Below are positions 1 through 64,000 of a stretch of DNA of 64,000 nt, one piece after another (position 1 is the first letter of the stretch; each line of letters begins with the position of its first letter). This stretch comes from Gemmatimonadota bacterium (GTDB lineage Bacteria; Gemmatimonadota; Gemmatimonadetes; Gemmatimonadales; GWC2-71-9). A program made the translations under genes and the position numbers. The notes under the pieces were generated by a model. It was not told the DNA's origin, ran no database searches, and saw only the letters and a list, made by a program, of their open reading frames with translations. The stretch lies in assembly GCA_039586815.1 (NCBI GenBank), contig JBDHJR010000004.1, positions 95,212 through 159,211 on the forward strand, given 5' to 3'.

Positions 1-242
1 TGTCGTGCCTGCCCGCCCTGGCGCTGAGAGGTTTGATGACGATGGCACCGTTCGTGGACGACGAGCGGGAACATCACCGCGTGTTCGGCAAACTGCGCGA
101 GCTGCGCGACCGCCTGGCAGGTGCGGGACTCGAGCTCCCGGAGCTCTCGATGGGAATGTCGGGGGATTACCGCGCCGCCGTGGCTGAAGGAGCGACCATC
201 TTGCGATTGGGCACCGTCCTGTTCGGAGAGCGGCCCTCATGA
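1..242 (+). CDS. yggS: YggS/YlmE-family PLP-binding protein, C-terminal part (5' end outside window)
   Basis: Frame is open to the window edge. Family C-terminal signature GLMTMAP...LSMGMSGDY...GATILRLGTVLFGER. TGA 240-242 overlaps the next ATG. Confidence 0.8.
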   Translation, partial: SCLPALALRGLMTMAPFVDDEREHHRVFGKLRELRDRLAGAGLELPELSMGMSGDYRAAVAEGATILRLGTVLFGERPS

Positions 243-733
243 ATGACGAAGGATTCCGACTGACGCCGGTGGACGTGCGGACGCAGGAATTCCGCCGCTC
301 CGCCATAGGATACGAAGTGTCGGGCGTGGAGGACTTCCGCTCGCGCGTCGCGGAGGAGTTGGAGCGGCTGTTGCGGGAGCGCGCCACGCTGGAGGAGCGC
401 CTGCAGAACCTGCGGGAGCAGCTCAAGTCGTACCGCGACCGCGAGAAGGCCCTGAACGACGCCGTGGTGATGGCGCAGCAGGTGCGCGCCGACACGGAGC
501 AAGCGGCCAAGCGCGATTCGGAAGCCGCTATGCGCGACGCCCAGGTCAAGGCGGAGGAGATCTTGACCGAGGCCCGGGCGTCCGAGGCGGACGCGCGGCG
601 CGACATCGAAGAGGTGCAGCGGCAGTTCAGCGCCTACCTTACTGCGTTCCGTCAGCTGCTCTGGCGCCAGCTGGCGGAGATAGATGCGCTGGCCGAGCAC
701 GAGCGCGACGGCACGGCACCCGGGAAGTCATGA
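239..733 (+). CDS. divIVA: DivIVA-domain cell division/polarity protein
   Basis: N-terminus FRLTPVDVRTQEFRRSAIGYEVSGVEDFRSRV matches the DivIVA N-terminal domain and is followed by a long coiled coil. ATGA overlaps on both sides. Confidence 0.85.
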   Translation: MNDEGFRLTPVDVRTQEFRRSAIGYEVSGVEDFRSRVAEELERLLRERATLEERLQNLREQLKSYRDREKALNDAVVMAQQVRADTEQAAKRDSEAAMRDAQVKAEEILTEARASEADARRDIEEVQRQFSAYLTAFRQLLWRQLAEIDALAEHERDGTAPGKS

Positions 734-1560
734 CCGCGAGCTCGCTGCGTGAGGAGATCGGCCGGGCCGTGGACGTGGTGCGGCAGAGCACGGCGTTCGC
801 GCCGGACGTCGCGCTGATCCTGGGAACGGGGTTGGGAGGACTGGCCGACGAGATAGCGGTCGAGGCGGAGATCGGCTACGAGTCGATTCCCGGATTCCCG
901 CTCTCGACGCTGGAGTTCCACGCCGGCAAGCTGCTGTTCGGAGAGCTCGGCGGGCAGCGTGTGGTAGCCATGCAGGGTCGGTTCCACCGCTACGAAGGCT
1001 ACTCCATGCAGCAGATCACCTTCCCCGTGCGCGTGATGCAGGCGCTCGGCGCGCACGCCATGCTGGTGTCCAGCGCGTGCGGAGGGATGCATCCGCTGTG
1101 GGGTCCGGGCGATCTGGTGCTCCTCGCGGACCACATCAATCTGCTCGGTGACAACCCGCTGATCGGACGGAACGACGAGGCGCTCGGCCCCCGCTTCCCC
1201 GACATGTCGCAGCCGTACGACCCGGAGCTGCGGAGGCTGGCCCGCGAAGTGGCACGCGACCGCAAGCTCACGCTGCGCGAAGGGGTGTACGTGGCGGTTC
1301 CGGGTCCCAATCTCGAGACGCCCGCGGAGTACCGCTTCCTGCGAACGGTGGGAGCGGACGTGGTGGGCATGTCCACCGTTCCAGAGGTGCTGGTGGCCCT
1401 GCACGGCGGCATGCGCGTGATGGGAGTCTCGATCATCACCGACCAGTGCCTGCCGGACGCGCTGGAGCCGGCGGACATCCCTACGATAATCGCGACCGCT
1501 GCCGCCGCCGAGCCGAACCTCACCAGCCTCGTGACCGGGGTGCTGGAGCGCCTGGCCTGA
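730..1560 (+). CDS. punA: purine nucleoside phosphorylase (trimeric PNP/MTAP family)
   Basis: Motifs ILGTGLGGLAD, RFHRYEGY and VGMSTVPEV; 276 aa. Confidence 0.85.
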   Translation: MTASSLREEIGRAVDVVRQSTAFAPDVALILGTGLGGLADEIAVEAEIGYESIPGFPLSTLEFHAGKLLFGELGGQRVVAMQGRFHRYEGYSMQQITFPVRVMQALGAHAMLVSSACGGMHPLWGPGDLVLLADHINLLGDNPLIGRNDEALGPRFPDMSQPYDPELRRLAREVARDRKLTLREGVYVAVPGPNLETPAEYRFLRTVGADVVGMSTVPEVLVALHGGMRVMGVSIITDQCLPDALEPADIPTIIATAAAAEPNLTSLVTGVLERLA

Positions 1561-4500
1561 TGCCATACCAGCCGCTGCCGGTAGGTACGGCGGACGCGTT
1601 CGAGCAAGAGGTACTCGAGTCGTGGCGGCGGGAGGATCTCTTTCACCGCACCCTCGAAGCCACGCGCGACGGCGAGCCGTTCGTGTTCTACGAAGGGCCG
1701 CCGACCGCCAATGGCCGACCCGGCCTGCACCACGTGTTCGCGCGGACGATCAAGGACATGATCTGCCGCTACCACGCGATGCTGGGTCGCTCGGTCACCC
1801 GCATAGCGGGGTGGGACACTCACGGCCTCCCGGTGGAGATCGAGGTCGAGAAGGCGCTCAACATCAGCGGCAAGGCCGACATCGAGCGGTTCGGCGTGGC
1901 CGAGTTCAACCGGCGCTGCAAGGAGAGCGTGTTCCGCTATAAGTCCGACTGGGAATCGCTGTCCGAGCGGATCGGCTACTGGCTCGACTACTCGCGACCC
2001 TACGTCACCTACGCCAACGAGTACATCGAGAGCGTGTGGTGGCTGCTGAAGCAGCTACACGAGCGGGATTTGCTGTACCAGGGACACAAGGTGCTGCCCT
2101 ACTGCCCCCGCTGCGGCACCGCCCTCTCGAGTCACGAGCTGGCGCAGGGATACGCCACGCACAAGAGCCCTTCCATCTACGTGCTGTTCCGTCTCGCGGG
2201 AGACGAAGGGCGCCATCTGCTGGTGTGGACCACCACTCCGTGGACGCTGCCCTCCAACGTGGGCGTTGCCGTGCACCCCGACTTCCGCTACGTGGAGCAC
2301 GAGGTGGAGGGTCGCCGCATCATCGCCGAGAAGGTCATCGCCGAGACTGCGGTCGTACCGGGTGCCACCGGCGGCAGGCCGCTCGCCGAGTTTCCCCGGG
2401 TCGCCGAGCACATGGGGCGCGACCTGGTGGGTCAGCGCTACGAGCAGCTACTCGATGCGGTCGCGGTCGAGGGCGACGGGGGCTTCCGCATCGTGGCCGG
2501 CGACTTCGTGACCAACGAAGAGGGGACGGGACTGGTGCACTTGGCGCCGGCCTTCGGTGCCGACGACTACGCCGCGGGCCAGCGCGAGGGGCTGCCGTTC
2601 GCCAACCCGGTGGACGCGGAGGGCCGCTTCGCCGGCACCACCTGGGACGCGATCAACGGCAAGACGGTTTTCGAGGCGAATCCGGTGATTGCCGATCGGC
2701 TGGTGCAGGAAGGAAAGGTGTTCGGGCGCTACCAGCCCGAGGGCTACGAGCATAGCTATCCCTTCTGCTGGCGCTGCGACTCGCCGCTGATCTACTACGC
2801 GCGGGAGTCGTGGTTCGTGCGCACCACGGCCTACCGCGATCGCATGCTGGCCATCAACCGCGAGGTGGCGTGGTACCCGCTCGAGGTGGGAGAGGGGCGC
2901 TTCGGCGAGTGGCTGGAGAACAACGTGGACTGGGCGCTGACGCGCGATCGCTACTGGGGTACGCCGCTCCCCGTGTGGATCTGCGAGCGAGAGGCGGCGC
3001 ACCGTGTGGTGGTGGGCTCGTACGACGAGCTGCGACAGCACTGGGGCAAGCCGCTTCCCGAGGACTTCGACCCACACAAGCCGTTCATCGACGACTACAC
3101 GTTCGACTGCTCGGAGCCGGGCTGCGGCGGTACCCTGCGCCGTGTGCCGGCGGTGATCGACGCGTGGTTCGACTCCGGGGCGATGCCCTACGCCCAGTGG
3201 CACTACCCCTTCGAGAACGAGCAGGAGTTCGAGCGGCACTTCCCGGCCGACTTCATCTGTGAGGGGCTGGACCAGACTCGCGGCTGGTTCTACTCGCTGC
3301 TTGCCATCGCGGCGGGCGTTTCCGACGGCCCCGCGTACCGCCACTGTGTCGTGAACGGCATCGTGCTGGACGCCGAGGGGCGCAAGATGTCCAAGCGCCT
3401 CGGCAACGCGGCCGATCCGTGGGAGGTGGTGCAGCAGTCCGGGGCCGACGCGGTGCGGCTCTATCTCCTGGCGTCGAGCCAGGTGGGGCTGCCCAAGCGG
3501 TTCGACGCGGACGCAATTCGCGAGGTATCGGTCGGTTTTCTCAACCGGCTGCGCAACATCTACGGCTTCTTTGCGCTCTACGCCGAGGACTGGACGCCGG
3601 AGCAGGCGCCACCCCTTGCCGAGCGCCCGCTGGTGGACCGCTGGCTGGTGAGCCGGCTGGACGCGGTGGCGCTGGCAGTGAATGCCGCGCTCGCGACCTA
3701 CGACGTGACGGGCGCGGTGCGCACGCTGATGGAGTTCTGTGACCACGAGCTCTCCAACTGGTACGTGCGCGTTAACCGGGGCCGCTTCTGGGCGCCCGAT
3801 GCCGCGGCCGACCCGGCGGCACTGGCCACGCTGCACGAGGCGCTCGTGACGGTGAGTGGCCTGCTGGCGCCCGCTGCGCCCTTCACCAGCGATGCCATCC
3901 ATCGGCGGCTGGAGGGAACCTCGGTGCACCTGATCCCGTTTCCGGCGGGCGGCGGCCGCAACGACCCCGACCTCGATGCGCAAATGGAGGCGGTGCGGCG
4001 CCTGGCGTCACTGGCTCGCGCTGCCCGGGAGCACGCGGGCCTTAGGGTGCGGCAACCGTTGGCCCGTCTCCGCGTGGCCGTGCCGCAGCGGCTGCGCGGC
4101 GAGGCGCTCACTACGTTCCTCGACGTGCTGGCCCGCGAAGTGAACGTGAAGCAGATCGACGTGGTCGCCTCGGACGAGGAGCTCGTGCGGCTGCGGGCCA
4201 AGCCCAACTTTCGGGCGCTAGGAAAGGTGTACGGCAAGGACACGCCCCTGGCCGCCCAGACGACGCGGCGGCTCACCGCGGAGCAGCTGCAACGGCTCGA
4301 GGCCGGGAGTGCGGTCTCAGTCACAGAGGACGGGCGGACTTGGGAATACCGTCCGGAGGACGTTGTCGTGGAGCGGGAGGTGGTGACCGACTGGCCGGTG
4401 CAGAGCGAAGGGGCCCTCGTGGTCGCCCTGGATCCGGAAGTGAGCGTGGAGTTGCGCCGGGAGGGTCTGGCCCGGGAAGTAGTGAATCGGGTGCAGAGAC

Positions 4501-4733
4501 TACGAAAAGAGGCTGGGTACGATTACAATACGCGGATCGCGTTGGGCATCTCCGGGGCGGATGACGTGCTGGAGGCGGCCCACGCGCACCACGAATTCAT
4601 CGCGGGCGAGACCCTGGCCCGCCATCTGGAGGCAGGCCAAGACCTGCCCGACTCGGACGTCCGCGAAGCAGTGGACATAGACGGCCGGCGCGTCGTGCTC
4701 TCCCTCAGGAGGGCGGACGCAGAGCGAGTCTAG
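1560..4733 (+). CDS. ileS: isoleucine--tRNA ligase
   Basis: Class I motifs GLHHVFART (HIGH region) and KMSKRLGN (KMSKS), with long editing and C-terminal domains. Start set at ATG 1560 (MPYQPLP), overlapping the punA TGA; the track start 1446 lies inside punA. Confidence 0.95.
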   Translation: MPYQPLPVGTADAFEQEVLESWRREDLFHRTLEATRDGEPFVFYEGPPTANGRPGLHHVFARTIKDMICRYHAMLGRSVTRIAGWDTHGLPVEIEVEKALNISGKADIERFGVAEFNRRCKESVFRYKSDWESLSERIGYWLDYSRPYVTYANEYIESVWWLLKQLHERDLLYQGHKVLPYCPRCGTALSSHELAQGYATHKSPSIYVLFRLAGDEGRHLLVWTTTPWTLPSNVGVAVHPDFRYVEHEVEGRRIIAEKVIAETAVVPGATGGRPLAEFPRVAEHMGRDLVGQRYEQLLDAVAVEGDGGFRIVAGDFVTNEEGTGLVHLAPAFGADDYAAGQREGLPFANPVDAEGRFAGTTWDAINGKTVFEANPVIADRLVQEGKVFGRYQPEGYEHSYPFCWRCDSPLIYYARESWFVRTTAYRDRMLAINREVAWYPLEVGEGRFGEWLENNVDWALTRDRYWGTPLPVWICEREAAHRVVVGSYDELRQHWGKPLPEDFDPHKPFIDDYTFDCSEPGCGGTLRRVPAVIDAWFDSGAMPYAQWHYPFENEQEFERHFPADFICEGLDQTRGWFYSLLAIAAGVSDGPAYRHCVVNGIVLDAEGRKMSKRLGNAADPWEVVQQSGADAVRLYLLASSQVGLPKRFDADAIREVSVGFLNRLRNIYGFFALYAEDWTPEQAPPLAERPLVDRWLVSRLDAVALAVNAALATYDVTGAVRTLMEFCDHELSNWYVRVNRGRFWAPDAAADPAALATLHEALVTVSGLLAPAAPFTSDAIHRRLEGTSVHLIPFPAGGGRNDPDLDAQMEAVRRLASLARAAREHAGLRVRQPLARLRVAVPQRLRGEALTTFLDVLAREVNVKQIDVVASDEELVRLRAKPNFRALGKVYGKDTPLAAQTTRRLTAEQLQRLEAGSAVSVTEDGRTWEYRPEDVVVEREVVTDWPVQSEGALVVALDPEVSVELRREGLAREVVNRVQRLRKEAGYDYNTRIALGISGADDVLEAAHAHHEFIAGETLARHLEAGQDLPDSDVREAVDIDGRRVVLSLRRADAERV

Positions 4734-4768
4734 GCTCGGGCCGGCATGACTGGTAGGGACGGCGAAGG

Positions 4769-5152
4769 ATGAAGAAGAAGCAACTTCAACATCTCGAGAA
4801 ACGGCTGCTGGAGGAGCGCAACCGCGTGATGAAGGAGCTCGGTCAGTACGACGAGCAGTTCAGCGGCACGCTGCAATCCTCGAACGGGGACCTCTCCTCC
4901 TACTCGTTCCATATGGCGGACCAGGGAACCGACGCGATGGAACGGGAGAAGCAGTTCCTCTTTGCCTCGAAGGAAGGCCGCTACCTCTGGCACGTGAACG
5001 AGGCGCTGCGCCGCCTGTATTTCTCGCCCGAGAGTTTCGGGGTGTGCCAGGAGTGCAGCGAGGAGATCGGGTTCGAGCGGCTCGATGCGCTGCCGCATGC
5101 GCGGCTGTGCATCAAGTGCAAGGCGAAAGAGGAAGATGCAAAACGGGCTTAG
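4769..5152 (+). CDS. DksA/TraR-family C4 zinc-finger protein
   Basis: C-terminal CQECSEEI...CIKCKAKEE four-Cys finger after a coiled-coil region. SD-like GAAGG 5 nt upstream of the ATG. Confidence 0.85.
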   Translation: MKKKQLQHLEKRLLEERNRVMKELGQYDEQFSGTLQSSNGDLSSYSFHMADQGTDAMEREKQFLFASKEGRYLWHVNEALRRLYFSPESFGVCQECSEEIGFERLDALPHARLCIKCKAKEEDAKRA

Positions 5153-5654
5153 GACCCCCTGGTTCTGGGGGGTCGCGCTCGCGGTGGTGCTGCTCGACTT
5201 CGTCACGAAGCAAATCGCGGTGACGGCCCTGGCGCACGCTCCGGTACCGATGCTCGGCAACTGGCTGACCTTCCGGCTGGTGTTCAATCCCGGAGCGGCC
5301 TTCGGCATCCACGTGGGTGAGTACTCGCGCTGGGTGTTCATGGTCCTGGCGCTGGTGGCGCTGGTCGTGCTGGGGTCCATGGTACGGCACACGCGACCGA
5401 CTCAGTGGGTGCGCCTCACGGCTCTTTCGCTCGTGTGCGGTGGCGCGGTCGGCAACCTGATCGATCGCGTGCGCAGCCCGCGCGGTGTGGTGGACTTCAT
5501 CGACGTGTGGATCGGCGCGTTTCACTGGCCCACCTTCAACGTCGCCGACATGGCGGTGACTTGTGGTGCCGTCACCCTGGCCCTGGTGCTGTGGCAGGAG
5601 GGGCGGCAGGGCGGTGAAGCCACTGCGGAGCACGCCGGTCCGGCCGAGGCGTGA
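5136..5654 (+). CDS. lspA: lipoprotein signal peptidase II
   Basis: Motifs FRLVFNPGAAFG, GNLIDR and VVDFIDV...FNVADMAV with four TM segments. Start at ATG 5136 (MQNGL) after GAGGAAG, not track start 5085. Confidence 0.85.
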   Translation: MQNGLRTPWFWGVALAVVLLDFVTKQIAVTALAHAPVPMLGNWLTFRLVFNPGAAFGIHVGEYSRWVFMVLALVALVVLGSMVRHTRPTQWVRLTALSLVCGGAVGNLIDRVRSPRGVVDFIDVWIGAFHWPTFNVADMAVTCGAVTLALVLWQEGRQGGEATAEHAGPAEA

Positions 5655-6654
5655 GCCGATTCCCACCGTCACGTTCCACGTCGCCACTGACTCGACGGAG
5701 CGTCTCGACCGGTTCCTCGCCGACCAACTCTCTCTCTCCAGAACTCAAGCCGCACGGCTGATCGCCGCCGGCGGCGTAAGCGTCAACGATGAGCCGGCCC
5801 GGGCCTCGCGCACGCTGAGCCGGGGCGACGCGGTGCGTGTGGAGGTCCCGGAGGAGGCGCCTCCCCGGGAGCTGACCCCCTATCACCGCTCCCTAACCGC
5901 CGTGTACGAGGACGATTCACTCCTCGTCGTGGATAAGCCTGCTGGTCTGGTTGTGCATCCGGCGCCGGGTCACTGGGACGACACTCTGCTGAACGCGCTG
6001 GTGGCCCGGGGTACCTCTCTGGGGGGCGGGGGAGAGGGGCGGCCGGGAATCGTGCACCGGCTCGACAAGGACACCTCGGGTCTGCTCATCGTGGCCAAGA
6101 CCGAGGCCGCCCACCGCGCGCTCAGCGGAGCCCTGGCACGCCGCAAGGTGACTCGCGCCTACGCCGCGCTCGTGTGGGGCCACGTCAGGCAGACCGTGGA
6201 CGTGGATGCGCCGCTGGCACGGCACCCGTCCGACCGCAAGCGCATGGCGGTTCTGGCTACCGGCCGGCCCGCCCGGAGCCGCGTGGAGCCGGTGGCCAGG
6301 TTCGAGGCCTGCGACCTGCTGCGGGTGCGTCTGTCCACCGGCCGCACGCATCAGGTGCGCGTGCATCTGGCCCACTTGGGGCACCCAATCGTGGGGGATC
6401 CGGTGTACGGCCAGGGGGGCGCCAGGCGGGTGACGGGGTCCCAGAGGCCGCTGGCGGAGGCGGTGGAGCGAGCCACGCCGCGCCAATCACTCCATGCCGC
6501 GCTGCTCGGATTCAAGCACCCCGCGAGCGGCGAATGGGTCGAGTTCCGCAGCGAATGGCCCCCCGATCTACTCCCGGCGTTGGGCGCCGCGGCAGCCGAT
6601 TCGAGTCTGCTTGCTCGCCCCAACGTGTTGGACTATCTTGGCTTCTTTAAATGA
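5614..6654 (+). CDS. rluD: 23S rRNA pseudouridine synthase, RluD family
   Basis: S4 domain (RLDRFLADQLSLSRTQAARLI), catalytic HRLDKDTSGLLIVAKT, and GRTHQVRVHLAHLGHPIVGDPVYG. Start uncertain: GTG 5614 chosen, since the track ATG 5563 overlaps lspA by 90 nt. Confidence 0.85.
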   Translation: MKPLRSTPVRPRREPIPTVTFHVATDSTERLDRFLADQLSLSRTQAARLIAAGGVSVNDEPARASRTLSRGDAVRVEVPEEAPPRELTPYHRSLTAVYEDDSLLVVDKPAGLVVHPAPGHWDDTLLNALVARGTSLGGGGEGRPGIVHRLDKDTSGLLIVAKTEAAHRALSGALARRKVTRAYAALVWGHVRQTVDVDAPLARHPSDRKRMAVLATGRPARSRVEPVARFEACDLLRVRLSTGRTHQVRVHLAHLGHPIVGDPVYGQGGARRVTGSQRPLAEAVERATPRQSLHAALLGFKHPASGEWVEFRSEWPPDLLPALGAAAADSSLLARPNVLDYLGFFK

Positions 6655-6655
6655 G

Positions 6656-7090
6656 ATGCGTGACTTGGCGGGCGCTCGAATCCTCGTTTTCAGGGTGGTC
6701 GATCGGCTGTGTGGGGCGGACGTGGACGCTGTCCGTGAGATCCTCCCCAGGCAGGCCGCCACCCGCGTCCCCGGTGCTGACGAGGCGGTGGCCGGCCTCA
6801 TCAACATCCGGGGCCAGCTCGTGCCGTTGGTCGACGGGAGTCGTGCGCTAGGCCACAGCACCGACGGCGGGGGGCAGACCATAGTGCTCCTCGAGGTTAG
6901 CGAGCAGTTGGTCGGGTTCACGGTCGACGAAGTGATCGACCTGGTGTCCGTCGCCGCCGACGATCTCTCCGACCGCGGTGACTTGCCGGGCGTCGATCCC
7001 CGTCTGGTGCGGGCAGTGGGCCGGCGCGGGGACGACTCGTTTGTTCTGCTCGATCTCGAAGCGTTGCTGACCCCAATCCTCAGCGTGTAG
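6656..7090 (+). CDS. cheW: chemotaxis coupling protein CheW (copy 1)
   Basis: CheW-like fold motifs: ILVFRVVDRLCGADVDAVREIL, LINIRGQLVPLVD, VGFTVDEVIDLV. ATG 6656 lies 1 nt after the rluD stop. Confidence 0.85.
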   Translation: MRDLAGARILVFRVVDRLCGADVDAVREILPRQAATRVPGADEAVAGLINIRGQLVPLVDGSRALGHSTDGGGQTIVLLEVSEQLVGFTVDEVIDLVSVAADDLSDRGDLPGVDPRLVRAVGRRGDDSFVLLDLEALLTPILSV

Positions 7091-7099
7091 GGAGGCTGT

Positions 7100-7462
7100 G
7101 TGAGCCATACGGTACTCGTGTGCGATGACGCGATCTTCATGCGGACGATGATCAGCGACATCCTGACGCAAGCAGGCTACGAGGTGGTGGGCGAGGCGGA
7201 GACCGGCACGCAGGCGGTCGAAAAGTACAAGCAGCTGAAGCCCGACCTGGTCACGATGGATATCGTGATGCCCGACATGGGTGGCATCGACGCCGTGCGA
7301 GAGATCGTAAGCGGCGATCCCAGCGCGCGCGTCCTGATGTGCAGCGCCATGGGCCAGCAGGCGCTCGTCGTCGAGGCGATCCAGGCAGGTGCCAAGGACT
7401 TCGTCGTGAAGCCGTTCCAGCCGTCCCGCGTGCTCGAGGCGGTCCAGCGGGTGCTCGGCTAG
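7100..7462 (+). CDS. cheY: single-domain response regulator CheY
   Basis: Receiver residues are all present: DD (VLVCDD), phospho-Asp in VTMDIVMPDMGG, CSAMG, VKPF. GTG start after GGGAGG. Confidence 0.9.
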   Translation: MSHTVLVCDDAIFMRTMISDILTQAGYEVVGEAETGTQAVEKYKQLKPDLVTMDIVMPDMGGIDAVREIVSGDPSARVLMCSAMGQQALVVEAIQAGAKDFVVKPFQPSRVLEAVQRVLG

Positions 7463-7464
7463 GC

Positions 7465-9333
7465 ATGGACCTCTCGCAGTATGCGGAGCTCTTTCTAGCC
7501 GAAAGTCGCGAACACCTCAGCACCATCAACCGGCTACTGCTGGAGTGGGAGCGGGACCCACAGGCGAGCGAGCCCGTAGCGGGGATCTTCCGGGCCATGC
7601 ACACGATCAAGGGCATGGCCGCGACCATGGGATACGCCAAGGTCGCCGACTTGGCACACCGCACCGAGAGCCTGCTCGACATCCTGCGGAGCGGTGGGCG
7701 CACGGCATCCGAGGAGCTCTTCGAGCTCCTCTTCAAGAGCGCCGACTCCCTCGATCAGGCCATAGAAGCGTCCGTGGCCGGGCGCGAATCCCAACTGGAC
7801 GTGAGCGCCGTGGTGCAGGCCGTGGACGCCGCTACGGCCAGCCTCGAGAAAGCCGGGGGCCGCCGCAAGCGCGCCCGACCTTCGGCGCCGGCCGCGGCTA
7901 CACCGGCGGGAGCCGGCCAGGCGGTGCAGGTGACGCTGGCGCCCGAGTCGCCCCTCAAGGGAGCCCGGGCACTGATCATCCTGCAGCAGGTGGGCGCACT
8001 GGGTCGCGTGCTCGCGGTCGAGCCGCCCGCCGCTGCCATGGAGGCCGACGAGTTCGACGGGCGCTTCACCTTCCGGCTGGAGACCGAGGCCTCGGACGAG
8101 GTGGTGGAGCAGGCCATCAGAAGCAGCGGCGACGTGGAGCGAGTGGAGCTCGCTTCCGCGGACGAAGCGCAGCCCGCGGCAGAGGCGGCGGGACGGCAGG
8201 CGCGCCACATCCGGGTCGACCTGCGCCGGCTCGATGCGCTCATGAACCTGATCGGTGAGCTGCTCACCACGCGCGCCGCGCTCACGGATATCAGCGTGCA
8301 GCGCGCCGACCCCGAGCTGGAGGAGGTCAGCGCCAAGTTCTCGCAGCTGGCGGGCGATCTCCAGAGTGAGATCATCCAGGCCCGCATGACGCCGGTGTGG
8401 CAGGTGTTCGACCGCTTCCCGCGTCTGGTGCGCGACCTCTCGCGCAAGCTCGACAAGCAGATCGACTTTCGCGTGGAAGGGAAGGAAATCGAGCTCGACC
8501 GCGCGATTCTGGACGAGATCGGCGATTCCCTGGTGCACCTCCTGCGCAACGCCGTGGGTCACGGGATCGAGAGCGCCAAGGACCGCAAGGCGGCGGGGAA
8601 GCCGGCCGAAGGAACCATCGAGCTGAGCGCCAGGCGGGAGCGCGCCGCGGTGGCGATTCGGGTGCGGGACGACGGGCGCGGCATCGATCGCGCCAAGATC
8701 CTGGATCGGGCGAAGGAGCTGGGTTTCGTGGACGCGGATGTGGACTCGCTGAGTGACGAGGTGCTGTTGCGGGTGCTCTCGCAGTCCGGCATGAGCACGG
8801 CTGACGAGGTGTCGGACCTGTCGGGACGTGGCGTGGGAATCGACGCCGTGGTGCACGCGACGAGGGCCATGGGAGGTGGGGTCGAGGTGCATACGACCGC
8901 GGGTGAAGGCACCACCTTCACGCTGCGTCTCCCCACCACGCTGGCGATCGTCCGGGCCCTCATCACGCGCGTGGGAGAGGAGCGTTACGCACTCCCCATT
9001 ACGCATGTGGCGGAGACACTGGACCTGGGCGCCGCCCAGGTCACGCGCGCCGACGAGCGCGACGCGATGACCCTGCGGGAGGGAGTGGTGCCGCTGGTGT
9101 ACTTGCGGCGCATGCTGGAGGTCGTGGGAGACGAGCCCAAGCGCAGTCCCGTGATCGTGCTGCAGATTGGAGACCGCCGCTCCGGGCTCGTGGTGGACCA
9201 GCTTCTCGGCCAGCAGGAGATAGTAGTGAAGGCCTTCACCCCGCCGCGGGGTATGCTGCCCATCTTCAGCGGCGCGACAATTCTAGGAGAAGGGCGCCCG
9301 GTCCTGATTCTCGATGCGGCCGGCTTAGTCTAG
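7465..9333 (+). CDS. cheA: chemotaxis histidine kinase CheA (no receiver domain)
   Basis: Hpt box FRAMHTIKGMAATMG, HATPase N/G boxes (HLLRNAVGHGIE, DDGRGID, GRGVGIDAV), and a C-terminal CheW-like P5 domain. Start at ATG 7465 (MDLSQYAELF). Confidence 0.92.
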   Translation: MDLSQYAELFLAESREHLSTINRLLLEWERDPQASEPVAGIFRAMHTIKGMAATMGYAKVADLAHRTESLLDILRSGGRTASEELFELLFKSADSLDQAIEASVAGRESQLDVSAVVQAVDAATASLEKAGGRRKRARPSAPAAATPAGAGQAVQVTLAPESPLKGARALIILQQVGALGRVLAVEPPAAAMEADEFDGRFTFRLETEASDEVVEQAIRSSGDVERVELASADEAQPAAEAAGRQARHIRVDLRRLDALMNLIGELLTTRAALTDISVQRADPELEEVSAKFSQLAGDLQSEIIQARMTPVWQVFDRFPRLVRDLSRKLDKQIDFRVEGKEIELDRAILDEIGDSLVHLLRNAVGHGIESAKDRKAAGKPAEGTIELSARRERAAVAIRVRDDGRGIDRAKILDRAKELGFVDADVDSLSDEVLLRVLSQSGMSTADEVSDLSGRGVGIDAVVHATRAMGGGVEVHTTAGEGTTFTLRLPTTLAIVRALITRVGEERYALPITHVAETLDLGAAQVTRADERDAMTLREGVVPLVYLRRMLEVVGDEPKRSPVIVLQIGDRRSGLVVDQLLGQQEIVVKAFTPPRGMLPIFSGATILGEGRPVLILDAAGLV

Positions 9334-9341
9334 GAGCAAGC

Positions 9342-9959
9342 ATGGTAGACCTGCGAGATCTCGAAGAACTACAGCTGGACGCCCTGAGGGAAGTCGCCAA
9401 CATCGGCGCGGGGCACGCTGCGACGGCGCTCTCGCAGCTCACCGACCGTCGCATCATGATCAGCGTGCCGCAGATCTACGTAGAGCGCCTCGAGCAGGTG
9501 CCGGATATCCTGGGTGACGCTGAAGACGTCGTTGCCGCCGTGCTGATGCACATGCTGGGGGACCTGACGGGGCGAATGCTGCTCGTCGTGCCGCAGTCGA
9601 ACGCGATGCTGCTGTGCGACCTCCTGCTGCGGCGCGAGCCGGAAACCACGAGCGAGTTCGGCGATCTCGAGCAGTCCAGCCTCAAGGAGGCGGGCAACAT
9701 CCTGGGAGGTGCGTACATGAACGCCCTCTCGGACTTCATGGGGATGATGCTGCTTCCCTCCGTCCCGAGCCTGGCCGTGGATCTCTCGGGCGCGGTGCTG
9801 AGCACCACGCACCTGAGCTTTGGACGGGACAAGGACGTGGTGTTCTGCGTCGAGACCAACTTCCACTTCGCTGAAGCGGATGCGATGCTGCGCGGCCATT
9901 TCCTGCTGCTGCCCGACGTCGCCTCGTTGAAGACCATCTTCGACGCCATCCGTATCTGA
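9342..9959 (+). CDS. cheC: CheC-family CheY-P phosphatase
   Basis: Two copies of the CheC active-site helix: LREVANIGAGHAATALSQL and LKEAGNILGGAYMNALSDF. 205 aa. Confidence 0.8.
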   Translation: MVDLRDLEELQLDALREVANIGAGHAATALSQLTDRRIMISVPQIYVERLEQVPDILGDAEDVVAAVLMHMLGDLTGRMLLVVPQSNAMLLCDLLLRREPETTSEFGDLEQSSLKEAGNILGGAYMNALSDFMGMMLLPSVPSLAVDLSGAVLSTTHLSFGRDKDVVFCVETNFHFAEADAMLRGHFLLLPDVASLKTIFDAIRI

Positions 9960-9963
9960 CTCG

Positions 9964-12642
9964 ATGTCCACGGGCGCGCTGCCGGAGAAGGACCGCGACG
10001 TCCTACGGTCGTTCGCCCGCCGGATCGACCCCTCTGACGCCGGTGCCCACAACAACCTTGGGGTGCTGTACCATCGCAAAGGGTTGGTGGAGGACGCGAT
10101 CGCGGAGTTCCAGCGGGCGCTCGAGCTGGATCCGAAGATGCTCACCGCCCGGCGCAACCTGGAGATCGCCTACAAGGCGTCGGGGTTCTACGATCGTCGC
10201 ATAGCGGAGCTCAGCGAGCGGCTGCGCGCGGATCCCGAGGACGGCAACGCCCGCTGGGAGCTGGCCCGCGCGTATGCATCGCTGGGGCAGTACGACGAAG
10301 CGGCGCGCGAGTTCCACGCACTGATCGAACGCGATCCCAACAGCGTGGCCGCGATGATCCAGCTGGGACTCGCCGAGAAGAGCCGCGGCAAGCTGGAAGA
10401 GGCGGTCGAGTGGCTGGAGCGGGCCCGCACCCTGGATGCCGAGAGCAGCGTCATATACCAGTATCTCGGCGAGCTGCAGTACAACCGGGGGCGCAACACG
10501 GAGGCCCTCGAGGCGCTGCAGCAAGCCGCCCATCTCAACCCCGAGAATGCCGACGCCCACTACCAGATGGCGTTCGTGCTGGGCGATCTGGGGCGGCACG
10601 AAGAGGCGCGGGCCGCGACGAAGAATGCGATCGAGCTGAACCCTACGCTGGGCCGCGCGCAGGCCAACCTGACGCTCGAGTCGATCGCCGAGCAGCGAGA
10701 CCGTCCCTCGGCGCCGTTCCCGGCGCAACCCGATGTAGATGAGACCCTGGCCCACTACAACCTGGGTCGGGCCTTTCGGCGGCAGGGCTACTACAACGAG
10801 GCGCTCAAGGAGTACCGGCTCGCGCTGGAGCGGGGTGAGGATCGCAAGCTCGTGCTTCAGGCCCTGGCCGAGGTGAACCTGCTGAAGCGCGACCACGCCG
10901 CGGCGCTGGAGCTGTACGACAAGCTGGTCGCCGAGATTGCCGACTCGCCCAGGCTGTGGAACGAGCGAGGCGTGGTGCTGCACCAGCTCGGTCGGTTCGA
11001 GGACGCCGTCGGCTCGTATCAGCGGGCGGTGCACCATGGGGCCGACTACGCCCTCGCGCGAAACAACCTGGCCATCACCCTGGCCCAGGTGGGCAGACCC
11101 GAGGACGCGGTCGAGATGCTGGGGGAGGCGCTCAGGCACGGCCCCGACCTGACCATACCGCGGCTCAACCTGGGATTGCTGCTCTACAGCCTGAGGCGGT
11201 ACCAGCTCGCGCTCCAGGCGTTCCGGCGGGTGCTGGAGCAGGACAACGCGTCGGCCGCCGCGTGGAACGGACTGGGTCTGGTGCTCACCGAGACCGAACG
11301 GGCCGAGGACGCGCGCAACGCGTTCTCGCGCGCCGTCGAGGCCGACCCGCAATCAGCAGAGGCGCACTACAACCTGAGCTTTGCGCTGTCGCGCCTCGGC
11401 GATTTCGACGGTGCGCTCAGGGCGGTCACGCGGGCGCAGACACTCGATCCCTACTACGTGCCACAGAAGTTCCGGCTCGCCATCGACCTGCAGTACGAGG
11501 ATCCGGGGATCTCGGTGGTCCCGGAGATCTCGGCCGACGTGGCGGCGGAGTTGACGAGCCAGAGCCTCAAGCTCGAGCCCGGGACGCTCGACAGCCTGTT
11601 CCGCGAGCTGGAGCGTCCGGCGCCCAAGCCCGCTGCGCCAGCCAAGCGGGGCGATCCCTTTGGCCTGGCACGGGACTACCTCAATAAGGGGCTGTTCGAG
11701 CTCGCATCCGCCGAGGCGAACCGCGCGCTGAGCCGCGGGGCCAATGAGGTGGAGGCCCAGGTGTTGCTCGGCGAGATCTTCGCCCGCCGCGGACTGCACG
11801 GCGAGTCGCTGGAGCGGTACCGGGAGGCACGGCGACTGGCGCCTGACCGGGCCGACGTGCGCCTGGCCGAGATGCGGGAGCTGCTGGCGTTGGAGCGCGG
11901 CGCGGAGGCGGTGGAAGATGCCACGGCGCTGGCGGCGGAGCGCCCCGACGACGTGGACGTGCTGGTTGTGCTGGCCCGGGCGCGGCTCGCCGCAGCCGAC
12001 CCGGGCAACGCGATGCAGGCGCTCCAGGCGGCCCGCGCGCGCGCGCCGCAGCGGGCCGACCTGCTGGAGCTGGAGGGAGACATCGCGGCGGGAATGCGCA
12101 ACTGGACCGCGGCGCGAACCGCGTACGAAGGAGCGCTGGAGCTCGACCCCCGGTTGGTGCGGGTACGCTTCGCGCTGGGCAAGGTCCACGAGGCGCGCGA
12201 AGACTGGGGGGCGGCAGAAGCATCGTACCGGGCGGCGCTCGATCAGCTGCCGACGTTCTTCGATGCCGCGGTTGCGCTTGCCGAGCTGCATCGTAGAACC
12301 GGGGCGCCGCGTGAGGCAATCGCTCTTCTGGCGGACCTGCTCACGGCCGACTCCGCCGCGCTCGACGCACTGCTGGTGCTGGGCAAGGCGCTGCTCGACG
12401 ACGGACGAGTGGAGGAAGCGCTGCACTCGTTCGACCGTATCCTGACGCACGATCCGCATCATCTGGCGGCCCTGTTCTTCTCGGGCGTCGTGTTCGCCCG
12501 TCAGCGGCGGTACCAGCAGGCAGTGGAACGGTGGGATCGGGTGATCGATCTGGACCCGTCCGGCCCCTACGCGCAGCGGGCGCGCAAGCACGCGCGCACG
12601 GCGCTGGACCTGCGGCACATCTTCAAGTCCGAGGTGGCGTAG
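9964..12642 (+). CDS. large tetratricopeptide-repeat (TPR) protein, 892 aa
   Basis: TPR consensus (A..Y..AL.L.P....A..NLG) repeats end to end. No TM segment, HAMP or MCP signature seen. Confidence 0.8.
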   Translation: MSTGALPEKDRDVLRSFARRIDPSDAGAHNNLGVLYHRKGLVEDAIAEFQRALELDPKMLTARRNLEIAYKASGFYDRRIAELSERLRADPEDGNARWELARAYASLGQYDEAAREFHALIERDPNSVAAMIQLGLAEKSRGKLEEAVEWLERARTLDAESSVIYQYLGELQYNRGRNTEALEALQQAAHLNPENADAHYQMAFVLGDLGRHEEARAATKNAIELNPTLGRAQANLTLESIAEQRDRPSAPFPAQPDVDETLAHYNLGRAFRRQGYYNEALKEYRLALERGEDRKLVLQALAEVNLLKRDHAAALELYDKLVAEIADSPRLWNERGVVLHQLGRFEDAVGSYQRAVHHGADYALARNNLAITLAQVGRPEDAVEMLGEALRHGPDLTIPRLNLGLLLYSLRRYQLALQAFRRVLEQDNASAAAWNGLGLVLTETERAEDARNAFSRAVEADPQSAEAHYNLSFALSRLGDFDGALRAVTRAQTLDPYYVPQKFRLAIDLQYEDPGISVVPEISADVAAELTSQSLKLEPGTLDSLFRELERPAPKPAAPAKRGDPFGLARDYLNKGLFELASAEANRALSRGANEVEAQVLLGEIFARRGLHGESLERYREARRLAPDRADVRLAEMRELLALERGAEAVEDATALAAERPDDVDVLVVLARARLAAADPGNAMQALQAARARAPQRADLLELEGDIAAGMRNWTAARTAYEGALELDPRLVRVRFALGKVHEAREDWGAAEASYRAALDQLPTFFDAAVALAELHRRTGAPREAIALLADLLTADSAALDALLVLGKALLDDGRVEEALHSFDRILTHDPHHLAALFFSGVVFARQRRYQQAVERWDRVIDLDPSGPYAQRARKHARTALDLRHIFKSEVA

Positions 12643-12645
12643 ACC

Positions 12646-13797
12646 ATGGCTATCGAGGGGCCACTCAAGGAACTGGGGATCCACGATGTCTTCCAGTTGC
12701 TCGACCTGAGCCGCAAGACGGGTGTGCTCACGGTGGCGTCGAAGCTGCGGCACAACCAGGGGACGGTCTACTTCGACGCCGGCGCCGTGGTGTACGCGGA
12801 GATCCAGAGCAACCCACATCCGTTGGGTGGCATGCTGGTTCGGGCCGGGAAGATCACCGAGGCGGATCTGCACCGGGCCCGCGACATGCAGGAGGGGGGT
12901 GACGGGCGGCTCCTGGGTGAGGTCCTGCTGGACATCGGCGCCGTCAATCAGCGGGAGCTCGAGCGCCAGGTGAGGTTCCAGGTCGAGGAAGTGATCTTCG
13001 AGGTCATGAACTGGCGCGAGGGCTACTTCTCGTTCGTGGAGGGTCCGCTGCAGGAAGTCCCGGCCGATGCCACCGTGCGAATCACCACGGAATCGGTGCT
13101 CATGGAGGGCGCACGCCGGATCGACGAGTGGTCGCGCATCGAATCCAAGATCCCGCACAGCGGAGTGGTGCCCGCGCTCGCACCCGCTGTGGGCGGTGAG
13201 AGCGGCGGACTCGACCTGCTTCCGTTCGAGTGGGAGGTGCTGGCGACGATCGACGGCGAGCGGGACCTGCGTGCCATCGCCAGCGCCGTGGCCCGCTCCG
13301 AGTTCGACGTGGCCAAGACCATATTCGGACTCGAGAGCGCGGGGCTCCTGACCGTGGCCGATAGGGGAGCGGCTGCGGCGTCCGCGGAGCTGTCCGGCGA
13401 CGTGCGGGGATGGGTGGAGCGCGCCGAGGCGGCCCTCGAGGGTGGTGACCTTGCCACGGCACGCGAGCTTGCCGAGACGATGCGGGAGCGGTTCCCGCAC
13501 GAGGCCGCAGTCCACTTCGTGCTGGGACGCGTGAGCCTCGCGGGCGGCGACGCCGGGTCGGCCGAGGAGTGCCTGCGGCGCGCACTCAGGGTGGATCCCT
13601 TGTTCGGAGTGGCGCACCGCCTGCTGGGAGACGCCCTGGCGCTGCAGGGGCGCTTCGGCGAGGCGGTTGAGTGGTGGCAGCGCTGGCTCAAGATCGGCGA
13701 GCAGGAGGGCGGAAGCGCCGAGGAGATACAACAGGTGCGCGACGCTGTCGCCGCCGCCCAGAGCCTCGGCACCTACCTGAGAGGGTCACGTGGCTAG
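12646..13797 (+). CDS. DUF4388 (PATAN-type) domain protein with C-terminal TPR
   Basis: N-terminus MAIEGPLKELGIHDVFQLLDLSRKTGVLTV...GTVYFDAGAVVYA is the DUF4388/PATAN signature. A middle small helical domain and C-terminal TPRs follow. Confidence 0.8.
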   Translation: MAIEGPLKELGIHDVFQLLDLSRKTGVLTVASKLRHNQGTVYFDAGAVVYAEIQSNPHPLGGMLVRAGKITEADLHRARDMQEGGDGRLLGEVLLDIGAVNQRELERQVRFQVEEVIFEVMNWREGYFSFVEGPLQEVPADATVRITTESVLMEGARRIDEWSRIESKIPHSGVVPALAPAVGGESGGLDLLPFEWEVLATIDGERDLRAIASAVARSEFDVAKTIFGLESAGLLTVADRGAAAASAELSGDVRGWVERAEAALEGGDLATARELAETMRERFPHEAAVHFVLGRVSLAGGDAGSAEECLRRALRVDPLFGVAHRLLGDALALQGRFGEAVEWWQRWLKIGEQEGGSAEEIQQVRDAVAAAQSLGTYLRGSRG

Positions 13798-14590
13798 CGA
13801 CGTCCAGGCCATGACGGCCGAGCTGGCGCGCGATCCGTCGAGCCTCGTCTTTCTGGAGCTGGGCGAGGCGCTGCGACGCGTGGGGCAGCTCGATGCGGCG
13901 AGCCGCGTTCTCGTCAACGGCCTGGAGCAGCATCCCGAGCTCGTCGAGGGCCGCGACCTGTACGCCCGCGTGCTGGTGGACAGCGGTGACTATACGCGCG
14001 CCGCTCAGGTGTGGGCCACGGTGCTGGAATTGGAGTCGAGACATCTCGGCGCGCACAAGGGGCTCGGTTTCCTGAGCTTCCGCTCCGGTGATCTGGACAG
14101 CGCGATGGAGCATCTCGAGCTGGCTCTCGCAGCCGATCCGACCGACGAGAGCGTGGTTCGCGCGCTGCGCACGGTGCGCGATGCGGCACAGGAGGCGCAG
14201 GCAGAGGCGGCGCCGCCGAGTTCGGGCGAAGACCCGCTGTTCGCCGGGCTGGAGGGCGCCGAGCAGGGATTGCTGCTGGTGGACGAACGCGGCCGGGTGC
14301 TGGGCGGGCGGTTGCTCGACGCCTCCGGCGGAGAGGTCTCGGAGATGGTGGCGGCGTACCTGGCGGGTGCCGCACAGGAGGCTGACCGTACGGCCCGCAT
14401 GCTCGGCCTGGGTGAGTGGCGCTGGATCGTGGCCGAGGGACCGGACGGAAACGTGTACGTGACGCCGCCTACGACCGAAACCCTGTTGCTCATCCTGCGC
14501 GACCAAAGCGTTCCGTCGGGCCGGCTCGCGATGCTGGCCGAGCGCGCGGGCGCGGTGGCACGAACCTGGCTCGAGGGGCAGCAGCTGTGA
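13790..14590 (+). CDS. TPR - roadblock/LC7 fusion protein
   Basis: N-terminal half is TPR (LELGEALRRVGQLDAA...). C-terminal half (LLLVDERGRVLGG...WRWIVAEGPDGNVYVTP...LLLILRDQSVPSGRLAM) looks like a roadblock/LC7 fold. GTG start overlaps the previous gene by 8 nt. Confidence 0.7.
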   Translation: MASDVQAMTAELARDPSSLVFLELGEALRRVGQLDAASRVLVNGLEQHPELVEGRDLYARVLVDSGDYTRAAQVWATVLELESRHLGAHKGLGFLSFRSGDLDSAMEHLELALAADPTDESVVRALRTVRDAAQEAQAEAAPPSSGEDPLFAGLEGAEQGLLLVDERGRVLGGRLLDASGGEVSEMVAAYLAGAAQEADRTARMLGLGEWRWIVAEGPDGNVYVTPPTTETLLLILRDQSVPSGRLAMLAERAGAVARTWLEGQQL

Positions 14591-14937
14591 CGTCGCAGTT
14601 TCGGCGAACGCTCGACAACATCACCCGGGTGCGAGGCGTGCGCGGGGCCATGCTCGTGGCCGGTGACGACGGGCTGATCGTAGCCGAGTCGCTGATGGAG
14701 GGAGTGCGCGGCAACGCGGTGGCGGCACTGGCCGCCAGCCTGCACAAGCGCTTCCGCCAGGCGATGGATGCGGGGGCCGCGGGTGCGCCCCACTTCATGC
14801 ATCTCCAGGGCGACGGCGGGACGCTCATAGTCGTACCGGCACCCGACGGCGTGCTGGTGGTGGCCGTCGGCGACCCCAACATGAACGTGGGGCTCGTGCG
14901 GCTGGAGATGCTGCGGGCAGCCGAGGGACTCGCATGA
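14587..14937 (+). CDS. roadblock/LC7-domain protein (MglB/MglC-like paralog)
   Basis: VRGVRGAMLVAGDDGLIVAES...LQGDGGTLIVVPAPDGVLVVAVGDPNMNVGLVRLEM is the classical roadblock pattern. GTG 14587 sits in a GTGA overlap; the track start 14416 lies inside the previous gene. Confidence 0.8.
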   Translation: MTSQFRRTLDNITRVRGVRGAMLVAGDDGLIVAESLMEGVRGNAVAALAASLHKRFRQAMDAGAAGAPHFMHLQGDGGTLIVVPAPDGVLVVAVGDPNMNVGLVRLEMLRAAEGLA

Positions 14938-15404
14938 CGGATACGCGAGCGGTAGAAGCATGGACGCTCGCGCCGCTGCAGCACTTCGTGGCGGAGGCCG
15001 GTGCGCGGCTCACCCTGTTGATGACGCCGGCGGGCCAGGTGTTGGCGCAGCACGGGTTCACCCGCGCGGTGGACGTGATGTCGGCAGCGGCCCTGGGGGC
15101 GGCAATAGTGGCGTCGAGCGGCGAGCTCGCCTCCATGCTGCAGCAGCGGCAGTTCTCGGCGCTCAACCACCAGGGGTCTGAGCACGGCATCTTCCTGGGG
15201 GCGTTCGACACCCCGCGCGGGCGGCTGCTCGCGCTGGTAGTTTACGGTCCGGACTCTTCGGTCGGATTGGTGCAGTTGTTCTTCGAGGAGCTCGCGATGC
15301 AGCTGGCAGCAGCGGCTCCCGCGAAAGAAGAGTCCAAGGCGGTGCTCGCCGCGGATTTCGAGCAGGAGCTCAACGAGAGTCTCGCGAACCTTTTCGGGCA
15401 GTGA
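14934..15404 (+). CDS. mglB: MglB-like roadblock GTPase-activating protein
   Basis: Roadblock core ([16 protein letters not shown]...[34 protein letters not shown]) plus an acidic C-terminal tail ending NLFGQ, as I recall for M. xanthus MglB (DNLFSE). Lies directly upstream of mglA. Confidence 0.75.
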
Positions 15405-15408
15405 CGAC

Positions 15409-16008
15409 GTGTCTCTAGTCAACTTCACCACCCGCGAGATCACCTGCAAGATCGTCTACTACGGTCCGGGACGGTCGGGCAAGACCACGAACTTGCAGTA
15501 CATCTACGGGCGCGTGCCTGACGATCGGCGCGGCCGCATGGTGTCGCTAGCCACCCAGACCGATCGCACCCTGTTCTTCGACTTCCTGCCGCTCGAGTTG
15601 GGCAGCATATCGGGGTTCACGACGCGGTTCCAGCTCTATACGGTGCCGGGACAGGTCTACTACAACGCCACCCGCAAGCTGGTGCTCCAGGGGGCGGACG
15701 GGGTGGTGTTCGTCGCGGACAGCCAGGCGAGGCAGCTCGAGGAGAACGTGGAGAGCCTGCAGAACCTGCAGGAGAACCTCCTTGCCCAGGGTGCCGACGC
15801 GCGCGGCATGCCGCTGGTGTTGCAGTACAACAAGCAGGATCTGCCGCAGGATCTCGTGCTCTCGCCAAAGGAGCTGGACGACGCGCTGAACTTCTGGAGC
15901 GTGCCCAGCTTTTCGGCGGCGGCGCTCGCCGGCACGGGTGTCTTCGAGACGCTGAAGGCCGCCTCGGAGCAGGTGCTGCGCAAACTGAGTCAGGAGGAGC
16001 CGGTGTGA
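15409..16008 (+). CDS. mglA: MglA-family Ras-like small GTPase
   Basis: Aligns by eye over its whole length with my recollection of M. xanthus MglA. Matching elements: [25 protein letters not shown] (P-loop 15463-15486), [15 protein letters not shown] (intrinsic Arg), LYTVPGQV (Thr replaces the DxxG Asp, catalytic Gln), VFVADSQ, YNKQD. GTG start. Confidence 0.9.
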
Positions 16009-17993
16009 CCGAGGAGCTGAATCCCAAGTTCAGCTTCGAGACCCTCGTGGTCGGCGCCGCGAACCGGCTCGCGGTGACTGCGGCTCGGACTGTAGCGGAG
16101 TCGCCGGGCGCTGCGTACAACCCGCTGTTCGTGTACAGCCCCACCGGGTTGGGCAAGACCCACCTCCTCATGGCGATTGGGCAGCTCGCCAAGCAGCTCG
16201 CTCCCGAGAGCCGCGTCGAGTACATCACGATCGACGAGTTCGTGGAGGCGCACCACGCCGCCGTGGCGGCGGGGCAGAGCGAGGCGCTGCGCAGCCGCTA
16301 TGCGCAGATCGACATTCTCTTGGTGGACGACGTGCAGTTCCTGACGCACCGCCGCGAGATGCAGGCCGAGCTGCTGCGAATCGTTCAGGAGCTGCAGACC
16401 GCCGGGAAGCAGGTCGTGCTCACCAGCGACAGTCCTCCCTCCGAGATCGAAGATCTGGACGAGCGCCTGTTGTCGCGCTTCGATGCGGGCCTGCTGGTGG
16501 ACATCGGCCCGCCCGACGCGGAGACGCGGCTCGCCATTCTGATGCGTCGCACGGAGGACCGCGGGGCGCAGTTTGGGGAAGGGGTGTTGGATGCAGTGGC
16601 TCGGTTCGAGGTGCCCAACGTGCGGGAGCTTCTCGGGCTGCTCAACAAGCTCGTGGCCTACCAGGCCGTGAGCGAGTCACCCATCACCCCGGCCGCCGCG
16701 CACGAGCTGCTCGCCGGGGAAGTGCGGACCCAGGCCCCGATGACGACCGGGCCGGCGCCGGCGCTCACCGCCATGGGTGAGCCGGTCGCGGAGCCCGAGG
16801 AGGAGCGACCCGACGAGTTCGCCGATTTCCTATCCGACGTGGCGCACACGGTGGAGGAGCAGGTGGAGGCGTGGCGCTCCAAGCTGGGCGAGGCGATCAC
16901 GCGCTGGGAGGCGGAGGGATTCCGCACCGGACGCCTCGAACGGCTGTTGGATCAGGATGTGCCGGTCTCCCTAGACCGGGTGCTGAAGCAGTTCGAGAAG
17001 GACGTCGAGCAGCTCCGCTCCATGCAGGCCACGATGGCCAAGCTCGATCCCGAGCGCGCCGAGGACCCCGTGTTCAACGATCCGGACAGCCTGGACGAGG
17101 TTGACCACCTGGTGCAGACCGTGCTGCACGAGGTGGGACCGCCCCCGGGCCCGTCTGCCGCGTGGGAGCTGGCGTCATTCGTGGACGGCGAGGCCAACAA
17201 GGTCGCGCACAACTCGGCGCAGGAGGTGGTGACTCAGCCGGGCGTGCGCTACAACCCGCTGGTGCTTGCGGGACCCACCGGCGTGGGCAAGACGCATCTG
17301 CTGCACGCGATCGGCCACGAGCTCGCCGCCCGGCCCGAAGCCGTAGTCGCGTGCCTGTCGGCGCAGCAGCTCATCGACGAGCTGGTGCAGGCAATCGACG
17401 GCGAGCGCATCGATCTGTGGCGCACTCGCTATCGCCGCGCGACCGCGTTCCTGCTGGACGATGCGCACCTGCTCGCGGGCAAGGAGCGCACCCAGGAGGA
17501 GGTGTTCCACCTCTTCAACGAGCTGTTCGACGCGCAGCGCCAGCTGGTGTTCACCACGGCCAAGGCACCGCGCGAAGTCGAGGGCCTGGACGAGCGCCTG
17601 GTGTCGCGGTTGGAGGGCGGGCTGGTGGTCAACATGGAGAGTCCCGACCGTGAGCTCCGCCGCGCCATCGTGGTTCGCAAGCTCCAAGAGGACGTCGGTG
17701 CAGCGGATGACGAGTTGGCCGACTACCTGGCCGCGCGTCCCGCCGACTCGATTCGATCCGTGATCGGCCTGCTGCAGCGTGTCATGGTGGCGGCCGATGC
17801 TCAGGGAGCCGCTCCCAGCGCCGCCCTGGCGCGCGAGATGGTGGAAGGCGCAGCGCCGGCACGTCCTCGCGTGTCGGCTCCGGTGCGCACGAGCGGCATC
17901 ATGATCTCGCCTTCCGGCGGCGTGAAGAGCCGTGAGAAGATGGTCTGGTTCTGGCCCGACCCGGCCCAGCGCGTGATCGAGGAGATGACCTAG
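16005..17993 (+). CDS. tandem DnaA-type AAA+ ATPase (two domain-III modules, no domain I or IV)
   Basis: Module 1: [18 protein letters not shown], Walker A SPTGLGKT (16137-16160), Walker [37 protein letters not shown]. Module 2: Walker A GPTGVGKT (17271-17294), [20 protein letters not shown]. An acidic linker of about 170 aa joins them. No HTH or DnaA-signature C-terminus. Confidence 0.8.
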
Positions 17994-19609
17994 TGGCCAT
18001 CAAGGGCAGCCTCAAGGAGGCGTCGCTCGCCGACGTGCTGCAGCTCCTGGCGCTCGGTCAGAAGACCGGCTGTCTCTCGGTCACCGACCGCACCAATCTG
18101 GGGCACATCTACTTCAACCGCGGACAGATCACCTACGCGTCGCTCGTGAACCGCCGCGACCGGATCGGTGACATCCTGGTCAAGAACGGCAAGATCACAC
18201 AGGAGCAACTCCACGATGCCATCGATCAGCAGATTCGGCAGCGCGACAAGCGGGTCGGAGAGCTGCTGGTCGAGTCGGGCGCCATCGCGCGCGAGGAGCT
18301 GGAGCATTACATGCGGCTCCAGATCGAGGAGGCGGTCTTCTTCCTGTTCACCTGGACACGGGGTTCGTTCAACTTCGAGGCCGACGTCCACCCAGAGGAG
18401 CAGGACTTCCTCGTGGCAATCAAGCCGGAGTCCCTGGTGTTGGAGGGGGCGCGCCGTGTGGATGAGTGGAGCCTCATCGAGAAGAAGATCCCGTCGCTGG
18501 ACATCATCTTCACGGTCGACCAGCGCCGCATTGCCGCCTCACAGGTGAGCCTCACCGAGCAGCAGCAGCGATTGGTGCCGCTGCTCGACGGCTCCCGCGA
18601 CTTCACCAGGCTCGTCGAGGACTCAGGGCTGGTGGAGTTCGATGTGGGCAAGGCGCTGTACGGGCTGATCACCGCGGGGTTCGTGCACCGCACTGGGCGG
18701 AGTGAGCCGCAGGCGGCCGACGTCGGCGACGCCCGCGTGGACGAGCATCGCAATCTCGGGGTCGCATTCTACAAGACGGGGATGTTGGACGAGGCGACCC
18801 GCGAGTTCCGCCGGGTGGTGGACCTGCGGCCCTCCGACGGGAGTGCCTACTTCCACCTCGGGCTCATTGCGGTGAAGCAGGCCCACTGGCAGGAAGCTGC
18901 GGGGCATTTCAATCAGGCCGCCGAGCGGGGTGGCATGCGGCCTGCAGTGCTGCACAACCTGGCGCTGGCCTACGAGAAGGGCGGCCGTCTCGAAGAGGCT
19001 GAGGGCACGTATGCGGAGGCGGCGAGCAAGGCGCGCCGCGACACGCAAATCATGACGAGCTGGGGCATAGTCGCGTTGCAGCGCGGCGACCACGAAGTCG
19101 CCGCCGGCCGACTCGATCGGGCGCGCGAGGTTGGGGGAGACGAGATCCCCAGCGCCATGTGGTTCTGGGCGCGCTCCCTCTCGGCGGCGGCGCTCGAGGA
19201 GGTCGAGGAGGCCGAGGCGCTGCTGCGCGAAGGTCTCGAGGCCCATCCCGAGAGCGTGGTGCTGCGCAATAACCGAGCGGTGCTGCAGGAGCTCCTGGGA
19301 GACCTCGATGGGGCCGAGGAGACGCTGCGCGCGGCGCTGTCCGAGGACCCCTCCGTGCCACAGCTCTCCAAGAACCTGGGTGATCTCCACTATAGGGGAG
19401 GGCGCTACGACGAGGCCTGGGACGCCTACCAGCGCGCGGTCAAGCTGCAGCCCGAGCTGGGTGACGACGTCTACTTCAAGCTCGGCAACATCGCCTACAA
19501 GCGCCTCGACCGGGAATCGGCCGCCGAACTGTGGCGCAAGGCACTGGAGTTGAATCCCGGTCACGAGCTCGCCCGCACGAATCTCGACACCGTGAGCGCC
19601 CTTACGTGA
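17993..19609 (+). CDS. DUF4388 (PATAN-type) domain protein with long C-terminal TPR array
   Basis: MAIKGSLKEASLADVLQLLALGQKTGCLSV...GHIYFNRGQITYA is paralogous to the N-terminus of the 12646 gene. Same middle domain (LEGARRVDEWSLIEKKIP), then TPRs. GTG overlaps the previous TAG by 1 nt. Confidence 0.8.
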   Translation: MAIKGSLKEASLADVLQLLALGQKTGCLSVTDRTNLGHIYFNRGQITYASLVNRRDRIGDILVKNGKITQEQLHDAIDQQIRQRDKRVGELLVESGAIAREELEHYMRLQIEEAVFFLFTWTRGSFNFEADVHPEEQDFLVAIKPESLVLEGARRVDEWSLIEKKIPSLDIIFTVDQRRIAASQVSLTEQQQRLVPLLDGSRDFTRLVEDSGLVEFDVGKALYGLITAGFVHRTGRSEPQAADVGDARVDEHRNLGVAFYKTGMLDEATREFRRVVDLRPSDGSAYFHLGLIAVKQAHWQEAAGHFNQAAERGGMRPAVLHNLALAYEKGGRLEEAEGTYAEAASKARRDTQIMTSWGIVALQRGDHEVAAGRLDRAREVGGDEIPSAMWFWARSLSAAALEEVEEAEALLREGLEAHPESVVLRNNRAVLQELLGDLDGAEETLRAALSEDPSVPQLSKNLGDLHYRGGRYDEAWDAYQRAVKLQPELGDDVYFKLGNIAYKRLDRESAAELWRKALELNPGHELARTNLDTVSALT

Positions 19610-20421
19610 AGTCCACCGAGCGCGATCCCGCGCTGGTCGCGTTACTCGGGAAGATCGGCGAGGTACGTGGCTTCTGCGGCAACGCGTACAAAGAAGGATG
19701 TCTTCGCCGGCGCATCGCCGTGCGGATGCGTGCGCGGGGGGTGCACACCTACGAGCAGTACGCTCAGGTGCTCGACGGCGACACGGACGAATACGACCGC
19801 CTGCTCGACACCATTACCATCAATGTCACCAAGTTCTATCGCAACCGGGACACGTGGCAGCGGATCGCGGATGCGGTGCTACCCGAGCTGTGGCAGGCAC
19901 GTGAGGGCCGGGTGCGCTGCTGGTCGGCCGGCTGCGCGTCGGGCGAGGAGCCCTACACCCTGGCCGTCCTGTTCCTGGAGCTGGAGCGCTCGTTTCCGGG
20001 TGTACCGGGCGGGCGCAGCCGCATCGACGCGACCGACCTCGACCGCAAGAGCCTCGCGCACGCGGAAGAGGGTGTCTACCGGCCGGCGGCATTCGACGAG
20101 ATGCCGCCGGCGCTGGTGTCGCGCTACGTGCTGGGCGACGACTCTCGTCAGTTGGCGCCCGAGGTCAAGGGTATGGTGCGCTTCCACCAGCACGACCTCT
20201 TGCGCGATGCGCCGCCTCATCCTCCATACGACCTCATCATGTGTCGCAACGTGGTGATCTACTTCGACCGCTCCACGCAGGAGCGGCTCTTCCGCGGCTT
20301 CGTGGATGCGCTGCGGCCGGGCGGGTACTTCGTGCTGGGCAAGGTCGAGACACTGGTGGGTGAAGTGCGCCAGGAGCTCGAGCTCGTGGACGCCAGAGAG
20401 CGCATCTACCGACTGCCATGA
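19606..20421 (+). CDS. cheR: chemotaxis protein methyltransferase CheR
   Basis: TINVTKFYRN, RCWSAGCASGEEPYTLAV (SAM site), IMCRNVVIYFD. GTG 19606 in a GTGA overlap. Confidence 0.88.
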   Translation: MKSTERDPALVALLGKIGEVRGFCGNAYKEGCLRRRIAVRMRARGVHTYEQYAQVLDGDTDEYDRLLDTITINVTKFYRNRDTWQRIADAVLPELWQAREGRVRCWSAGCASGEEPYTLAVLFLELERSFPGVPGGRSRIDATDLDRKSLAHAEEGVYRPAAFDEMPPALVSRYVLGDDSRQLAPEVKGMVRFHQHDLLRDAPPHPPYDLIMCRNVVIYFDRSTQERLFRGFVDALRPGGYFVLGKVETLVGEVRQELELVDARERIYRLP

Positions 20422-20912
20422 GGAACACGAACGACCAGACCGTCATCGGAATGGGCGAGTACGCCGTGATCGACGGCAGCGGCACGCTGACGGCGCTCGG
20501 GCTCGGGAGCTGTGTTGCCGTGATCCTGCACGATCCCGACGGCCAGGTTGGAGCGATGGCCCATGTGCTGCTCCCGGCGCAGTCGCTCGCGCGACGGCGC
20601 AACAATCCCGCGCGCGCGGCCGACACCGCCGTACCGCTGCTGGTGGAGCAGATGAGGCAGCGGGGTGCGGTGCTGGAGCGGACGCGGGCCCGTCTCGTGG
20701 GAGGCAGCACGATGTTCGGCGACCTGCTGCCCACCGGGAGCGTGCACATCGGTGAGCGCAACGTGCTGGCGTGCCGCACGGCACTGCGGCAGGCTGGGGT
20801 TCCCATCGTAGCCGAGGCGGTGGGTGGGCGCGCGGGGCGCTCGGTCTTCTTCGACGTGGGGGAGGGGAAGGTCAGAGTGCGGGTGGTGGGCAAGGTGGAG
20901 ATCGAGCTGTGA
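20418..20912 (+). CDS. cheD: chemoreceptor glutamine deamidase CheD
   Basis: [14 protein letters not shown]...[21 protein letters not shown] motifs; 164 aa. Confidence 0.88.
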
Positions 20913-21976
20913 GCCGAGTGGCGTCGGTACTGGTGGCAGACGACAGCGCTTTCATGCGGCGTGTCCTGTCGGACGTGATCGACGCCTCTGACCGGTATCG
21001 CGTCGTGGCGATCGCGCGCGACGGGCTCGACGCCGCAGAGAAGGTGCACCGCTTCGAGCCAGACGTCGTGACGATGGACATCGAGATGCCGCGGCTCGAC
21101 GGGCTCGGCGCCATCGGCTACATCATGAGCGAGTCGCCACGACCGATCGTCGTGGTCAGCGCCTATGCCGGACCCGGCACGGAAGCGGCGATTCGCGCAC
21201 TCGAGCTCGGCGCGGTGGAGGTGGTCGCGAAGCCGCGGGGCTCGGATCGCGAGGCGTTGGAGGCCCTGGGGCCGTCGCTCCTGGCGGCGCTGGACGCGGC
21301 GATGGCGGCGGAGTTGGATCGCGTGCCAATCCTGGCCCGCGCGCCGGTTCCCGTGGTGGTGCCGCCCCCGGTAGCGTGGGTGAAGGGGAGGGCGCGGTAC
21401 GCCATTGCCATTGCCGCGAGCACTGGCGGTCCGAGGGCGCTGGCAGAGGTGATCCCGCGACTGCAGGCGGGCAGCGACGCGGCGGTGCTCGTGGTGCAGC
21501 ACATGCCGGCAAACTTCACGCGGAGCCTGGCGGAGCGTCTCAATGCGTCGAGTATGGTACGAGTGGTAGAGGCGGACGACGGCGCGCCGCTGCTGGCGGA
21601 CACGGCCTACGTAGCTCCCGGGGATTATCACATGCGCGTCGAGTCGGGCGTGGACGGCCCCCAGCTGCAGTTGCGCCAGGACGAGCCCGTTTGGGGGGTG
21701 CGGCCGGCCGCGGATCCCCTGTTCAGGTCGGTAGCCCGGCTGTTCGGGGCGCAGTCGCTCGGCGTGGTGCTGACGGGAATGGGGCGCGACGGTGCAGAGG
21801 GATTGAGGGCAATCCGCGACGCCGGTGGCTTCGGGATGGCGCAGGACGAGGCGTCGGCGGTGATCTATGGGATGCCGCAAGCCGCGGTTGCCGCGGGAGG
21901 AGCCGAAGAGGTGGTGCCGCTCGACGCTATCGCATCACGCATCGAGGCGCGGCTCGAGGGGCGCGTAGGGGCATGA
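20909..21976 (+). CDS. cheB: protein-glutamate methylesterase CheB (receiver + esterase)
   Basis: Receiver [12 protein letters not shown]...[12 protein letters not shown]. Esterase triad context [29 protein letters not shown] 20909 in a GTGA overlap. Confidence 0.9.
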
Positions 21977-22401
21977 AGGGCTATCTTGTGGTTCAGGCCG
22001 GCGGAGTGCGCTACGGTGTGGCGCTGGCAGACGTGCGGCAGGTCATCGAGTTGCCGCGGGCGTACGCCGCACCAAGCACGCATCGCGCCGTGCTGGGCCT
22101 GATTCGAGCGGGTGGGCGGCTCATGCCGCTGGTGGACCTCGGCGCGCTGGTGGAAGTGGAGCGCGACCCCGCCCCAGAGGCGATGTTGGGGGTCGTTACG
22201 CGATGCGCGGAGCGGGTAGTGGCGCTGGCGGTGGACGATGCAGAGGCTGTGGTGCACGAAGACCCCGGGCCCCTGCCCGATGGATGGGATCTTCCCTGGG
22301 CCTCCGGGGTGGCCCGGGAGGGAGAGAATCTGATCCCGGTTCTAGACATGGACGTTCTGGCTGAGCGGCTCGTTTCCGTGAGCGCAACCGAGGAGAGATG
22401 A
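21973..22401 (+). CDS. cheW: CheW (copy 2)
   Basis: [23 protein letters not shown]...[18 protein letters not shown]...[15 protein letters not shown] 21973 in an ATGA overlap. Confidence 0.8.
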
Positions 22402-22874
22402 GTACGGGAGACGAAGTCCAGCTCGTCACCTTTCGTGTCGGTGGACACGACTTCGCGGTGAACATCTTCCAGGTGGAGCGTATCCTGCGTTACCAGGATC
22501 CCGCTCCCCTGCCAAAGGCTCCCGCCTATCTCGAGGGTGTGGTGCGGTACGGCGACGCGGTCGTGCCACTGATGGATCTGCGCAAACGCGTCGAGGCGGA
22601 TGCGCCGGTGCGCGACGACACCCGCATCATGATCCTCGAGCTCGAGGGCGAGAAGATTGGTGTCGTGGTGGATGCCGTGCAGGAGGTGCTGCGCGTGGGG
22701 GCGGAGCGGATCAGCCCTCCGTCATCGCTCGTGCGGGGGCTGGCGGCGAAGTACATCAGCGGTGTGGTCGCGGACGGCGATCGTACGTTCGTCGTGCTCC
22801 ACGCCGGCAAACTCCTCTCGTCGAAGGAGCGGCTGGAGCTCGAGAAGCTGCAAGTGGAGGCGTCTCATGAGTGA
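22398..22874 (+). CDS. cheW: CheW (copy 3)
   Basis: QLVTFRVGGHDFAVNIFQVERIL...EGVVRYGDAVVPLMDLRKR...IGVVVDAVQEVLRV. Confidence 0.85.
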   Translation: MSTGDEVQLVTFRVGGHDFAVNIFQVERILRYQDPAPLPKAPAYLEGVVRYGDAVVPLMDLRKRVEADAPVRDDTRIMILELEGEKIGVVVDAVQEVLRVGAERISPPSSLVRGLAAKYISGVVADGDRTFVVLHAGKLLSSKERLELEKLQVEASHE

Positions 22875-23724
22875 CTCCCTCATATCGTCGCTGCGCGGCG
22901 AATACGACTCCATCGCCCGGCGTCTCGGCTCAGATCCCGGCGGCGAGGAGCGCGAAGACCTCAAGGCCGAGATCATCACTCTGTTCAAGACCGTCGATCA
23001 GACGATTGCCGATCTCTCCGAGCTCAAGGAGAGCATCCGCGTGCTGGTGGACAAGTACAAGGAGCTGTCCCAGAGCGAGAGCGGCGACCAGGCGCCGCAG
23101 TTCACGGGCGCGGTTCCCGTCATGCAGGATCACCTGGGCGCCACCACGTTCATCGAGAAGGGCTGGAGCCTCATATCGCTGGGTGACTACGGCGGCGCGA
23201 TCCAGTCGCTCAACAAGGCGCTGCAGCTCTCCCCCGGCGACGTGCAGGCGCACTCGCTGCTGGGTTGGGCGCAGATGTTGAGTGAAGACTACGACTCGGC
23301 CATGGGGACCTTCCAGATGGTACTGGCGAAGGAGCCGGCGAATTCGCTGGCCCGCATCAACGTCGGGTACATCTGTCTCAAGAAGGAGATCTTCGGCGAG
23401 GCGATCGAGCACCTGTCCAAGGCGATCAGGCTCGACAACGACAAGAAGGCCACGCTCTACGCGCACTTCTATCTCGGGCTCGTGTACCTGGAGCGCGAGA
23501 TGTACGAGGACGCCCAGACGTTCTTCGGAAAGACCCTGAAACTCGGCCCGAACCTGATCGAAGCCTACTACGAGCTGGGGCGCTCGTACTGGCATGCAGG
23601 GGACCGCGATGCGGCCCAGCGGGCATGGGAGGAGGGGTATCAGGCCAACAAGTTCAATCCGTGGGGCAAGCGCTGCAAGGAGACGCTGGACCTGGTCGCG
23701 CAGGGCCAGGAGCCGCCACGCTAG
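22867..23724 (+). CDS. coiled-coil + TPR protein
   Basis: N-terminal about 70 aa is heptad-rich, then TPRs (AIQSLNKALQLSPGDVQAHSLLGWA, AIEHLSKAIRLDND...). ATG 22867 overlaps cheW by 8 nt. Confidence 0.75.
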   Translation: MSDSLISSLRGEYDSIARRLGSDPGGEEREDLKAEIITLFKTVDQTIADLSELKESIRVLVDKYKELSQSESGDQAPQFTGAVPVMQDHLGATTFIEKGWSLISLGDYGGAIQSLNKALQLSPGDVQAHSLLGWAQMLSEDYDSAMGTFQMVLAKEPANSLARINVGYICLKKEIFGEAIEHLSKAIRLDNDKKATLYAHFYLGLVYLEREMYEDAQTFFGKTLKLGPNLIEAYYELGRSYWHAGDRDAAQRAWEEGYQANKFNPWGKRCKETLDLVAQGQEPPR

Positions 23725-24584
23725 CAGCCCTCTTCCTCTTCTTGCTCGCGCTGCCGCAGCAGCCCTCCGTGGTGAACGTGGGCAGCGTGACGGTGGTGTA
23801 CTGGTCCGACGAGGCTACTGCAATAGCCCTCGCCGAGCTCGCCGACCGCGGCGGACCCTGGCCCGGCATTCCCCAGCCGCCCCCCCAGCGCATCCGCCTG
23901 GTCCTCGCGACCAACGATGCGCAGTTCGACTCGATCACCGCGGGACGACTCCCGGAGTGGGGAGCGGCGGCCGCCTATCCGGGGAGCCGCACCATCGTGT
24001 TGCAGGTGGATCGCGATTATCGCAGGCTGCTGAGGCACGAGATGGCGCACCTCGCCCTGCACAGCGTGGTACGGCGCGTTCCCCGCTGGTTCGACGAGGG
24101 ATACGCCGCTCACGCGGCGGCAGAGTGGGACCAGGCAGATGTGCTGCAGGTGAACTGGATCGTGCTGCGTGGCGTGGTGCCGACGCTGGCCGGTCTCGAC
24201 CGGCACATTCGGGACGGCGGTGCGGTGGAGGCCGAGGCGTCCTACGCGCTCGCGACCACGGCCGTGCGGCTGCTGGAGCGCCTGGGAGGTGAACGGGGCC
24301 TGGAGCCACTCATCACCACGTTGCGGGACACGCCGAACTTCGACGAGGCATTGCGCGGCACGTACCAGATCACGCTCGGGCAGTTCGAGACGATGTGGCG
24401 CCGTGACCTGCGCAGGCGCTACGGTTGGCTGTTGATCTTCAGCTCGGTGACGCTGTTCTGGGCCTTCGTGAGCCTGCTGCTGGTGGTGCTGTGGGCGAGG
24501 CGGCGGCAACGCGATCGGGAGCGGCGCCAAGCCCTTGAGAATGGGTGGTTTGTACCCGAAGATGAGTGGAACCCGGATGCTTGA
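23625..24584 (+). CDS. membrane-anchored HExxH metallopeptidase (peptidase MA-like)
   Basis: HEMAH at 24036-24050 followed by WFDEGYA (third-ligand Glu context). Hydrophobic N-terminal segment LAALFLFLLAL and C-terminal TM WLLIFSSVTLFWAFVSLLLVVLW. Start uncertain (ATG 23625 or GTG 23661). Confidence 0.65.
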   Translation: MGGGVSGQQVQSVGQALQGDAGPGRAGPGAATLAALFLFLLALPQQPSVVNVGSVTVVYWSDEATAIALAELADRGGPWPGIPQPPPQRIRLVLATNDAQFDSITAGRLPEWGAAAAYPGSRTIVLQVDRDYRRLLRHEMAHLALHSVVRRVPRWFDEGYAAHAAAEWDQADVLQVNWIVLRGVVPTLAGLDRHIRDGGAVEAEASYALATTAVRLLERLGGERGLEPLITTLRDTPNFDEALRGTYQITLGQFETMWRRDLRRRYGWLLIFSSVTLFWAFVSLLLVVLWARRRQRDRERRQALENGWFVPEDEWNPDA

Positions 24585-24617
24585 CGGCTTCGGAACCTGC
24601 GGTTAGCCTGAGTGTCT

Positions 24618-24803
24618 ATGTTAAATGGAATAGGGTCGCCCGCGCGGCTGCGGTTCCGGCGACGGAACCTGGTGCTTCTGGGCGGCGCGCTTGCCTCGAT
24701 CGCGGTCGGCTACGCGCTGCTCGCGGGGGGGTCGATCACGGTGGCGCCCGTACTGTTGGTGCTGGGCTACTGTGTCCTGTTCCCGCTGGGCTTGGCGCTC
24801 TGA
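24618..24803 (+). CDS. small two-TM membrane protein, unknown function
   Basis: 61-63 aa ORF with two hydrophobic spans. ATG 24618 lies 8 nt after a TTGACG-17-TAGCCT promoter-like element. No similarity recognised. Confidence 0.4.
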   Translation: MLNGIGSPARLRFRRRNLVLLGGALASIAVGYALLAGGSITVAPVLLVLGYCVLFPLGLAL

Positions 24804-24817
24804 GTTGACCGCCATTT

Positions 24818-24891
24818 GGGCGAATAGCTCAGGGGTTTAGAGCGCCTGCCTTACAAGCAGGAAGTCGGGGGTTCAAATCCCTCTTCGCCCA
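24818..24891 (+). tRNA. tRNA-Val (anticodon TAC)
   Basis: Hand-folded cloverleaf. Acceptor GGGCGAA/TTCGCCC, D arm GCTC-AGGGGTTTA-GAGC, anticodon arm CCTGC-CTTACAA-GCAGG, T arm GGGGG-TTCAAAT-CCCTC, discriminator A. 74 nt, no encoded CCA. Confidence 0.9.
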
Positions 24892-24950
24892 TCTCGCTTG
24901 ACGATGACCTGGCCCGGGTGAGACCGGGCCGCCAGAACCGGAGGGCGCAA

Positions 24951-26747
24951 GTGGTGCGGTGGACACCAATGATTGTTCGGACGATGGTGGCGGCAGTTGG
25001 CGTGAGCCTTGTGTGGACGGCCACGGCGACCAGTGCCAACGCGCAGTTCGGAGCTCCTACGGGGCCGCGAGAGCGCGTTCTGTTTCTGGTGCCCGCGACC
25101 GCCGACCCCACGGAGAGGGAGTTTGGGGCGGCCGTGGCGCTGGAAGTGCGCGACCGTATGACAGGGAAGTTCCGCAACGACGTCGTCACCGTCAGCAGCG
25201 AGCAAGTGTGCTCGGTGCTGCAAGAGTCGGCCTACGCGTGCGACGTGGCGCTCGGCCAAGCGGACGCCGACCGTCTGGCGCGCGCGCTGAGAGCCGACGC
25301 GTACATCATCGGCTCCATCTGGCGGGAGGAAGGCGCGCCGATGGGCCACTTCCGCATGGTGGATATCGGTCGCTCGGGCTTGTCGGGCTGGATGACCGTC
25401 GACGGCGCGGGCGATGAAACCGCAAGGGACTTCGCGCGCACGATCGCCGACTCGCTCGAACCGCAGGTGAGGGCCGCGGAGCGGGCGCGCCAGTGCTCCG
25501 ACGAGCGCGACCGCGGTGACTTCGAGGATGCCATAGACCGTGCCCACCGGGTGTTCCGCGATTACCCGAACCACCCGTCGTCTGCGATGTGTGCCGAGGT
25601 GGCCTCGGAAGCGCTCGAGGAGCCGGCAGATTCCCAGATCGTATACCTGCAGCGAGCCGTAGAAGGCGACCCGCTCCTGGGGCGGGCGTGGGAGCGTCTC
25701 GGGCTGCTGTATCAGCGGGCGGGCGATTCCACCGCCGCATTGGGTGCGTTCGTGAACCAGAGCCGCTCGGACGTGGCCGACCGGCAGTTGCGCATCGGCG
25801 TGATCGCCGGCGCCATCACGATGCAGGAGTATGAGACCGCGCGCGAGCTGGCCGACGAGTGGCTGGGCGGCAACCCGGGGGACGTCGAGGTGCTGCAGCT
25901 CCAGGCGCGCGCATGTATCGAGGGCAGTCTGTGGGACTGCGCCATGGACGCGCTGACGGCGCAGTACGCGGCCGACACCAGCCTGCACGGCCAGGACGTG
26001 TTCTACCAACAGGTGCTCGGGGCCGCTCAGGCACTGGGTGACGTGCACGCCGAGCTGGAGTGGTCGGGCCGGGCAGTGGCCAACATACCCGAGTCCACCG
26101 TGTTGTGGCGCGCGCACGCCACGGTGCTGGCGGCGGCCGCTGAGGACACGATCTTCGTCGAGGAAGAGCTGCGGGCGGTGCTCGCCGATTCGACGATCGT
26201 GGTGTACGAGCACATGCTGATGATGGACTCCACGGACGTGCGCAGCGCGGTGGCCGCCGCGACGTTCCTGCTGGACGGCCTCGTGGTGGACACGGCCGTC
26301 GCGCTCGACACGGAGAGGATGTTCAGGGGGTTCGAGTTCCTGGACCACGCCACGCGGGTCAGCGCCGACACTGCCGTGCTGATGAACGCTGCGGTGAAGT
26401 ACTATCAGACCGGCTCCGCGCTGGTGCAGACGCGGCAGCAGATCCCATTCGCGGTCGAGCTGTTGGAGAGGGCGGTCGAGTTCGACGTGCTGGGGCGGCT
26501 CACGGTGCAGAGCAACTTCTTCCTCGGGCTGGGCCTGATGTTCCGGATATTCGAGTTCGACCCCGAGGTCACCGCGACCGAGTCGTGCGATCTGGTGGAC
26601 CAGGAGGCCGACATGATCGCCCGCGGCAAGGCGGCGATGGCCATCGGCTCCGAGCTCGCACCGGAGCAGTCGCAGCAGTTCATGCAGCAGTTCGAAGCCT
26701 TCGAACAGCGGGTGCCGCAGCTGCGGCGTGCCTACAACTGCCGCTGA
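24951..26747 (+). CDS. secreted protein of unknown function (helical-repeat/TPR-like)
   Basis: Signal peptide MIVRTMVAAVGVSLVWTATATSANA-QF. GTG 24951 lies 5 nt after GGAGGG (alternative ATG 24969). Helical-repeat-like body. Confidence 0.7.
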   Translation: MVRWTPMIVRTMVAAVGVSLVWTATATSANAQFGAPTGPRERVLFLVPATADPTEREFGAAVALEVRDRMTGKFRNDVVTVSSEQVCSVLQESAYACDVALGQADADRLARALRADAYIIGSIWREEGAPMGHFRMVDIGRSGLSGWMTVDGAGDETARDFARTIADSLEPQVRAAERARQCSDERDRGDFEDAIDRAHRVFRDYPNHPSSAMCAEVASEALEEPADSQIVYLQRAVEGDPLLGRAWERLGLLYQRAGDSTAALGAFVNQSRSDVADRQLRIGVIAGAITMQEYETARELADEWLGGNPGDVEVLQLQARACIEGSLWDCAMDALTAQYAADTSLHGQDVFYQQVLGAAQALGDVHAELEWSGRAVANIPESTVLWRAHATVLAAAAEDTIFVEEELRAVLADSTIVVYEHMLMMDSTDVRSAVAAATFLLDGLVVDTAVALDTERMFRGFEFLDHATRVSADTAVLMNAAVKYYQTGSALVQTRQQIPFAVELLERAVEFDVLGRLTVQSNFFLGLGLMFRIFEFDPEVTATESCDLVDQEADMIARGKAAMAIGSELAPEQSQQFMQQFEAFEQRVPQLRRAYNCR

Positions 26748-26754
26748 CCGGCGC

Positions 26755-26783
26755 TTGATAACGGCCCTCGGCGTGTCTACATT
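26755..26783 (+). promoter_or_regulatory. sigma70-like promoter for tRNA-Asp (TTGATA-17-TACATT)
   Basis: TTGATA 26755-26760, 17-nt spacer, TACATT 26778-26783. The predicted TSS is about 13 nt before the mature tRNA 5' end. Confidence 0.5.
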
Positions 26784-26802
26784 GCCACGCTACCTGTGGT
26801 AT

Positions 26803-26877
26803 GGGGCTGTAGCTCAGTTTGGTTAGAGTGCCGGTCTGTCACACCGGAGGCCGCGGGTTCAAGTCCCGTCAGCCCCG
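26803..26877 (+). tRNA. tRNA-Asp (anticodon GTC)
   Basis: Hand-folded. Acceptor GGGGCTG/CAGCCCC, anticodon arm CCGGT-CTGTCAC-ACCGG, T arm GCGGG-TTCAAGT-CCCGT, discriminator G. 75 nt. Confidence 0.9.
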
Positions 26878-26906
26878 CTCGCATCATGACGTCTCCAGTG
26901 AGTACC

Positions 26907-26931
26907 GGCCCCGCGCAACGTTCGCGGGGCC
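26907..26931 (+). terminator. GC-rich hairpin downstream of tRNA-Asp
   Basis: GGCCCCGCG-caacgtt-CGCGGGGCC (9-bp stem) followed by GTCGCTTTA, which is only a weak U-tract. Confidence 0.4.
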
Positions 26932-26953
26932 GTCGCTTTATGGGGGTAATTGC

Positions 26954-27859
26954 TTGAGGGAGCGCCACCTGCCGGTCCTCGCGGATGCCGTCGCCGAGCT
27001 GGTGGCGGGCTGTCGCCGCGTGGTGGACGGCACGGTCGGCGGCGGCGGCCACGCGGAGCGGATGAGGGCCGCGGGGGCCGAGGTGCTGGCGGTGGACCGC
27101 GACCCCGACGCGCGGGCCCGCGCCCGGGAACAGCTGGGCGACCAAGGCACATACTGGGTTCCTGGGCGCTTCGGCGACCCCGGGGTGCTGGCCGAGATCG
27201 CCCGCTTCCAACCCGATTTCGTGCTGCTCGACCTGGGGGTCTCCTCCGAGCAGCTCGACACCGATGAACGGGGCTTCTCTTTTCGCCCCGGGGTGCCGCT
27301 CGACATGCGCATGGACCGCAGCGGCCCCAGCGCGGCAGATCTGCTGAACCGGCTCCCCCAGAGCGAGCTGGCGGAGATCTTCCGCGATTACGGCGACGAG
27401 CGGCGCTCCCGCCGCCTCGCGGCTACCGTGGTGCGGCGCCGCCGTAGTCCTTTCGCCACCAGCGACGACCTGGTGAACGCCATCCGAGATGCCCTGGGGC
27501 CGCGCACCGGCCCGTCGACCTTCGCCCGGCTGTTCCAGGCGGTGCGCATCGCGGTCAACGACGAGCTGGGCGAGCTGCGCCGGGCGCTTCCGGCCCTGCG
27601 CGACGCGCTCCAACCCGGGGGCAGGTTGGCCGTGATTAGCTATCATTCGGGCGAGGATCGAATCGTGAAACACATGTTTCGGGAGTGGGCGCGATCGTGT
27701 GTGTGTCCGCCGGCGCAGCCCGTGTGCAACTGCCGCGGCCGTGCTCTCGGGCAGCTCGACCCGCCCAAGCCGGTTCTGCCCGCGGCTGCCGAGATAGCCG
27801 CCAACCCGCGCGCGCGAAGCGCCAGGTTACGCGCGTTCCGGACGCATGGTACAACCTAG
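26954..27859 (+). CDS. rsmH: 16S rRNA (cytosine1402-N4)-methyltransferase RsmH/MraW
   Basis: HLPVLADAVAELV, DGTVGGGGHAE, LDLGVSSEQLD, SYHSGEDRIVK. TTG 26954 lies 6 nt after GGGGGT. The track start 26819 would overlap tRNA-Asp. Confidence 0.88.
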   Translation: MRERHLPVLADAVAELVAGCRRVVDGTVGGGGHAERMRAAGAEVLAVDRDPDARARAREQLGDQGTYWVPGRFGDPGVLAEIARFQPDFVLLDLGVSSEQLDTDERGFSFRPGVPLDMRMDRSGPSAADLLNRLPQSELAEIFRDYGDERRSRRLAATVVRRRRSPFATSDDLVNAIRDALGPRTGPSTFARLFQAVRIAVNDELGELRRALPALRDALQPGGRLAVISYHSGEDRIVKHMFREWARSCVCPPAQPVCNCRGRALGQLDPPKPVLPAAAEIAANPRARSARLRAFRTHGTT

Positions 27860-28136
27860 AGGCCGCGTCTGGGTCGCTCTGTGGCTCGTATTCGTCCTCG
27901 CCATCCTGGCGTGGGTCGTCGCGCGGCAGACCTCTGCGGTGGTGAGTGCGGGCGAGCTGGATGACCTGCGCAACGAGCGCTCGCTGCTCGAGGCGCGCCG
28001 CGCCGAACTGCTGCGACGCATTCGCGAGGGGGAGAGCCGCGCAGTGCTCGTCCCCCGTGCAGAGTCGCTGGGTCTCCGTATGCCTGCCGACAGCGAGATA
28101 GTGATCCTGCCCGCGCCAGTCCCCGGAGAGCGCTGA
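27846..28136 (+). CDS. ftsL: cell division protein FtsL
   Basis: 96 aa, single TM (VWVALWLVFVLAILAWVV) followed by a coiled coil. Position between rsmH and ftsI. Confidence 0.75.
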   Translation: MVQPRGRVWVALWLVFVLAILAWVVARQTSAVVSAGELDDLRNERSLLEARRAELLRRIREGESRAVLVPRAESLGLRMPADSEIVILPAPVPGER

Positions 28137-28139
28137 CGC

Positions 28140-30062
28140 ATGGCGCGCGAGCGGGTGAGGTTGCGAGTGGTGCAGCTGGCGTTTGGTCTCGCCCTGCTGG
28201 TGCTCCTGGTGCGTGCCGCGCAGGTACAGCTCGGTCAGGGAGGGCGGCACTACGCGACCGCTCAGGCGCAGGGCACCGAGCGCGTCGAGCTTCCCGCGCG
28301 GCGCGGCACGATCTACGATCGCAACGGCGTTCCACTGGCGCTCACCCAGGAGATATTCCGCGTCGGGGTCGCGCCAAACGAGTTGCGCGACACGGCGGTT
28401 GCCGCGCGCGCTCTAGCCGACGCGCTGGACGTCCCTCTCACAACGGTCCGGCGCCGTCTGCAGCAGTCGTGGGTGCACTTCCACGGTCCCTACTCCGCAG
28501 TTCAAGTGGCGCCGTTGCGGCTGCTCAGAGGAGTGTATCCCGAGCGGGAGCTGGTGCGATTCTATCCCGATCCCGACCTCGCGAGCGTCGTGTTGGGACG
28601 GCCCGAGGCCGAGGGGCGGCCCTCCAGCGGGCTGGAGCGGATGTTGGACGAGTGGCTCGTTGGCGTACCGGGGCAGGCGGTGGTGCTGCGGGACCGACAG
28701 GGCCGGCGAATCGAGTCACCCTCGAGCCTGTCGGCCTTTCCGGTGCCGGGGCACGACGTGTACCTGACGATTGACGCCGAGTTGCAGGAGATCGTGGAGC
28801 GGGCTCTGCTGGACGGGATCGACCGCTACGAGGCGCTCGGTGGGGACGTGGTGGCCCTGAATCCCCGCAGCGGGGAGATTCTGGCGATCGCCTCTCGCGA
28901 CGCAGACGGGCGTAGTGTGGCGAGCGCCTTCACCAGCGTATTCGAGCCGGGCTCGACCGCGAAGCTGTTCGCAGCCGGGGCGCTGCTCAGCAATGGCGTC
29001 GCGGAAGCCGATGACAGCGTGTGGGCCGAGGAAGGGGAGTTTCGCTACGGCGACCGAACGATCCACGACGACCATCCGAACGGCTGGCTCACCCTCGCCG
29101 GTGTGATCGAGCAGTCGAGCAACATCGGTATCGTGAAGCTGGGGCAGCGCCTCAGCGCGGTACAGCAATACGAGATGCTGCGCGACTTCGGACTCGGCAC
29201 ACCCACCGGAGTTGAGTACCCGGCCGAATCGCCGGGGCTGCTGAAGCCGCCCCACGAGTGGAGCGGCACGACGCCTGCCAGTCTCGCCATGGGGTACGAG
29301 GTCGCCGTGACCGTGCTCCAGTTGGCGCAGGCCTACGCCGCCGTCGCAAGCGGGGGCGTCCTGGTGCAACCCACCTTGGTGGGCGAGATCCGCAGGCCGG
29401 AAGGCAAGACGGTGTACCGGCACGTGCCGGAGCCGGTGCGCCGCGTGGTGCAGCCCGACGTGGCGGCCCAGCTGCGCGCCATGCTGCACGGAGTCGTGTA
29501 CCGTGGAGGAACCGGGGCCACGGCGGCCCTCTCGAGTTACGAGATCGCCGGTAAGACGGGAACGGCGCGCCGCGCCGGTCCCGGCGGCTATGTTCCCGGC
29601 TCATACGTGGCGAACTTCGCGTCGCTGTTCCCCGCCGACGATCCCCAGATCGTAATGGTCGTGAAGCTGGACGACCCGCAAGGCGCCTATGCACAGCTCA
29701 CCGCCGCTCCGATCACCCGGGAGGTCGTGGAGCAGCTGCTCGCGGCGCAATCGGGGGCGCTCGATCGGGCGCGCCTCACCGCCGAGGGGGCACCGGTATC
29801 GTCCGATCCGGCCATCGCGGCGGGGACCGTACCCTACGTGGTGGAGTGGCCTCCCCAGGAGCCCCGAGATCCGGGTGCGTCCAGCACCGTGCCGGACGTG
29901 TCGGGCAGTACGCTGCGCGATGCGGCACGGGCACTGCATCGCGCGGGCCTGAGAATGCGGGTTGAGGGTTGGGGCACGGTCACAAGAACCGATCCACCGT
30001 CCGGCACCCGTGTGGCACCCGGTACGCTGGTGACGGTCACCGCCAGGGAGCGCAGCCGATGA
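28140..30062 (+). CDS. ftsI: peptidoglycan D,D-transpeptidase FtsI (class B PBP) with C-terminal PASTA domain
   Basis: N-terminal TM, dimerisation domain, and transpeptidase motifs STAK (FEPGSTAKLF), SSN (IEQSSNIG), KTG (AGKTGTA). PASTA-like tail VPDVSGSTLRDAARALHRAGL...GTLVTVTA. Confidence 0.9.
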   Translation: MARERVRLRVVQLAFGLALLVLLVRAAQVQLGQGGRHYATAQAQGTERVELPARRGTIYDRNGVPLALTQEIFRVGVAPNELRDTAVAARALADALDVPLTTVRRRLQQSWVHFHGPYSAVQVAPLRLLRGVYPERELVRFYPDPDLASVVLGRPEAEGRPSSGLERMLDEWLVGVPGQAVVLRDRQGRRIESPSSLSAFPVPGHDVYLTIDAELQEIVERALLDGIDRYEALGGDVVALNPRSGEILAIASRDADGRSVASAFTSVFEPGSTAKLFAAGALLSNGVAEADDSVWAEEGEFRYGDRTIHDDHPNGWLTLAGVIEQSSNIGIVKLGQRLSAVQQYEMLRDFGLGTPTGVEYPAESPGLLKPPHEWSGTTPASLAMGYEVAVTVLQLAQAYAAVASGGVLVQPTLVGEIRRPEGKTVYRHVPEPVRRVVQPDVAAQLRAMLHGVVYRGGTGATAALSSYEIAGKTGTARRAGPGGYVPGSYVANFASLFPADDPQIVMVVKLDDPQGAYAQLTAAPITREVVEQLLAAQSGALDRARLTAEGAPVSSDPAIAAGTVPYVVEWPPQEPRDPGASSTVPDVSGSTLRDAARALHRAGLRMRVEGWGTVTRTDPPSGTRVAPGTLVTVTARERSR

Positions 30063-31525
30063 GCCGCTTCGCCGGAATCCTGCGCGCCCTCGAGCAGGGC
30101 GGGCAGTTGGAGCGCGCACCCGGTGAGCCGGTCGAGGTCACCGGTGTCGCCGACGACTCACGCCGCGTCACGGCCGGCACTCTGTTCTGCGCCGTTGCGG
30201 GCACGGCGGAGGACGGTCACGCGTACGTCGCCGACGCGGCGGCCCGCGGTGCCGCGGCGGCGTTGGTGACGCGATCCCTGCCGGCGGAGCTTCCCCAGGT
30301 GCTGGTACGCGACGGGCGGGCCGCTGCGAGCATCGCGGCCCGGGAGTGGTACGGCTGGCCGGCCGACCGGCTCGAGCTCACGGCTGTAACCGGCACGAAC
30401 GGTAAGACCACGACCGTCGCGATACTGCGGCACCTGTTGAACGCCGACGGACGCGCGGCTTCGATCGGCACTCTAGGTGCGTTCGACGCCGCCGGAGAGG
30501 CACTCGCGGGGTATGGGGCGCTCACTACGCCGGGCACGGTCGAGCTGCAGGCGGTTCTCGCGGGCTTCCGCGAGCGCGGCGTCGAGCGTGTCGTCATGGA
30601 GGCGTCGTCGCACGCGCTCGATCAGCGCCGCCTCGACACGCTCGCGCTACGGGCCGCGGTGTACACCAACCTCACGCACGAGCACCTCGACTATCATCCC
30701 GACCTCGAAGCGTACCGTCAGGCCAAGCTATTGCTGTCGACGTACGTGGGACCCGGTGGCGTGGAGGTGGTGAACCGGGATGACGAGGCGTGGCGTGACC
30801 TCCCCGAGCGACCCGGAGTGAGGCGTGTGTGGTGGGGCAGGGGAGCGGACGTCGAGGTGTCCGCGAGCGAGGTCAAGCTCGCGGCGGCGGGTGCCGTGTT
30901 CGTGCTCAACCTCGGTGAGACGTCGCTGCCGGTGCGACCTCCCCTGCTGGGGGATTACAACGTCAGCAATGCGCTCGCGGCGGCCGGGACGGCGTGGGCC
31001 CTGGGTGTCGAGCCCGAGGTGATCGCCGCCCGCCTCGCGACGGCACCACAGGTTCCAGGACGCATGGAGCGGCTGGCGGACTGCGGCTTCGTAGTATTGC
31101 GGGACTACGCGCACACTCAGGATGCGCTAGAGCGCGTGCTGCAGACTTTGCGGCCCATGGCCCGGGGACGCCTCATCGTGTTGTTCGGTGCGGGCGGCGA
31201 TCGCGATCGCGCCAAGCGGCCCCTCATGGGGCGTGCGGTGGCGCGCGGCGCCGACCTAGCCGTGCTCACCGAAGACAACCCCCGCAGCGAGGATCCCGAA
31301 CGGATCATCGACGATATCGAGCAGGGGATGGAGAACGCGCCCCGCTTGCGCATCACCGACAGGCGCGAGGCCATCCATCAGGTCGTGGCGGACCTCAGGG
31401 ACGGCGACTGCCTGCTGCTGGCGGGGAAGGGACACGAGACCTACCAGATCTACGGAACGGAGCGCCAGCCGTTCGACGAGCGAGAGATCGTGCGCGAGGC
31501 GGTGCGCGCCAGGGGGATCACATGA
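30059..31525 (+). CDS. murE: UDP-N-acetylmuramoyl-L-alanyl-D-glutamate--2,6-diaminopimelate ligase
   Basis: VTGTNGKTTT P-loop, Mur ligase middle and C-terminal domains, DNPR motif (TEDNPRSEDP). ATG 30059 in an ATGA overlap. Confidence 0.9.
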   Translation: MSRFAGILRALEQGGQLERAPGEPVEVTGVADDSRRVTAGTLFCAVAGTAEDGHAYVADAAARGAAAALVTRSLPAELPQVLVRDGRAAASIAAREWYGWPADRLELTAVTGTNGKTTTVAILRHLLNADGRAASIGTLGAFDAAGEALAGYGALTTPGTVELQAVLAGFRERGVERVVMEASSHALDQRRLDTLALRAAVYTNLTHEHLDYHPDLEAYRQAKLLLSTYVGPGGVEVVNRDDEAWRDLPERPGVRRVWWGRGADVEVSASEVKLAAAGAVFVLNLGETSLPVRPPLLGDYNVSNALAAAGTAWALGVEPEVIAARLATAPQVPGRMERLADCGFVVLRDYAHTQDALERVLQTLRPMARGRLIVLFGAGGDRDRAKRPLMGRAVARGADLAVLTEDNPRSEDPERIIDDIEQGMENAPRLRITDRREAIHQVVADLRDGDCLLLAGKGHETYQIYGTERQPFDEREIVREAVRARGIT

Positions 31526-32880
31526 CACGCTGGCCCGGCGAGCGGGTGGCACGGGCGCTGGGGGTGGAGGCGTCGACCGGCCCGGATTTCACCGGGATCG
31601 GCACGGATACGCGCGCCCTCGAGCCCGGGATGCTGTTCGTCGCGCTGGTGGGCGAGCAATACGACGGGCACGACTTCCTGCGCGACGCGGCACGGCGCGG
31701 GGCAACCGGCGCGGTGGTACGGCGCGGCACGCCGCCGCAGCCGGGCCTGGCGATGTTCGAAGTGGACGATACGCTGGCCGCCCTGGGCGCACTGGCACGT
31801 GAGCGCCGCCGCGACATAACTGGTCCCGTAGTCGCCGTTACCGGCAGCAACGGCAAGACCGCTACCAAGGAGATGCTGGCCGGGGCAATGGGTACCGCAT
31901 GGAGCGTGCACGCCACGAGCGGCAACCTCAACAACATGGTCGGGGTGCCGCTCACGATCCTGGCCGCGCCCGACGAGGCCGAGGCTCTGGTGGTGGAGGC
32001 GGGCGCGAGCCTTCCCGGGGAGATTGCGCGGCTGAGAGACATCATCGAGCCCACTCTCGCGGTGGTGACCAACGTGGCCACGGCACACGTCGAGGGGTTC
32101 GGCTCGCTCGAGGGCGTGCTGGCCGAGAAGATCGAGTTGCTGCGCGACGCTACGGCGGTAGTGGGGACGGTTCCGCCCGCGCTGGCGCGGCGGGCGCGCG
32201 AGGCGGCCCAGCGCGTGGTGGTGGCCGGGACCGATCGGTCCGCCGACGTGCGGCCCGACGCCTGGGGACTGGACGGAGAGGGCAAGGTGGAGTTGACGCT
32301 GGACGGAGTCCCCGTGCGCCTGCCCCTGGTGGGCAAGCACCAGGCCGACAACGCCATGCTGGCTCTGGCGGCGAGCGGATTGCTGGAGCTGGATCTCGCT
32401 GCGGTCGCCACTGCGCTGGCCGAGATCACGCTGCCGCCGGGACGCTGCGAGGTGCTACACAGCGGAGACCTCGTGTTGCTCAACGACGCGTACAACGCCA
32501 ATCCCCAATCGCTCACTGCGTCGCTGGAAACGGCCGCGGTAATGCGCGGCGACCGACCCCTGGTGGTGCTGCTCGGCACCATGCTGGAGTTGGGAGCGGA
32601 GGCCGCCGAGCACCATCGTGCGATGGCGGACCGGGTGATGCGGGACGATCCGGCGCTGGTAGCCGTGGTGGGTGAGTTCGTCGCCGGGTTCGAGCGGCAC
32701 GCGGACGCCCTGGGCGACAGGTTGATTACGGCGGCGGACGCCACCACTTTGGGAGAGCGCGTGAGCCGGAGGCTCACGGGAAACGAGTTCGTGCTGGTCA
32801 AGGCGTCGCGCGGCGTGCAGCTCGAGCGCGCCATTCCCTATCTCGTTCCGGATAGCGATACGTGCTCTACCATCTCCTAA
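31522..32880 (+). CDS. murF: UDP-N-acetylmuramoyl-tripeptide--D-alanyl-D-alanine ligase
   Basis: VTGSNGKTATKEM, NNMVGVPLT, LNDAYNANP. ATG 31522 in an ATGA overlap. Confidence 0.9.
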   Translation: MTRWPGERVARALGVEASTGPDFTGIGTDTRALEPGMLFVALVGEQYDGHDFLRDAARRGATGAVVRRGTPPQPGLAMFEVDDTLAALGALARERRRDITGPVVAVTGSNGKTATKEMLAGAMGTAWSVHATSGNLNNMVGVPLTILAAPDEAEALVVEAGASLPGEIARLRDIIEPTLAVVTNVATAHVEGFGSLEGVLAEKIELLRDATAVVGTVPPALARRAREAAQRVVVAGTDRSADVRPDAWGLDGEGKVELTLDGVPVRLPLVGKHQADNAMLALAASGLLELDLAAVATALAEITLPPGRCEVLHSGDLVLLNDAYNANPQSLTASLETAAVMRGDRPLVVLLGTMLELGAEAAEHHRAMADRVMRDDPALVAVVGEFVAGFERHADALGDRLITAADATTLGERVSRRLTGNEFVLVKASRGVQLERAIPYLVPDSDTCSTIS

Positions 32881-33983
32881 GCCCGCTGGCCGAACGGTTC
32901 ATCGCGTTCAATCTCTTCAACTACATCTCCTTCCGTGCAGCCGGCGCGGCGGCGACGGCCATCGTGCTTGCGTTTCTGGCGGGGCCCGCGGTCATTCGCC
33001 GCCTCAAGGCCCGCAACGTAGGGCAGGTGATCCGGGCCGAGGGACCCGCCTCCCATCAGGCGAAGCGGGGCACGCCCACGATGGGTGGACTGATCATCCT
33101 CGTCGCCACCCTGGTGCCCACCGTACTGTGGGCCCGGCTCGACAACCGTTACGTGGTGGTGGCGGCCATCGCGACGCTGTGGATGGGTGCGATCGGGTTC
33201 GTGGACGACTACCTCAAGTTCGTGTCGGGCAAGTCCCGCGGACTGGTGGCGCGGCACAAGCTGATCGGCCAGGTCACCTTCGGGATGGTGCTGGGCACGT
33301 ACCTGTTGCTCTATCCCCTGGCCGACAACCTGCCTGCCAACGCCACGACGCTGCCGTTCTTCAAGTACGTGCTGCTCCCGCTGCCGCCGCTGCTGTACGT
33401 GGCGTTCGTGACCCTGGTGCTAAGCGGCACGAGCAACGCGGTCAACCTGACCGATGGGCTCGACGGCCTGGCCATCGGGCTGACCGCCGTTGCTGCGCTG
33501 GCGTTCGCAATCTTCGCCTACCTGTTCGGCCGGATCGACATGGCCGAGTACCTGTGGGTCTACTACTTGCCCGGCACCGGCGAGCTCACGGTCTTCTGCG
33601 CCGCGCTGCTGGGCGCCGCGCTCGGGTTCCTCTGGTTCAACGCCCAACCCGCCCAGGTGTTCATGGGCGACACGGGCAGCCTCGCCATCGGCGGCGCCTT
33701 CGGCACGGTCGCGATCCTGATGAAGTCGGAGTTCCTGTTGCTGCTGGTTGGTGGAGTATTCGCGGCCGAGGCCGTCTCGGTCATTCTGCAGACGGGCGTC
33801 TACAAGTGGCACAAGCGGCGGCGCGGCAGGGAGTACGCCGATCAGCACCGCGTGTTCCGCATGGCACCGCTGCACCACCATTTTGAAAAGCTGGGGTGGC
33901 CCGAGTCCAAGGTGGTGATGCGGTTCTACATCATCGGGATTCTTTGCGCCCTGTTCGCGCTGTCGACCCTGAAGATCAGATGA
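32862..33983 (+). CDS. mraY: phospho-N-acetylmuramoyl-pentapeptide transferase
   Basis: KRGTPTMGG, NAVNLTDGLDGLA, MGDTGSLAIGG, APLHHHFE. Multi-TM. Confidence 0.93.
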   Translation: MLYHLLSPLAERFIAFNLFNYISFRAAGAAATAIVLAFLAGPAVIRRLKARNVGQVIRAEGPASHQAKRGTPTMGGLIILVATLVPTVLWARLDNRYVVVAAIATLWMGAIGFVDDYLKFVSGKSRGLVARHKLIGQVTFGMVLGTYLLLYPLADNLPANATTLPFFKYVLLPLPPLLYVAFVTLVLSGTSNAVNLTDGLDGLAIGLTAVAALAFAIFAYLFGRIDMAEYLWVYYLPGTGELTVFCAALLGAALGFLWFNAQPAQVFMGDTGSLAIGGAFGTVAILMKSEFLLLLVGGVFAAEAVSVILQTGVYKWHKRRRGREYADQHRVFRMAPLHHHFEKLGWPESKVVMRFYIIGILCALFALSTLKIR

Positions 33984-35323
33984 TCCCCGACGCCTGGCGG
34001 GGCGGCGAGGTAGCTGTGGTGGGCCTGGGGCGCAGTGGCGTGGCTGCCGGGAAGTGGCTGGCGGCGCACGGCGTGAGCGTGTACGCCTCCGACGTGGCGG
34101 AGGGCGAAGCCGTGCTTCAGGGTGCACGGCAGCTGGCCGATCTGGGCGCTGCCGTGGAGACGGGGAGACACGACCTCGAGCGCATCCGGGCGGCGCGTGC
34201 GGTGGTAGTTTCACCCGGGGTACCGCCCGATGCGCCGCCGCTGGCGGCGGCGCGGGACGCGGGCGTCGAGGTCATCGCGGAGTTGGATCTCGCCGTGCGG
34301 CAGCTCGGCGCGTCACGGCTCGCCGTGGTGACCGGCACCAACGGCAAGACCACCACCACCGCGCTGCTGGCGCACCTGCTCGGCGCCGCTGGGTTCCGTG
34401 CCGAAGCGGCGGGCAACATCGGTCGGCCCCTGACGGAACTGGCTACCGACGATGCGCTGCCCGACTGGATCGCGGTGGAGGTGTCCTCCTTCCAGCTACA
34501 CGACGCGCCCCACCTCGTGCCGGCCATCGGCGTGCTCACCAACCTGGCGCCCGACCACCTGGACCGGTACCCCGACGTGGAGGCGTACTACGCGGACAAG
34601 CGGCTGCTCTTCCGCAACGCCACCGCCGATTCGGTCTGGGTGCTGAACGCCGATGACCGCGCGGTGCTCGACCTGGCGCGGGGAGCTGCCGGAGAGCAAC
34701 GCCACTGGAGCCTGGAGCAGCGCCGTGATGCGTGGTTCGATCGCGCGGCCGGGCAGTTGATGCTGGATGATGAGCCGCTGTTGGCCCGGGCCGAGCTCGG
34801 GCTGCTGGGAGACCACAACGTGGCCAACGCGCTGGCAGCTGCACTGGCAGCCGCAAGCGCCGGCGTAGCGACTACGGACATTGCGCGAGGGCTCGCCACG
34901 TTCCTGCCGCAGCCGCACCGGCTCGAGCCCGTGGCAACGGTGCGCGACGTTGAGTGGATCAACGACTCCAAGGCGACCAACGTATCGGCGGCGGGAGTGG
35001 CGCTGCGCGCCATGACGGGCCCGTACGTGGTGATCATGGGTGGGCGGCACAAGGGCGAGCCATACGCCGCTCTGGCGCCGCTGCCCGGTGTGTGCCGCGC
35101 CATAGTGGCGTACGGCGAAGCCGCCGACAGCATCGCCGCCGACCTGGCACGAGCCGCCCCGCTGGAGCGGGTTGCACGGTTCGACGACGCCGTGGCACGG
35201 GCGGCGCAGTTGGCGCAAGCGGGAGACGTGGTACTCCTCTCGCCCGCCTGCTCCAGCTTCGATCAGTTCGCCAACTTCGAGCAGCGCGGCCTGCACTTTC
35301 GGAAGCTGGTGGAGGCGATGTGA
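33980..35323 (+). CDS. murD: UDP-N-acetylmuramoylalanine--D-glutamate ligase
   Basis: VVGLGRSGVAA, VTGTNGKTTTT, NDSKATN. ATG 33980 in an ATGA overlap. Confidence 0.9.
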   Translation: MIPDAWRGGEVAVVGLGRSGVAAGKWLAAHGVSVYASDVAEGEAVLQGARQLADLGAAVETGRHDLERIRAARAVVVSPGVPPDAPPLAAARDAGVEVIAELDLAVRQLGASRLAVVTGTNGKTTTTALLAHLLGAAGFRAEAAGNIGRPLTELATDDALPDWIAVEVSSFQLHDAPHLVPAIGVLTNLAPDHLDRYPDVEAYYADKRLLFRNATADSVWVLNADDRAVLDLARGAAGEQRHWSLEQRRDAWFDRAAGQLMLDDEPLLARAELGLLGDHNVANALAAALAAASAGVATTDIARGLATFLPQPHRLEPVATVRDVEWINDSKATNVSAAGVALRAMTGPYVVIMGGRHKGEPYAALAPLPGVCRAIVAYGEAADSIAADLARAAPLERVARFDDAVARAAQLAQAGDVVLLSPACSSFDQFANFEQRGLHFRKLVEAM

Positions 35324-36465
35324 GGGTCGCGCGGATCGACGCACCGGTCATGTGGGAGAGTCGCTTGCTGGGGATAGTCGCGGCGACGCTCGTGGTGTTC
35401 GGCGTGGCCGCTGTGTACGGGGCGTCGAGCATCTGGGCCGTGCAGAGCGGTCACCCGGGGAGCTACTTCGCGTTGCGCCAACTGATCGGCGCAGTGTTCG
35501 GCGTGGTACTGCTGCTGGTCGCCGCCCGCGTGGACTACCACGTGTGGCAGAGATACGCCTGGCCGCTGCTCGGTATCGCGGCAGTGTTGCTCATCGTGCC
35601 GCTGCTTCCGTTCACGCGTGCCATCGCCCCCGAGGTGAACGGAGCCCGCCGCTGGCTCACGCTCGGTCCCGTCACGGTCCAGCCATCCGAATTGGCGAAG
35701 CTGGTGGTCGTGATGTGGACGGCGATGCTCGCCGTGAAGAAGGGCGCGCAGGTGCGCGAGTTCAAGCGCGGCCTGATGCCCTTCGTCGTGATCCTCTTTC
35801 CGGTGGCGTTGCTGATTCTGCTGGAGCCCGACCTCTCCACCGCCGCGGTGGTCGCGCTGCTGGCCGGCCTCGTGCTGTTTGCAGCCGGTGCGCGCATCGG
35901 TCACTTCCTGCTGCTGGGCATAGTGATGCTGCCCCTGTTGTGGCACGAGTTGGTGTCGGCCCAGTACCGCCTGGCGCGCATGGTGAGCTTTCTCAGCGCG
36001 GGCGGCGACGTCGCCGAGTCCAACTGGCAGATACAGCAGTCGCTCATCGGGATCGGGGCGGGGCGGGTGCTGGGTGTGGGCTTCGGCGAGGGGCTGCAGA
36101 AGCTGGGCTACCTGCCGTACGCATACTCCGACTTCATCTTCTCGACCATCGGCGAGGAGTGGGGGTTCTTCGGTGTCTCGCTGGTGATCGCGCTGCTGGG
36201 ACTCTACTTGGGTCTGGGTTTCCGCGTGGCCACCACGGCGGCGGACCCGTTCGGTAAGCTCCTGGCGACGGGACTCACCGCGATGATCGGGATCGCGGCC
36301 GTGCTGCACGTCGGGGTGACGCTGGCAGTCGTGCCGACAACCGGGATTCCGCTGCCGTTCATCTCATACGGACGCTCGAGCCTGCTGGTCTCCCTGGTGG
36401 CCACCGGCATCATCATCAACATCGCCGACCGCCGTCCCGCAACCGCTACGGGGAAGAGGCGGTGA
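35320..36465 (+). CDS. ftsW: SEDS peptidoglycan polymerase FtsW
   Basis: About 10 TM; RWLTLGPVTVQPSELAKL, SDFIFSTIGEEWGF, PLPFISYGRSS. GTG 35320 (alternative ATG 35350). Confidence 0.88.
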   Translation: MRVARIDAPVMWESRLLGIVAATLVVFGVAAVYGASSIWAVQSGHPGSYFALRQLIGAVFGVVLLLVAARVDYHVWQRYAWPLLGIAAVLLIVPLLPFTRAIAPEVNGARRWLTLGPVTVQPSELAKLVVVMWTAMLAVKKGAQVREFKRGLMPFVVILFPVALLILLEPDLSTAAVVALLAGLVLFAAGARIGHFLLLGIVMLPLLWHELVSAQYRLARMVSFLSAGGDVAESNWQIQQSLIGIGAGRVLGVGFGEGLQKLGYLPYAYSDFIFSTIGEEWGFFGVSLVIALLGLYLGLGFRVATTAADPFGKLLATGLTAMIGIAAVLHVGVTLAVVPTTGIPLPFISYGRSSLLVSLVATGIIINIADRRPATATGKRR

Positions 36466-37556
36466 TGCGCATCCTCATTGCCGGCGGAGGCACCGGCGGG
36501 CACCTCATGCCCGCTCTCGCGCTGGCCGAGGCGCTGGCGCGCGAGCGAGACGACGTAGAGCCGGTGCTGGTCGGTGCCGCGCGCGGTGTGGAAGCGTCGC
36601 TGCTTCCCTCGCGGCCGTTTCGCTACTACCTGCTGCCGGCCGAGCCGATCTACCGGCGCGCCTGGTGGCGCAATCTGCGTTTGCCCGTGGTTCTCACGCG
36701 GGTACTGCGCGAGGGAGCGCGCGTGCTGGATGCCGAGCGACCGGTGCTAGCGGTGGGTACGGGTGGCTACGCGTCGGGCCCGATAATGCTGCAGGCGCGG
36801 CGCCGCGGCATCCCGCTCGCGTTGCAGGAGCAAAACGCATTCCCGGGCATCGCCACGCGGTGGCTCGCGCCGCGCGCGCGGCAGATTCACTTGGGATTCC
36901 CCGAAGCGGCGCGACATCTGAAGCCGGGCGCGGGAACCGCACTGCACGAGTTCGGCAACCCGATCGCCCCCCCGCCTGAGCCGCGTCCTGGACGGGAGGC
37001 CGCCCGGGCGGAGCTCGGCATGGACGCAGAGGCCCCGGCCGTGCTGGTGATGGGGGGAAGCCAGGGGGCGCGGAGCATCAACGCGGCGGTGGCCCGGGCG
37101 CTCGACGACGGGCTGCTCGACGGTGTGACGCTGCTGTGGAGTACCGGACCCGGCATGTTCGAGGCGTACCGGCAATACCACCGCCCCCCTGACCGTTTGG
37201 TCAAGCCGTTCTGGGATCCGATAGCGCAAGCCTATGCGGCGGTTGACCTTGCGGTTGCTCGAGCCGGCGCGATGACTACCGCCGAGCTGTGTGCCTGGGG
37301 TCTTCCGTCCGTCCTGGTGCCGCTGCCGTCGGCTGCGGCGGGGCACCAGGCGCGCAACGCCGAGGCCCTGGCCCGGGCCGGGGCGGCCCTGCACCTCAAG
37401 GATGCCCCGATAGAGGCCTCCACGCTCGCCCAGGAGGCCCTCCGGCTGCTGGAGGAGCCCTCCCGGCTGGCTGCCATGGGGGCCGCCGCAGCGGCCCGGG
37501 GGCACCCGAACGCAGCCCAAAGGATAGCCCGCGAGCTACTCGCCATAGTGAGCTAA
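36462..37556 (+). CDS. murG: undecaprenyldiphospho-muramoylpentapeptide beta-N-acetylglucosaminyltransferase
   Basis: IAGGGTGGHLMPALALAE, GGSQGARSIN, RAGAMTTAEL, and PSAAAGHQARNAE, which is the usual H/Q-x-x-NA context. Confidence 0.9.
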   Translation: MMRILIAGGGTGGHLMPALALAEALARERDDVEPVLVGAARGVEASLLPSRPFRYYLLPAEPIYRRAWWRNLRLPVVLTRVLREGARVLDAERPVLAVGTGGYASGPIMLQARRRGIPLALQEQNAFPGIATRWLAPRARQIHLGFPEAARHLKPGAGTALHEFGNPIAPPPEPRPGREAARAELGMDAEAPAVLVMGGSQGARSINAAVARALDDGLLDGVTLLWSTGPGMFEAYRQYHRPPDRLVKPFWDPIAQAYAAVDLAVARAGAMTTAELCAWGLPSVLVPLPSAAAGHQARNAEALARAGAALHLKDAPIEASTLAQEALRLLEEPSRLAAMGAAAAARGHPNAAQRIARELLAIVS

Positions 37557-37607
37557 GTCCAAGGGCTTTCGTAACTTTCGCGATTCTCCTATATTAGCTG
37601 CCCAAAG

Positions 37608-38987
37608 ATGCATCTTTTCGCCCCGGACGATCCCCGGCCCATCCATTTCATGGGGATAGCGGGTGCAGGAATGAGTGCGCTGGCGCTCATCGCACTGCGC
37701 CGCGGGGTGCCAGTCACCGGATGTGATACCAGCCCGGCGGGCGCCGAAGAGCTGGCCCGCATGGGTGCCCGGATAACGGCGGGACACGACGCGAGCCACG
37801 TAACTGGTTCGCGTGCAGTGGTTTACACGGCAGCGATCGCGCCCGATCACGCCGAGCTCGAGGCGGCGCGGGCCGCAGGGATCGCGGTCGTGCCCCGGGC
37901 CGATGCCCTGGGCGAGGTCGTGGTGCCGGGCAAGCTGGTCGCGGTGGCCGGCACGCACGGCAAGACCACCACGACCGCCATGGTGGCAGACGCGCTGGCC
38001 GCGGCGGGCGCCGATCCGACCGCCCTGGTAGGTGGACGCGTTGCCGCGTGGGAAGGGAATGCGCGCCTCGGTGACGACGAGATTTTCGTGGTCGAGGCCG
38101 ACGAGTACGACAGGGCGCTGTTGAAGCTCGAGCCTACCGTGGCCCTGGTAGGCAACGTGGAAGCCGATCACATGGAATGCTACGGGTCGGTGGAGGAGCT
38201 GCACGCGGCGTTCGTGGAGTTTGCGGGGCGTGCCGAGCGGGCCGTGGTCGGGGTGGATGACGCAGGTGCGAGCCGCGTCGCACGCGCGTTGGAGGTACCC
38301 ACGTGGCGGGTCGGGCTTGCCGAGGGCGCCGACATCCGGCTGTCCGACGTGCGGCGCGAGCAGGACGTCAGCGTGGCGCGGCTGTCGCTGCCGGGGGGGC
38401 GCACGGTGGAGCTGCGGCTCGCGGTACCGGGGCTGCACAACCTGCGCAACGCGGCGATGGCGGTGGCGGCTGTGTTGGAGCTGGGCGCCGACCTGGACCG
38501 GGCGCTCGCCGGCCTGGCGGAGTTCCGCGGCGTGGGACGGCGGTTCGAGGTGCTGGGAGCGCGCGACGGAGTTACGGTGGTCGATGATTACGCGCACCAT
38601 CCCTCCGAGGTGGTCGCGACGCTGGCGGCGGCGCGGCAGCGCTACCCAGCGGCGCGGTTGGTGGTGGCTTTCCAGCCCCATCTCTACTCGCGCACGAAGG
38701 CGCTGGGCGAGGCGATGGGAATTGCGCTGGCGACCGCCGACCTGGCGGTGGTGACCGATGTATACGCCGCTCGCGAGCAGCCTCTGCGCGGCGTGACGGG
38801 CAAGATCGTGGTCAAGGCAGCCAAACGCGCGGGCGCGAAGGTCGAGTGGGTGCCCAAGGTGGAGCGGTTGGCCGCAAAGCTCGAGAAACTCGTGGGAGAA
38901 GGCGACGTGGTACTGACCCTCGGAGCCGGTGACATCACCGAAGTGGGACGCGACTTGCTCGAGCGCCTCGGCGGGAGTGCGGCGTGA
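37608..38987 (+). CDS. murC: UDP-N-acetylmuramate--L-alanine ligase
   Basis: HFMGIAGAGMSALA, VAGTHGKTTTTAM, DDYAHHPSE. Confidence 0.92.
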   Translation: MHLFAPDDPRPIHFMGIAGAGMSALALIALRRGVPVTGCDTSPAGAEELARMGARITAGHDASHVTGSRAVVYTAAIAPDHAELEAARAAGIAVVPRADALGEVVVPGKLVAVAGTHGKTTTTAMVADALAAAGADPTALVGGRVAAWEGNARLGDDEIFVVEADEYDRALLKLEPTVALVGNVEADHMECYGSVEELHAAFVEFAGRAERAVVGVDDAGASRVARALEVPTWRVGLAEGADIRLSDVRREQDVSVARLSLPGGRTVELRLAVPGLHNLRNAAMAVAAVLELGADLDRALAGLAEFRGVGRRFEVLGARDGVTVVDDYAHHPSEVVATLAAARQRYPAARLVVAFQPHLYSRTKALGEAMGIALATADLAVVTDVYAAREQPLRGVTGKIVVKAAKRAGAKVEWVPKVERLAAKLEKLVGEGDVVLTLGAGDITEVGRDLLERLGGSAA

Positions 38988-39664
38988 AGCGGCGCCTGAT
39001 CCTGTTCGGCTTGCTCGTACTCGTGGTGATCGCCACGGCCGGGTTCGCGCCGCGGGCGCTGCGCCACGTGGAGTTCTTCCGCATGCGACAGGTCGAGCTG
39101 GTCGGGCTGCGCTACCTCGCACCGGACCAGGTGCTCGCGACCCTCGACATCGGACCGGTGCACCACCTGTTCGATCCCACCGATGAGATCGAGCAGCGGG
39201 CGGAGGCCATTCCTGGCGTAGTGGATGCAAAGGTGCAGCGCCGTCTCCCGGGTACGCTGCGCATCGTGTTCGCCGAGGAGGTACCCGTGGCGTTCGCGCC
39301 GGGTGCGGCGGGCCTGGTGCCGCTGGACGGAGAGTGTCGCCCCCTGCCGTACGATCCCGCAGTGACCGGTTTCGATCTACCGTTGGTGCCGGAGGTGGAC
39401 ACGGTGCTGGTGCGCGCCCTGGCGCTGGTGCGCACGGCCGACTCGTCGCTGTTCCAGGAGGTGGATGCGGCGCGACGCGGCGCCGGGGGTACGGTGGTGC
39501 TGGAGCTGGGTGGCCAGGCGGTGCTGCTGCGAGCGGCTCCGACGCTGGAGGAGATCTACGCGGTGGGGACGGTGCGTGAACAGCTGATGCGTTCCGGCCG
39601 CCCGTTCGGGGCGCTGGATGCCCGGTTCGCCGGATGGGTGGTCGTGCGGCGGGGTAGAGTGTGA
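38984..39664 (+). CDS. ftsQ: cell division protein FtsQ/DivIB
   Basis: N-terminal TM, POTRA-like (VELVGLRYLAPDQV...VVDAKVQRRLPGTLRIVFAE). Position between murC and ftsA. Confidence 0.8.
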   Translation: MKRRLILFGLLVLVVIATAGFAPRALRHVEFFRMRQVELVGLRYLAPDQVLATLDIGPVHHLFDPTDEIEQRAEAIPGVVDAKVQRRLPGTLRIVFAEEVPVAFAPGAAGLVPLDGECRPLPYDPAVTGFDLPLVPEVDTVLVRALALVRTADSSLFQEVDAARRGAGGTVVLELGGQAVLLRAAPTLEEIYAVGTVREQLMRSGRPFGALDARFAGWVVVRRGRV

Positions 39665-40893
39665 AGCGCGAAGCGTTGGTGAGCGGCCTCGATGTAGGGA
39701 GCACGAAGACTTGCGCGGTCATCGCGGAGGCGACGGGCGACGGACGGCTGCCCAAGGCGCGTGTCCTCGGTGTGGGGATGGCCAAATCCGGCGGCGTGAA
39801 ACGGGGCCAGGTGCGGGACATCGAGGAGACCATCGATTCGATCGTGCGGGCGCTGCGCGATGCCGAGCGCATGGCCGGCGTGAAGGTGCCGTCGGTGTTC
39901 GCCGGGGTCGCAGCCGAGAACATCTCCTGGCAGATGGAGACCGGTCTCGCATCGGTGACGGGCGAGGAGATCAGGCGACACGACACGGAGCGGGTGGACG
40001 AGGTGGCACGAGCCGTGAGTTTGGGGGACGGCTACGAACTGCTCCACTCGATCGCTCAGGAATACAAGGTCGACAACCAGGGCGGGATCAGCGATCCCGT
40101 GGGAATGACCGGCATGCGGCTCGAGGTCGAGATGTGCCTCATCGGCGTGCATGCCCAGGCGGCGCAGAACCTGCGGCGCTCGGTGAAGCGCGCGGGTTAC
40201 GGCGTAGCCGAGTTCGTGCTGGAGCCGCTGGCCGCGTCGCTGGCGGTCGTGACCCAGGACGAGAAGGAGCTGGGATGTGCCCTGGTGGACATCGGGGGCG
40301 ACTCGACGACCCTGTCCGTGTTCCACGACGGCAAGCCGCGCTACGTGGATTCGTTGCCGTTCGCCGCTGGACGGATCACGAGTGACCTGGTTCAGGGGCT
40401 GAGCGTGACCCAGGCCGACGCGGAGCGACTCAAGGAGCGGTGGGGCGTCGCCTACACCCCCATGGTCAATCCCGACGAGATGATCGAGCTTCCCGGCACG
40501 CCGGGTCAGGGTGTGCGCGGGGCAAAACGAGAGCTTGTTGCCCATATTATTCAGGAGCGCCTCGACGAGATCTTCGGCATCGTGCTCGACCGGCTGGAGA
40601 CCTCGGGGTTCGGCGGGAGGCTTCCCGCCGGTGTGATCCTCACGGGCGGCGGTGCGCAGCTCGCTGGGATCGTGGAGTTGGGGCGCGAGGTATTCGCGAT
40701 GCCGGTGCGACGGGGCTCTCCGGAGCGCGGCATCAGCGGGTTGGTGGACAGTGTGCAGGCGCCGCGCTACGCGGTGCCGGTGGGGCTGGCACTCTACGGT
40801 GTGCAGCGACGCGTTCAGGGTGACGCAGTCGGAGGCACCGGGGTCAGCCGCCTGTTCGGTCCGGTGAAGCGCTGGCTGCAGGAGTTCTTCTAA
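39661..40893 (+). CDS. ftsA: cell division protein FtsA
   Basis: Actin-fold motifs GLDVGSTKTCAVI, ALVDIGGDSTTLSVF, GVILTGGGAQLAGI. Confidence 0.92.
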   Translation: MKREALVSGLDVGSTKTCAVIAEATGDGRLPKARVLGVGMAKSGGVKRGQVRDIEETIDSIVRALRDAERMAGVKVPSVFAGVAAENISWQMETGLASVTGEEIRRHDTERVDEVARAVSLGDGYELLHSIAQEYKVDNQGGISDPVGMTGMRLEVEMCLIGVHAQAAQNLRRSVKRAGYGVAEFVLEPLAASLAVVTQDEKELGCALVDIGGDSTTLSVFHDGKPRYVDSLPFAAGRITSDLVQGLSVTQADAERLKERWGVAYTPMVNPDEMIELPGTPGQGVRGAKRELVAHIIQERLDEIFGIVLDRLETSGFGGRLPAGVILTGGGAQLAGIVELGREVFAMPVRRGSPERGISGLVDSVQAPRYAVPVGLALYGVQRRVQGDAVGGTGVSRLFGPVKRWLQEFF

Positions 40894-40913
40894 CCGCCGT
40901 GAACGAGGGGCCC

Positions 40914-42071
40914 ATGGTCTTCGAACTCGAGGAAAAAGTCTCCAAGAACGCCAGGATGCGGGTCTCAGGTGTCGGTGGCGGTGGAGGCAATGCCGTCAAC
41001 CGCATGATCGAGGAGCACCTCACGGGGGTGGAGTTCATCTCGGTCAACACCGACGCGCAGGCGCTGCTGCACAACAAGGCCGACGTGAAGGTGCAGATCG
41101 GCAAGAAGCTCACGCGTGGGCTCGGTGCGGGTGCGCGACCCGAGATCGGCCGCCAGGCCATCGAGGAGAACAAGGATGACGTGCTGCACGTGCTCGAGGG
41201 CGCGGACCTCGTGTTCGTCACCTGCGGCATGGGCGGCGGCACGGGCACCGGAGCGGCGCCGATCATCTCGCAGCTCGCGCGGGACGTAGGCGCGCTCACC
41301 GTCGGGATCGTGACCAAGCCGTTCCTGTTCGAGGGGCGCAAGCGGATGCGGCAGGCCGAGATCGGCATCGCGGAGATGCGCAAGCACGTCGACACGATGA
41401 TCGTGGTGCCGAACGAGCGGCTGTTGGCGGTGGTCGGCAAGAACGTGCCCTTCCAGGAGGCGCTCAAGAAGGCCGACGAGGTGCTGCTGCACGCGACGCA
41501 GGGCATCTCGACGCTCATCAGCGTCACCGGCTTGGTGAACGTCGACTTCGCCGACGTACGCACGGTCATGCAGAACGGTGGCTCCGCGCTCATGGGGATG
41601 GGAACCGGCCGCGACGAGGACCGGGCGATCGAGGCGTCGCAGCAGGCCATCACTAGCCCGCTGCTCGACAACGTTTCCATCGCAGGCTCCACGGGCGTGC
41701 TGGTGAACATCACGGGTGGCGAGGACATGAGCCTCGGCGAGGTGAGCCAGATCAGCGAGGTGATCCACGACGCCGCGGGCGATCAAGCCGAGATCATCTT
41801 CGGTGCGGTCAATGACCCTGCGATGGCCGGCGAGATCCGTGTCACGGTGATCGCCACCGGCTTCGACAAGCCGGCGACGCAGCAGGAGAGCCCCTTCGGG
41901 CGCAGCGGTACCGCTGGCGTGCTGCCCTTCCCGCAACAGCGCGGCGGGCGTGCGTCGAAGCCGGTCTCCAAGGACACCCCGGCGCCCGCGGCGAAGCCGG
42001 AGCCCGCCACGCCGGACGTGGACATCTCCGAGATGGAGATTCCCACCTTCATTCGGCGCCAGATGGACTGA
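40914..42071 (+). CDS. ftsZ: cell division GTPase FtsZ
   Basis: GVGGGGGNAVNRM, GMGGGTGTGAAP (tubulin signature), NVDFADV, C-terminal peptide EIPTFIRRQ. ATG 40914 after GAGGGG (track GTG 40899 also possible). Confidence 0.95.
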   Translation: MVFELEEKVSKNARMRVSGVGGGGGNAVNRMIEEHLTGVEFISVNTDAQALLHNKADVKVQIGKKLTRGLGAGARPEIGRQAIEENKDDVLHVLEGADLVFVTCGMGGGTGTGAAPIISQLARDVGALTVGIVTKPFLFEGRKRMRQAEIGIAEMRKHVDTMIVVPNERLLAVVGKNVPFQEALKKADEVLLHATQGISTLISVTGLVNVDFADVRTVMQNGGSALMGMGTGRDEDRAIEASQQAITSPLLDNVSIAGSTGVLVNITGGEDMSLGEVSQISEVIHDAAGDQAEIIFGAVNDPAMAGEIRVTVIATGFDKPATQQESPFGRSGTAGVLPFPQQRGGRASKPVSKDTPAPAAKPEPATPDVDISEMEIPTFIRRQMD

Positions 42072-42072
42072 C

Positions 42073-43341
42073 ATGCGCCACCGCGCGCTCCCGATAGCGA
42101 TCGCCGCGCTGGCGTTCGTCGTCGCCCTCGTGTGGACGGCGGGCGAGGCGTGGTCTGAGCGCCGCATTCCCGTGGCAAAGCCAATCGTGGTGAGCAAGGC
42201 GTTATACGAACGCGCCGACACGCTGCGTCGCAATGAGACGCTGTCCCACCTGTTCTCGCGGCACCGCATCGAGGGTACGGAGCTGATCTCCCTGCTCGAC
42301 GCGGCCGACGGCCTGAACCCGCGGCGCATGCCGGCCGGCCAGGTCTTCGAGTTTCGCTATGCCGTGGGTGAGGCGCGCCCCAACCGCGTCACCATTCGGT
42401 TGGGCGACGACCGCCTCCTCACGCTGCACGCCGATACGGGCCGGACGTGGCGCGGTGAGTCGGATGCGATCGTGTGGAGCGTGGAGTTGCGGCGCGTCGA
42501 GGGCGTGATTCGCTCGTCGCTGTACGATGCGCTCAACGAGAACATCCCCGACTCGGTGCTGCCGCCGAGCCAGCGGCCCCTGCTGCTGTGGGATCTGGCC
42601 GACGGAGTGTTCGGGTGGATGATCGACTTCACGCGCGACAACTACGAGGGCGACGACTTCGTGGTGCTCTACGAGCGGCTCAAGTCGGGCCTGGGCGACG
42701 TGCGCTACGGGCGGGTCGTTGCCGCGCGGATCGAGTCGCGCGGGGAGCCGCACGACGCGTACGTGATGACCGATGACGAAGGACGCAACCACTACTACGA
42801 TGCCGAGGGGCGCTCTCTCAAGCGCGCCTTTAAGCTCTATCCGGTGCCGTCGTTCAAGTACATCTCGTCGGGATTTTCGGGCCGCCGGTTCCACCCAGTG
42901 CTCAAGACCCACAGGGCGCACCTGGGTGTGGATTACGCGGCGAGCACCGGCACGCCCATCGTCGCGACCGGAGACGGCACTGTGTCGCGCGCCGGCCGCT
43001 GGGGTGGGTACGGCATCATAGTGGCGGTACGGCACACCAAGGACATCGAGACCCGCTACGCCCACATGAGCCGCATTCGCGGCGGTATACGCCCGGGCGT
43101 GCGCGTGCAGCAGGGTCAGATCATCGGCTACGTCGGGATGACGGGGCTGGCCAACGCGCCGCACGTCCACTACGAGTTCCTCAAGAACGGCGCGCACCGC
43201 GATCCGCGTTCCGCAGGTGAGTTCGGGGAGGGAGAGCCGGTGCCGCGGGATCGTCGCGCCGAGTACGAGTCGCTGCGGTCGTACTACGAGCTGCTCCTGG
43301 TTCCCCGGTCCACCGAGAGCGTCGCCGCCGGCACCGACTGA
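42073..43341 (+). CDS. M23-family metallopeptidase
   Basis: HLGVDYAASTGTPIVATGDGTV...GMTGLANAPHVHYEF. N-terminal signal/anchor. ATG lies 1 nt after the ftsZ stop. Confidence 0.85.
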   Translation: MRHRALPIAIAALAFVVALVWTAGEAWSERRIPVAKPIVVSKALYERADTLRRNETLSHLFSRHRIEGTELISLLDAADGLNPRRMPAGQVFEFRYAVGEARPNRVTIRLGDDRLLTLHADTGRTWRGESDAIVWSVELRRVEGVIRSSLYDALNENIPDSVLPPSQRPLLLWDLADGVFGWMIDFTRDNYEGDDFVVLYERLKSGLGDVRYGRVVAARIESRGEPHDAYVMTDDEGRNHYYDAEGRSLKRAFKLYPVPSFKYISSGFSGRRFHPVLKTHRAHLGVDYAASTGTPIVATGDGTVSRAGRWGGYGIIVAVRHTKDIETRYAHMSRIRGGIRPGVRVQQGQIIGYVGMTGLANAPHVHYEFLKNGAHRDPRSAGEFGEGEPVPRDRRAEYESLRSYYELLLVPRSTESVAAGTD

Positions 43342-43364
43342 CGCAGACGCGGGTACCGTAACCC

Positions 43365-44033
43365 GTGGATATCTATCCGGCCATAGACATCGAGAACGGG
43401 CGTGTCGCACGGACCGCGGCAGGCGAACGTGACGATCCGCTCGCGTTGGCCGACGCGTACGTCGCCGAGGGCGCGCGCTGGGTGCACGTGGTGGACATGG
43501 ACCGCGCGCTCGACACCGGCGGCGAGAACGATCGGCTGGTGCGCCGGTTGTGCGGCCTGTCGGGCGTGGCAGTGCAGGTCGGCGGCAATATCACCGATTC
43601 CGCCTGGGCGAGCGACATGGTGGACGCGGGTGCCGCGCGGGTGGTGCTGGGATCGGCTGCGGCGGTCGAGCCGGGCCGCCTCGCTCAACTGGCCTCCGCC
43701 GTCGGCATCGACCGCGCGGCCGTGGCGCTGGACGTGCGCCGTGGGGCGCCGCTGCCGGTCACTCTGGAGCAGCTCTCGGCGCTGCTGCGTGACATCGGGG
43801 TGCGCACCGTGCTGTATCGCGACCTGGAGCGCGACGGCACCCTGGGCGGCGCCGAGCTCGAGGGAGCAGCGGCGCTGATGCGATACGGCTTCGAGGTGAT
43901 CGCCGCCGGCGGTGTGGCGTCGCTGCAGGAGCTGGAGTCAGCCGCCCGCCTCGGGCTCGCCGGTGTCATCGTGGGCCGCGCATTGCTGGAAGGGCGCTTC
44001 ACGCTGAGTGAGGCGATGGCATGCTCGGGCTGA
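43365..44033 (+). CDS. HisA/HisF-family (beta/alpha)8 isomerase-like protein, orphan
   Basis: MDIYPAIDIENGRV...VHVVDMDRAL...VQVGGNI...GVIVGRALLEG is the typical HisA pattern. GTG start. No other his genes nearby. Confidence 0.7.
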   Translation: MDIYPAIDIENGRVARTAAGERDDPLALADAYVAEGARWVHVVDMDRALDTGGENDRLVRRLCGLSGVAVQVGGNITDSAWASDMVDAGAARVVLGSAAAVEPGRLAQLASAVGIDRAAVALDVRRGAPLPVTLEQLSALLRDIGVRTVLYRDLERDGTLGGAELEGAAALMRYGFEVIAAGGVASLQELESAARLGLAGVIVGRALLEGRFTLSEAMACSG

Positions 44034-45841
44034 TCGTCGCCCTGGGAGCGGCGGCGCTGATCGCCGGCTTCACCTACCTCAGGCGCGAGCGGTTGGGCAT
44101 CGAGGGATTGGGGCTCGCGGCCCTGCGCACGGTGGCGCTCGCGAGCCTGCTGGTGCTGGTGCTCAATCCGGTGCGCGGCGCTCGAGTTGCTGGGGGAGAG
44201 CCCACCGTGCTGCTCGACGCGTCGCTCAGCATGACGGCCGCCGGTGGCCAGTGGTCGACAGCTCTGGACACGGCCCGTGGCCTGGCCGGTACGGCGGCGG
44301 CCGTGCTGCGGTTTGGATCGGGCGTGACCGCGTTCGATACCGTTCCACCTGCCGACGGACGCTCGCGTCTGGGACCGGCACTCGCGGCGGCCCAGGGCCG
44401 GGGCCGCCCCGTGGTGATCGTGACCGACGGCGAGCTGGACGACGCTGCGGCCATCCCTGCCGCGTTGCTGGGTGGCGCCAGGGTTGTTCTGCTGCAGCGC
44501 GACACCGCACCAGGCGCGGCGCTGATTGATGCGCACCTCCCCGCCGTGGCACAGCGTGGAGATTCGCTCGGCATATCGCTCACCATCGGCAAGTGGGGCG
44601 CCGAGTCCGGTCAGAGCGCCCGCCTCGAGGTGTTCGTGGGAGAGCGACGCCTGCTGCAGCGCGAGCTGGAGCTGCCGCCGGGCCCCGCCACCGCGCGCCG
44701 CAGCGTCGCGCTCCCCCCTCGCACGCTGGCGGTGGGAAGGCACGTGCTGCGCCTGCGCGTCACACTGCCCGGCGACGCCGAGCCGCGCGATGACGAGCGC
44801 TGGCGCGTCGTGCGGATAACGGATCGGCCCGCCGTGGTAGTGATCGTGGATCCGGCGGATTGGGAGGGGCGGTTCCTGGTGAGCACACTGCGGGCGGTGT
44901 CAGGCACTTCGGTCATAGGGTACGCGCGCACGGGTGACACGACGTGGATCGACATGCGCACGCTCGAGCGGGCTTCTCTTGGCGCCGTGCGGTCCGCCGC
45001 GCGTCGTGCGGGACTGCTGGTGCTGCGCGGCGGAAGCAGCAGCGCGATCGCGCCACAGCGGCGCGGACCGGTGTGGCGTTGGCCGGGTGGCAGCGACCGG
45101 AGTGCCGAGTTGTTCCCGGGCGACTGGTATCTGGGTGGTGCCGTGCCGGCATCGCCGCTGGCCGGCCGGCTCGCCGGGGTGGCGTGGGACGCACTGCCGC
45201 CGCTCACCGGTGTGGTGCCCCTCGCTCCCAGCAGGGGCGAGTGGGTGGCGTTGTCGGCGCGTCGTGGGCGGCGCGGCGCCGAGCGGGCAGTGCTGGTGGG
45301 CACCGATACCGCCGGGCAGCGGGAGCTCACCACCGCAGGGGCGGGAGTGTGGCGCTGGGCGTTCCGCGGCGGTGCGGCGGCCGAGGCGTACCGCGCGCTT
45401 GTGGCAGCGGGAGTCGATTGGCTGCTCGCCTCTGAAGCGCTGCCTGGGCAGGCGCCGCTCAGCGCCGCCGCCGTCACCCCGCGTGGAACGCCGGTAGTGT
45501 TCCGCCGGCACGGTGATTCAGGACCCGATTCGGTCATTGTTACGCTCGAGGGAGGAGGAGTTACCGAGACCGTGAGCCTGCAGTTCGACGCGGACGGCGT
45601 CGCGCTGGTGACGCTGGAGCCGGGCGTGTACCGCTGGTCGGCGCCGGGTGCCGGCGGCATGGCCGTGGTGGAGCCCTACTCGGAGGAGTTCGTGCCGCGG
45701 CCGGTGGCCAGCCTCAGCGTGGGTGCGGCGGGCTTCACCTGGCTCGAAACGTACGCGCGCGAGTGGTGGTGGCTCTTCCTGATCGCGGTAGCGGCGCTCG
45801 CCGCGGAGTGGGCCTGGCGGCAACGCCGGGGGTTGTCGTGA
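44021..45841 (+). CDS. membrane protein with N-terminal BatA-like TMs and degenerate VWA (DxSxS) domain
   Basis: Two N-terminal TMs, LLDASLSM MIDAS-like motif, VVIVTDGELDD, C-terminal TM WWWLFLIAVAALAAEWAW. No firm family call. Confidence 0.6.
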   Translation: MLGLIVALGAAALIAGFTYLRRERLGIEGLGLAALRTVALASLLVLVLNPVRGARVAGGEPTVLLDASLSMTAAGGQWSTALDTARGLAGTAAAVLRFGSGVTAFDTVPPADGRSRLGPALAAAQGRGRPVVIVTDGELDDAAAIPAALLGGARVVLLQRDTAPGAALIDAHLPAVAQRGDSLGISLTIGKWGAESGQSARLEVFVGERRLLQRELELPPGPATARRSVALPPRTLAVGRHVLRLRVTLPGDAEPRDDERWRVVRITDRPAVVVIVDPADWEGRFLVSTLRAVSGTSVIGYARTGDTTWIDMRTLERASLGAVRSAARRAGLLVLRGGSSSAIAPQRRGPVWRWPGGSDRSAELFPGDWYLGGAVPASPLAGRLAGVAWDALPPLTGVVPLAPSRGEWVALSARRGRRGAERAVLVGTDTAGQRELTTAGAGVWRWAFRGGAAAEAYRALVAAGVDWLLASEALPGQAPLSAAAVTPRGTPVVFRRHGDSGPDSVIVTLEGGGVTETVSLQFDADGVALVTLEPGVYRWSAPGAGGMAVVEPYSEEFVPRPVASLSVGAAGFTWLETYAREWWWLFLIAVAALAAEWAWRQRRGLS

Positions 45842-46734
45842 AGCGCGGGCTGTGGCGTCGCATCAAGGAGGTGGCCCTCACCGACGTCACGGTGCTGGTG
45901 AAGGGGCTCGATCACGACACGCTCGAGGCGATCGAGCGCGTCCTGGTCGAAGCCGACTTCGGGCCGGCGGCGTTCGAGATCACCGAGGAGCTCGAGGCTC
46001 AGCTCAGGCGCGGCAGCCTCAAGTCCGAGAGTGCCGCACGCGCGTGGCTCGAGCATCGCATCGCCGATTACCTGCCGGGCAGTGGCGAGCAGCGCGAGCT
46101 GGACCTGGGCGACGGAGCCGGGCCGGCCGTGATCCTGGTATTGGGCGTGAACGGCGTGGGGAAGACCACGTTCATCGCCAAGCTGGCGCACCGGCTCGGG
46201 CGCCAGGGCAAGAGCGTGATCCTCGCTGCGGCCGATACGTATCGTGCCGGAGCCAGCGAGCAGCTCACCGAGTGGGCCGCGCGCCTGGAGTTGCCGTGTG
46301 TCACCGGCACGCCGGGCGGCGATCCCGCCGCGGTGGCGTTCGACGCCGTGGAAGCGGCCAAGGCACGCAGCATTGACGTGGTCCTGGTGGATACGGCCGG
46401 TCGGCTGCACACGCACGGGGACCTCATGGAGGAACTCAAGAAGATCGCCCGCGTGGTGGAGCGCCGGCGCGACGGCGCGCCGCACGAGAGCTTCCTCGTG
46501 CTCGACGGCACGGTGGGGCAGAACGCGATGCAACAGGGACACGCGTTTGCGGATGCCGTGCCGGTGAGCGGGCTGGTGATCACCAAGCTGGACGGCACCG
46601 CCAAAGGCGGTGCGGTGATTCGGCTGCGCCGCGAGCTGGACGTTCCCATCGCCTTCATCGGGGTGGGTGAAGGGTTGGACGACCTCGAAGTGTTCGACCC
46701 ACAGCGTTTCACGGAGCGCATGTTGGCAGACTGA
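45838..46734 (+). CDS. ftsY: signal recognition particle receptor FtsY (short form)
   Basis: GVNGVGKTTFIAKLA, DTAGRLH, TKLDGTAKGG, GVGEGLDDL. GTG 45838 in a GTGA overlap. Confidence 0.92.
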   Translation: MKRGLWRRIKEVALTDVTVLVKGLDHDTLEAIERVLVEADFGPAAFEITEELEAQLRRGSLKSESAARAWLEHRIADYLPGSGEQRELDLGDGAGPAVILVLGVNGVGKTTFIAKLAHRLGRQGKSVILAAADTYRAGASEQLTEWAARLELPCVTGTPGGDPAAVAFDAVEAAKARSIDVVLVDTAGRLHTHGDLMEELKKIARVVERRRDGAPHESFLVLDGTVGQNAMQQGHAFADAVPVSGLVITKLDGTAKGGAVIRLRRELDVPIAFIGVGEGLDDLEVFDPQRFTERMLAD

Positions 46735-48809
46735 TGCCGGTTCGACTCGATCAGCCCGTGCAGTTCCTCAAGGGGGTTGGCCCGAGGCGGGCCGAGGCGT
46801 TCGCGCGCCTGGGTGTGCGCACCGTGGAAGACCTGCTGTACCACGTGCCGCACCGCTACCTCGACGCTACCACAGTCACACCCATCGCCAAGGCCGACGT
46901 GGGGAAGGACGTGGCCCTGGTGGGTCACGTCGTATCCAAAGCCGTGGTCCCGACGCGGCGTCGCCTCAGGATCTTCCGTGCCGTGCTGAAGGATGCCTCG
47001 GGGGTGATAGAGTGCGCCTGGCCCGGCCAGGCCTTCCTCGACCGGGTGATCAAGCAGGGGCAACTCCTGCTCGTCACCGGCCCGGTCAAGTACTACCACG
47101 GGCGCCAGATCGTGCCGCGCGAGCAGATCGTACTGGCCGAAGAGGGCGAGGGGGCCGAAGCCGAAGAGTTCGGCGGCGGGCTCGTGCTGCCCGTCTATCC
47201 CGCCACGGAGGGACTCACGCACCGGCAGATCCGGCGCGTGGTGGCCGAGCACCTCGAAGCCATGGTCGCCGTCGTAGAAGACGTCACGCCGGTGCCGCTG
47301 GCACGCGAGGCGGGCGTGCCGGGGCTCGAGCAGGCACTCGCGGTGATTCATCGCCCGCCCGCACCCGGTGCGTGGGAAGTGGGCCGTCGCAAGCTCGCGC
47401 TCGACGAGCTGCTCGACCTGCAGCTGGTGGTGGCGCGCGCGCGGCATCTGGCCAAGGGTGCCAAGAAGGGGCCGCACTTCGAGGTCAAGAAGGAACTCAC
47501 CTCCAAGCTCAAGCACACGCTGCCGTTCGAGCTGACGGCGGGGCAGAAGCGGGCGGTGCGCGAGATAACCAAGGACATGGTGGGCGATGCCCGCATGCAC
47601 CGGCTGCTCATGGGAGAGGTGGGGACCGGCAAGACGGTGGTGGCGCTGTTCGCCATGCTGCTGGCCGTGGAAAACGACTATCAGGCGGTGTTCATGGCGC
47701 CCACCGAGCTGCTCGCCGAGCAGCACGCTCGCACGCTCGCCGAGCTGCTCGAGCCACTTGAGATTCAGCCCGAGATCCTCCTCGGGCGGCTCACGGCAGC
47801 GGAGAAGGCCGCGATTCGGGAACGCATCGCCACCGGTGGCGCGCGCGTCATCGTGGGCACGCACGCGCTGATACAGGAGACCACCGACTTCAGCCGCCTC
47901 GGGCTGGTGGTGATCGACGAGCAGCACCGCTTCGGAGTGGAGCAGCGCGCCGCCCTCATAGAGAAGGGAGAAGCGCCCGACGTGCTGCTGCTCTCGGCCA
48001 CGCCCATACCGCGCACGCTGGCGCTCACCCTGTACGGCGACCTCGACATCTCGGCGCTCAAGGAGAAGCCCAAGGGGCGAGCCACGGTGAAGACGGGCGT
48101 GCGCAGCAGCAAGGACCGCGGCAAGATCTACGCGTTCCTGCAGGAGCAGTGTGCCGCCGGCCGTCAGGTGTACGTGGTCTATCCGGTGATCGAGGAGTCG
48201 GAGCGGGTGGATCTCAAGGCGGCGACCACCATGGCGGAGGAGCTGGAACGCAAGCTGGCCCCCCTCAGCGTCGGGCTGGTGCACGGCCGCCTCAAGTCCG
48301 AGGAGCGCGATGACGTCATGCGGCGGTTCCGCGACGGTGAGCTCAACGTGCTGGTGGCGACCACCGTGATCGAGGTGGGCATCGACGTGCCCAACGCAAC
48401 GGTGATGGTGGTCGAGCATCCCGAGCGCTTCGGGCTGGCCCAGCTGCACCAGCTGCGCGGGCGCGTGGGGCGCGGGGCCGAGGAGAGCCACTGCATCCTG
48501 ATCTGCGATCAGCCGGTGGCGCTGCAACGGCTCAAGCGCTTCGCGCGCACCAGCGACGGCTTCAAGATCGCCGAGCTCGACCTCAAGGAGCGCGGCATGG
48601 GGGAGCTGGCCGGCACGCGCCAGGCCGGGGGGTTCCACCTGCGCTTCGCGGACCTGGAGACCGACGGCGACCTGGTGGTGGCTGCCCGGAAAGCCGCGCT
48701 GGCACTGATCGACAAGGACCCCAACCTGTCCAAGCCCGAACAGGCGCGGCTCAGGAGCCGCATCGAGCGGCGCTACGAGCGCGGGATGGAGCTGTTCAGG
48801 GTGGGGTAA
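46734..48809 (+). CDS. recG: ATP-dependent DNA helicase RecG
   Basis: Wedge/OB domain, GEVGTGKTVVA, VIDEQHRFGV, SATPIPRTL, QLHQLRGRVGRG. Confidence 0.95.
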   Translation: MPVRLDQPVQFLKGVGPRRAEAFARLGVRTVEDLLYHVPHRYLDATTVTPIAKADVGKDVALVGHVVSKAVVPTRRRLRIFRAVLKDASGVIECAWPGQAFLDRVIKQGQLLLVTGPVKYYHGRQIVPREQIVLAEEGEGAEAEEFGGGLVLPVYPATEGLTHRQIRRVVAEHLEAMVAVVEDVTPVPLAREAGVPGLEQALAVIHRPPAPGAWEVGRRKLALDELLDLQLVVARARHLAKGAKKGPHFEVKKELTSKLKHTLPFELTAGQKRAVREITKDMVGDARMHRLLMGEVGTGKTVVALFAMLLAVENDYQAVFMAPTELLAEQHARTLAELLEPLEIQPEILLGRLTAAEKAAIRERIATGGARVIVGTHALIQETTDFSRLGLVVIDEQHRFGVEQRAALIEKGEAPDVLLLSATPIPRTLALTLYGDLDISALKEKPKGRATVKTGVRSSKDRGKIYAFLQEQCAAGRQVYVVYPVIEESERVDLKAATTMAEELERKLAPLSVGLVHGRLKSEERDDVMRRFRDGELNVLVATTVIEVGIDVPNATVMVVEHPERFGLAQLHQLRGRVGRGAEESHCILICDQPVALQRLKRFARTSDGFKIAELDLKERGMGELAGTRQAGGFHLRFADLETDGDLVVAARKAALALIDKDPNLSKPEQARLRSRIERRYERGMELFRVG

Positions 48810-49344
48810 GGGATGGCGAGCGCTTGAAGTGGCTCGTGACGAAGAGAACCAGATCCTCCCCCGGGGCGCCCAGAAAGAACTCCTCCACGAACTCGTCCTG
48901 CGAGATCACGGTGTATGCCTCTCGCGCCCGCCACCCCTCGCGGAAGTTCTCGATCGCCTCTGTGTCGAACACGACCCGGTTGCCTTGTGACAATGCGGTG
49001 TCAAGCACGAACCGATTCACGATGCGCTCGTCGTGGAACTGCCGCAGCACCAGGAGTCCGCGGTCACGGTCGAAACTGAAGAAACTCCAGGTGTTGTGGA
49101 TCTCGCCCTCGGGGTTCTGTTCCTGGGGCGGGTACACGCTGCGGTGCCGCTCGTGCAGGTAGGCCCCTTCCAGCACGAACGAGTACGTCCGCGTGATGGT
49201 GGAGCGACCGAAGCGGCCTTCAGCCGTGCCCGTCCATGAGCCTTCGAGGAAGCGCACGGGCTGCCAGGGGTCGTCCTGGGGTGGCCAGTCCGCACCGAGG
49301 CCCATTGCAGGCAAGAGCGCGGCAATGAGCAGCCACGCCGTCAT
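48796..49344 (-). CDS. secreted protein of unknown function (beta-barrel-like; DUF1579/nitrobindin-like guess)
   Basis: Signal peptide MTAWLLIAALLPAMGLGA, then FLEGSWTGTAEG...alternating beta pattern. ATG 49344 in an ATGA overlap with the upstream gene; the track start 49452 lies inside that gene. Confidence 0.55.
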   Translation of the reverse strand: MTAWLLIAALLPAMGLGADWPPQDDPWQPVRFLEGSWTGTAEGRFGRSTITRTYSFVLEGAYLHERHRSVYPPQEQNPEGEIHNTWSFFSFDRDRGLLVLRQFHDERIVNRFVLDTALSQGNRVVFDTEAIENFREGWRAREAYTVISQDEFVEEFFLGAPGEDLVLFVTSHFKRSPSLTPP

Positions 49345-49616
49345 CGGCCGGCGTGCTCCGCGTCCTTCCAGTTCCACCACTTGAGCCGCTCGGCGTCGTG
49401 CACGTCGTTGCTCGCGAAATAAACCGCGCAGCGGAACACGTATAGGACACATCTGTCGATGTGCTCCCCGCGCATTGTGCAGAGACGTTCGTACAGCTCC
49501 TCCGGATCGGCGCCGTCCAGGTCGGCCACCTGCCTAACGTCGAGAGCCAGCAGGTCCTGTGCTATGCTGGGTCCGACACCGGGGATTCGCTGCAGATCGA
49601 CAGAAGTCATGGTCAC
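49341..49616 (-). CDS. helix-hairpin-helix domain protein
   Basis: LQRIPGVGPSIAQDLLALDVRQVADL is a classic HhH motif. 91 aa. Confidence 0.65.
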   Translation of the reverse strand: MTMTSVDLQRIPGVGPSIAQDLLALDVRQVADLDGADPEELYERLCTMRGEHIDRCVLYVFRCAVYFASNDVHDAERLKWWNWKDAEHAGR

Positions 49617-49626
49617 GATCGCGCGC

Positions 49627-49785
49627 TCACTGATACTTGATCGCGTAGTAGATCACGTAGAACCATGAGAAGATGCCGTGGATGATCGCCCAGATGATCG
49701 ACTTGTTGGCGCTCCACGAGATTGCGATTGCGAGAGCGGTGCCGAATCCTATGCCGGCTTTTGCGGCGTCTTTAGAATGAGCCAT
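49627..49785 (-). CDS. 52-aa hydrophobic membrane peptide (below the ORF-track length cut-off)
   Basis: My own translation of the minus strand: MAHSKDAAKAGIGFGTALAIAISWSANKSIIWAIIHGIFSWFYVIYYAIKYQ*. GAGGAG lies 5 nt upstream of the ATG. About 52% GC by hand count, against a much higher surrounding GC. Confidence 0.55.
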   Translation of the reverse strand: MAHSKDAAKAGIGFGTALAIAISWSANKSIIWAIIHGIFSWFYVIYYAIKYQ

Positions 49786-50776
49786 TTACTCCTCGCGGTT
49801 TAGGCGGCCTTGTTGAATGCTGTTCATCGAGCCGCCGCCTGGCAAGCTCGCTGGCGTAGCGAACACCCAGCGTTGCGCGGTGCTCGGCCGCCCACTGGGT
49901 CAGTGCGGTGGTCCCCGCTGGCGCAGCATCGACGTAGAGCCGTCCTTCCATCAGACCCCGGATCTCCTCGCGCGTGATGACCACGTCGCCCTTGAACGCT
50001 CCCACTGCGCGGCCGACCCAGTAGCCGAGCTGTGGCGGGACCGAGACCACGGGGCGGGGGCGACCGATGATCCGGCCGATCGTCTCGGCCAGCTCGCGAT
50101 ACGTGAAGGTCTCCGGCCCGATCGCCTCCACCGTCACGTCGTCGTCGTGCGCTCCGTGTGTGACTGCGAGCCGTGCCAGGTCGTCCACGTAGATCGGCTG
50201 CAGGCGGTACTCTCCGTTGCCGAACACCCCGAAGACCGGGAAGCGGCGCAGCACCCATGCGATGTTGTTGATGAGGATGTCCTCCTTCCCGAACAGCACG
50301 GTGGGTCGCAGGATGGCGTATGACAGACCAGAAGACTTGAGAGCCGCCTCGAGCTCGGCCTTGCCGCTGAAGTATGGGAGGTCGGACTCGACCGACGGAT
50401 TCGTGATGCTGACATGAACCACGCGCCGCACTCCCGCCTCCTGGGCGGCCCGGAAGAGTGCCAGGGTGTTGGCCACGGCCTCGCGATGCTTGAATGTCTT
50501 GTGGTCGAAGCGGACCCAGTAGGTGTTGTAGAGTACTGTCACGCCCCGGAGCGTCTCAGTCAGAGCCGCCAAGTTCTGGAACTGCAGCGGATGGGCCGGC
50601 ACGCGCCCGCCGAAAGGATCGGGGCGGTGGGAGGAGTTCGTGAGGGTTATGACTCGACTACTGGTGTCCAGCAGACGGCGGGCTATGTAGCGTCCGGAGT
50701 AGCCGAACGCGCCGGTGACGGCGTGGAGCTCGGTGTCCAAAGGAGTCTGCCCCTCCGCAGGTGCACGGGCGCGCAT
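49772..50776 (-). CDS. NAD(P)-binding SDR / NmrA-like epimerase-dehydratase family protein
   Basis: Rossmann motif VTGAFGYSGRYIARRLL. Atypical-SDR-like length (334 aa). ATG overlaps the MerB-like stop by 1 nt (TGATG). Confidence 0.75.
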   Translation of the reverse strand: MRARAPAEGQTPLDTELHAVTGAFGYSGRYIARRLLDTSSRVITLTNSSHRPDPFGGRVPAHPLQFQNLAALTETLRGVTVLYNTYWVRFDHKTFKHREAVANTLALFRAAQEAGVRRVVHVSITNPSVESDLPYFSGKAELEAALKSSGLSYAILRPTVLFGKEDILINNIAWVLRRFPVFGVFGNGEYRLQPIYVDDLARLAVTHGAHDDDVTVEAIGPETFTYRELAETIGRIIGRPRPVVSVPPQLGYWVGRAVGAFKGDVVITREEIRGLMEGRLYVDAAPAGTTALTQWAAEHRATLGVRYASELARRRLDEQHSTRPPKPRGVNGSF

Positions 50777-51396
50777 CAGCTGCCGATGACTTCCCGAATC
50801 CGGGCAGCCGCGCTGCGACCCCTCTCCAGTGCCGCTTCGATCGAGCGCACGGTGCCGGGTTCCTCACCGGCGATACTGCGCCACGCCTCCAGATGTGCCG
50901 GGTCACAGAAGAAGTTGGTCTTGGGGCAGTCGTACGCGGCCCCGCTGTCCCAAACGACTGTAGTGGTGGGGGGTGCGTTCGTCACGACGCCCGTCGCGTC
51001 GAGTGCGATTTCGATCGAGACGCCGCAGTGGTGACAGCTCGAGTGAATGCTGCAGGCGGACTCCGCCAAGAACGGTACGTAGAAACAGTCGATCGCGCAC
51101 ATGCAGTAGACGCGCGACCCTGCCTCGAATTGCACCTCGTGCGCCGTCTTCACCGGCGAGTATGGGTACGCGTCGGCAATCCAGCCGGTGGTCGGATCCA
51201 GGCGCACCGCATCGTGCGATGCCAACTCCCTCAGCGCGTCGGTGATCGAAGCTGCATCCAGGCTGAGATCCCGCTGCGCCTCGGCGAGTGCAGGTGCGCG
51301 GCCGAGCCTGGGAAACGCATCCAGCACGTAGCGATAGACGATCACCGTCTGTTCGCTGGGCATGTTGGCTGGGTATCGCGAGAAGGGAGCTTCCAT
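50776..51396 (-). CDS. organomercurial lyase (MerB)-like protein
   Basis: N-terminal wHTH-like region. YCMCAIDCF aligns by eye with the MerB YAWCALDTL (Cys96/Asp99). HSSCHHCG and a later DC...FFCD segment correspond to the Cys117 and Cys159 regions. Start could instead be ATG 51363. Confidence 0.6.
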   Translation of the reverse strand: MEAPFSRYPANMPSEQTVIVYRYVLDAFPRLGRAPALAEAQRDLSLDAASITDALRELASHDAVRLDPTTGWIADAYPYSPVKTAHEVQFEAGSRVYCMCAIDCFYVPFLAESACSIHSSCHHCGVSIEIALDATGVVTNAPPTTTVVWDSGAAYDCPKTNFFCDPAHLEAWRSIAGEEPGTVRSIEAALERGRSAAARIREVIGS

Positions 51397-51612
51397 CAGT
51401 AGGGCAAGTTGTCCGATCCCAGGCCAACGTTATCCGTTTCGGGATCCTCGACGAACTGCACCGCGTCGATCGTGTCTCGACCATGCAACACGGCTTTCGC
51501 GATCCGATGCATGCCATCCATCACGGCTCCGCCGGCCCGATCGTCGGGTCTCAGACCCGACACCGCACCATCTCCGGGACATCCGAAGGTGTAGCCTTCC
51601 GGTAGTCCAACG

Positions 51613-52008
51613 CTACGGTCCGGGCTCGACCCTGGCCCCGCTATCGCTTAGAAGCTGCCTCAAGACCGAGCGGTGGCAGCGATCCTCGTGCTCGCAGTAG
51701 CAGCCCACAGAGAAGTTCGTGGTATGAGACAGCACTGCCAGCAGTGTGAGGGCGTGCTTTGCCTCGGTCGCAGCCATCTCCGCCTTGTACTTCTTCGTGA
51801 ATGCAGCCCATTGCCGCGGCGTTTCCGCCTGCTGCCCGAGCTTCATCGTCTCAGCACTCGGAGCCAGGGTAGGGAACCACACGTCGTACCAGTTCTGCTT
51901 GGAGAATTCCGACTTGGGCACGCCGCGGGGAGGGCGGCGGACGGTTCCGATCCTGGTTCCCTCATCCGGGTGCCGTGGGGTCCCGAGGCGGACAACTCGT
52001 ACACTCAT
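51613..52008 (-). CDS. DUF488-family protein
   Basis: RLGTPRHPDEGTRIGTVRRPPRGV...WFPTLAPS...VGCYCEHEDRCHRSVLRQLL is the characteristic DUF488 pattern. AGGAG lies 5 nt upstream of the ATG. Confidence 0.8.
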   Translation of the reverse strand: MSVRVVRLGTPRHPDEGTRIGTVRRPPRGVPKSEFSKQNWYDVWFPTLAPSAETMKLGQQAETPRQWAAFTKKYKAEMAATEAKHALTLLAVLSHTTNFSVGCYCEHEDRCHRSVLRQLLSDSGARVEPGP

Positions 52009-52094
52009 CTGAGACTCCTAGGTGGTGAAGCTGTCGCTCTCGTCACGAAGAGCTGGCTCGCTGGAGTCAGCACACGCGGAGAAATGTGAGCGTT

Positions 52095-52568
52095 TCACGG
52101 TGCGAAGCGCCCGAGAAAGGCTTTCATCGCCTCCACAACTCGCGCCTTCATTGCCACGACCTCACCCACGACGGCCCGCGCGGGCCCGTCCTCAGATCCC
52201 TCGAGTAGGAAGCGCCAGCCCTCCAGGTCTTCCGAAGCGGTCTCCTCGAGGACCCTGATGACATCGACCGCGCTTCCCGCTCGACGGCAGCGTCGCTCGA
52301 GGAGCTGCGCCACGCGACCGGCTGCCCCCCCCGACGCCTCAACCTCCTCCCGCGCGGCGCGGGACAGTGATGGATCCGCAATCCCGGCGGCACGCCGGGC
52401 CGCTCGCAGACGGTCTCCGAAGTCGGCCTCGAGCTCATTCACGGTCGCGACCAAGTCAGCCAGTTCGCGGAGCGGTTGATCCTGACTCGAATGAGTCAGC
52501 TTGCCCTGGGCGGCTGTGACATACGCGGTGCGAATCACGTACACGGTCGGATGGTCTTCAACGGTCAC
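52095..52568 (-). CDS. hypothetical protein
   Basis: High third-position GC is consistent with coding. GTG 52568 is preceded by GGAG at 7 nt; the track start 52682 adds a Gly/Ser/Cys-rich extension with no SD. No similarity recognised. Confidence 0.35.
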   Translation of the reverse strand: MTVEDHPTVYVIRTAYVTAAQGKLTHSSQDQPLRELADLVATVNELEADFGDRLRAARRAAGIADPSLSRAAREEVEASGGAAGRVAQLLERRCRRAGSAVDVIRVLEETASEDLEGWRFLLEGSEDGPARAVVGEVVAMKARVVEAMKAFLGRFAP

Positions 52569-52788
52569 GACGTCACTCCGTCGTTGAACTTTGCCGGTAG
52601 AGTCGGATATGGGCCGAGCCGCTGCGCTGCCTAACGCCTCTGCGCCTCCGCAGCTGCATGTGCTTCCACCGCTTCCCGCCAAGTTGGCCTCCGGCGTGCA
52701 CTTAGGCCAGAGCCGAAAGGGGGCATCGGGGGTTGCCGGGCGTCAGCCCCCGCCCGTGGGCCTCGCCGCTGCTCCCGCCCCCCTCCTC

Positions 52789-52817
52789 TTGACATATAAG
52801 CGATCATTGATTAAATA
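52789..52817 (+). promoter_or_regulatory. sigma70-like promoter of arsR-arsM (TTGACA-17-TAAATA) with nested palindromes
   Basis: TTGACA 52789-52794, 17-nt spacer, TAAATA 52812-52817. The arsR ATG starts at 52825, 7 nt after the -10. Palindromes ATAAGC(52796-52801)/GCTTAT(52821-52826) and ATCA-T-TGAT (52803-52811). Confidence 0.55.
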
Positions 52818-52824
52818 ACTGCTT

Positions 52825-53151
52825 ATGAATAGCCCACCCACCACCGAACTGGCCTCCGCGGTCGCGCGCCATCGCGCTCTGGGCGACGAGACCCGTCTGC
52901 GCATCCTCCACCTGTTGGTGGGGAGCGAGGTGTGCGTGTGCGACCTGGCCGCCCAGCTCGAGATCACCCAGCCGCTGCTGTCGTTCCACCTGAAGACGCT
53001 GCGCGAGGTGGGACTGGTGCAGGCGCGGCGCGAGGGTCGCTGGATGCATTACTCGATCGATCCGGAGGCGGTGCGGGAGCTGGGGGAAGGGCTCGGGATC
53101 ATCGCCAAGGAGCACAACAAGCGCTCCAAGCTGGCGTTGAAGTGCTGTTGA
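52825..53151 (+). CDS. arsR: ArsR/SmtB-family metalloregulator
   Basis: ALGDETRLRILHLLVGSEVCVCDLAAQLEITQPLLSFHLKTLREVGLV: wHTH with the xCVCDL metal(loid) site. Confidence 0.88.
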   Translation: MNSPPTTELASAVARHRALGDETRLRILHLLVGSEVCVCDLAAQLEITQPLLSFHLKTLREVGLVQARREGRWMHYSIDPEAVRELGEGLGIIAKEHNKRSKLALKCC

Positions 53152-53177
53152 ACCGTGAAGCGAGGAAGGCGCAACAC

Positions 53178-53927
53178 ATGACGGAGAACATCAAGGAAAC
53201 GGTGCGCGATCACTACGCCGAGGCAGCTCGCCAGGCGGCGCAGGGCGACTCGGCCTGCTGCTGCTCCGACACCAAGGGGGGCGAGCCGATCCCCCTGAAT
53301 CTCTACAGTGAAGCGGAGCTCGCCGATCTGCCCGAGAAGGCGCGGCTCGCTTCTCTCGGGTGTGGCAATCCCACGGCACTGGCCGAACTGGAAGAGGGGG
53401 AAGTGGTGCTGGACCTGGGTTCGGGCGGCGGCATCGACGTGCTGCTGTCGGCGCAGCGGGTCGGCCCCGCGGGGAAGGCCTACGGGCTCGACATGACTGA
53501 CGAGATGCTCGACTTGGCGCGCGAGAACCAGCGCAAGGCGGGAGTGGAGAACGTGGAGTTCCTGAAGGGTGAGATGGAGGACATCCCGCTACCCGACGGC
53601 AGCGTGGACGTCATTATCTCCAACTGCGTGATCAACCTGTCGTCCGACAAGGCGCGCGTGATCGAGGAGGCCTTCCGCGTGCTGAAGCCCGGCGGTCGGT
53701 TCGCGGTGAGTGACGTGGTGGCACTGGGTGACCTGCCGGCCGAGGTGCGGCAGAACGCCGCGCTCTGGTCGTCGTGTCTGGGTGGGGCGCTGAAGCAGGG
53801 CGATTACCGCGCCAAGCTGGCTGCTGCCGGGTTCGAGGAGATTGACCTCGAGTCGACACGGAACTTTGAGATCCCGGGCGTCGCCTCCTTCATGAGCGCT
53901 TTCGTGCGGGCGCGCAAGCCGGCCTAA
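53178..53927 (+). CDS. arsM: arsenite S-adenosylmethionine methyltransferase
   Basis: VRDHYAEAA, Cys cluster ACCCS, SLGCGNP, VLDLGSGGGIDV (SAM), ISNCVINLS. ATG 53178 after GAGGAAGG. Confidence 0.85.
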   Translation: MTENIKETVRDHYAEAARQAAQGDSACCCSDTKGGEPIPLNLYSEAELADLPEKARLASLGCGNPTALAELEEGEVVLDLGSGGGIDVLLSAQRVGPAGKAYGLDMTDEMLDLARENQRKAGVENVEFLKGEMEDIPLPDGSVDVIISNCVINLSSDKARVIEEAFRVLKPGGRFAVSDVVALGDLPAEVRQNAALWSSCLGGALKQGDYRAKLAAAGFEEIDLESTRNFEIPGVASFMSAFVRARKPA

Positions 53928-54262
53928 CGCACTATGTCGGCCTTGGCGGCGAGAATGAAGTCGCTCTCCGTGAGGCCGTCGATCTTGTGGGTCCAGATCT
54001 TGAGACCCACCTTGCCCCAGCTCAGGTAGATATCGGGGTGGTGGCCTTCCTCTTCGGCCACCGCCCCGATGCGGTTGGTGAAGGCCAGGGCCTGGGCGAA
54101 GTCGTCGAAGCCGAACTCCTTCTCCAAGTGGTGCTCGTCCACCGCCTGCCACCCACTCCCGAGTATGTCGAGCAGGCTGGAGATCTGATCTGCCTTGAGA
54201 GGCGGCACGCCGCCGCGGCAGGGGACGCAGTGCTTGTCGGCCAGTTCGCTCATGGGCTTCAC
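53924..54262 (-). CDS. phhB: 4a-hydroxytetrahydrobiopterin (pterin-4a-carbinolamine) dehydratase
   Basis: CVPCRGG...L, EEEGHHPDIYLSWGKVGLKIWTHKIDGLTESDF is the family signature. 112 aa. Confidence 0.88.
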   Translation of the reverse strand: MKPMSELADKHCVPCRGGVPPLKADQISSLLDILGSGWQAVDEHHLEKEFGFDDFAQALAFTNRIGAVAEEEGHHPDIYLSWGKVGLKIWTHKIDGLTESDFILAAKADIVR

Positions 54263-54362
54263 CTAGGGGTGCCGGTTAGATGCTGAATGCGAGCGCGCAG
54301 TATAGCAGCGCGCGGGTGTGGTCGTCTACCGCTGAACCGCGGCCGTTCCTGCGAGGTTCCCC

Positions 54363-54392
54363 TTGCACGCCTCACGTCCCCGTGGCTACGAT
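54363..54392 (+). promoter_or_regulatory. sigma70-like promoter of asnS (TTGCAC-18-TACGAT)
   Basis: TTGCAC 54363-54368, TACGAT 54387-54392. ATG 54402 lies only 9 nt after the -10 and has no SD. Confidence 0.4.
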
Positions 54393-54401
54393 ACCGGCGC
54401 C

Positions 54402-55700
54402 ATGAGCGCCCTCCTTCGCATCAACGAGCTGCGCGACCACCTCGGTGACGAGGTGGCCGTCAGGGCCTGGGTAATGACCACCCGCTCGAGCGGCAAGATC
54501 GGCTTCGCCGTGCTGCGCGACGGCACCGGCTATCTGCAGGCCGTCGTCCCCAAGAAGGAAGTCGAGCCGGAGGTGTGGGACGCGTTCAAGGGGCTCGCCC
54601 AGGAGACGGCCGTCGTGGTCAGCGGCACCGCGCGGGATGACGAGCGCGCTCCCGGCGGGGTGGAGCTCACCGTGACGGGACTCGAGGTGCTGGCAACCAG
54701 CCCCGATTTTCCCATCACGCCCAAGGAGCACGGCACGGCGTTCCTGTTCGAGCACCGTCACCTGTGGCTGCGCAGCCGCCGGCAGGTGGCGATCATGAAG
54801 GTGCGCCACGAGGTGGTGAGTGCCATCCGGGACTTCCTGCACCAGCGCGAGTTCCTTCTGGTCGACACGCCGATCCTCACCGGTTCCATAGGCGAGTCGG
54901 CGGGCACGCTGTTCGAGACCGAGTACTTCGATCTGGGCAGCGCCTACCTGGCGCAAACGGGGCAGCTCTACCTCGAGGCCGCCGCCGCGGCACTGGGACG
55001 GGTGTACTGCTTCGGCCCCACCTTCCGGGCGGAGAAGTCCAAGACGCGGCGCCACCTGGCCGAGTTCTGGATGGTGGAGCCCGAGGCGGCTTGGCTCGAT
55101 TCCGACGATAACATGCGGCTGCAGGAGGACTTCGTCTCCTACATCGTGGGGCGCTGCCTCGAGCGCCGCGCCGAGGAGCTGAAGGAGCTGGAGCGCGACA
55201 CGGCACCGCTCGAGCGGGTGACACCGCCGTTCCACCGCATCTCCTACAGCGACGCGATCACCAAGCTGGGTGAGCTGGGGAAGGAGATCCAGTGGGGTCA
55301 GGATCTCGGTGCCGACGAGGAGATCGCGCTGTCGGACACGTACGACCGGCCGGTGTTCGTGTACAACTATCCGCGCGCGGTGCGGGCGTTCTACATGAAG
55401 CAGAATCCCGACGACCCGCGCACCGTGCTGAACAACGACCTGCTGGCGCCGGAGGGCATTGGCGAGATCATCGGTGGCAGCCAGCGGGAGGACGACCACG
55501 ACAGTCTGCTGGAGCGGATTCGCGAGCTCTACCTGCCGGAGGAGTCCTACGCCTGGTACCTCGACCTGAGGAAGTACGGCACCTTCGTGCACTCGGGCTT
55601 CGGGCTCGGGGTGGAGCGCACGGTGGCGTGGATCTGCGGCTTCCCCCACATCCGTGAGGCGATCGCGTTCCCCCGCATGATGACGCGGCTGTATCCCTAG
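54402..55700 (+). CDS. asnS: asparagine--tRNA ligase (Thermus/archaeal-type, about 430 aa)
   Basis: Collinear by eye with my recollection of T. thermophilus AsnRS. Shared segments: LRDGTGYLQAVV, PKEHG..FL.EHRHLWLRSRR, FGPTFRAEKSKTRRHLAEFWMVEPE, LLAPEGIGEIIGGSQRE, HSGFGLGVERTVAWICG...IREAIAFPR. Confidence 0.88.
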   Translation: MSALLRINELRDHLGDEVAVRAWVMTTRSSGKIGFAVLRDGTGYLQAVVPKKEVEPEVWDAFKGLAQETAVVVSGTARDDERAPGGVELTVTGLEVLATSPDFPITPKEHGTAFLFEHRHLWLRSRRQVAIMKVRHEVVSAIRDFLHQREFLLVDTPILTGSIGESAGTLFETEYFDLGSAYLAQTGQLYLEAAAAALGRVYCFGPTFRAEKSKTRRHLAEFWMVEPEAAWLDSDDNMRLQEDFVSYIVGRCLERRAEELKELERDTAPLERVTPPFHRISYSDAITKLGELGKEIQWGQDLGADEEIALSDTYDRPVFVYNYPRAVRAFYMKQNPDDPRTVLNNDLLAPEGIGEIIGGSQREDDHDSLLERIRELYLPEESYAWYLDLRKYGTFVHSGFGLGVERTVAWICGFPHIREAIAFPRMMTRLYP

Positions 55701-56488
55701 GCGTCACCCGCCGCTTTCACCTCGTCCCACAATTCGTCCAGCTCTTCCAGGGAAGCGCGGCCCACGTCGATGCCGCGCTCCGCTGCCAGCTGCTCGATGG
55801 CGCGGAACCGCTCGCTGAATTTGGCGTTGGCGCGCTCCAACGCGGCTCGCGGGTCGGCTCCCAGCTTGCGTGCCAGGTTCACCACGGCGAACAGCAGGTC
55901 GCCGATCTCGGCGCCGATTGCCTCCTCTGTATCGTCCTGCTCGATCTCCCGCTCGAGCTCGCGCAGCTCCTCCCGCACTTTCTCACGGGGCCCCTGGGCG
56001 TCGGGCCAATCGAACCCCACACCCGCGGCCCGCTCCTGCAGACGATAAGCCATTAGCAGCGCCGGCAGGGTGGGCGGCAGGCCGTCCAGCACGCTGGGGC
56101 GATCCTCACCGTGCTCCTCCAGCTTGGTGCGCTCCCAGGTATCGGGGTCCAGGGGGGCGCCTTCCGTATCGCCGTCGAGCTTCTCTGGGAACAGGTGGGG
56201 GTGGCGGCGCCACATCTTCTGCTCCACGCCCTGCGTGAGGTCCTCTGCGCCGAAGCGGCCCTGCTCCTCGGCCAGCACGACCTGGAAGGCTACGTGCAGC
56301 AGCAGGTCTCCCAACTCGGTGCGGATCTGGTTGGGGTCGGCGAGCGACAGGGCGTGATCCAGCTCCAGAGCCTCTTCGACCAGGTAGGGCCGCAGGGTCT
56401 CCGGGGTCTGGGCGGCGTCCCACGGGCACCTCTTCCGCAGGTCCCGCACCAGCTCCACGATGCGTCCAAGCGCTGATGGTTCTTGCAT
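55697..56488 (-). CDS. mazG: nucleoside triphosphate pyrophosphohydrolase MazG
   Basis: Two MazG repeats: CPWDAAQTPETLRPYLVEEALEL...ELGDLLLHV and EELRELE...EIGDLLFAVVNLAR. GAGGA lies 5 nt upstream of the ATG. Confidence 0.88.
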   Translation of the reverse strand: MQEPSALGRIVELVRDLRKRCPWDAAQTPETLRPYLVEEALELDHALSLADPNQIRTELGDLLLHVAFQVVLAEEQGRFGAEDLTQGVEQKMWRRHPHLFPEKLDGDTEGAPLDPDTWERTKLEEHGEDRPSVLDGLPPTLPALLMAYRLQERAAGVGFDWPDAQGPREKVREELRELEREIEQDDTEEAIGAEIGDLLFAVVNLARKLGADPRAALERANAKFSERFRAIEQLAAERGIDVGRASLEELDELWDEVKAAGDA

Positions 56489-56512
56489 TTGCGTCCTCGG
56501 GCCGGTTACAAT
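56483..56512 (+). promoter_or_regulatory. sigma70-like promoter of alr-deoB-cdd (TTGCAT-18-TACAAT)
   Basis: TTGCAT 56483-56488 is the reverse complement of the first two mazG codons, ATGCAA. TACAAT 56507-56512. Confidence 0.5.
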
Positions 56513-56537
56513 ACGCGTCCGTTAGCAACACTGTCAA
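56508..56537 (-). promoter_or_regulatory. sigma70-like promoter of mazG (TTGACA-18-TATTGT)
   Basis: Minus-strand TTGACA (plus 56532-56537) and TATTGT (plus 56508-56513). Gives a leader of about 12 nt carrying GAGGA. Its -10 hexamer overlaps the alr -10 on the other strand. Confidence 0.5.
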
Positions 56538-56546
56538 ACGAGGCTT

Positions 56547-57602
56547 ACGACGAACCGCGCTCGGGTAGAGATAGACCTGGCGAGCCTGGTCGCCAACGCG
56601 CGGACGGTGCAGGTGGCCGCGCAGGGTGCGCCGCTGCTCCCCATGGTGAAGGCCGACGCGTACGGCCTGGGGGTCGTTCCCGTCGTGCGTGCGCTGGAGG
56701 TGGTCGAGCCGTGGGGCTACGGTGTGGCGACTGCCGCGGAAGGGATCGAGCTACGGGAGGCCGGCATTCGCCGGCCCATTCTCGTACTCACTCCGCCGCC
56801 GGCCGACCTGTTGCCGGCGTATCGCGACCACGACCTGCGTGCGGTGCTGGACCGGCCCGCGGTTGCCGAGGTGTGGGATCTGCCGTTCCACCTGGAGATC
56901 GACACCGGGATGGCTCGGTGCGGCGTGCGGTGGGATGACTCCGACGCGATCGCGGCGTTCGAGTCAGAGCGGTTGGAGGGGGTCTTCACGCACTTCCACT
57001 CCGCCGACGAGGGCAGCGATTCCGTCGACGCGCAGTGGTCGCGGTTCGAGACCGCGCTCGGCGCGTTGGGCAGGCGCCCTCCGCTGGTGCACGCGCAGAA
57101 CAGCGCTGGCGCCTGGCGGCTGCAGCAGCGACTCGATCTCGCGCGCCCGGGCATCTTTCTCTACGGAGGACGACACGCGCCCGACCTGCCGGCGCCGCGA
57201 CCCGTCGTGACGCTCAGGGCTCCCGTCGTGAGCCTGCGCCACGTGCGCAGCGGCGAGACGGTGAGCTACGGCGGGACGTGGACCGCACCGCGCGAAACAA
57301 CGGTCGCCACGCTGGGCATCGGGTACGCGGATGGAGTGGCGCGAGCCGCAGGCGGGAAGGCGCAGGTGCTGTTGGACGGCGCGCGACGTCCGCTGGTGGG
57401 ACGGGTCACGATGGACTTCGTGATGGTGGATCTGGAAGGCGTCGCCTCGGGCGTACGGCTCGGGGACTTCGCTACGCTGGTAGGGCACGACGGTGGGGCC
57501 GAGATCACCATAGACGAGTTCGCGGGTTGGGCGGGAACCATAGCCTACGAGGCGCTCACCCACTTGCGGCTGCGCGCGACTCGCGAGTACGGCGGCGCAT
57601 GA
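56547..57602 (+). CDS. alr: alanine racemase (start codon unresolved)
   Basis: PMVKADAYGLGV (PLP Lys), FHLEIDTGMARCG, VSYGGTW, TIAYEALT. The conserved N-terminal strand RVEIDLASLVAN lies upstream of the first canonical start (GTG 56607). The frame is open from 56526 with no ATG/GTG/TTG before 56607. ACG 56547/56550 follow a GAGG. Confidence 0.8.
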   Translation, partial: TTNRARVEIDLASLVANARTVQVAAQGAPLLPMVKADAYGLGVVPVVRALEVVEPWGYGVATAAEGIELREAGIRRPILVLTPPPADLLPAYRDHDLRAVLDRPAVAEVWDLPFHLEIDTGMARCGVRWDDSDAIAAFESERLEGVFTHFHSADEGSDSVDAQWSRFETALGALGRRPPLVHAQNSAGAWRLQQRLDLARPGIFLYGGRHAPDLPAPRPVVTLRAPVVSLRHVRSGETVSYGGTWTAPRETTVATLGIGYADGVARAAGGKAQVLLDGARRPLVGRVTMDFVMVDLEGVASGVRLGDFATLVGHDGGAEITIDEFAGWAGTIAYEALTHLRLRATREYGGA

Positions 57603-58783
57603 CCCGGGGCCGCGGCCGCGTTGCCCTCGTGGTGCTGGACGGTGTGGGCATCGGAGCGGTGCCCGACCAGGCCGAGTGGGGTGATGCAGGGAGCGACACG
57701 CTGGGCAATGTGGCGCGCGCGGTGGGTGGGCTGCGGTTGCCCAACCTTGAGGCGCTGGGTCTCGGCTGCTGCCGTCCGCTGGAGGGGATGCGATGCGAGC
57801 GTCCCAGGGGTGCCCACGGGGTAGCGCTGCCGCGCGCCCGCGGCAAAGACAGCACGACGGGACACTGGGAACTTTGCGGGCTGCCGCTGGAAGAGCCCTT
57901 TCCCACGTACCCGCGCGGCTTTCCGCACAGCGTCATCGCCGCGTTCGTGCAGGCTACCGGCCGCGACGTGCTGGGCAACAAGCCCGCCTCGGGCACTGCG
58001 ATCATCGAGGAGTTCGGGGCGGAGCAGCTGGCGCGGGGTGATTGGATCGTCTATACGTCGGCCGACAGCGTATTCCAGATCGCGGCGCACGAGGGGACGA
58101 TCCCGCTGGAGGAGTTGTATGCCGCGTGTCGGGTGGCACGCGACGAGGTATTGGTTGGTGAGCACGCGGTGTCGCGCATCATCGCCCGGCCGTTCGAGGG
58201 AGAGCCAGGTAGCTTTCGTCGCACCCCGAACCGTCGCGACTTCTCGCTGGCGCCGCCCGGCGAGACGCTGCTCGACCGGCTGGCGGGGGCCGGCGTGCCG
58301 CGGGTGGGGGTCGGCAAGGTGGACGATCTGTTTGCCGCGCGCGGCATCGAGAGCACGCACACGCCGACCAACGCCGAGGCGTACGCGCTGATCGCCGACG
58401 CGCTGCGGTCGCTGGACCGGGGGTTGGTGTTCGCCAACGTGATCGAGTTCGATCAGTCCTGGGGGCACCGCAACGACCCAGTGGGGTTCTACAGTGGGCT
58501 GGAAGAGCTGGATCGCGCGCTGCCCCAGCTGTTGGCCCCGCTGCGAGAGGAAGACGTGATGGTGTTTACCGCCGATCACGGCAACGATCCGACGACGCCG
58601 TCGACCGACCACTCGCGGGAGGCGGTACCGGTGCTGGTGGCGGGCCCACGCGTGGAGCCGGTGGCGCTGGGGGAGCGGCAGACATTCGCCGACCTGGGAG
58701 CGACCGTTGCTGAGTATTTTTCGGTAGAGCTGGAGGCGGGCTCATCGTTTCTCGGGCAGGTGGCGCCGTGGGCGACCGGCTGA
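57599..58783 (+). CDS. deoB: phosphopentomutase
   Basis: [33 protein letters not shown] 57599 in an ATGA overlap. Confidence 0.9.
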
Positions 58784-59160
58784 TCGACGCGGCGAGAGAG
58801 GCGCGAGCCCGTGCCTACGCTCCGTACAGCGGCTACTGTGTGGGAGCGGCGCTGGAGGCGCACGACGGGCGCGTTTTCGTAGGCGCCAATGTGGAAAGTG
58901 CGTCTTACGGCTTGAGCATATGCGCCGAGCGGGTGGCGCTCGGCGCCGCGGTCGCTGCAGGCGCGCAGCGCTTCACGCGGCTGGTGGTAGTGACCGACTC
59001 GCTGCCGGGAGGCTCGCCCTGCGGGGCTTGCCGCCAGGCGCTGGCCGAGTTCGGGTTGGACTTGCAGGTGGAGGCCATCGGCGCCGATGGGACGCGCCGC
59101 TGGCGTCTCGAGGACTTGTTGCCCGACGCGTTCGGGCGGGAGGACCTGACACACCGATGA
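58768..59160 (+). CDS. cdd: cytidine deaminase
   Basis: [19 protein letters not shown] (zinc His/Cys-Ala-Glu motif), PCGACRQ. 130 aa. Confidence 0.9.
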
Positions 59161-60368
59161 GGGTGGGGAAGTTGAACCTGGCGCGTGTCGTTTGGGGGGC
59201 GAGCCTCCTGACCATGCTCGTGGCCGGGTGCCAGGAGGATCTGACGGCACCCGGGACCTGTCCCGAGTACTGTCCGGCCAAGCTGATCGACGTATTCGAC
59301 TCTGTGTTCGTGGGGAGCGTCTACGGCGACACCGCTTACGTGGGTTACGTACAGACTCACCGGGCAGGGAGCGCGCAGGTCGTGATTGACGGGTCGGCCG
59401 CGGAGAGCCGTCCCATCAACCAGTTCCAGCGGTTCTCGTCTGAGTTCAACAACCAGCCGATTGCCGTGATCGACTCGTTCCTGCTCACGGTGGCCGTGCT
59501 CGGTCACTCGTCCTTCCCGGGACTGGAGCTGGTCATGCACCACCTCCCAGTGGGCCTCGACTCGACGACGACCCATGCGGACCTCGATCCCTTCTTCGAT
59601 GACAGCACCGAGATCGGGGTGTTGGCGATCCCGGATTCGCTCACCAGGGATACCATCAGCGTGCGCCTTCCGGGTGACGCATTCCCGACGCTGATCGCGG
59701 ACAGCATGGTGGCGGCGTTGGGGTTCAGAATCACCGCGGGTCCCGAGGGCTGGGCGGACCTGGGCACGATCGAAGCCCAGATCGGGGCCCAGATGGCCAT
59801 CTACGTCAAGTACGTGATTGATGGTGACACCGTCGAGGTGAACGAGACCCGACTTACCCAGTTCGATTCATACGTCTCGGTCGATCAGCCGGCCATGAAC
59901 CCGGATATCCTCGCAGTGGGTGGTGCGCCGTCGTGGCGGTCGTTCCTGCGGTTCGACATCCCCAGCTGGGTCACCGACTCATCCGACATCGCTCGCGCCA
60001 CTCTGATTCTGGTTCCCTCTGAGCCCATCCTGGGAGCCGCCGGTGACAGCGTGCGGCTGCGTGCCGATGCTGTGACTCAAGACGTCGGGTCCAAGTCACC
60101 GATCCTCGTGCCGGGCGGATCGGCAGACACGCTCACCCTGGGCTCGTTGGACGTGAACACCGGCTGGAGCGATACTCTCCTAATCGACGTGACGCACATT
60201 CTGAAGCTGCTGCGTCTGGATCTCTCGAGGCCACACTCAATCGCGCTTTGGATGGTTCCGCAGGCGGGCTCAGTGGGGCAGGCGCGCTTCTGGTCGAGTC
60301 GCAACGCGGCCCTTGCACCGGCCCTGGCCGTCACGTGGACGCCGCTCTTCCCACGCGAGGGGCAGTGA
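59157..60368 (+). CDS. lipoprotein of unknown function (possible DNRLRE-like beta-sandwich)
   Basis: Lipobox LLTMLVAG-C. Body rich in beta pattern. [13 protein letters not shown]...IARATLILV resembles the DNRLRE-type motif. ATG 59157 in an ATGA overlap. Confidence 0.65.
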
Positions 60369-61504
60369 GCCGGCTCGCTCTGCTGGTTCTGGCGCTGGTC
60401 GTCGGCCTGCCGCAGCTAGCGGTGGCCCAGTCGTCTCTCTACGCGGTGGTGGGGATCGGGTTCCCTGGCCGTGCGATAGGTGTGCGCTCGCGAGCCATGA
60501 GTGGGAGCATCGCGGCGGTGGATCCGGGCTCCGCGGTCAACCCGGCCCCCGTGGCGCAGATCACCCGCCTCGCGGCCACGGTGACGTCACTGACCTCGCT
60601 GCGGGACTATCAGATCGACACCGTCTCGATAGAGGGCCTGCGGGACACGCGCTTCCCGTTCGCGGCCCTGGCGGGGGGCATCACCGGCACACCGCTGTCG
60701 TTCGAAGCGAGCTACGCCAACTACATGTCGCGCACCTGGGACATCACGACAGTCGACACGGTGACGCTCCAGGGAGGAACCGTGGGCGTGGAGGATCGGA
60801 TCCGGTCCGACGGCGCCGTGGCGGACCTGCGAGGCGCGCTCGGATGGTACATCTCGTCCAGGCTCCAGCTGGGGGCCGCGATTCACTTGATCACGGGCTC
60901 GACACGCGAGCGGATCCAGCGCGATTACGCGGACCCTCGGTACACACCGTTGCTGCACGACAGTGACATCAGCTACTCCGGGCTGGGTTGGTCGGTGGGT
61001 TTGGGGTTCAACCCGTTTAGCTGGCTGCGGCTTGGTGCATCGTTCCGCAGCGACGGCGACCTCGAAGCGGCGCGCGACTCGGTGCTAATCGGACGCGTGG
61101 ACCTGCCCAAGACCGTCACCGGTGGGCTTGCCGTTCAGCCTGTGCCCGGGCTGATGGTCGCGTCCACCGTCGCATGGCAGTCGTGGTCCGACGCCCAACA
61201 AGGACTCACTTCGATAGGCGGGGATGCGACCACCTTCGACACATGGGACGTGAGCGCCGGCCTGGAGGTCGGGGGTGCGGTGGGGCCGCCCTTTCCCATC
61301 CGCTTGGGGTTCCGCTACGCGCAGCTTCCCTTCAGTCCCCAGGCCGACCGGGTGCGGGAGATCGATCTCACGGCGGGAACTGGGTTCACCTTCGCGGCGG
61401 GACGGGCAGCGTTCAACTTCGCGGTGGAGCGGATCTCGAGAGAGGGTGGCGGCGCGAGTGAGAAGGCGTGGCAGCTCGCCTTCGGCTTGAGCCTCCGTCC
61501 ATGA
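60365..61504 (+). CDS. putative outer-membrane beta-barrel protein
   Basis: Signal peptide LALLVLALVVGLPQLAVA-QS. Alternating hydrophobic beta-strand pattern throughout, with aromatic-girdle residues. GTG 60365 in a GTGA overlap. Confidence 0.6.
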   Translation: MSRLALLVLALVVGLPQLAVAQSSLYAVVGIGFPGRAIGVRSRAMSGSIAAVDPGSAVNPAPVAQITRLAATVTSLTSLRDYQIDTVSIEGLRDTRFPFAALAGGITGTPLSFEASYANYMSRTWDITTVDTVTLQGGTVGVEDRIRSDGAVADLRGALGWYISSRLQLGAAIHLITGSTRERIQRDYADPRYTPLLHDSDISYSGLGWSVGLGFNPFSWLRLGASFRSDGDLEAARDSVLIGRVDLPKTVTGGLAVQPVPGLMVASTVAWQSWSDAQQGLTSIGGDATTFDTWDVSAGLEVGGAVGPPFPIRLGFRYAQLPFSPQADRVREIDLTAGTGFTFAAGRAAFNFAVERISREGGGASEKAWQLAFGLSLRP

Positions 61505-62763
61505 CGCGCGTCTATCTCCACACCTTCGGCTGTAAAGCAAACCAGTACGATACCGAGACGGTGCGCCAGGCCCTCGAATCCGTGGGCGCTTCGGTCGTGA
61601 CGGATCCCGCCGATGCGGACGCTGCGGTTGTGAACTCGTGCACGGTGACCCACGTGGGCGAGTCGAAGATGCGGGGACTGGTCCGCCGGCTCGCGCGCCG
61701 CAACGACGGAGTCCGCACGGTGGTGATGGGCTGCGCCGCGGCGCTCGACGACGGCACCATCGCGGGGTTGCCCAACGTGTCGGGTGTAGTGGCCGGCACG
61801 GAGCCGGCGCGAGTGCTCGAGGCCCTGGGGCTGCCCGCAGACGGTGTGGATCCAGTGCTGCGCAGCTTTGGACGTGGCAGTCGCGCCTGGGTGAAGGTCC
61901 AGGACGGATGCGATGAACATTGCACCTTCTGCGCCACTACGCTGGCGCGGGGCGCGAACGTGTCGCGTCGGCCGGAGGAGATCGTCGAGGAGGCGGCCGC
62001 TCTCGCCGAGTCCCACGAAGAGCTCGTGCTGACGGGCGTTCACATCGGGGCATACGGCAGGGATCGCGCCGACCAACTCACACTGGCAACCCTGCTGGAG
62101 CGCCTGGTGAGCGCGGTGCCGCGGGTGCGCTTCCGCCTGTCGTCGGTCGAAGCGACGGAGCTGGACGACCGACTGGCGGAGCTGATGCTCGGCGCGCCCG
62201 ACCGGCTCGCTCCGCATCTGCACGCCCCGCTCCAGTCGGGAAGCGACCACGTGCTCAAACGCATGGGACGCCACTGGTACACGGCCGCGCGCTACCGCGA
62301 GCGCATCACTCGACTCGCGGCCCGGCAGCCCGTGCTGGGGCTGGGCGCGGACGTCATGGTGGGATTCCCGGGGGAGACCGACGCCGACCACGCGGCTACG
62401 CTGTCGCTGGTGGAGAGCCTGCCGTTCACATACCTCCACGTGTTCCCATACTCGGAGCGTCCCGGCGCGGCGGCGCAGCGCCTCGGTCGAGTGGTGGATT
62501 CCGGCGTTGCCGCGGACCGCTCGGCCGAACTGCGTGCCATCGCGGCCGAGAAGGGTGCGGCGTACCGCGCGCGCCAGCACGGCCGCGACGCCGACGTCGT
62601 GCTGCTGCGCCGCTCCGGCGGTTGGTTCGAGGGCCTCACCGAGGATTACCTTACCGTGTACATGCCTGCTGATCGCGCGCTGCCCGGCAGGTTCGGGGCG
62701 GCGCTGCACCGCGCCGCAGACGGCACTCTGCAGGCGCAGCCCGCACTCCCTCGAGAGCCATGA
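61501..62763 (+). CDS. mtaB: MiaB-like radical-SAM methylthiotransferase (MtaB-type)
   Basis: UPF0004 N-domain (VYLHTFGCKANQYDTE, VVNSCTVT) and radical-SAM CDEHCTFC. No clear MiaB-specific features. The MtaB versus RimO assignment is tentative. Confidence 0.7.
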   Translation: MTRVYLHTFGCKANQYDTETVRQALESVGASVVTDPADADAAVVNSCTVTHVGESKMRGLVRRLARRNDGVRTVVMGCAAALDDGTIAGLPNVSGVVAGTEPARVLEALGLPADGVDPVLRSFGRGSRAWVKVQDGCDEHCTFCATTLARGANVSRRPEEIVEEAAALAESHEELVLTGVHIGAYGRDRADQLTLATLLERLVSAVPRVRFRLSSVEATELDDRLAELMLGAPDRLAPHLHAPLQSGSDHVLKRMGRHWYTAARYRERITRLAARQPVLGLGADVMVGFPGETDADHAATLSLVESLPFTYLHVFPYSERPGAAAQRLGRVVDSGVAADRSAELRAIAAEKGAAYRARQHGRDADVVLLRRSGGWFEGLTEDYLTVYMPADRALPGRFGAALHRAADGTLQAQPALPREP

Positions 62764-64000
62764 AGCGCGTATACGTCGAGACCTACGGGTGCCAGATGAA
62801 CGTGGCCGACACCGAGTTGATCCTGGGGCGGCTCGGAGGGGAGGGTTACGTGGCGACCGAAGATCCGGCGGCGGCCGACGTGATGCTGGTGAACACATGT
62901 GCGGTGCGCGACAACGCGGAGCAGCGCGTGATCGGTCGTATGGGGGAGCTCAAGCGGCATAAGCGGCCCGGAGTGGTGCTCGGCGTCGTAGGGTGCATGG
63001 CGCAGCGCCTGGGGCAACGGCTGCTCGACGGCGCGCCGCACGTGGACCTGGTGGTGGGTCCCGACGGGTACCGCGGGCTGCCGGAGCTCATAGCCGGGGC
63101 GATGAACGGGGCCCGGGCGGCCGACGTGGAATTCAAGTCGTGGGAGCACTACGAGGACGTCCCCACACACAGGGCGGGTGACCGCGTCGGCGCGTTCGTC
63201 ACCGTGCAGCGCGGCTGCGATTATCGGTGCAGCTTCTGCATCGTTCCGATGACGCGGGGACGTGAGCGAAGCCGTAAGCTGGACGACGTGGTAGGTGAGG
63301 TGGAGGCTCTCGTCGCACGGGGCGTCACCGAAGTCACGCTGCTGGGGCAGACGGTGAACAGCTACCACGACGGCGAGCACGACTTCGCCGATTTGTTGCG
63401 TGTCGTGGGCGGGTCGTCGGGGATGCGCCGCGTCCGGTTCACCAGTCCCCATCCCAATGACTTCAGTGACCGCGTCATTCAGGCCATGGCAGAGGTGCCG
63501 TCGGTGTGCGAGCACGTGCACTTGCCCTTGCAGAGCGGCTCGTCGCGCGTCCTCAAGCGCATGGGACGCCGCTACGACCGCGAGGGCTTCCTCGAGTGCG
63601 TGGCGCGCTTGCGCCGCGCCATTCCGGGCCTGGCACTCACCACGGACATCATCGTGGGCTTCCCGGGGGAGTCGGAGGAGGATTTCCGAGCCACCGAGAG
63701 CCTGGTGCGGGAGGTCGAGTTCGACGACGCCTTCACCTTCCGCTACTCGCCGCGCGAGGGTACCGGGGCTCTCAGGTTGCCCGACCCCGTCCCGGAGGCC
63801 GAAGCCGGGGAGCGCCTGCAGCGGCTCATCGAGGTGGTGCGCCAGGTGGCGCGGCGCAGGAACGTCGCGCTGGTGGGGTCCACGCAGGAGGTATTGGTCG
63901 AGAAGGTGGCGCGACGCGGCGAGTTGCTGCAGACTAGAACCAGAACCAACAAGATCGTGCTGGTCGACGGCCCCGAAGAGTGGATCGGCTCCTACATCAC
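62760..64000 (+). CDS. miaB: tRNA-i6A37 methylthiotransferase MiaB (3' end outside window)
   Basis: My own translation of the frame that stays open to the window end: MKRVYVETYGCQMNVADTELI..., MLVNTCAVRDNAEQRV, radical-SAM GCDYRCSFCIVP, HLPLQSGSSRVLKRM. Confidence 0.88.
   Translation, partial: MKRVYVETYGCQMNVADTELILGRLGGEGYVATEDPAAADVMLVNTCAVRDNAEQRVIGRMGELKRHKRPGVVLGVVGCMAQRLGQRLLDGAPHVDLVVGPDGYRGLPELIAGAMNGARAADVEFKSWEHYEDVPTHRAGDRVGAFVTVQRGCDYRCSFCIVPMTRGRERSRKLDDVVGEVEALVARGVTEVTLLGQTVNSYHDGEHDFADLLRVVGGSSGMRRVRFTSPHPNDFSDRVIQAMAEVPSVCEHVHLPLQSGSSRVLKRMGRRYDREGFLECVARLRRAIPGLALTTDIIVGFPGESEEDFRATESLVREVEFDDAFTFRYSPREGTGALRLPDPVPEAEAGERLQRLIEVVRQVARRRNVALVGSTQEVLVEKVARRGELLQTRTRTNKIVLVDGPEEWIGSYI

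Follow-up and report, generated by a model that had tools for sequence, protein, structure and literature searches.

A conserved Gemmatimonadota operon interleaving chemotaxis genes with MglA/MglB, PATAN-TPR and DnaA-like ATPase genes

Whether sensing and cell polarity are wired together within a single transcription unit is the question raised by a run of 18 genes in a 64,000-nucleotide stretch of DNA from a Gemmatimonadota bacterium (the whole stretch analysed, here called the window), in which the genes of a chemotaxis (Che) pathway flank those of an MglA/MglB polarity GTPase switch. The locus offers a natural test case for the coupling of sensing and cell polarity, with type IV pili probably being what is polarised, and no paper describing the operon or the module was found in the literature.

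Layout and conservation of the operon

All 18 ORFs of the operon (6656-23724, all on the + strand) translate cleanly between their predicted starts and stops. Of the 17 junctions, 11 overlap (by 1, 4 or 8 nt) and six have gaps of 2-9 nt. Pfam confirms the family assignment of every gene, with significant matches for all 18 products, and the gene count, junctions and domain contents thus stand as originally predicted. Two modules are interleaved, the order being a first Che block, a core of non-Che genes, a second Che block and a gene for a 285-aa TPR protein. A consensus scan finds no sigma-70-like promoter in the operon, and its 8 terminator-like sites are not enriched relative to 5.6 ± 2.2 in shuffled sequences; strong internal terminators were not found.

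The operon lies between divIVA-ileS-lspA-rluD on one side and the mraW...ftsZ dcw cluster on the other. The start of the first gene is 1 nt past the stop of rluD (5563..6654, +; Pfam PseudoU_synth_2 plus S4), which is conserved directly upstream in related loci and is possibly transcribed together with the operon because ileS-dksA-like-lspA-rluD is likewise tightly packed. Downstream, a Peptidase_MA_2 metallopeptidase assigned by Pfam (23742..24584, +; HEMAH motif and C-terminal TM helix), whose start is uncertain (23625, 23661 or 23742), is a possible 19th gene; almost every locus, the reduced L083 among them, has it at the same position. On the downstream side the unit is bounded by a tRNA-Val (24817..24893, +; ARAGORN and Rfam).

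The operon order is repeated in 84 related loci, one of them on a 4.6-Mb contig, far more than chance would produce. Dozens of species-level genomes share this order and its tiny junctions, even where the tandem DnaA-like ATPase (AAA2) is as little as 35-45% identical. Depending on the junction, 71-100% of loci have a spacing of ≤30 nt, and for 15 of the 17 the share is ≥90%; the packing is reproduced by independent gene calls on orthologous contigs. The boundaries between Che and non-Che genes are as tight as the internal junctions, overlapping by 4-8 nt in most genomes. The Che/Mgl linkage is therefore not an isolated rearrangement, as the neighbourhood comparison shows order and junctions recurring across the phylum, and the operon is conserved in soil Gemmatimonadota and probably vertically inherited. 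The flanking housekeeping genes rluD and mraW are, however, as syntenic as the operon itself, so that conservation of order at the phylum level is a poorer argument for functional coupling than it first seems. The feature cannot be put down to fortuitous ORFs or to a chimera made in assembly or binning: all 18 products have significant family matches, and the same order is found in independent assemblies from many studies.

The Che genes and their class

The upstream block encodes cheW1 (6656..7090, 144 aa; Pfam CheW, E 5e-27), cheY with a single receiver domain (7100..7462, 120 aa; Pfam Response_reg), cheA of Hpt-P2-dimerisation-HATPase-CheW architecture by Pfam, with His46 within HTIKG (7465..9333, 622 aa), and the CheY-P phosphatase cheC (9342..9959, 205 aa; Pfam CheC). 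The downstream block encodes cheR (19606..20421, 271 aa; Pfam CheR and CheR_N), cheD (20418..20912, 164 aa; Pfam CheD, E 1e-25), cheB with receiver (REC) and methylesterase domains (20909..21976, 355 aa; Pfam CheB_methylest and Response_reg), cheW2 (21973..22401, 142 aa; Pfam CheW) and cheW3 (22398..22874, 158 aa; Pfam CheW, E 2e-32). Across loci, conservation is highest for CheY (median identity 91%) and lowest for cheW2 (median 42%).

The Che proteins are closest to the Thermotoga/Bacillus type, that is F1-like (flagellar/archaellar) and not Frz-like. CheY shares ∼70% identity with its T. maritima counterpart (1tmy, E 5e-52), with a nearly identical alpha4-beta5-alpha5 face; the top PDB match of CheA is T. 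maritima CheA (E 1e-88); and the best model for CheC is NCBIfam CheC_Thermotogales at 169 bits, under its equivalog cutoff. The F1 flagellar/archaellar set consists of CheC, CheD, CheB and CheR plus a CheA with a P2 domain (class scheme: 10.1101/2022.05.07.491037). The set CheA(P2)-CheW-CheY-CheB-CheR-CheC-CheD is shared with the F1 systems of T. maritima and B. subtilis, but here nine non-Che genes split the pathway in two, several lineages have shed adaptation genes one by one, and MCP or flagellar genes are not nearby. The pathway had been described as complete, yet it lacks a receptor: an MCP signalling domain is absent from the operon, the window and 84 of 84 related loci. The possibility of an ordinary flagellar-class Che cluster with adjoining MCP and flagellar genes is borne out as to class but not as to surroundings: neither the window nor the Gemmatimonadota loci contain pilus, flagellar or MCP genes.

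Two functionally separate systems might share one transcript. CheY~P may simply bind FliM, because CheY and CheA are closest to the flagellar class and the CheY face resembles that of T. maritima; the Che genes would then serve flagellar chemotaxis and the Mgl/AAA2/PATAN genes something else, with an interleaving that is historical and held by regional synteny. The Thermotoga-like proteins, the F1 gene set and the equally syntenic flanks are consistent with this separation, as is the finding that no FliM-like CheY-docking peptide occurs among the non-Che proteins of the operon. The pattern of gene loss also favours it. Both Che blocks are missing from two loci (L004 and L005) that retain everything else, one locus (L003, whose sequence does not cover the upstream region) lacks the downstream block, and partial Che sets occur in L017, L068, L081/L082 and L084; reduced forms retain roadblock-AAA2-PATAN/TPR, and in Che-less genomes the core is retained at unchanged divergence. 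Because some lineages without both Che blocks keep the remainder, the Che genes are an accessory, dispensable layer, and the original prediction of a "hard-wired" chemosensory-to-polarity system goes too far on this point. Interleaving of unrelated systems would, however, require two insertion events and sits poorly with Che/non-Che boundaries that overlap in most genomes. Moreover, several lineages retain CheY at 83-93% identity even as their adaptation genes erode one by one, which is unusual for a working flagellar pathway. Separate systems are thus regarded as possible but rather unlikely.

Polarity proteins, PATAN-TPR proteins and the tandem ATPase

The product of mglA (15409..16008, 199 aa), a small, Ras-like polarity GTPase, is a true MglA orthologue: it matches M. 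xanthus MglA (6hjh) with E 2e-73 and carries the hallmark residues T78 (in T78-VPGQ) and R53 (in RTLFFDF), together with GPGRSGKT and NKQD motifs; this match and that to T. thermophilus 3t12 (E 1e-65) are full length. The product of mglB (14934..15404, 156 aa) has a roadblock fold and a C-terminal helix, its best NCBIfam match is the MglB model, and residues 17-154 match M. xanthus MglB (6izw_B, E 3.6e-9), including the C-terminal ...NLF tail. Upstream are a TPR-Roadblock fusion (13790..14590, 266 aa; Pfam TPR plus Robl_LC7 at residues 159-236, with a weak MglB-model match at 161-255) and a stand-alone Roadblock/LC7 protein (14587..14937, 116 aa; Pfam Robl_LC7, E 2e-11; PDB 7f8m Robl_LC7 protein, E 4e-6). 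In the distant locus L087, the gene just 5' of the ATPase encodes an orthologue (31% identity, E 2e-84) of the operon's 892-aa all-TPR protein (9964..12642; Pfam TPR families). The 285-aa protein (22867..23724; Pfam TPR), with an N-terminal non-TPR region of ∼90 aa, is encoded directly 3' of PATAN2 in Che-less loci and in distant loci with only an AAA2-PATAN/TPR-TPR trio, and belongs to the non-Che set. Structure and family matches thus bear out the prediction of a genuine MglA/MglB pair with extra roadblock, TPR and PATAN proteins.

The ensemble resembles the M. xanthus Frz/MglA/MglB/RomR/MglC system in its Che-type kinase pathway with single-domain CheY-like outputs, its true MglA, its MglB GAP with a C-terminal helix, its extra roadblock paralogues and TPR effectors, and a polarity module that works without the Che layer. 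In M. xanthus, however, frz and mglBA are at separate loci (PMC4316618), whereas here Che and mgl genes are interleaved in one operon. Unlike Frz, the Che pathway is F1-like: it includes CheC and CheD but lacks both a CheA-REC fusion and a receptor gene in cis. RomR and RomX are not seen, and the PATAN-TPR proteins and tandem ATPase have no counterpart in the Myxococcus module. A precedent for kinase, roadblock protein and MglA-family GTPase in one conserved operon is the actinobacterial conservon (CvnA-D; PMC4316618), which differs in having a membrane HK in place of CheA, a DUF742 partner and a Group 2 GTPase, and in lacking PATAN, TPR and AAA+ proteins.

Two PATAN(DUF4388)-TPR proteins are encoded. 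PATAN1 (12646..13797, 383 aa; Pfam DUF4388, E 1e-30) has a single degenerate MshEN-like motif (NCBIfam 32 bits, under cutoff). PATAN2 (17993..19609, 538 aa; Pfam DUF4388) carries an MshEN-like motif pair at residues 57-80 and 87-110, for which c-di-GMP binding is predicted: it scores 45.9 bits on NCBIfam c-di-GMP_motif against a cutoff of 38, and its top fold match is MshE with c-di-GMP (5htl, 1.7 Å over 56 columns). By regular expression the motif is intact in only part of the PATAN2 orthologues. As in MshE/PilB-type ATPases, a double RLGxxLLxxG...Q motif adjoins an ATPase (PATAN2/AAA2) or is fused to one (L091 and L092), but the ATPase is a DnaA-like AAA+ protein and not a secretion ATPase, and the motif in the window is an insert in the PATAN domain of a protein distinct from the ATPase, though translationally coupled to it, and has a spacer of 6 residues instead of 5. 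Cyanobacterial Tax/Pix systems with PatA-type (PATAN-REC) regulators also combine a Che-like pathway with PATAN proteins; here, in contrast, PATAN is fused to TPR and not to REC, CheY is separate, MglA/MglB and AAA2 are present, and the Che class differs.

AAA2 (16005..17993, 662 aa; Pfam 2x Bac_DnaA) is a tandem DnaA-domain-III ATPase with a helical linker (271-377) and a conserved C-terminal tail, WxWPD...RVIEE. Its stop is overlapped by 1 nt by the PATAN2 start, a junction with a gap of -1 to 0 in 68 of 68 loci. Walker A/B motifs and a box VII Arg occur in both halves; the N-half also has sensor II and, at the B-motif position, a basic residue that is invariant. The protein matches B. subtilis DnaA domain III with E 2.7e-53, and its AlphaFold model (pLDDT 81) aligns by Foldseek to 8bv3, the same domain, with a TM of 0.90. 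It scores 493 bits on the NCBIfam DnaA model, over cutoff. AAA2-type proteins are routinely mis-annotated as DnaA. The ATPase had been singled out as an odd component, and it is indeed undescribed, but it is not peripheral: AAA2 and the PATAN-TPR protein are the most persistent evolutionary core.

The likeness to DnaA and Hda raises another reading, in which the operon is a cell-cycle or cell-pole identity module: the ATPase would cap or hydrolyse DnaA-ATP filaments or bind single-stranded DNA, the PATAN proteins would touch the divisome, and polarity or chemosensory state would be coupled to replication, division or budding. The N-half is ∼50% identical to DnaA domain III, with the residues noted above, and the C-half reaches 171 bits against the Hda model; the operon lies between divIVA and dcw genes, bactofilin genes lie a few genes upstream in L087, and PatA is reported to interact with the divisome (PMC7380572). 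Although the fold and all ATP-site motifs are present twice, Pfam finds neither domain I nor the helix-turn-helix domain IV (Bac_DnaA_C) in AAA2, and its N-terminus lacks the Hda clamp-binding motif; unlike DnaA or Hda it is a tandem protein encoded in signalling operons. AAA2 is proposed to be non-replicative. In addition, the dcw adjacency is lost in L083 and L085-L088, the fusion partners in relatives are the signalling domains REC and MshEN, and pilus loci make up two of the neighbourhoods. To our knowledge, every MglA system characterised so far acts on a motility machine. A cell-cycle role is considered improbable.

A candidate polarity module and its output

Distant relatives place the ATPase in four further settings: Che genes with TPR, PATAN and AAA2 but without MglA in an unrelated context of 49% GC (L085); a REC fusion inside an Hpt/REC relay beside an HD-GYP regulator (L088); fusions of the c-di-GMP receptor domain MshEN to DnaA-like modules (L091 and L092); and the bare trio. 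The Che neighbourhood, the REC fusion and the MshEN fusions are independent contexts that link AAA2 to signalling, and the first two also argue against separate systems. Two contigs have MshEN-DnaA-like genes flanked by pilD and pilB, and in L091 pilT-pilC-pilS-pilR come after pilB. The MshEN-DnaA-like products are 39-41% identical to AAA2, about as distant as true DnaA, lack the AAA2 C-terminal tail, and may represent an independent recruitment.

The reading preferred here, to which we give an even chance, is that the operon is a vertically inherited, multi-input polarity module that regulates pili through phosphorelay, c-di-GMP and GTPase inputs. Its stable core would be AAA2, translationally coupled to PATAN2, with the accompanying TPR proteins, to which the Gemmatimonadales would have added the MglA/MglB switch with two further roadblock proteins and the accessory F1-like phosphorelay, in two blocks interleaved with the core. 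CheA would be controlled by receptors encoded elsewhere, and CheY~P, reset by CheC, would act on a roadblock/MglB/TPR complex or on AAA2. FrzX and FrzZ act on the MglA module in Myxococcus, which such an action would parallel; direct signalling from CheY to MglA, like the protein-protein links among the operon products and the output, is what we infer from these comparisons. The PATAN2 insert would read c-di-GMP, and the nucleotide state of MglA, set by MglB and the roadblock paralogues, would together with the ATP state of AAA2 determine where the TPR/PATAN scaffold assembles; the two intact DnaA-type sites of AAA2 could close on each other or oligomerise.

The likeliest target would be the type IV pilus motor at the cell pole, an output favoured by the MshEN-DnaA-like genes in pil clusters and by the literature on PATAN and MglA. 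In cyanobacteria PATAN is an output domain that sets pilus polarity, binding PilB1 and PilC in Synechocystis (10.1101/2021.06.11.447907); in M. xanthus MglA acts together with SgmX, a TPR protein, to stimulate the formation of pili (PMC7519303); and in Bdellovibrio pilus-dependent predation is controlled by MglA (PMC3983030).

Gene order, limits and surroundings of the operon

The 18 plus-strand open reading frames at 6656–23724 were recovered with every start and stop exactly as in the original prediction, and their junctions comprise 11 overlaps of 1, 4 or 8 nt and six gaps of 2 to 9 nt. Pfam searches bear out all the gene identities proposed there, giving the order CheW, CheY, CheA, CheC, an 892-residue TPR protein (TPR892, 9964–12642), a PATAN(DUF4388)-TPR protein (PATAN1, 12646–13797), TPR-Roadblock, Roadblock, a weak Roadblock match (MglB), a small GTPase, a protein with two Bac_DnaA ATPase domains (AAA2, 662 residues, 16005–17993), a second PATAN-TPR protein (PATAN2, 17993–19609), CheR, CheD, CheB, CheW, CheW, and a 285-residue TPR protein (TPR285, 22867–23724). 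Two Che blocks are interleaved with non-Che genes: cheW-cheY-cheA-cheC, then TPR892 to PATAN2, then cheR-cheD-cheB-cheW-cheW, then TPR285. Internal promoters or terminators, which according to the original prediction might split the unit, were sought by a consensus scan of the operon; no sigma-70-like promoter was found inside it, a result uninformative for promoters of other types, and terminator-like hairpins are no more frequent than expected from shuffled sequence. Rfam yields only two tRNAs in the window, and no leader RNA or riboswitch.

The transcription unit may extend beyond the 18 genes in both directions. Upstream, ileS, a DksA/TraR-like gene, lspA and rluD are packed equally tightly, with 1 nt separating the rluD stop from the first cheW. 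Downstream, at 23742–24803, lie a Peptidase_MA_2 gene and a 61-codon hydrophobic membrane ORF (24618–24803), both found at this position in nearly every related locus, even in the most reduced variant. Membrane-anchored, the peptidase has a HEMAH motif and a C-terminal transmembrane helix; it faintly resembles flagellinolysin, with a score far below cutoff. The unit must end before tRNA-Val(TAC) at 24817–24893. An exported TPR-like ORF of 609 residues (24918–26747) is bracketed by this tRNA and tRNA-Asp(GTC) (26803–26878). The start of the longest mraW ORF (26819) falls within the latter, and mraW must therefore begin further on. The operon (GC of the window ∼68%) is flanked by divIVA-ileS-(DksA/TraR-like)-lspA-rluD (188–6654) on one side and on the other by the dcw cluster (26819–42071), which in the window runs from mraW, ftsI and murE to ftsZ.

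The tandem DnaA-like ATPase and its PATAN-TPR neighbor

AAA2 consists of two DnaA domain III modules, of which the N-terminal half matches B. subtilis DnaA (E 2.7e-53) and the C-terminal half is the more Hda-like. Walker A/B, the box VII Arg and sensor II are present in both halves, and the fold matches domain III of B. subtilis DnaA with a TM score of 0.90. A helical linker joins the modules, and between the second module and an invariant tail lies a disordered stretch. Pfam gives no DnaA_N or Bac_DnaA_C match, the signatures of DnaA domains I and IV, and the Hda clamp-binding motif QL[SP]LPL does not occur at the N-terminus; because these elements are missing, AAA2 is neither an initiator nor an Hda orthologue. 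Assignment as either was rejected despite the score on the NCBIfam DnaA equivalog model (TIGR00362), 493 bits against a cutoff of 343.9, which is exceeded because domain III is present twice. Public/JGI records label AAA2 orthologues as "chromosomal replication initiator protein DnaA", an annotation error that is systematic in genomes of Gemmatimonadota. A 673-residue protein, P0189, has two DnaA ATPase domains and a C-terminal DnaA helix-turn-helix (Bac_DnaA_C), and is thus a tandem form that retains the DNA-binding domain, in contrast to AAA2.

A role of the module in the cell cycle or division is suggested by the DnaA/Hda ancestry of AAA2, by the dcw and divIVA neighborhood, and by PatA-divisome interactions, which are named in the title of PMC7380572. 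However, AAA2 has neither DNA-binding nor clamp motifs, and the divIVA/dcw placement is kept across Gemmatimonadales but lost in more distant relatives.

The C-terminal tail of AAA2, EKxVWxWPD...RVIEE (residues ∼616–662, window positions 17850–17993), is preceded by a low-confidence linker and is retained in an 897-residue variant, where it follows a long acidic low-complexity spacer. It has the look of a docking peptide, whose target may be a TPR domain encoded in the operon.

The two PATAN-TPR proteins match the PATAN domain (PF14332) with E values of 1e-30 and 5e-38. As in PatA-type regulators, the N-terminal PATAN domain has a helical insertion, whereas the C-terminal receiver domain of those regulators is replaced here by TPR. 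The AlphaFold model of PATAN2 (pLDDT 78) shows a PATAN domain with an inserted four-helix unit. The MshEN domain is defined by tandem 24-residue motifs, RLGxx(L/V/I)(L/V/I)xxG(L/V/I)(L/V/I)xxxxLxxxLxxQ x2 (PMC5013675), and PATAN2 bears two motifs of this type, RIGDILVKNGKITQEQLHDAIDQQ and RVGELLVESGAIAREELEHYMRLQ (residues 57–80 and 87–110, with a 6-residue spacer), and scores 45.9 bits on the NCBIfam c-di-GMP_motif model (cutoff 38). The modeled insert superposes on c-di-GMP-bound MshE (5htl) at 1.7 Å over 56 columns, its best fold match, and also on the GSPII-B domain of T. thermophilus PilF. By motif and model, the α-helical insertion within PATAN is a double motif of MshEN type, putatively c-di-GMP-binding, and would link PATAN domains to c-di-GMP. 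PATAN1 (12646–13797) has a degenerate MshEN copy only, below the NCBIfam cutoff; among 76 PATAN2 orthologues, two relaxed MshEN motifs are found in 27 and one in 38. Apart from the insert, the PATAN core (model of 17993–18742) gives weak Foldseek matches, E 0.03–0.1 with high rmsd, to subunits of GATOR1/SEAC, which contain longin/roadblock domains. At most, this hints that PATAN itself may have a roadblock/longin-like GTPase-platform fold.

The MglA and Che components, their conservation and natural variants

From its sequence, the operon GTPase is assigned as a true MglA, a Group 1 Ras-like polarity GTPase. Its full length (residues 1–194) aligns with MglA of M. xanthus (E 2e-73) and of T. 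thermophilus (E 1e-65), and it carries the P-loop GPGRSGKT, TVPGQ at residue 78 (T78, with Thr replacing the Asp of DxxG) and NKQD; its intrinsic Arg finger (RTLFFDF) aligns with R53 of M. xanthus. The gene adjoining mglA upstream matches M. xanthus MglB (E 3.6e-9) in an alignment that takes in the C-terminal ...NLF helix, and is likewise assigned as MglB, the predicted roadblock GAP partner of MglA. The identification of the 116-residue roadblock protein as MglC-like was dropped; no MglC structure is among its matches.

The core proteins CheA, CheW and CheY, together with CheB, CheR and the auxiliaries CheC and CheD, are all present by Pfam, and CheA has the architecture Hpt-P2-dimerisation-HATPase-CheW. 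The best solved relative of the CheA core is T. maritima CheA (E 1e-88), and CheY is ∼70% identical to T. maritima CheY (E 5e-52). The best NCBIfam models are Thermotogales CheC for CheC and haloarchaeal CheY for CheY, both below the equivalog cutoffs. Because it combines CheC, CheD and a P2 domain with Thermotoga-like proteins, the set is classed as F1-like in the Wuichet-Zhulin scheme (summarized in 10.1101/2022.05.07.491037), with gene set, P2 domain and nearest relatives serving as a proxy for class-specific HMMs. The concern, raised with the original prediction, that CheA might be an ordinary flagellar-class kinase is therefore borne out in that the Che proteins are closest to flagellar-class F1, but not as regards the accompanying genes: no MCP, flagellar or pilus gene occurs within the 64-kb window, and no MCP signaling domain in any of 84 related loci (1.4 Mb).

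The Frz parallel drawn earlier fails as to pathway type, the Che genes being Thermotoga-like and the Frz hallmarks missing. In Myxococcus, FrzE is a CheA-REC fusion, FrzZ is a dual-REC output protein and the cytoplasmic receptor FrzCD is encoded in the cluster; in contrast, the operon CheA lacks a REC domain, which among the encoded proteins occurs in CheY and CheB alone, and no MCP is encoded. The criteria for Frz-type systems, which also include RomR/RomX partners, do not admit the operon, and its membership in that pathway was rejected. By analogy, it may nevertheless work like Frz-MglA.

CheY, at a median identity of 91% where the ATPase has 55%, is conserved best of all the operon proteins. 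Its α4-β5-α5 face is near-identical to that of T. maritima CheY. This favors the alternative that two separate systems are merely co-transcribed, with F1-like Che genes that may serve flagella only. The interleaving of Che with non-Che genes speaks against such a separation. No FliM-like CheY-docking peptide was found in the non-Che proteins of the operon.

When one genome from each GTDB species was scanned with an AAA2 profile, a relative was detected in at least 564 genomes, and the best 80 of these loci are all from Gemmatimonadota except one bin labeled Myxococcales and one unclassified bin. Relatives that bear a name all belong to Gemmatimonadota. In tblastn searches with the 18 proteins the operon order recurs wherever the contig is long enough, including a 4.6-Mb contig, and holds down to 35–45% AAA2 identity. 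All 17 junctions are estimated at ≤30 nt in 71–100% of loci, and that between AAA2 and PATAN2 measures −1 to 0 nt in every one of 68 loci. Median identities to the other window proteins are 81% for MglA, 71% for both CheC and TPR285, 66% for PATAN2 and 42% for the second CheW. The flanks are equally syntenic (rluD upstream; peptidase, TPR-like ORF and mraW downstream), and the conserved order within the phylum is therefore evidence against an isolated rearrangement, the first doubt attached to the original prediction, and no proof of functional coupling.

Several loci depart from the full arrangement. Two (L004 and L005) have neither Che block; in both, TPR892 comes after rluD, and TPR285 directly after PATAN2. 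L003, whose contig stops short of the upstream region, is without the second block. In L017 the Che remnant consists of cheY, cheA and cheC, with CheY still 83% identical, a diverged CheA at only 38% and no adaptation genes left. Differing subsets of cheR, cheD, cheB and cheW are lost in L068, L081/L082 and L084, and this piecemeal decay of adaptation genes is a further argument against a separate flagellar Che system. The most reduced loci, L083 and L089, retain rluD-roadblock-AAA2(-PATAN/TPR-peptidase) and have no MglA. No signal of faster core divergence, such as might have pointed to the target of CheY, was seen in the Che-less genomes, of which there are only ∼3. These Che-less and reduced variants indicate that Che is an accessory layer; a second layer consists of MglA/MglB and the additional roadblock proteins, and AAA2 with PATAN-TPR is the most persistent part. 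To call the Che-polarity unit "hard-wired", as originally envisaged, is accordingly an overstatement, since Che blocks are lost wholly or partly in several loci that keep the core.

Distant relatives and a proposed role for the module

Distant relatives in other contexts provide evidence independent of phylum synteny. Locus L085 (49% GC, 1136–12067) has the order cheW-cheY-cheA-ATPase-CheW protein-cheC-TPR-PATAN-AAA2 with different flanks; the insertion after cheA encodes an AAA_22/STAND-like ATPase and a 344-residue CheW-domain protein, and no MglA, MglB or roadblock gene lies in the cluster. Its CheY clusters with that of a MAG labeled Ca. Cloacimonetes; this one cluster-mate and GC content are the only pointers to the taxonomy of L085–L092. 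The linkage of Che with TPR-PATAN-AAA2 in L085 again argues against mere co-transcription, as does a REC-AAA2 fusion in L088 (69%-GC contig), where the gene at 9249–11465 encodes a tandem DnaA-like ATPase, its second ATP site degenerate, fused to a C-terminal receiver domain. That gene is followed by Hpt-REC-Hpt-REC and has as neighbors the genes of a REC-HD-GYP protein and a PAS hybrid kinase. In L086 and one further contig only AAA2-PATAN/TPR-TPR is present, and in L087 (50% GC) the TPR892 orthologue adjoins AAA2 directly upstream.

Two giant proteins each combine an N-terminal MshEN domain (Pfam) with two DnaA-like modules. In the loci of these proteins, L091 (4309–15923) and L092 (2681–13179), several MshEN-DnaA-like genes (≤1990 residues) lie between pilD and pilB, followed in L091 by pilT-pilC-pilS-pilT-pilR. 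Their modules are 39–41% identical to AAA2, and the MshEN region aligns to residues 57–111 of PATAN2.

The best-supported reading of the operon is a multi-input polarity module. AAA2 would act as an ATP-dependent switch or scaffold whose two complete DnaA-type sites could pair or oligomerize, with PATAN2 as its partner and putative c-di-GMP sensor, and the TPR proteins would be scaffolds to which the AAA2 tail might dock. The GTPase switch would come from MglA, working with MglB and the roadblock paralogues. An F1-like pathway whose receptors are encoded elsewhere would contribute CheY~P, a modulator that the module can do without, comparable to Frz in its relation to MglA in Myxococcus. The likeliest output is the polar assembly of type IV pili, because MshEN-DnaA-like genes occur in pilus loci (L091, L092), PATAN binds PilB1 and PilC in Synechocystis (10.1101/2021.06.11.447907), MglA together with a TPR effector stimulates pili in M. 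xanthus (PMC7519303) and in Bdellovibrio controls pilus-dependent predation (PMC3983030), and PATAN proteins are among the candidate regulators of pilus formation in M. xanthus (PMC11580455).

It is possible, if somewhat improbable, that tandem DnaA-domain-III proteins lacking DNA-binding domains form an unrecognized family of signal-regulated ATPase switches that control polar type IV pilus assembly or pole identity, with inputs that depend on lineage (a receiver domain fused to the ATPase, an MshEN c-di-GMP sensor that is either fused or a partner, roadblock proteins, the MglA GTPase or a Che pathway). If so, the operon of Gemmatimonadota would be the family's most elaborate form, in which the ATPase fold of a replication initiator serves anew as the hub of a bacterial polarity network. 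A DnaA look-alike that annotation pipelines call a replication initiator is exposed, and a non-replicative career of the DnaA ATPase fold is suggested. Che-to-MglA signaling is reportedly known in detail from Myxococcus only, with partners scattered over the genome and found one by one; here a whole soil-abundant phylum presents candidate partners within one predicted co-transcribed unit. The Che-less, MglA-less and trio-only forms constitute a natural "deletion series", and the domain fusions of relatives hint at who regulates whom; together they make the Che-MglA question directly testable.

The operon may represent a known kind of system, chemosensory control of the MglA polarity switch, that contains a new class of effector ATPase. 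In the literature no paper was found on the tandem DnaA-like ATPase family, on MshEN-DnaA fusions or on DnaA-fold ATPases of pilus loci, in agreement with the original remark that such an ATPase is not known from any described Che or Mgl system, and no description was found of a Che-Mgl operon or of MglA-Che gene linkage. The mglA genes of Myxococcus and Bdellovibrio are not near those of their signaling partners, and PATAN neighbors are only occasional (PMC4316618). All that was found is a table row of the same paper for G. aurantiaca GAU_1409, "PATAN>MglA>-PATAN>", in which we infer that the unlabeled gene occupies the position of AAA2.

Follow-up and report, generated by a model that had tools for sequence, protein, structure and literature searches.

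The presence of a DnaA-type AAA+ domain is taken to mark replication initiation (DnaA), control of that step (Hda), loading of the helicase (DnaC/DnaI) or transposition (IstB). What, then, is a gene for two such domains in tandem doing directly behind mglA in a cluster of chemosensory and polarity genes? The gene lies in a stretch of 64,000 nucleotides from a Gemmatimonadota bacterium, which was analysed whole and is called the window here. An initial annotation, made from the sequence alone, had described the product as two DnaA-type modules coupled to MglA and knew of no characterised example; our full-text literature search agreed, finding no characterised tandem DnaA domain III ATPase. By our comparisons, an old replication engine appears to have been put to a different use.

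The ATPase gene and its cluster

The genes that concern us are the following.

6656..23724, + strand: co-directional cluster; its upstream part holds cheW, cheY, cheA, cheC, TPR (892 aa), PATAN-TPR, TPR-Roadblock, Roadblock, mglB and mglA, and the rest holds the ATPase, PATAN-TPR, cheR, cheD, cheB, cheW, cheW and TPR (285 aa)
14934..15404, + strand: mglB-like Roadblock gene, 156 aa (E 3.6e-9 to M. xanthus MglB, PDB 6izw_B)
15409..16008, + strand: mglA, 199 aa (E 2.3e-73 to M. xanthus MglA, PDB 6hjh); its stop overlaps the ATPase start
16005..17993, + strand: tandem DnaA domain III ATPase gene, GTG start, TAG stop included, 662 aa (ORF call and two Pfam Bac_DnaA matches)
17993..19609, + strand: PATAN(DUF4388)-TPR partner, 538 aa (Pfam DUF4388 E 4.8e-38, plus TPR)

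Cluster gene identities are Pfam assignments on gene calls; the mglB-like product has a weak Robl_LC7 match, and five of the proteins encoded carry TPR repeats. A protein identical to the 662-aa ATPase is encoded by NCBI assembly GCA_039587265.1. Both junctions are as initially described: the mglA stop and the ATPase start share a GTGA overlap (...GTGTGACC), and the ATPase TAG overlaps the GTG of the PATAN gene (TAGTG; ACCTAGTGGCC). The identities of the two neighbours also held, the upstream one being MglA (PDB 6hjh, E 2e-73) and the downstream one DUF4388/PATAN plus TPR. These two genes, and neither dnaA nor dnaN, adjoin the ATPase. The DnaA box TTATCCACA, with up to one mismatch, is found at four scattered sites in the 64 kb against 2.45 expected; it is not enriched, which bears out the earlier remark on the lack of a DnaA-box cluster.

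The 64-kb window holds no structural gene for pili, gliding or flagella, and the che set of the cluster has no MCP gene, so the output apparatus is a guess. The cluster adjoins the dcw/divIVA region, and divIVA is also a neighbour in Longimicrobiales. This proximity would suit a role in division or polarity rather than in motility and counts against a motility reading.

Two DnaA domain III modules in one chain

All ten peptide motifs listed in the initial annotation are present. The Walker A motifs start where it placed them (16137 and 17271) but end at 16163 and 17297 rather than at 16160 and 17294.

16017..16724, + strand: module 1 (residues 5-240), AAA+ core and lid (Bac_DnaA 188 bits; residue map to E. 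coli DnaA)
16020-16055, + strand: first listed motif of module 1 (motif match)
16137..16163, + strand: module 1 Walker A SPTGLGKTH (motif match and residue map)
16317-16340, + strand: module 1 Walker B LLVDDVQF (motif match)
16416-16430, + strand: module 1 sensor-1 VLTSD (motif match)
16464..16505, + strand: module 1 box VII (motif match); R158 is the equivalent of the E. coli R285 arginine finger
16617-16643, + strand: module 1 sensor-2 NVRELLGLL (motif match)
within 16017..16724, + strand: module 1 key residues, Walker A K51, Walker B D108/D109, sensor-1 D142, box VII R154/R158, sensor-2 R207
17139..17849, + strand: module 2 (residues 379-615), AAA+ core and lid (Bac_DnaA 156 bits; residue map)
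17271..17297, + strand: module 2 Walker A GPTGVGKTH (motif match)
17448-17471, + strand: module 2 FLLDDAHL (motif match)
17595..17630, + strand: module 2 box VII (motif match); R535 is the equivalent of the E. coli R285 arginine finger
17748-17774, + strand: module 2 SIRSVIGLL (motif match)
within 17139..17849, + strand: module 2 key residues, Walker A K429, Walker B D485/D486, box VII R531/R535, sensor-2 R584

Residues of the modules were mapped onto E. coli DnaA K178, D235/D236, R281, R285 and R334; the sensor-1 position of module 2 is Ala519. Pfam Bac_DnaA (PF00308) matches the whole protein in two stretches (E 7e-102), scoring 188.1 bits for module 1 (E 1.7e-55) and 156.0 bits for module 2 (E 1.2e-45), values that chance cannot account for. 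IstB lies far below, at 45.2 and 36.8 bits, and the NCBIfam IS21 helper model, whose cut-off is 200 bits, gives 56.2 and 49.7. With the NCBIfam DnaA model TIGR00362 the modules score 268.7 and 227.6 bits, compared with only 86.6 and 92.3 for Hda. By profile score, both halves are thus DnaA-clade AAA+ modules, not IstB or generic AAA; the possibility that another AAA+ clade would match better, raised initially, did not hold. The two modules share 36% identity over 233 aa (E 7e-42), and module 1 matches DnaA domain III at about 42-50% identity. In Foldseek, the model of module 1 superimposes on B. subtilis DnaA domain III (8bv3_A) with a TM score of 0.94 and an rmsd of 1.7 A. Both modules align without gaps across DnaA's initiator-specific helical insertion, an element that favours spirals over closed rings in DnaA and ORC structures.

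The rest of DnaA is missing, as had been claimed for domains I and IV and the DnaA signature. No match to Bac_DnaA_C (PF08299, the domain IV helix-turn-helix) or DnaA_N (PF11638, domain I) was obtained for the whole protein at E<=0.01 in Pfam, the combination of two Bac_DnaA matches and no Bac_DnaA_C that was initially expected. The N-terminus lies only four residues ahead of the domain III motif NPKFSF. The same library found DnaA_N (53.4 bits), Bac_DnaA_C (83.9 bits) and Bac_DnaA in a canonical Gemmatimonadota DnaA (locus L050). An AF2 model of the full protein, a prediction that had been proposed at the outset, gave confident modules but did not fix their mutual arrangement (pTM 0.46). Foldseek superpositions on p97/Cdc48 were not meaningful (rmsd 22-25 A, TM 0.25-0.30).

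Could the gene be unremarkable: a genuine dnaA that was mis-called or fused, a duplicate in decay, or a defence or IS helper ATPase? Its source label is 'chromosomal replication initiator protein DnaA', TIGR00362 scores the full-length protein above its cut-off (493 vs 343.9 bits), and there are weak matches to IstB and PADLOC models. However, the 493 bits are the sum of two partial matches, each below the cut-off and each spanning profile positions of about 102-336 of 437. It is because two such matches add up past the equivalog cut-off that these genes are named as the initiator, a systematic misannotation by which counts of dnaA genes and the prediction of origins in Gemmatimonadota genomes can go astray. 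Further, there are hundreds of intact, full-length orthologues of constant length, the domains that the library detects in true Gemmatimonadota DnaA are missing, and a true dnaA-dnaN locus occurs elsewhere in the phylum. The fixed chromosomal position and conserved operon are unlike a mobile or defence island, and no PADLOC match has a stretch that passes the threshold alone. We regard this explanation as contradicted by the orthologues, the missing domains I/IV and the conserved operon; it can hardly be true.

A conserved middle domain and C-terminal peptide

Outside the modules, the protein has four further parts.

16725..16808, + strand: disordered, variable Pro/Glu-rich linker, residues 241-268 (pLDDT <50 over 241-271; length and sequence vary in the alignment)
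16809..17138, + strand: family-specific helical domain, residues 269-378, 110 aa (conserved in the alignment; AF2)
17850..17927, + strand: mostly disordered tail, residues 616-641 (pLDDT <50 over 616-645), with a conserved VRTSG patch at 627-631
17928..17984, + strand: conserved C-terminal peptide S642-E660, ending two residues before the C-terminus here

The modules had been thought to be joined by an acidic linker of about 170 aa. The segment between them measures about 138 aa (residues 241-378); its acidity stands (net charge -18), but it is not a mere linker, since predicted disorder is confined to residues 241-268 and a conserved folded domain follows at 269-378. This domain has the consensus DEFxDFLSDV…W…RW..EGYRT.RLE.LL…DPD…PPPGPS and, modelled alone by AF2, reaches a pLDDT of 89.8 and a pTM of 0.74. 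It has no match in Pfam, none by sequence in the PDB and none in Foldseek at E<2.5. A profile of it finds at least 369 proteins carrying the domain, and finds it eight times in another protein (P0267).

Conservation was assessed in three sets, A1 (n=21), A2 (n=45) and A3, the Longimicrobiales set (n=19). The C-terminal peptide has the consensus S-x-E-K-x-V-W-x-W-P…R-V-I-E-E, with E644, K645, V647, W648, W650, R656 and E659 invariant in A1. It is retained in Longimicrobiales, in long-tailed variants and in L023, a natural variant without module 2. The regular expression used for the motif ends on the first residue (Glu/Asp) of the acidic pair that closes it. Of the 321 family proteins at least 550 aa long, 254 matched, and the match ended three residues from the C-terminus in 241 of these 254.

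Family distribution and gene neighbourhood

More than 120 full-length relatives have identities of at least 57%, and others range down to 33%. The family is present in both classes of Gemmatimonadota, with source names Gemmatimonadales, Gemmatimonadaceae, Gemmatimonas and Longimicrobiales. Since a canonical dnaA-dnaN pair is found in the phylum (L050), the tandem ATPase gene is an extra paralog.

Gene order in the cluster is identical in 23/23 genome loci. At each of the 26 Gemmatimonadales-type loci, mglA immediately precedes the ATPase gene, the two overlapping or being separated by no more than 8 nt, and the ATPase is tightly linked on the same strand with mglA, mglB, PATAN and che genes. 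The ATPase/PATAN-TPR pair of these genomes stands between mglB-mglA and a complete che set. Placement with polarity, motility and chemosensory genes is therefore non-random, and the proposed coupling to mglA holds for the Gemmatimonadales type. It does not hold family-wide: the Longimicrobiales loci L081 and L089 have neither mglA nor che genes nearby, and the deep lineages P0228, L082/L083 and L090 have no mglA nearby either. The most constant neighbour is instead the PATAN-TPR gene, present at about 30 of the 33 family loci; it mostly follows the ATPase gene, the two being joined by a TGATG stop/start junction that is seen in both classes. The 1-nt overlap between ATPase stop and PATAN start occurs in about 17/22 Gemmatimonadales-type loci and also in L081, and lineages without mglA still have a PATAN-TPR or TPR neighbour. 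Because this synteny is largely vertical inheritance within one phylum, it represents few independent events. The conserved middle domain, the C-terminal peptide, the spread over two classes and PATAN-TPR as the most constant neighbour are all new beyond the initial annotation.

The partner protein carries predicted c-di-GMP motifs in its PATAN insertion.

18161..18322, + strand: two tandem MshEN-type 24-residue motifs, R57-Q80 and R87-Q110 of the partner (NCBIfam NF053729, 45.9 bits vs cut-off 38)

The same model matches the partners of L081 (47.6 bits) and L023 (52.1 bits), and hence all PATAN partners tested, at three loci, are predicted by profile to carry MshEN-type c-di-GMP motifs (defined in PMC5013675). 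PATAN genes close to mglA or mglB have been noted previously (PMC4316618), and the PATAN domain of PixE binds PilB1 and PilC (bioRxiv 10.1101/2021.06.11.447907). In an unrelated, rare lineage (L087), MshEN is fused to tandem DnaA domain III modules, and the fusion gene lies in a type IV pilus cluster with genes for a prepilin peptidase and a PilB-like ATPase as neighbours; this MshEN-fused family comprises eight clusters.

Unequal conservation of the two modules

The two modules are not equally conserved. The Walker A lysine of module 1, K51, is kept in 45/45 members of A2, and that of module 2, K429, in 44/45, but K429 is lost in 17 of 18 Longimicrobiales proteins. Of the arginine fingers, R158 of module 1 is found in 14/21 (A1), 25/45 (A2) and 18/19 (A3) sequences, being replaced by Gly, His, Leu and others in 20/45 members of A2, whereas R535 of module 2 is found in 21/21, 40/45 and 18/19. 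R535 is retained even where module 2 is predicted to be unable to bind ATP: in 18 Longimicrobiales-type proteins, Walker B and the lid of module 2 are gone, as is Walker A in 17/18, and yet R531 remains in 18/18 and R535 in 17/18. L023 has lost module 2 and keeps module 1 with both arginines, along with the middle domain and C-terminal motif. The window protein and most Gemmatimonadales-type members have two intact ATP sites. Together these form a natural series, from both modules active, through a module 2 that is a finger-only pseudo-ATPase, to module 2 absent, which is useful for studying the division of labour in tandem AAA+ proteins.

One alternative is that the protein assembles like DnaA into an open helical homopolymer, its modules being equivalent protomers of an ATP-dependent polar or cytoskeletal scaffold filament with no special pair. 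The gap-free helical insertion of both modules, the two intact ATP sites and the module 1 finger retained in Longimicrobiales and in single-module L023 would all suit such a filament, and the eightfold repetition of the middle unit in P0267 suggests a spacer or scaffold role. A uniform filament, however, needs every finger, and the module 1 finger is replaced in 20/45 members; the Longimicrobiales module 2 has no ATP site at all. We consider a homopolymer rather unlikely.

A second alternative places the protein in replication or cell-cycle control. It would bind the AAA+ domain of genuine DnaA, as Hda does, and either cap DnaA oligomers or trigger hydrolysis of DnaA-ATP through the module 2 finger, coupling replication initiation to polarity, division or motility signals. 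The modules are indeed nearer to DnaA proper than to Hda, module 2 keeps, besides its R285 equivalent, the equivalents of E. coli R227 and L290, which we take to be DnaA-DnaA interaction sites, and the cluster lies beside dcw (beside divIVA in Longimicrobiales). Against such a role, a regular-expression search found no Hda-type N-terminal beta-clamp motif (QL[SP]LPL-like), the sole QxxLxF match being internal, in the module 2 core, and the gene lies away from dnaA, dnaN and DnaA boxes. It is co-translated with PATAN-TPR, mostly within an mglBA/che cluster. Mean identity within the family is 41% and 39% for the two modules, compared with 58% among DnaA domain III sequences, and this faster evolution argues against a shared, constrained interface. 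Such a regulator is quite improbable.

The third alternative is that module 2 binds single-stranded DNA in the manner of DnaA, for DNA uptake via type IV pili or as a nucleoid tether. V461 and R495 of module 2 match E. coli V211 and R245, the ssDNA-binding H/B residues of DnaA, in which R285 is the arginine finger (PMC10325909). The B-motif arginine is found in 21/21 (A1), 30/45 (A2) and 18/19 (A3) sequences, even where the module 2 ATP site is gone, and the L087 relatives are placed in a pilus cluster. Since module 2 keeps these residues, a nucleic-acid ligand would be conceivable. Nevertheless, they may be retained for structural reasons, and module 1 has H84 and the acidic E118 at the equivalent positions and thus no ssDNA-contact residues. 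ssDNA binding by DnaA requires an ATP-dependent oligomer, and the Longimicrobiales module 2 cannot form one through its own ATP site. Neither comEC, dprA nor comM was seen in the 20-kb neighbourhoods of family loci. We view a DNA-binding role as very unlikely.

Proposed role and its significance

The explanation that we prefer is that the gene belongs to a conserved family of non-replicative DnaA paralogs, whose product would serve as an ATP switch or scaffold in a polarity or pilus signalling module. On the sequence evidence, we give this about an even chance. Module 1 would be the working ATP site. Module 2 would be mainly a regulatory partner that gives its R535 finger to a foreign ATP site, most simply that of module 1, and the protein, combining an ATPase and its activator in one chain, would work as an ATP-dependent switch or timer. 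Since AF2 leaves the placement of the modules undefined, the action of this finger on module 1 follows from conservation logic only, and because the Longimicrobiales proteins retain the finger of module 1 (18/19), intermolecular oligomers fit as well as an intramolecular pair. The covalent pseudo-dimer proposed initially, in which the modules would pair within one chain, thus draws its support indirectly, from the conservation of the arginine fingers. The C-terminal peptide may tether the ATPase to a TPR domain, with the co-translated PATAN-TPR protein as the likeliest partner, and through the complex a polar output would respond to MglA, the chemosensory system and c-di-GMP. The strongest candidate for this output is the type IV pilus, given that cyanobacterial PATAN domains bind the motor for pilus extension.

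More tentatively, we propose that this may be the first DnaA-clade AAA+ protein to act outside DNA transactions: an ATPase/finger timer or switch in the MglA/MglB circuit, docked through its C-terminal peptide on a c-di-GMP-sensing PATAN-TPR protein and integrating chemosensory, GTPase and c-di-GMP inputs to set the site of type IV pili or of division/budding. If so, the MshEN-fused relatives in a pilus cluster (L087) would represent the same principle in an independent form. Such a reading would extend the uses of initiator-clade ATPases to cell polarity or motility signalling, and would provide a candidate energy-consuming component for the poorly understood PATAN-TPR proteins and for MglA systems outside Myxococcus. 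Its predictions can be addressed at the level of single residues, i.e. K51, R535, the C-terminal peptide and the MshEN motifs.

Comparison with known systems

Both modules have the domain III fold of DnaA, with its Walker A/B motifs, box VII arginines, sensor-2 arginine and helical insertion. In contrast to DnaA, the ATPase has no domains I, II or IV, and would therefore have neither DnaA-box recognition nor domain I partners. It carries two modules per chain together with a new helical domain and a C-terminal peptide, and its gene sits in a signalling operon, not beside dnaN or an origin.

Hda consists of one domain III module, some 230-250 aa long, and carries a clamp-binding motif at its N-terminus; its arginine finger acts on the ATP site of another protein. 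The ATPase is similarly a DnaA paralog cut down to AAA+ domain III, and the finger-in-trans logic is as proposed for module 2. This likeness is strongest in Longimicrobiales, whose module 2 is a finger-bearing pseudo-ATPase. Unlike Hda, the ATPase has two modules, no clamp motif and another gene neighbourhood, and the whole protein scores below the cut-off of the Hda model TIGR03420 (171.5 vs 194.8 bits).

Type II AAA+ proteins (p97/Cdc48, NSF, ClpB) likewise have two AAA+ modules per polypeptide, of which one may be catalytically dead yet needed structurally or for regulation. The modules of p97, NSF and ClpB belong to the classic and HCLR clades and form stacked double hexameric rings, whereas those of the ATPase are both of the initiator clade, with the spiral-favouring insertion, and lie about 140 aa apart.

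With the MglA/MglB polarity module (Myxococcus, Bdellovibrio, cyanobacterial PatA-type) the locus shares its surrounding parts, namely MglA, MglB, PATAN, TPR and che. To our knowledge, no DnaA-type ATPase is known in characterised MglA systems. Four papers on mglA neighbourhoods or PATAN (PMC4316618, PMC5013675, bioRxiv 10.1101/2021.06.11.447907 and PMC11580455) do not mention one. A parallel in architecture is offered by the L087 MshEN fusions, which also have two Bac_DnaA modules without domains I or IV and are tied to MshEN and pilus genes. There, MshEN is fused to the ATPase and the spacer is a long coiled coil; here, MshEN lies in the neighbouring PATAN protein and the spacer is the W..EGY helical domain.

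Identity of the tandem ATPase

Our analysis places the tandem ATPase among the initiator-clade AAA+ proteins, with an architecture that is new and a context that is non-replicative. Its gene is as follows:

16005..17993, + strand: tandem ATPase, GTG start, 662 aa

All ten of the peptide motifs quoted in the initial annotation were found in this open reading frame. Both Walker A motifs are present as described, but their ends had been placed 3 nt too early and belong at 16163 and 17297. As expected, Bac_DnaA was matched twice by Pfam (whole protein E 7e-102), and neither DnaA_N nor Bac_DnaA_C was detected in the protein, confirming that DnaA domains I and IV are absent. The same Pfam library detected DnaA_N and Bac_DnaA_C in a control, the canonical Gemmatimonadota DnaA of another genome (L050).

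Each module was also scored alone. Module 1 (residues 1-239) gave 188.1 bits with Bac_DnaA versus 45.2 with IstB, and module 2 (residues 379-618) gave 156.0 versus 36.8. The top NCBIfam model for each half was the DnaA equivalog TIGR00362 (268.7 bits for module 1 and 227.6 for module 2), with the Hda model far lower (86.6 and 92.3 bits, respectively). The choice between the DnaA clade and IstB or a generic AAA clade, set by the initial annotation as a test of its own reading, thus falls to DnaA for both halves, and the profile scores rule out an IstB, generic AAA or STAND assignment. The two modules share 36% identity over 233 residues (E 7e-42), and domain III of Bacillus subtilis DnaA (PDB 8bv3) aligns with module 1 without gaps (E 3e-53). 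An AlphaFold2 model of the protein, built from an input alignment of 45 sequences, had a mean pLDDT of 86 and a whole-protein pTM of 0.46; its closest structural neighbour was 8bv3_A (TM 0.94, rmsd 1.7 A, 41% identity). Foldseek matches to p97 were artefacts of the presence of two AAA modules per chain.

Readings of the gene as an artefact, a pseudogene, an IS helper or a defence gene are contradicted. A defence-system component was rejected on the grounds that PADLOC returned weak P-loop matches only, with no qualifying stretch, and that the chromosomal position is fixed. A nearby replication origin was rejected because the four near-consensus DnaA boxes in the window are scattered and, with 2.45 expected, at background level.

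Distribution and naming of the family

The tandem ATPase represents a conserved family and is not an oddity of one genome. The window matches a further NCBI assembly (GCA_039587265.1, contig JBDHIT010000004.1). A search of 5.8 billion proteins recovered >120 relatives that are full-length, constant in size (642-670 aa) and 57-100% identical, and whose named sources are Gemmatimonadales or Gemmatimonadota. In a scan of 1.84 billion cluster representatives, full-length relatives reached down to about 33% identity. The Longimicrobiales, a different class of the same phylum, form a second large branch. One contig binned as 'Acidimicrobiia' (CAXMUQ010000073.1) holds a complete cluster of the Gemmatimonadota type, with proteins 50-80% identical, and is probably mis-binned.

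An ordinary dnaA-dnaN locus is present in the phylum (L050, a different Gemmatimonadota genome), and the tandem ATPase gene is therefore an additional paralog. Nevertheless, JGI and some NCBI records (P0002-P0120, P0289-P0406 in our collection) usually name the family 'chromosomal replication initiator protein DnaA'. Each module falls below the TIGR00362 cut-off of 343.9 bits; the name arises because the two partial matches are summed past it, to 493 bits for the whole protein. This naming is a systematic misannotation. When 105 domain III sequences were placed in a neighbour-joining tree, canonical DnaA formed one group. Sequences of modules 1 and 2 mostly clustered with their own module type and not with the other half of the same protein, which makes the duplication old. 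The deep branches were unstable, and two low-GC members (P0164 and P0166) were placed elsewhere.

The initial annotation knew of no characterised example, and we likewise found no description of the family in the searchable literature. Full-text searches on DnaA with MglA, PATAN, MshEN or DUF4388 returned nothing on the tandem architecture, DnaA is unmentioned in an MglA survey (PMC4316618) and in the MshEN paper (PMC5013675), and queries on Gemmatimonas motility or budding gave no usable match.

Gene cluster and recurring partners

The tandem ATPase gene lies within a cluster described here by Pfam and gene calls:

1446-6654: one flank, with ileS, a dksA-like gene, lspA and rluD
6656-23724, + strand: co-directional, tightly packed cluster
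17993-19609: PATAN-TPR partner of the tandem ATPase
23742-48000: other flank, with a Peptidase_MA_2 gene, then rsmH-ftsL-ftsI-mur (dcw cell-division cluster)

The cluster reads cheW, cheY, cheA, cheC, large TPR protein, PATAN-TPR, TPR-Roadblock, Roadblock, mglB, mglA, and it continues with the tandem ATPase, PATAN-TPR, cheR, cheD, cheB, cheW, cheW and TPR. The identities proposed for both immediate neighbours proved correct: the upstream gene encodes a true MglA (E 2e-73 to Myxococcus xanthus MglA) directly preceded by an MglB homologue (E 4e-9), and the downstream gene encodes PATAN (DUF4388) plus TPR by Pfam. The overlaps reported for the tandem ATPase gene were both seen, GTGA with the upstream stop and TAGTG with the downstream GTG. 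Start/stop overlaps of 1-8 nt in fact run nearly unbroken through the cluster (13790/13797, 14587/14590, 14934/14937, 16005/16008, 17993, 19606/19609, 20418/20421, 20909/20912, 21973/21976, 22398/22401 and 22867/22874), which suggests translational coupling of many cluster genes beyond the three named initially. For signalling and adaptation, the che genes form a complete set (cheA, three cheW, cheY, cheC, cheR, cheD and cheB). CheR, CheB and CheD act on receptors, and no receptor (MCP) gene lies within the cluster.

Gene order is identical in 23/23 tandem-type loci from species-representative genomes and in two more metagenomic lineages. In all 26 loci, the mglA stop and ATPase start either share 4 or 1 nt or are separated by at most 8 nt, and in about 17 of 22 there is a 1-nt overlap between the ATPase stop and the PATAN-TPR start (TGATG, TAATG or TAGTG). 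In two Longimicrobiales loci, the order is rluD, ATPase, PATAN-TPR, and mglA and che genes are absent within 10 kb. One of the two keeps a TGATG junction between ATPase and partner; in the other (L089, 11948-14460), an IS element with a DDE_Tnp_1 transposase splits the partner gene, leaving a 55-aa stub and a 250-aa TPR remnant. Three deep lineages show, respectively, ATPase, PATAN-TPR and TPR; che genes, TPR, PATAN and ATPase; and a TPR protein followed by the ATPase. The coupling to mglA described initially therefore holds for Gemmatimonadales-type loci but is not a universal linkage, as Longimicrobiales and other deep lineages lack it. Because order is conserved and neighbours recur, the architecture is not distributed at random relative to mglA and che. 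Across lineages it is a PATAN-TPR (or TPR) protein that recurs as neighbour, and PATAN-TPR, not MglA, is the commonest partner.

Comparison of the window with L081, L085 and L089 shows that in Longimicrobiales the reduced pair of ATPase and PATAN-TPR follows yggS-divIVA-ileS-rluD. Given its position beside division genes, the system could have a role in division or budding. In a low-GC 'Gemmatimonadetes' MAG, two bactofilin genes (L090, 3765-4667) lie ~5 kb upstream of a tandem ATPase gene. In Myxococcus, bactofilins act together with SofG, an MglA-like GTPase.

Predicted c-di-GMP motifs and a proposed link to the type IV pilus

The PATAN-TPR partner passes NCBIfam NF053729, a MshE-related c-di-GMP-binding motif (45.9 bits, cut-off 38), as do the partners in Longimicrobiales L081 (47.6 bits) and in L023, the locus of a single-module variant (52.1 bits). 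The upstream PATAN-TPR protein (12646-13797) scores 32.3 bits, below the cut-off. The match in the partner comprises:

18161-18322: two tandem 24-residue MshEN-type motifs (R57-Q80 and R87-Q110), in the helical insertion of PATAN

Both fit the published MshEN pattern (PMC5013675), with the first deviating at one hydrophobic position, and they are predicted from sequence to bind c-di-GMP.

In a rare lineage of eight clusters, an MshEN domain is, independently, fused directly to two Bac_DnaA modules. At one such locus (L087), the fused genes lie between those for a prepilin peptidase and for a PilB-like ATPase:

L087, 1738-16490: pilus-type cluster of prepilin peptidase, MshEN with two DnaA domain III modules (921 aa), MshEN protein, lone DnaA domain III protein (246 aa), MshEN-DnaA domain III-coiled coil-DnaA domain III protein (1876 aa), TonB_C protein and PilB-like MshEN-T2SSE ATPase

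There are thus two distinct ways in which tandem DnaA domain III ATPases are linked to MshEN-type modules and pilus-related partners, and this is our main ground for preferring an output in pili or polarity. The window contains no pilus structural gene, and the output is therefore one that we infer. Two PilB-like ATPases (P0415 and P0416, one from a Nitrospirae MAG) carry MshEN, T2SSE and PATAN (PF14332) in one chain, so that PATAN is joined directly to a pilus motor. PilB1, the pilus extension ATPase, and PilC are binding partners of the PATAN domain of Synechocystis PixE, and the same authors pointed out the co-occurrence of PATAN and GspE_N (bioRxiv 10.1101/2021.06.11.447907).

Middle domain and C-terminal peptide

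The segment between the modules had been described as an acidic linker of ~170 aa. It is indeed acidic (net charge -18), but it measures 138 aa and is mostly a conserved domain rather than a plain linker. Variability and predicted disorder are confined to residues 241-268, and a strongly conserved helical domain spans residues 269-378 (DEFxDFLSDV…W…RW..EGYRT.RLE.LL…DPD…PPPGPS). Modelled alone, this domain gave a pLDDT of 89.8 and a pTM of 0.74. It has no Pfam match, a PDB sequence search found nothing better than E 0.05, and a structural comparison of the confident model returned no neighbour (best Foldseek E 2.5). Its profile matches 369 of the 416 collected proteins. A 1248-aa protein in an unrelated gene context (P0267; L086, 10001-13747) carries eight tandem middle helical units followed by a single DnaA domain III.

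Module 2 is followed by a disordered stretch and a conserved 19-residue peptide, S642-E660. A regular expression for this motif matches 254 of 321 collected family proteins of at least 550 aa, and in 241 of the 254 the match ends exactly 3 residues from the C-terminus. Peptides read by TPR or PDZ-type domains typically lie at a constant distance from the free C-terminus, and by analogy this one may be read by such a domain.

Division of labour between the modules

Residues were placed by aligning E. coli K-12 DnaA with modules 1 and 2. For K178, D235/D236, R281, R334 and D269, the labels below are the roles that we take these residues to have. The ssDNA H/B motifs (V211, R245) and the arginine finger (R285) follow PMC10325909.

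Residues of E. coli DnaA and their equivalents in the tandem ATPase
Walker A: E. coli K178; module 1 K51; module 2 K429
Walker B: E. coli D235/D236; module 1 D108/D109; module 2 D485/D486
Box VII: E. coli R281; module 1 R154; module 2 R531
Arginine finger: E. coli R285; module 1 R158; module 2 R535
Sensor-2: E. coli R334; module 1 R207; module 2 R584
Sensor-1: E. coli D269; module 1 D142; module 2 A519
ssDNA H/B motifs: E. coli V211 / R245; module 1 H84 / E118; module 2 V461 / R495

The two modules are not equivalent. Among 45 diverse full-length members, the Walker A lysine and the first Walker B aspartate are each conserved in 45/45 for module 1 and 44/45 for module 2, and the sensor-2 arginine in 43/45 and 41/45. 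The arginine finger is present in only 25/45 for module 1 (14/21 in the unambiguous close alignment) and in 40/45 for module 2 (21/21). Module 2 of 18 Longimicrobiales-type proteins has lost the Walker A lysine in 17, together with the Walker B pair and the lid with sensor-2, and it keeps R531 (18/18), R535 (17/18) and the surrounding RLRSRFEGGL; module 1 retains its own finger in Longimicrobiales (18/19). A natural 393-aa variant (L023, 9992-11173), whose gene overlaps that of PATAN-TPR by 17 nt, has no module 2; it retains the middle domain, the C-terminal peptide and a module 1 in which both arginines are present. The frequent loss of the module 1 finger, and a module 2 that is dead in one class, fit poorly with a uniform DnaA-like filament.

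Module 2 retains the H/B residues, which suggests that it might bind ssDNA, but these residues may instead have a structural role, and no competence genes lie close by. Module 2 also has equivalents of E. coli R227, L290 and R285. Together with the DnaA-like nature of the modules and a cluster that adjoins the dcw/divIVA region, these would suit an Hda-like action on genuine DnaA. We consider such an action improbable, however, since no clamp-binding motif was found in the protein, its gene has no origin or dnaN context and its partners are signalling proteins. The family also evolves faster than DnaA, with mean identities of 41% and 39% within the modules versus 58% among DnaA domain III sequences.

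The best-supported reading is the one proposed in the initial annotation, whose underlying observation was correct: a tandem ATPase of DnaA fold that a polarity or motility pathway has recruited. The mechanism proposed here is derived from conservation and gene context. In the simplest reading of that evidence, module 1 would be the engine, and module 2 would serve mainly as arginine-finger donor to an ATP site other than its own. Since Longimicrobiales module 1 keeps its finger, intermolecular assemblies would fit as well. In this respect module 2, acting within its own chain or between chains, would resemble Hda and the inactive clamp-loader and ORC subunits, which donate a finger to another ATP site.
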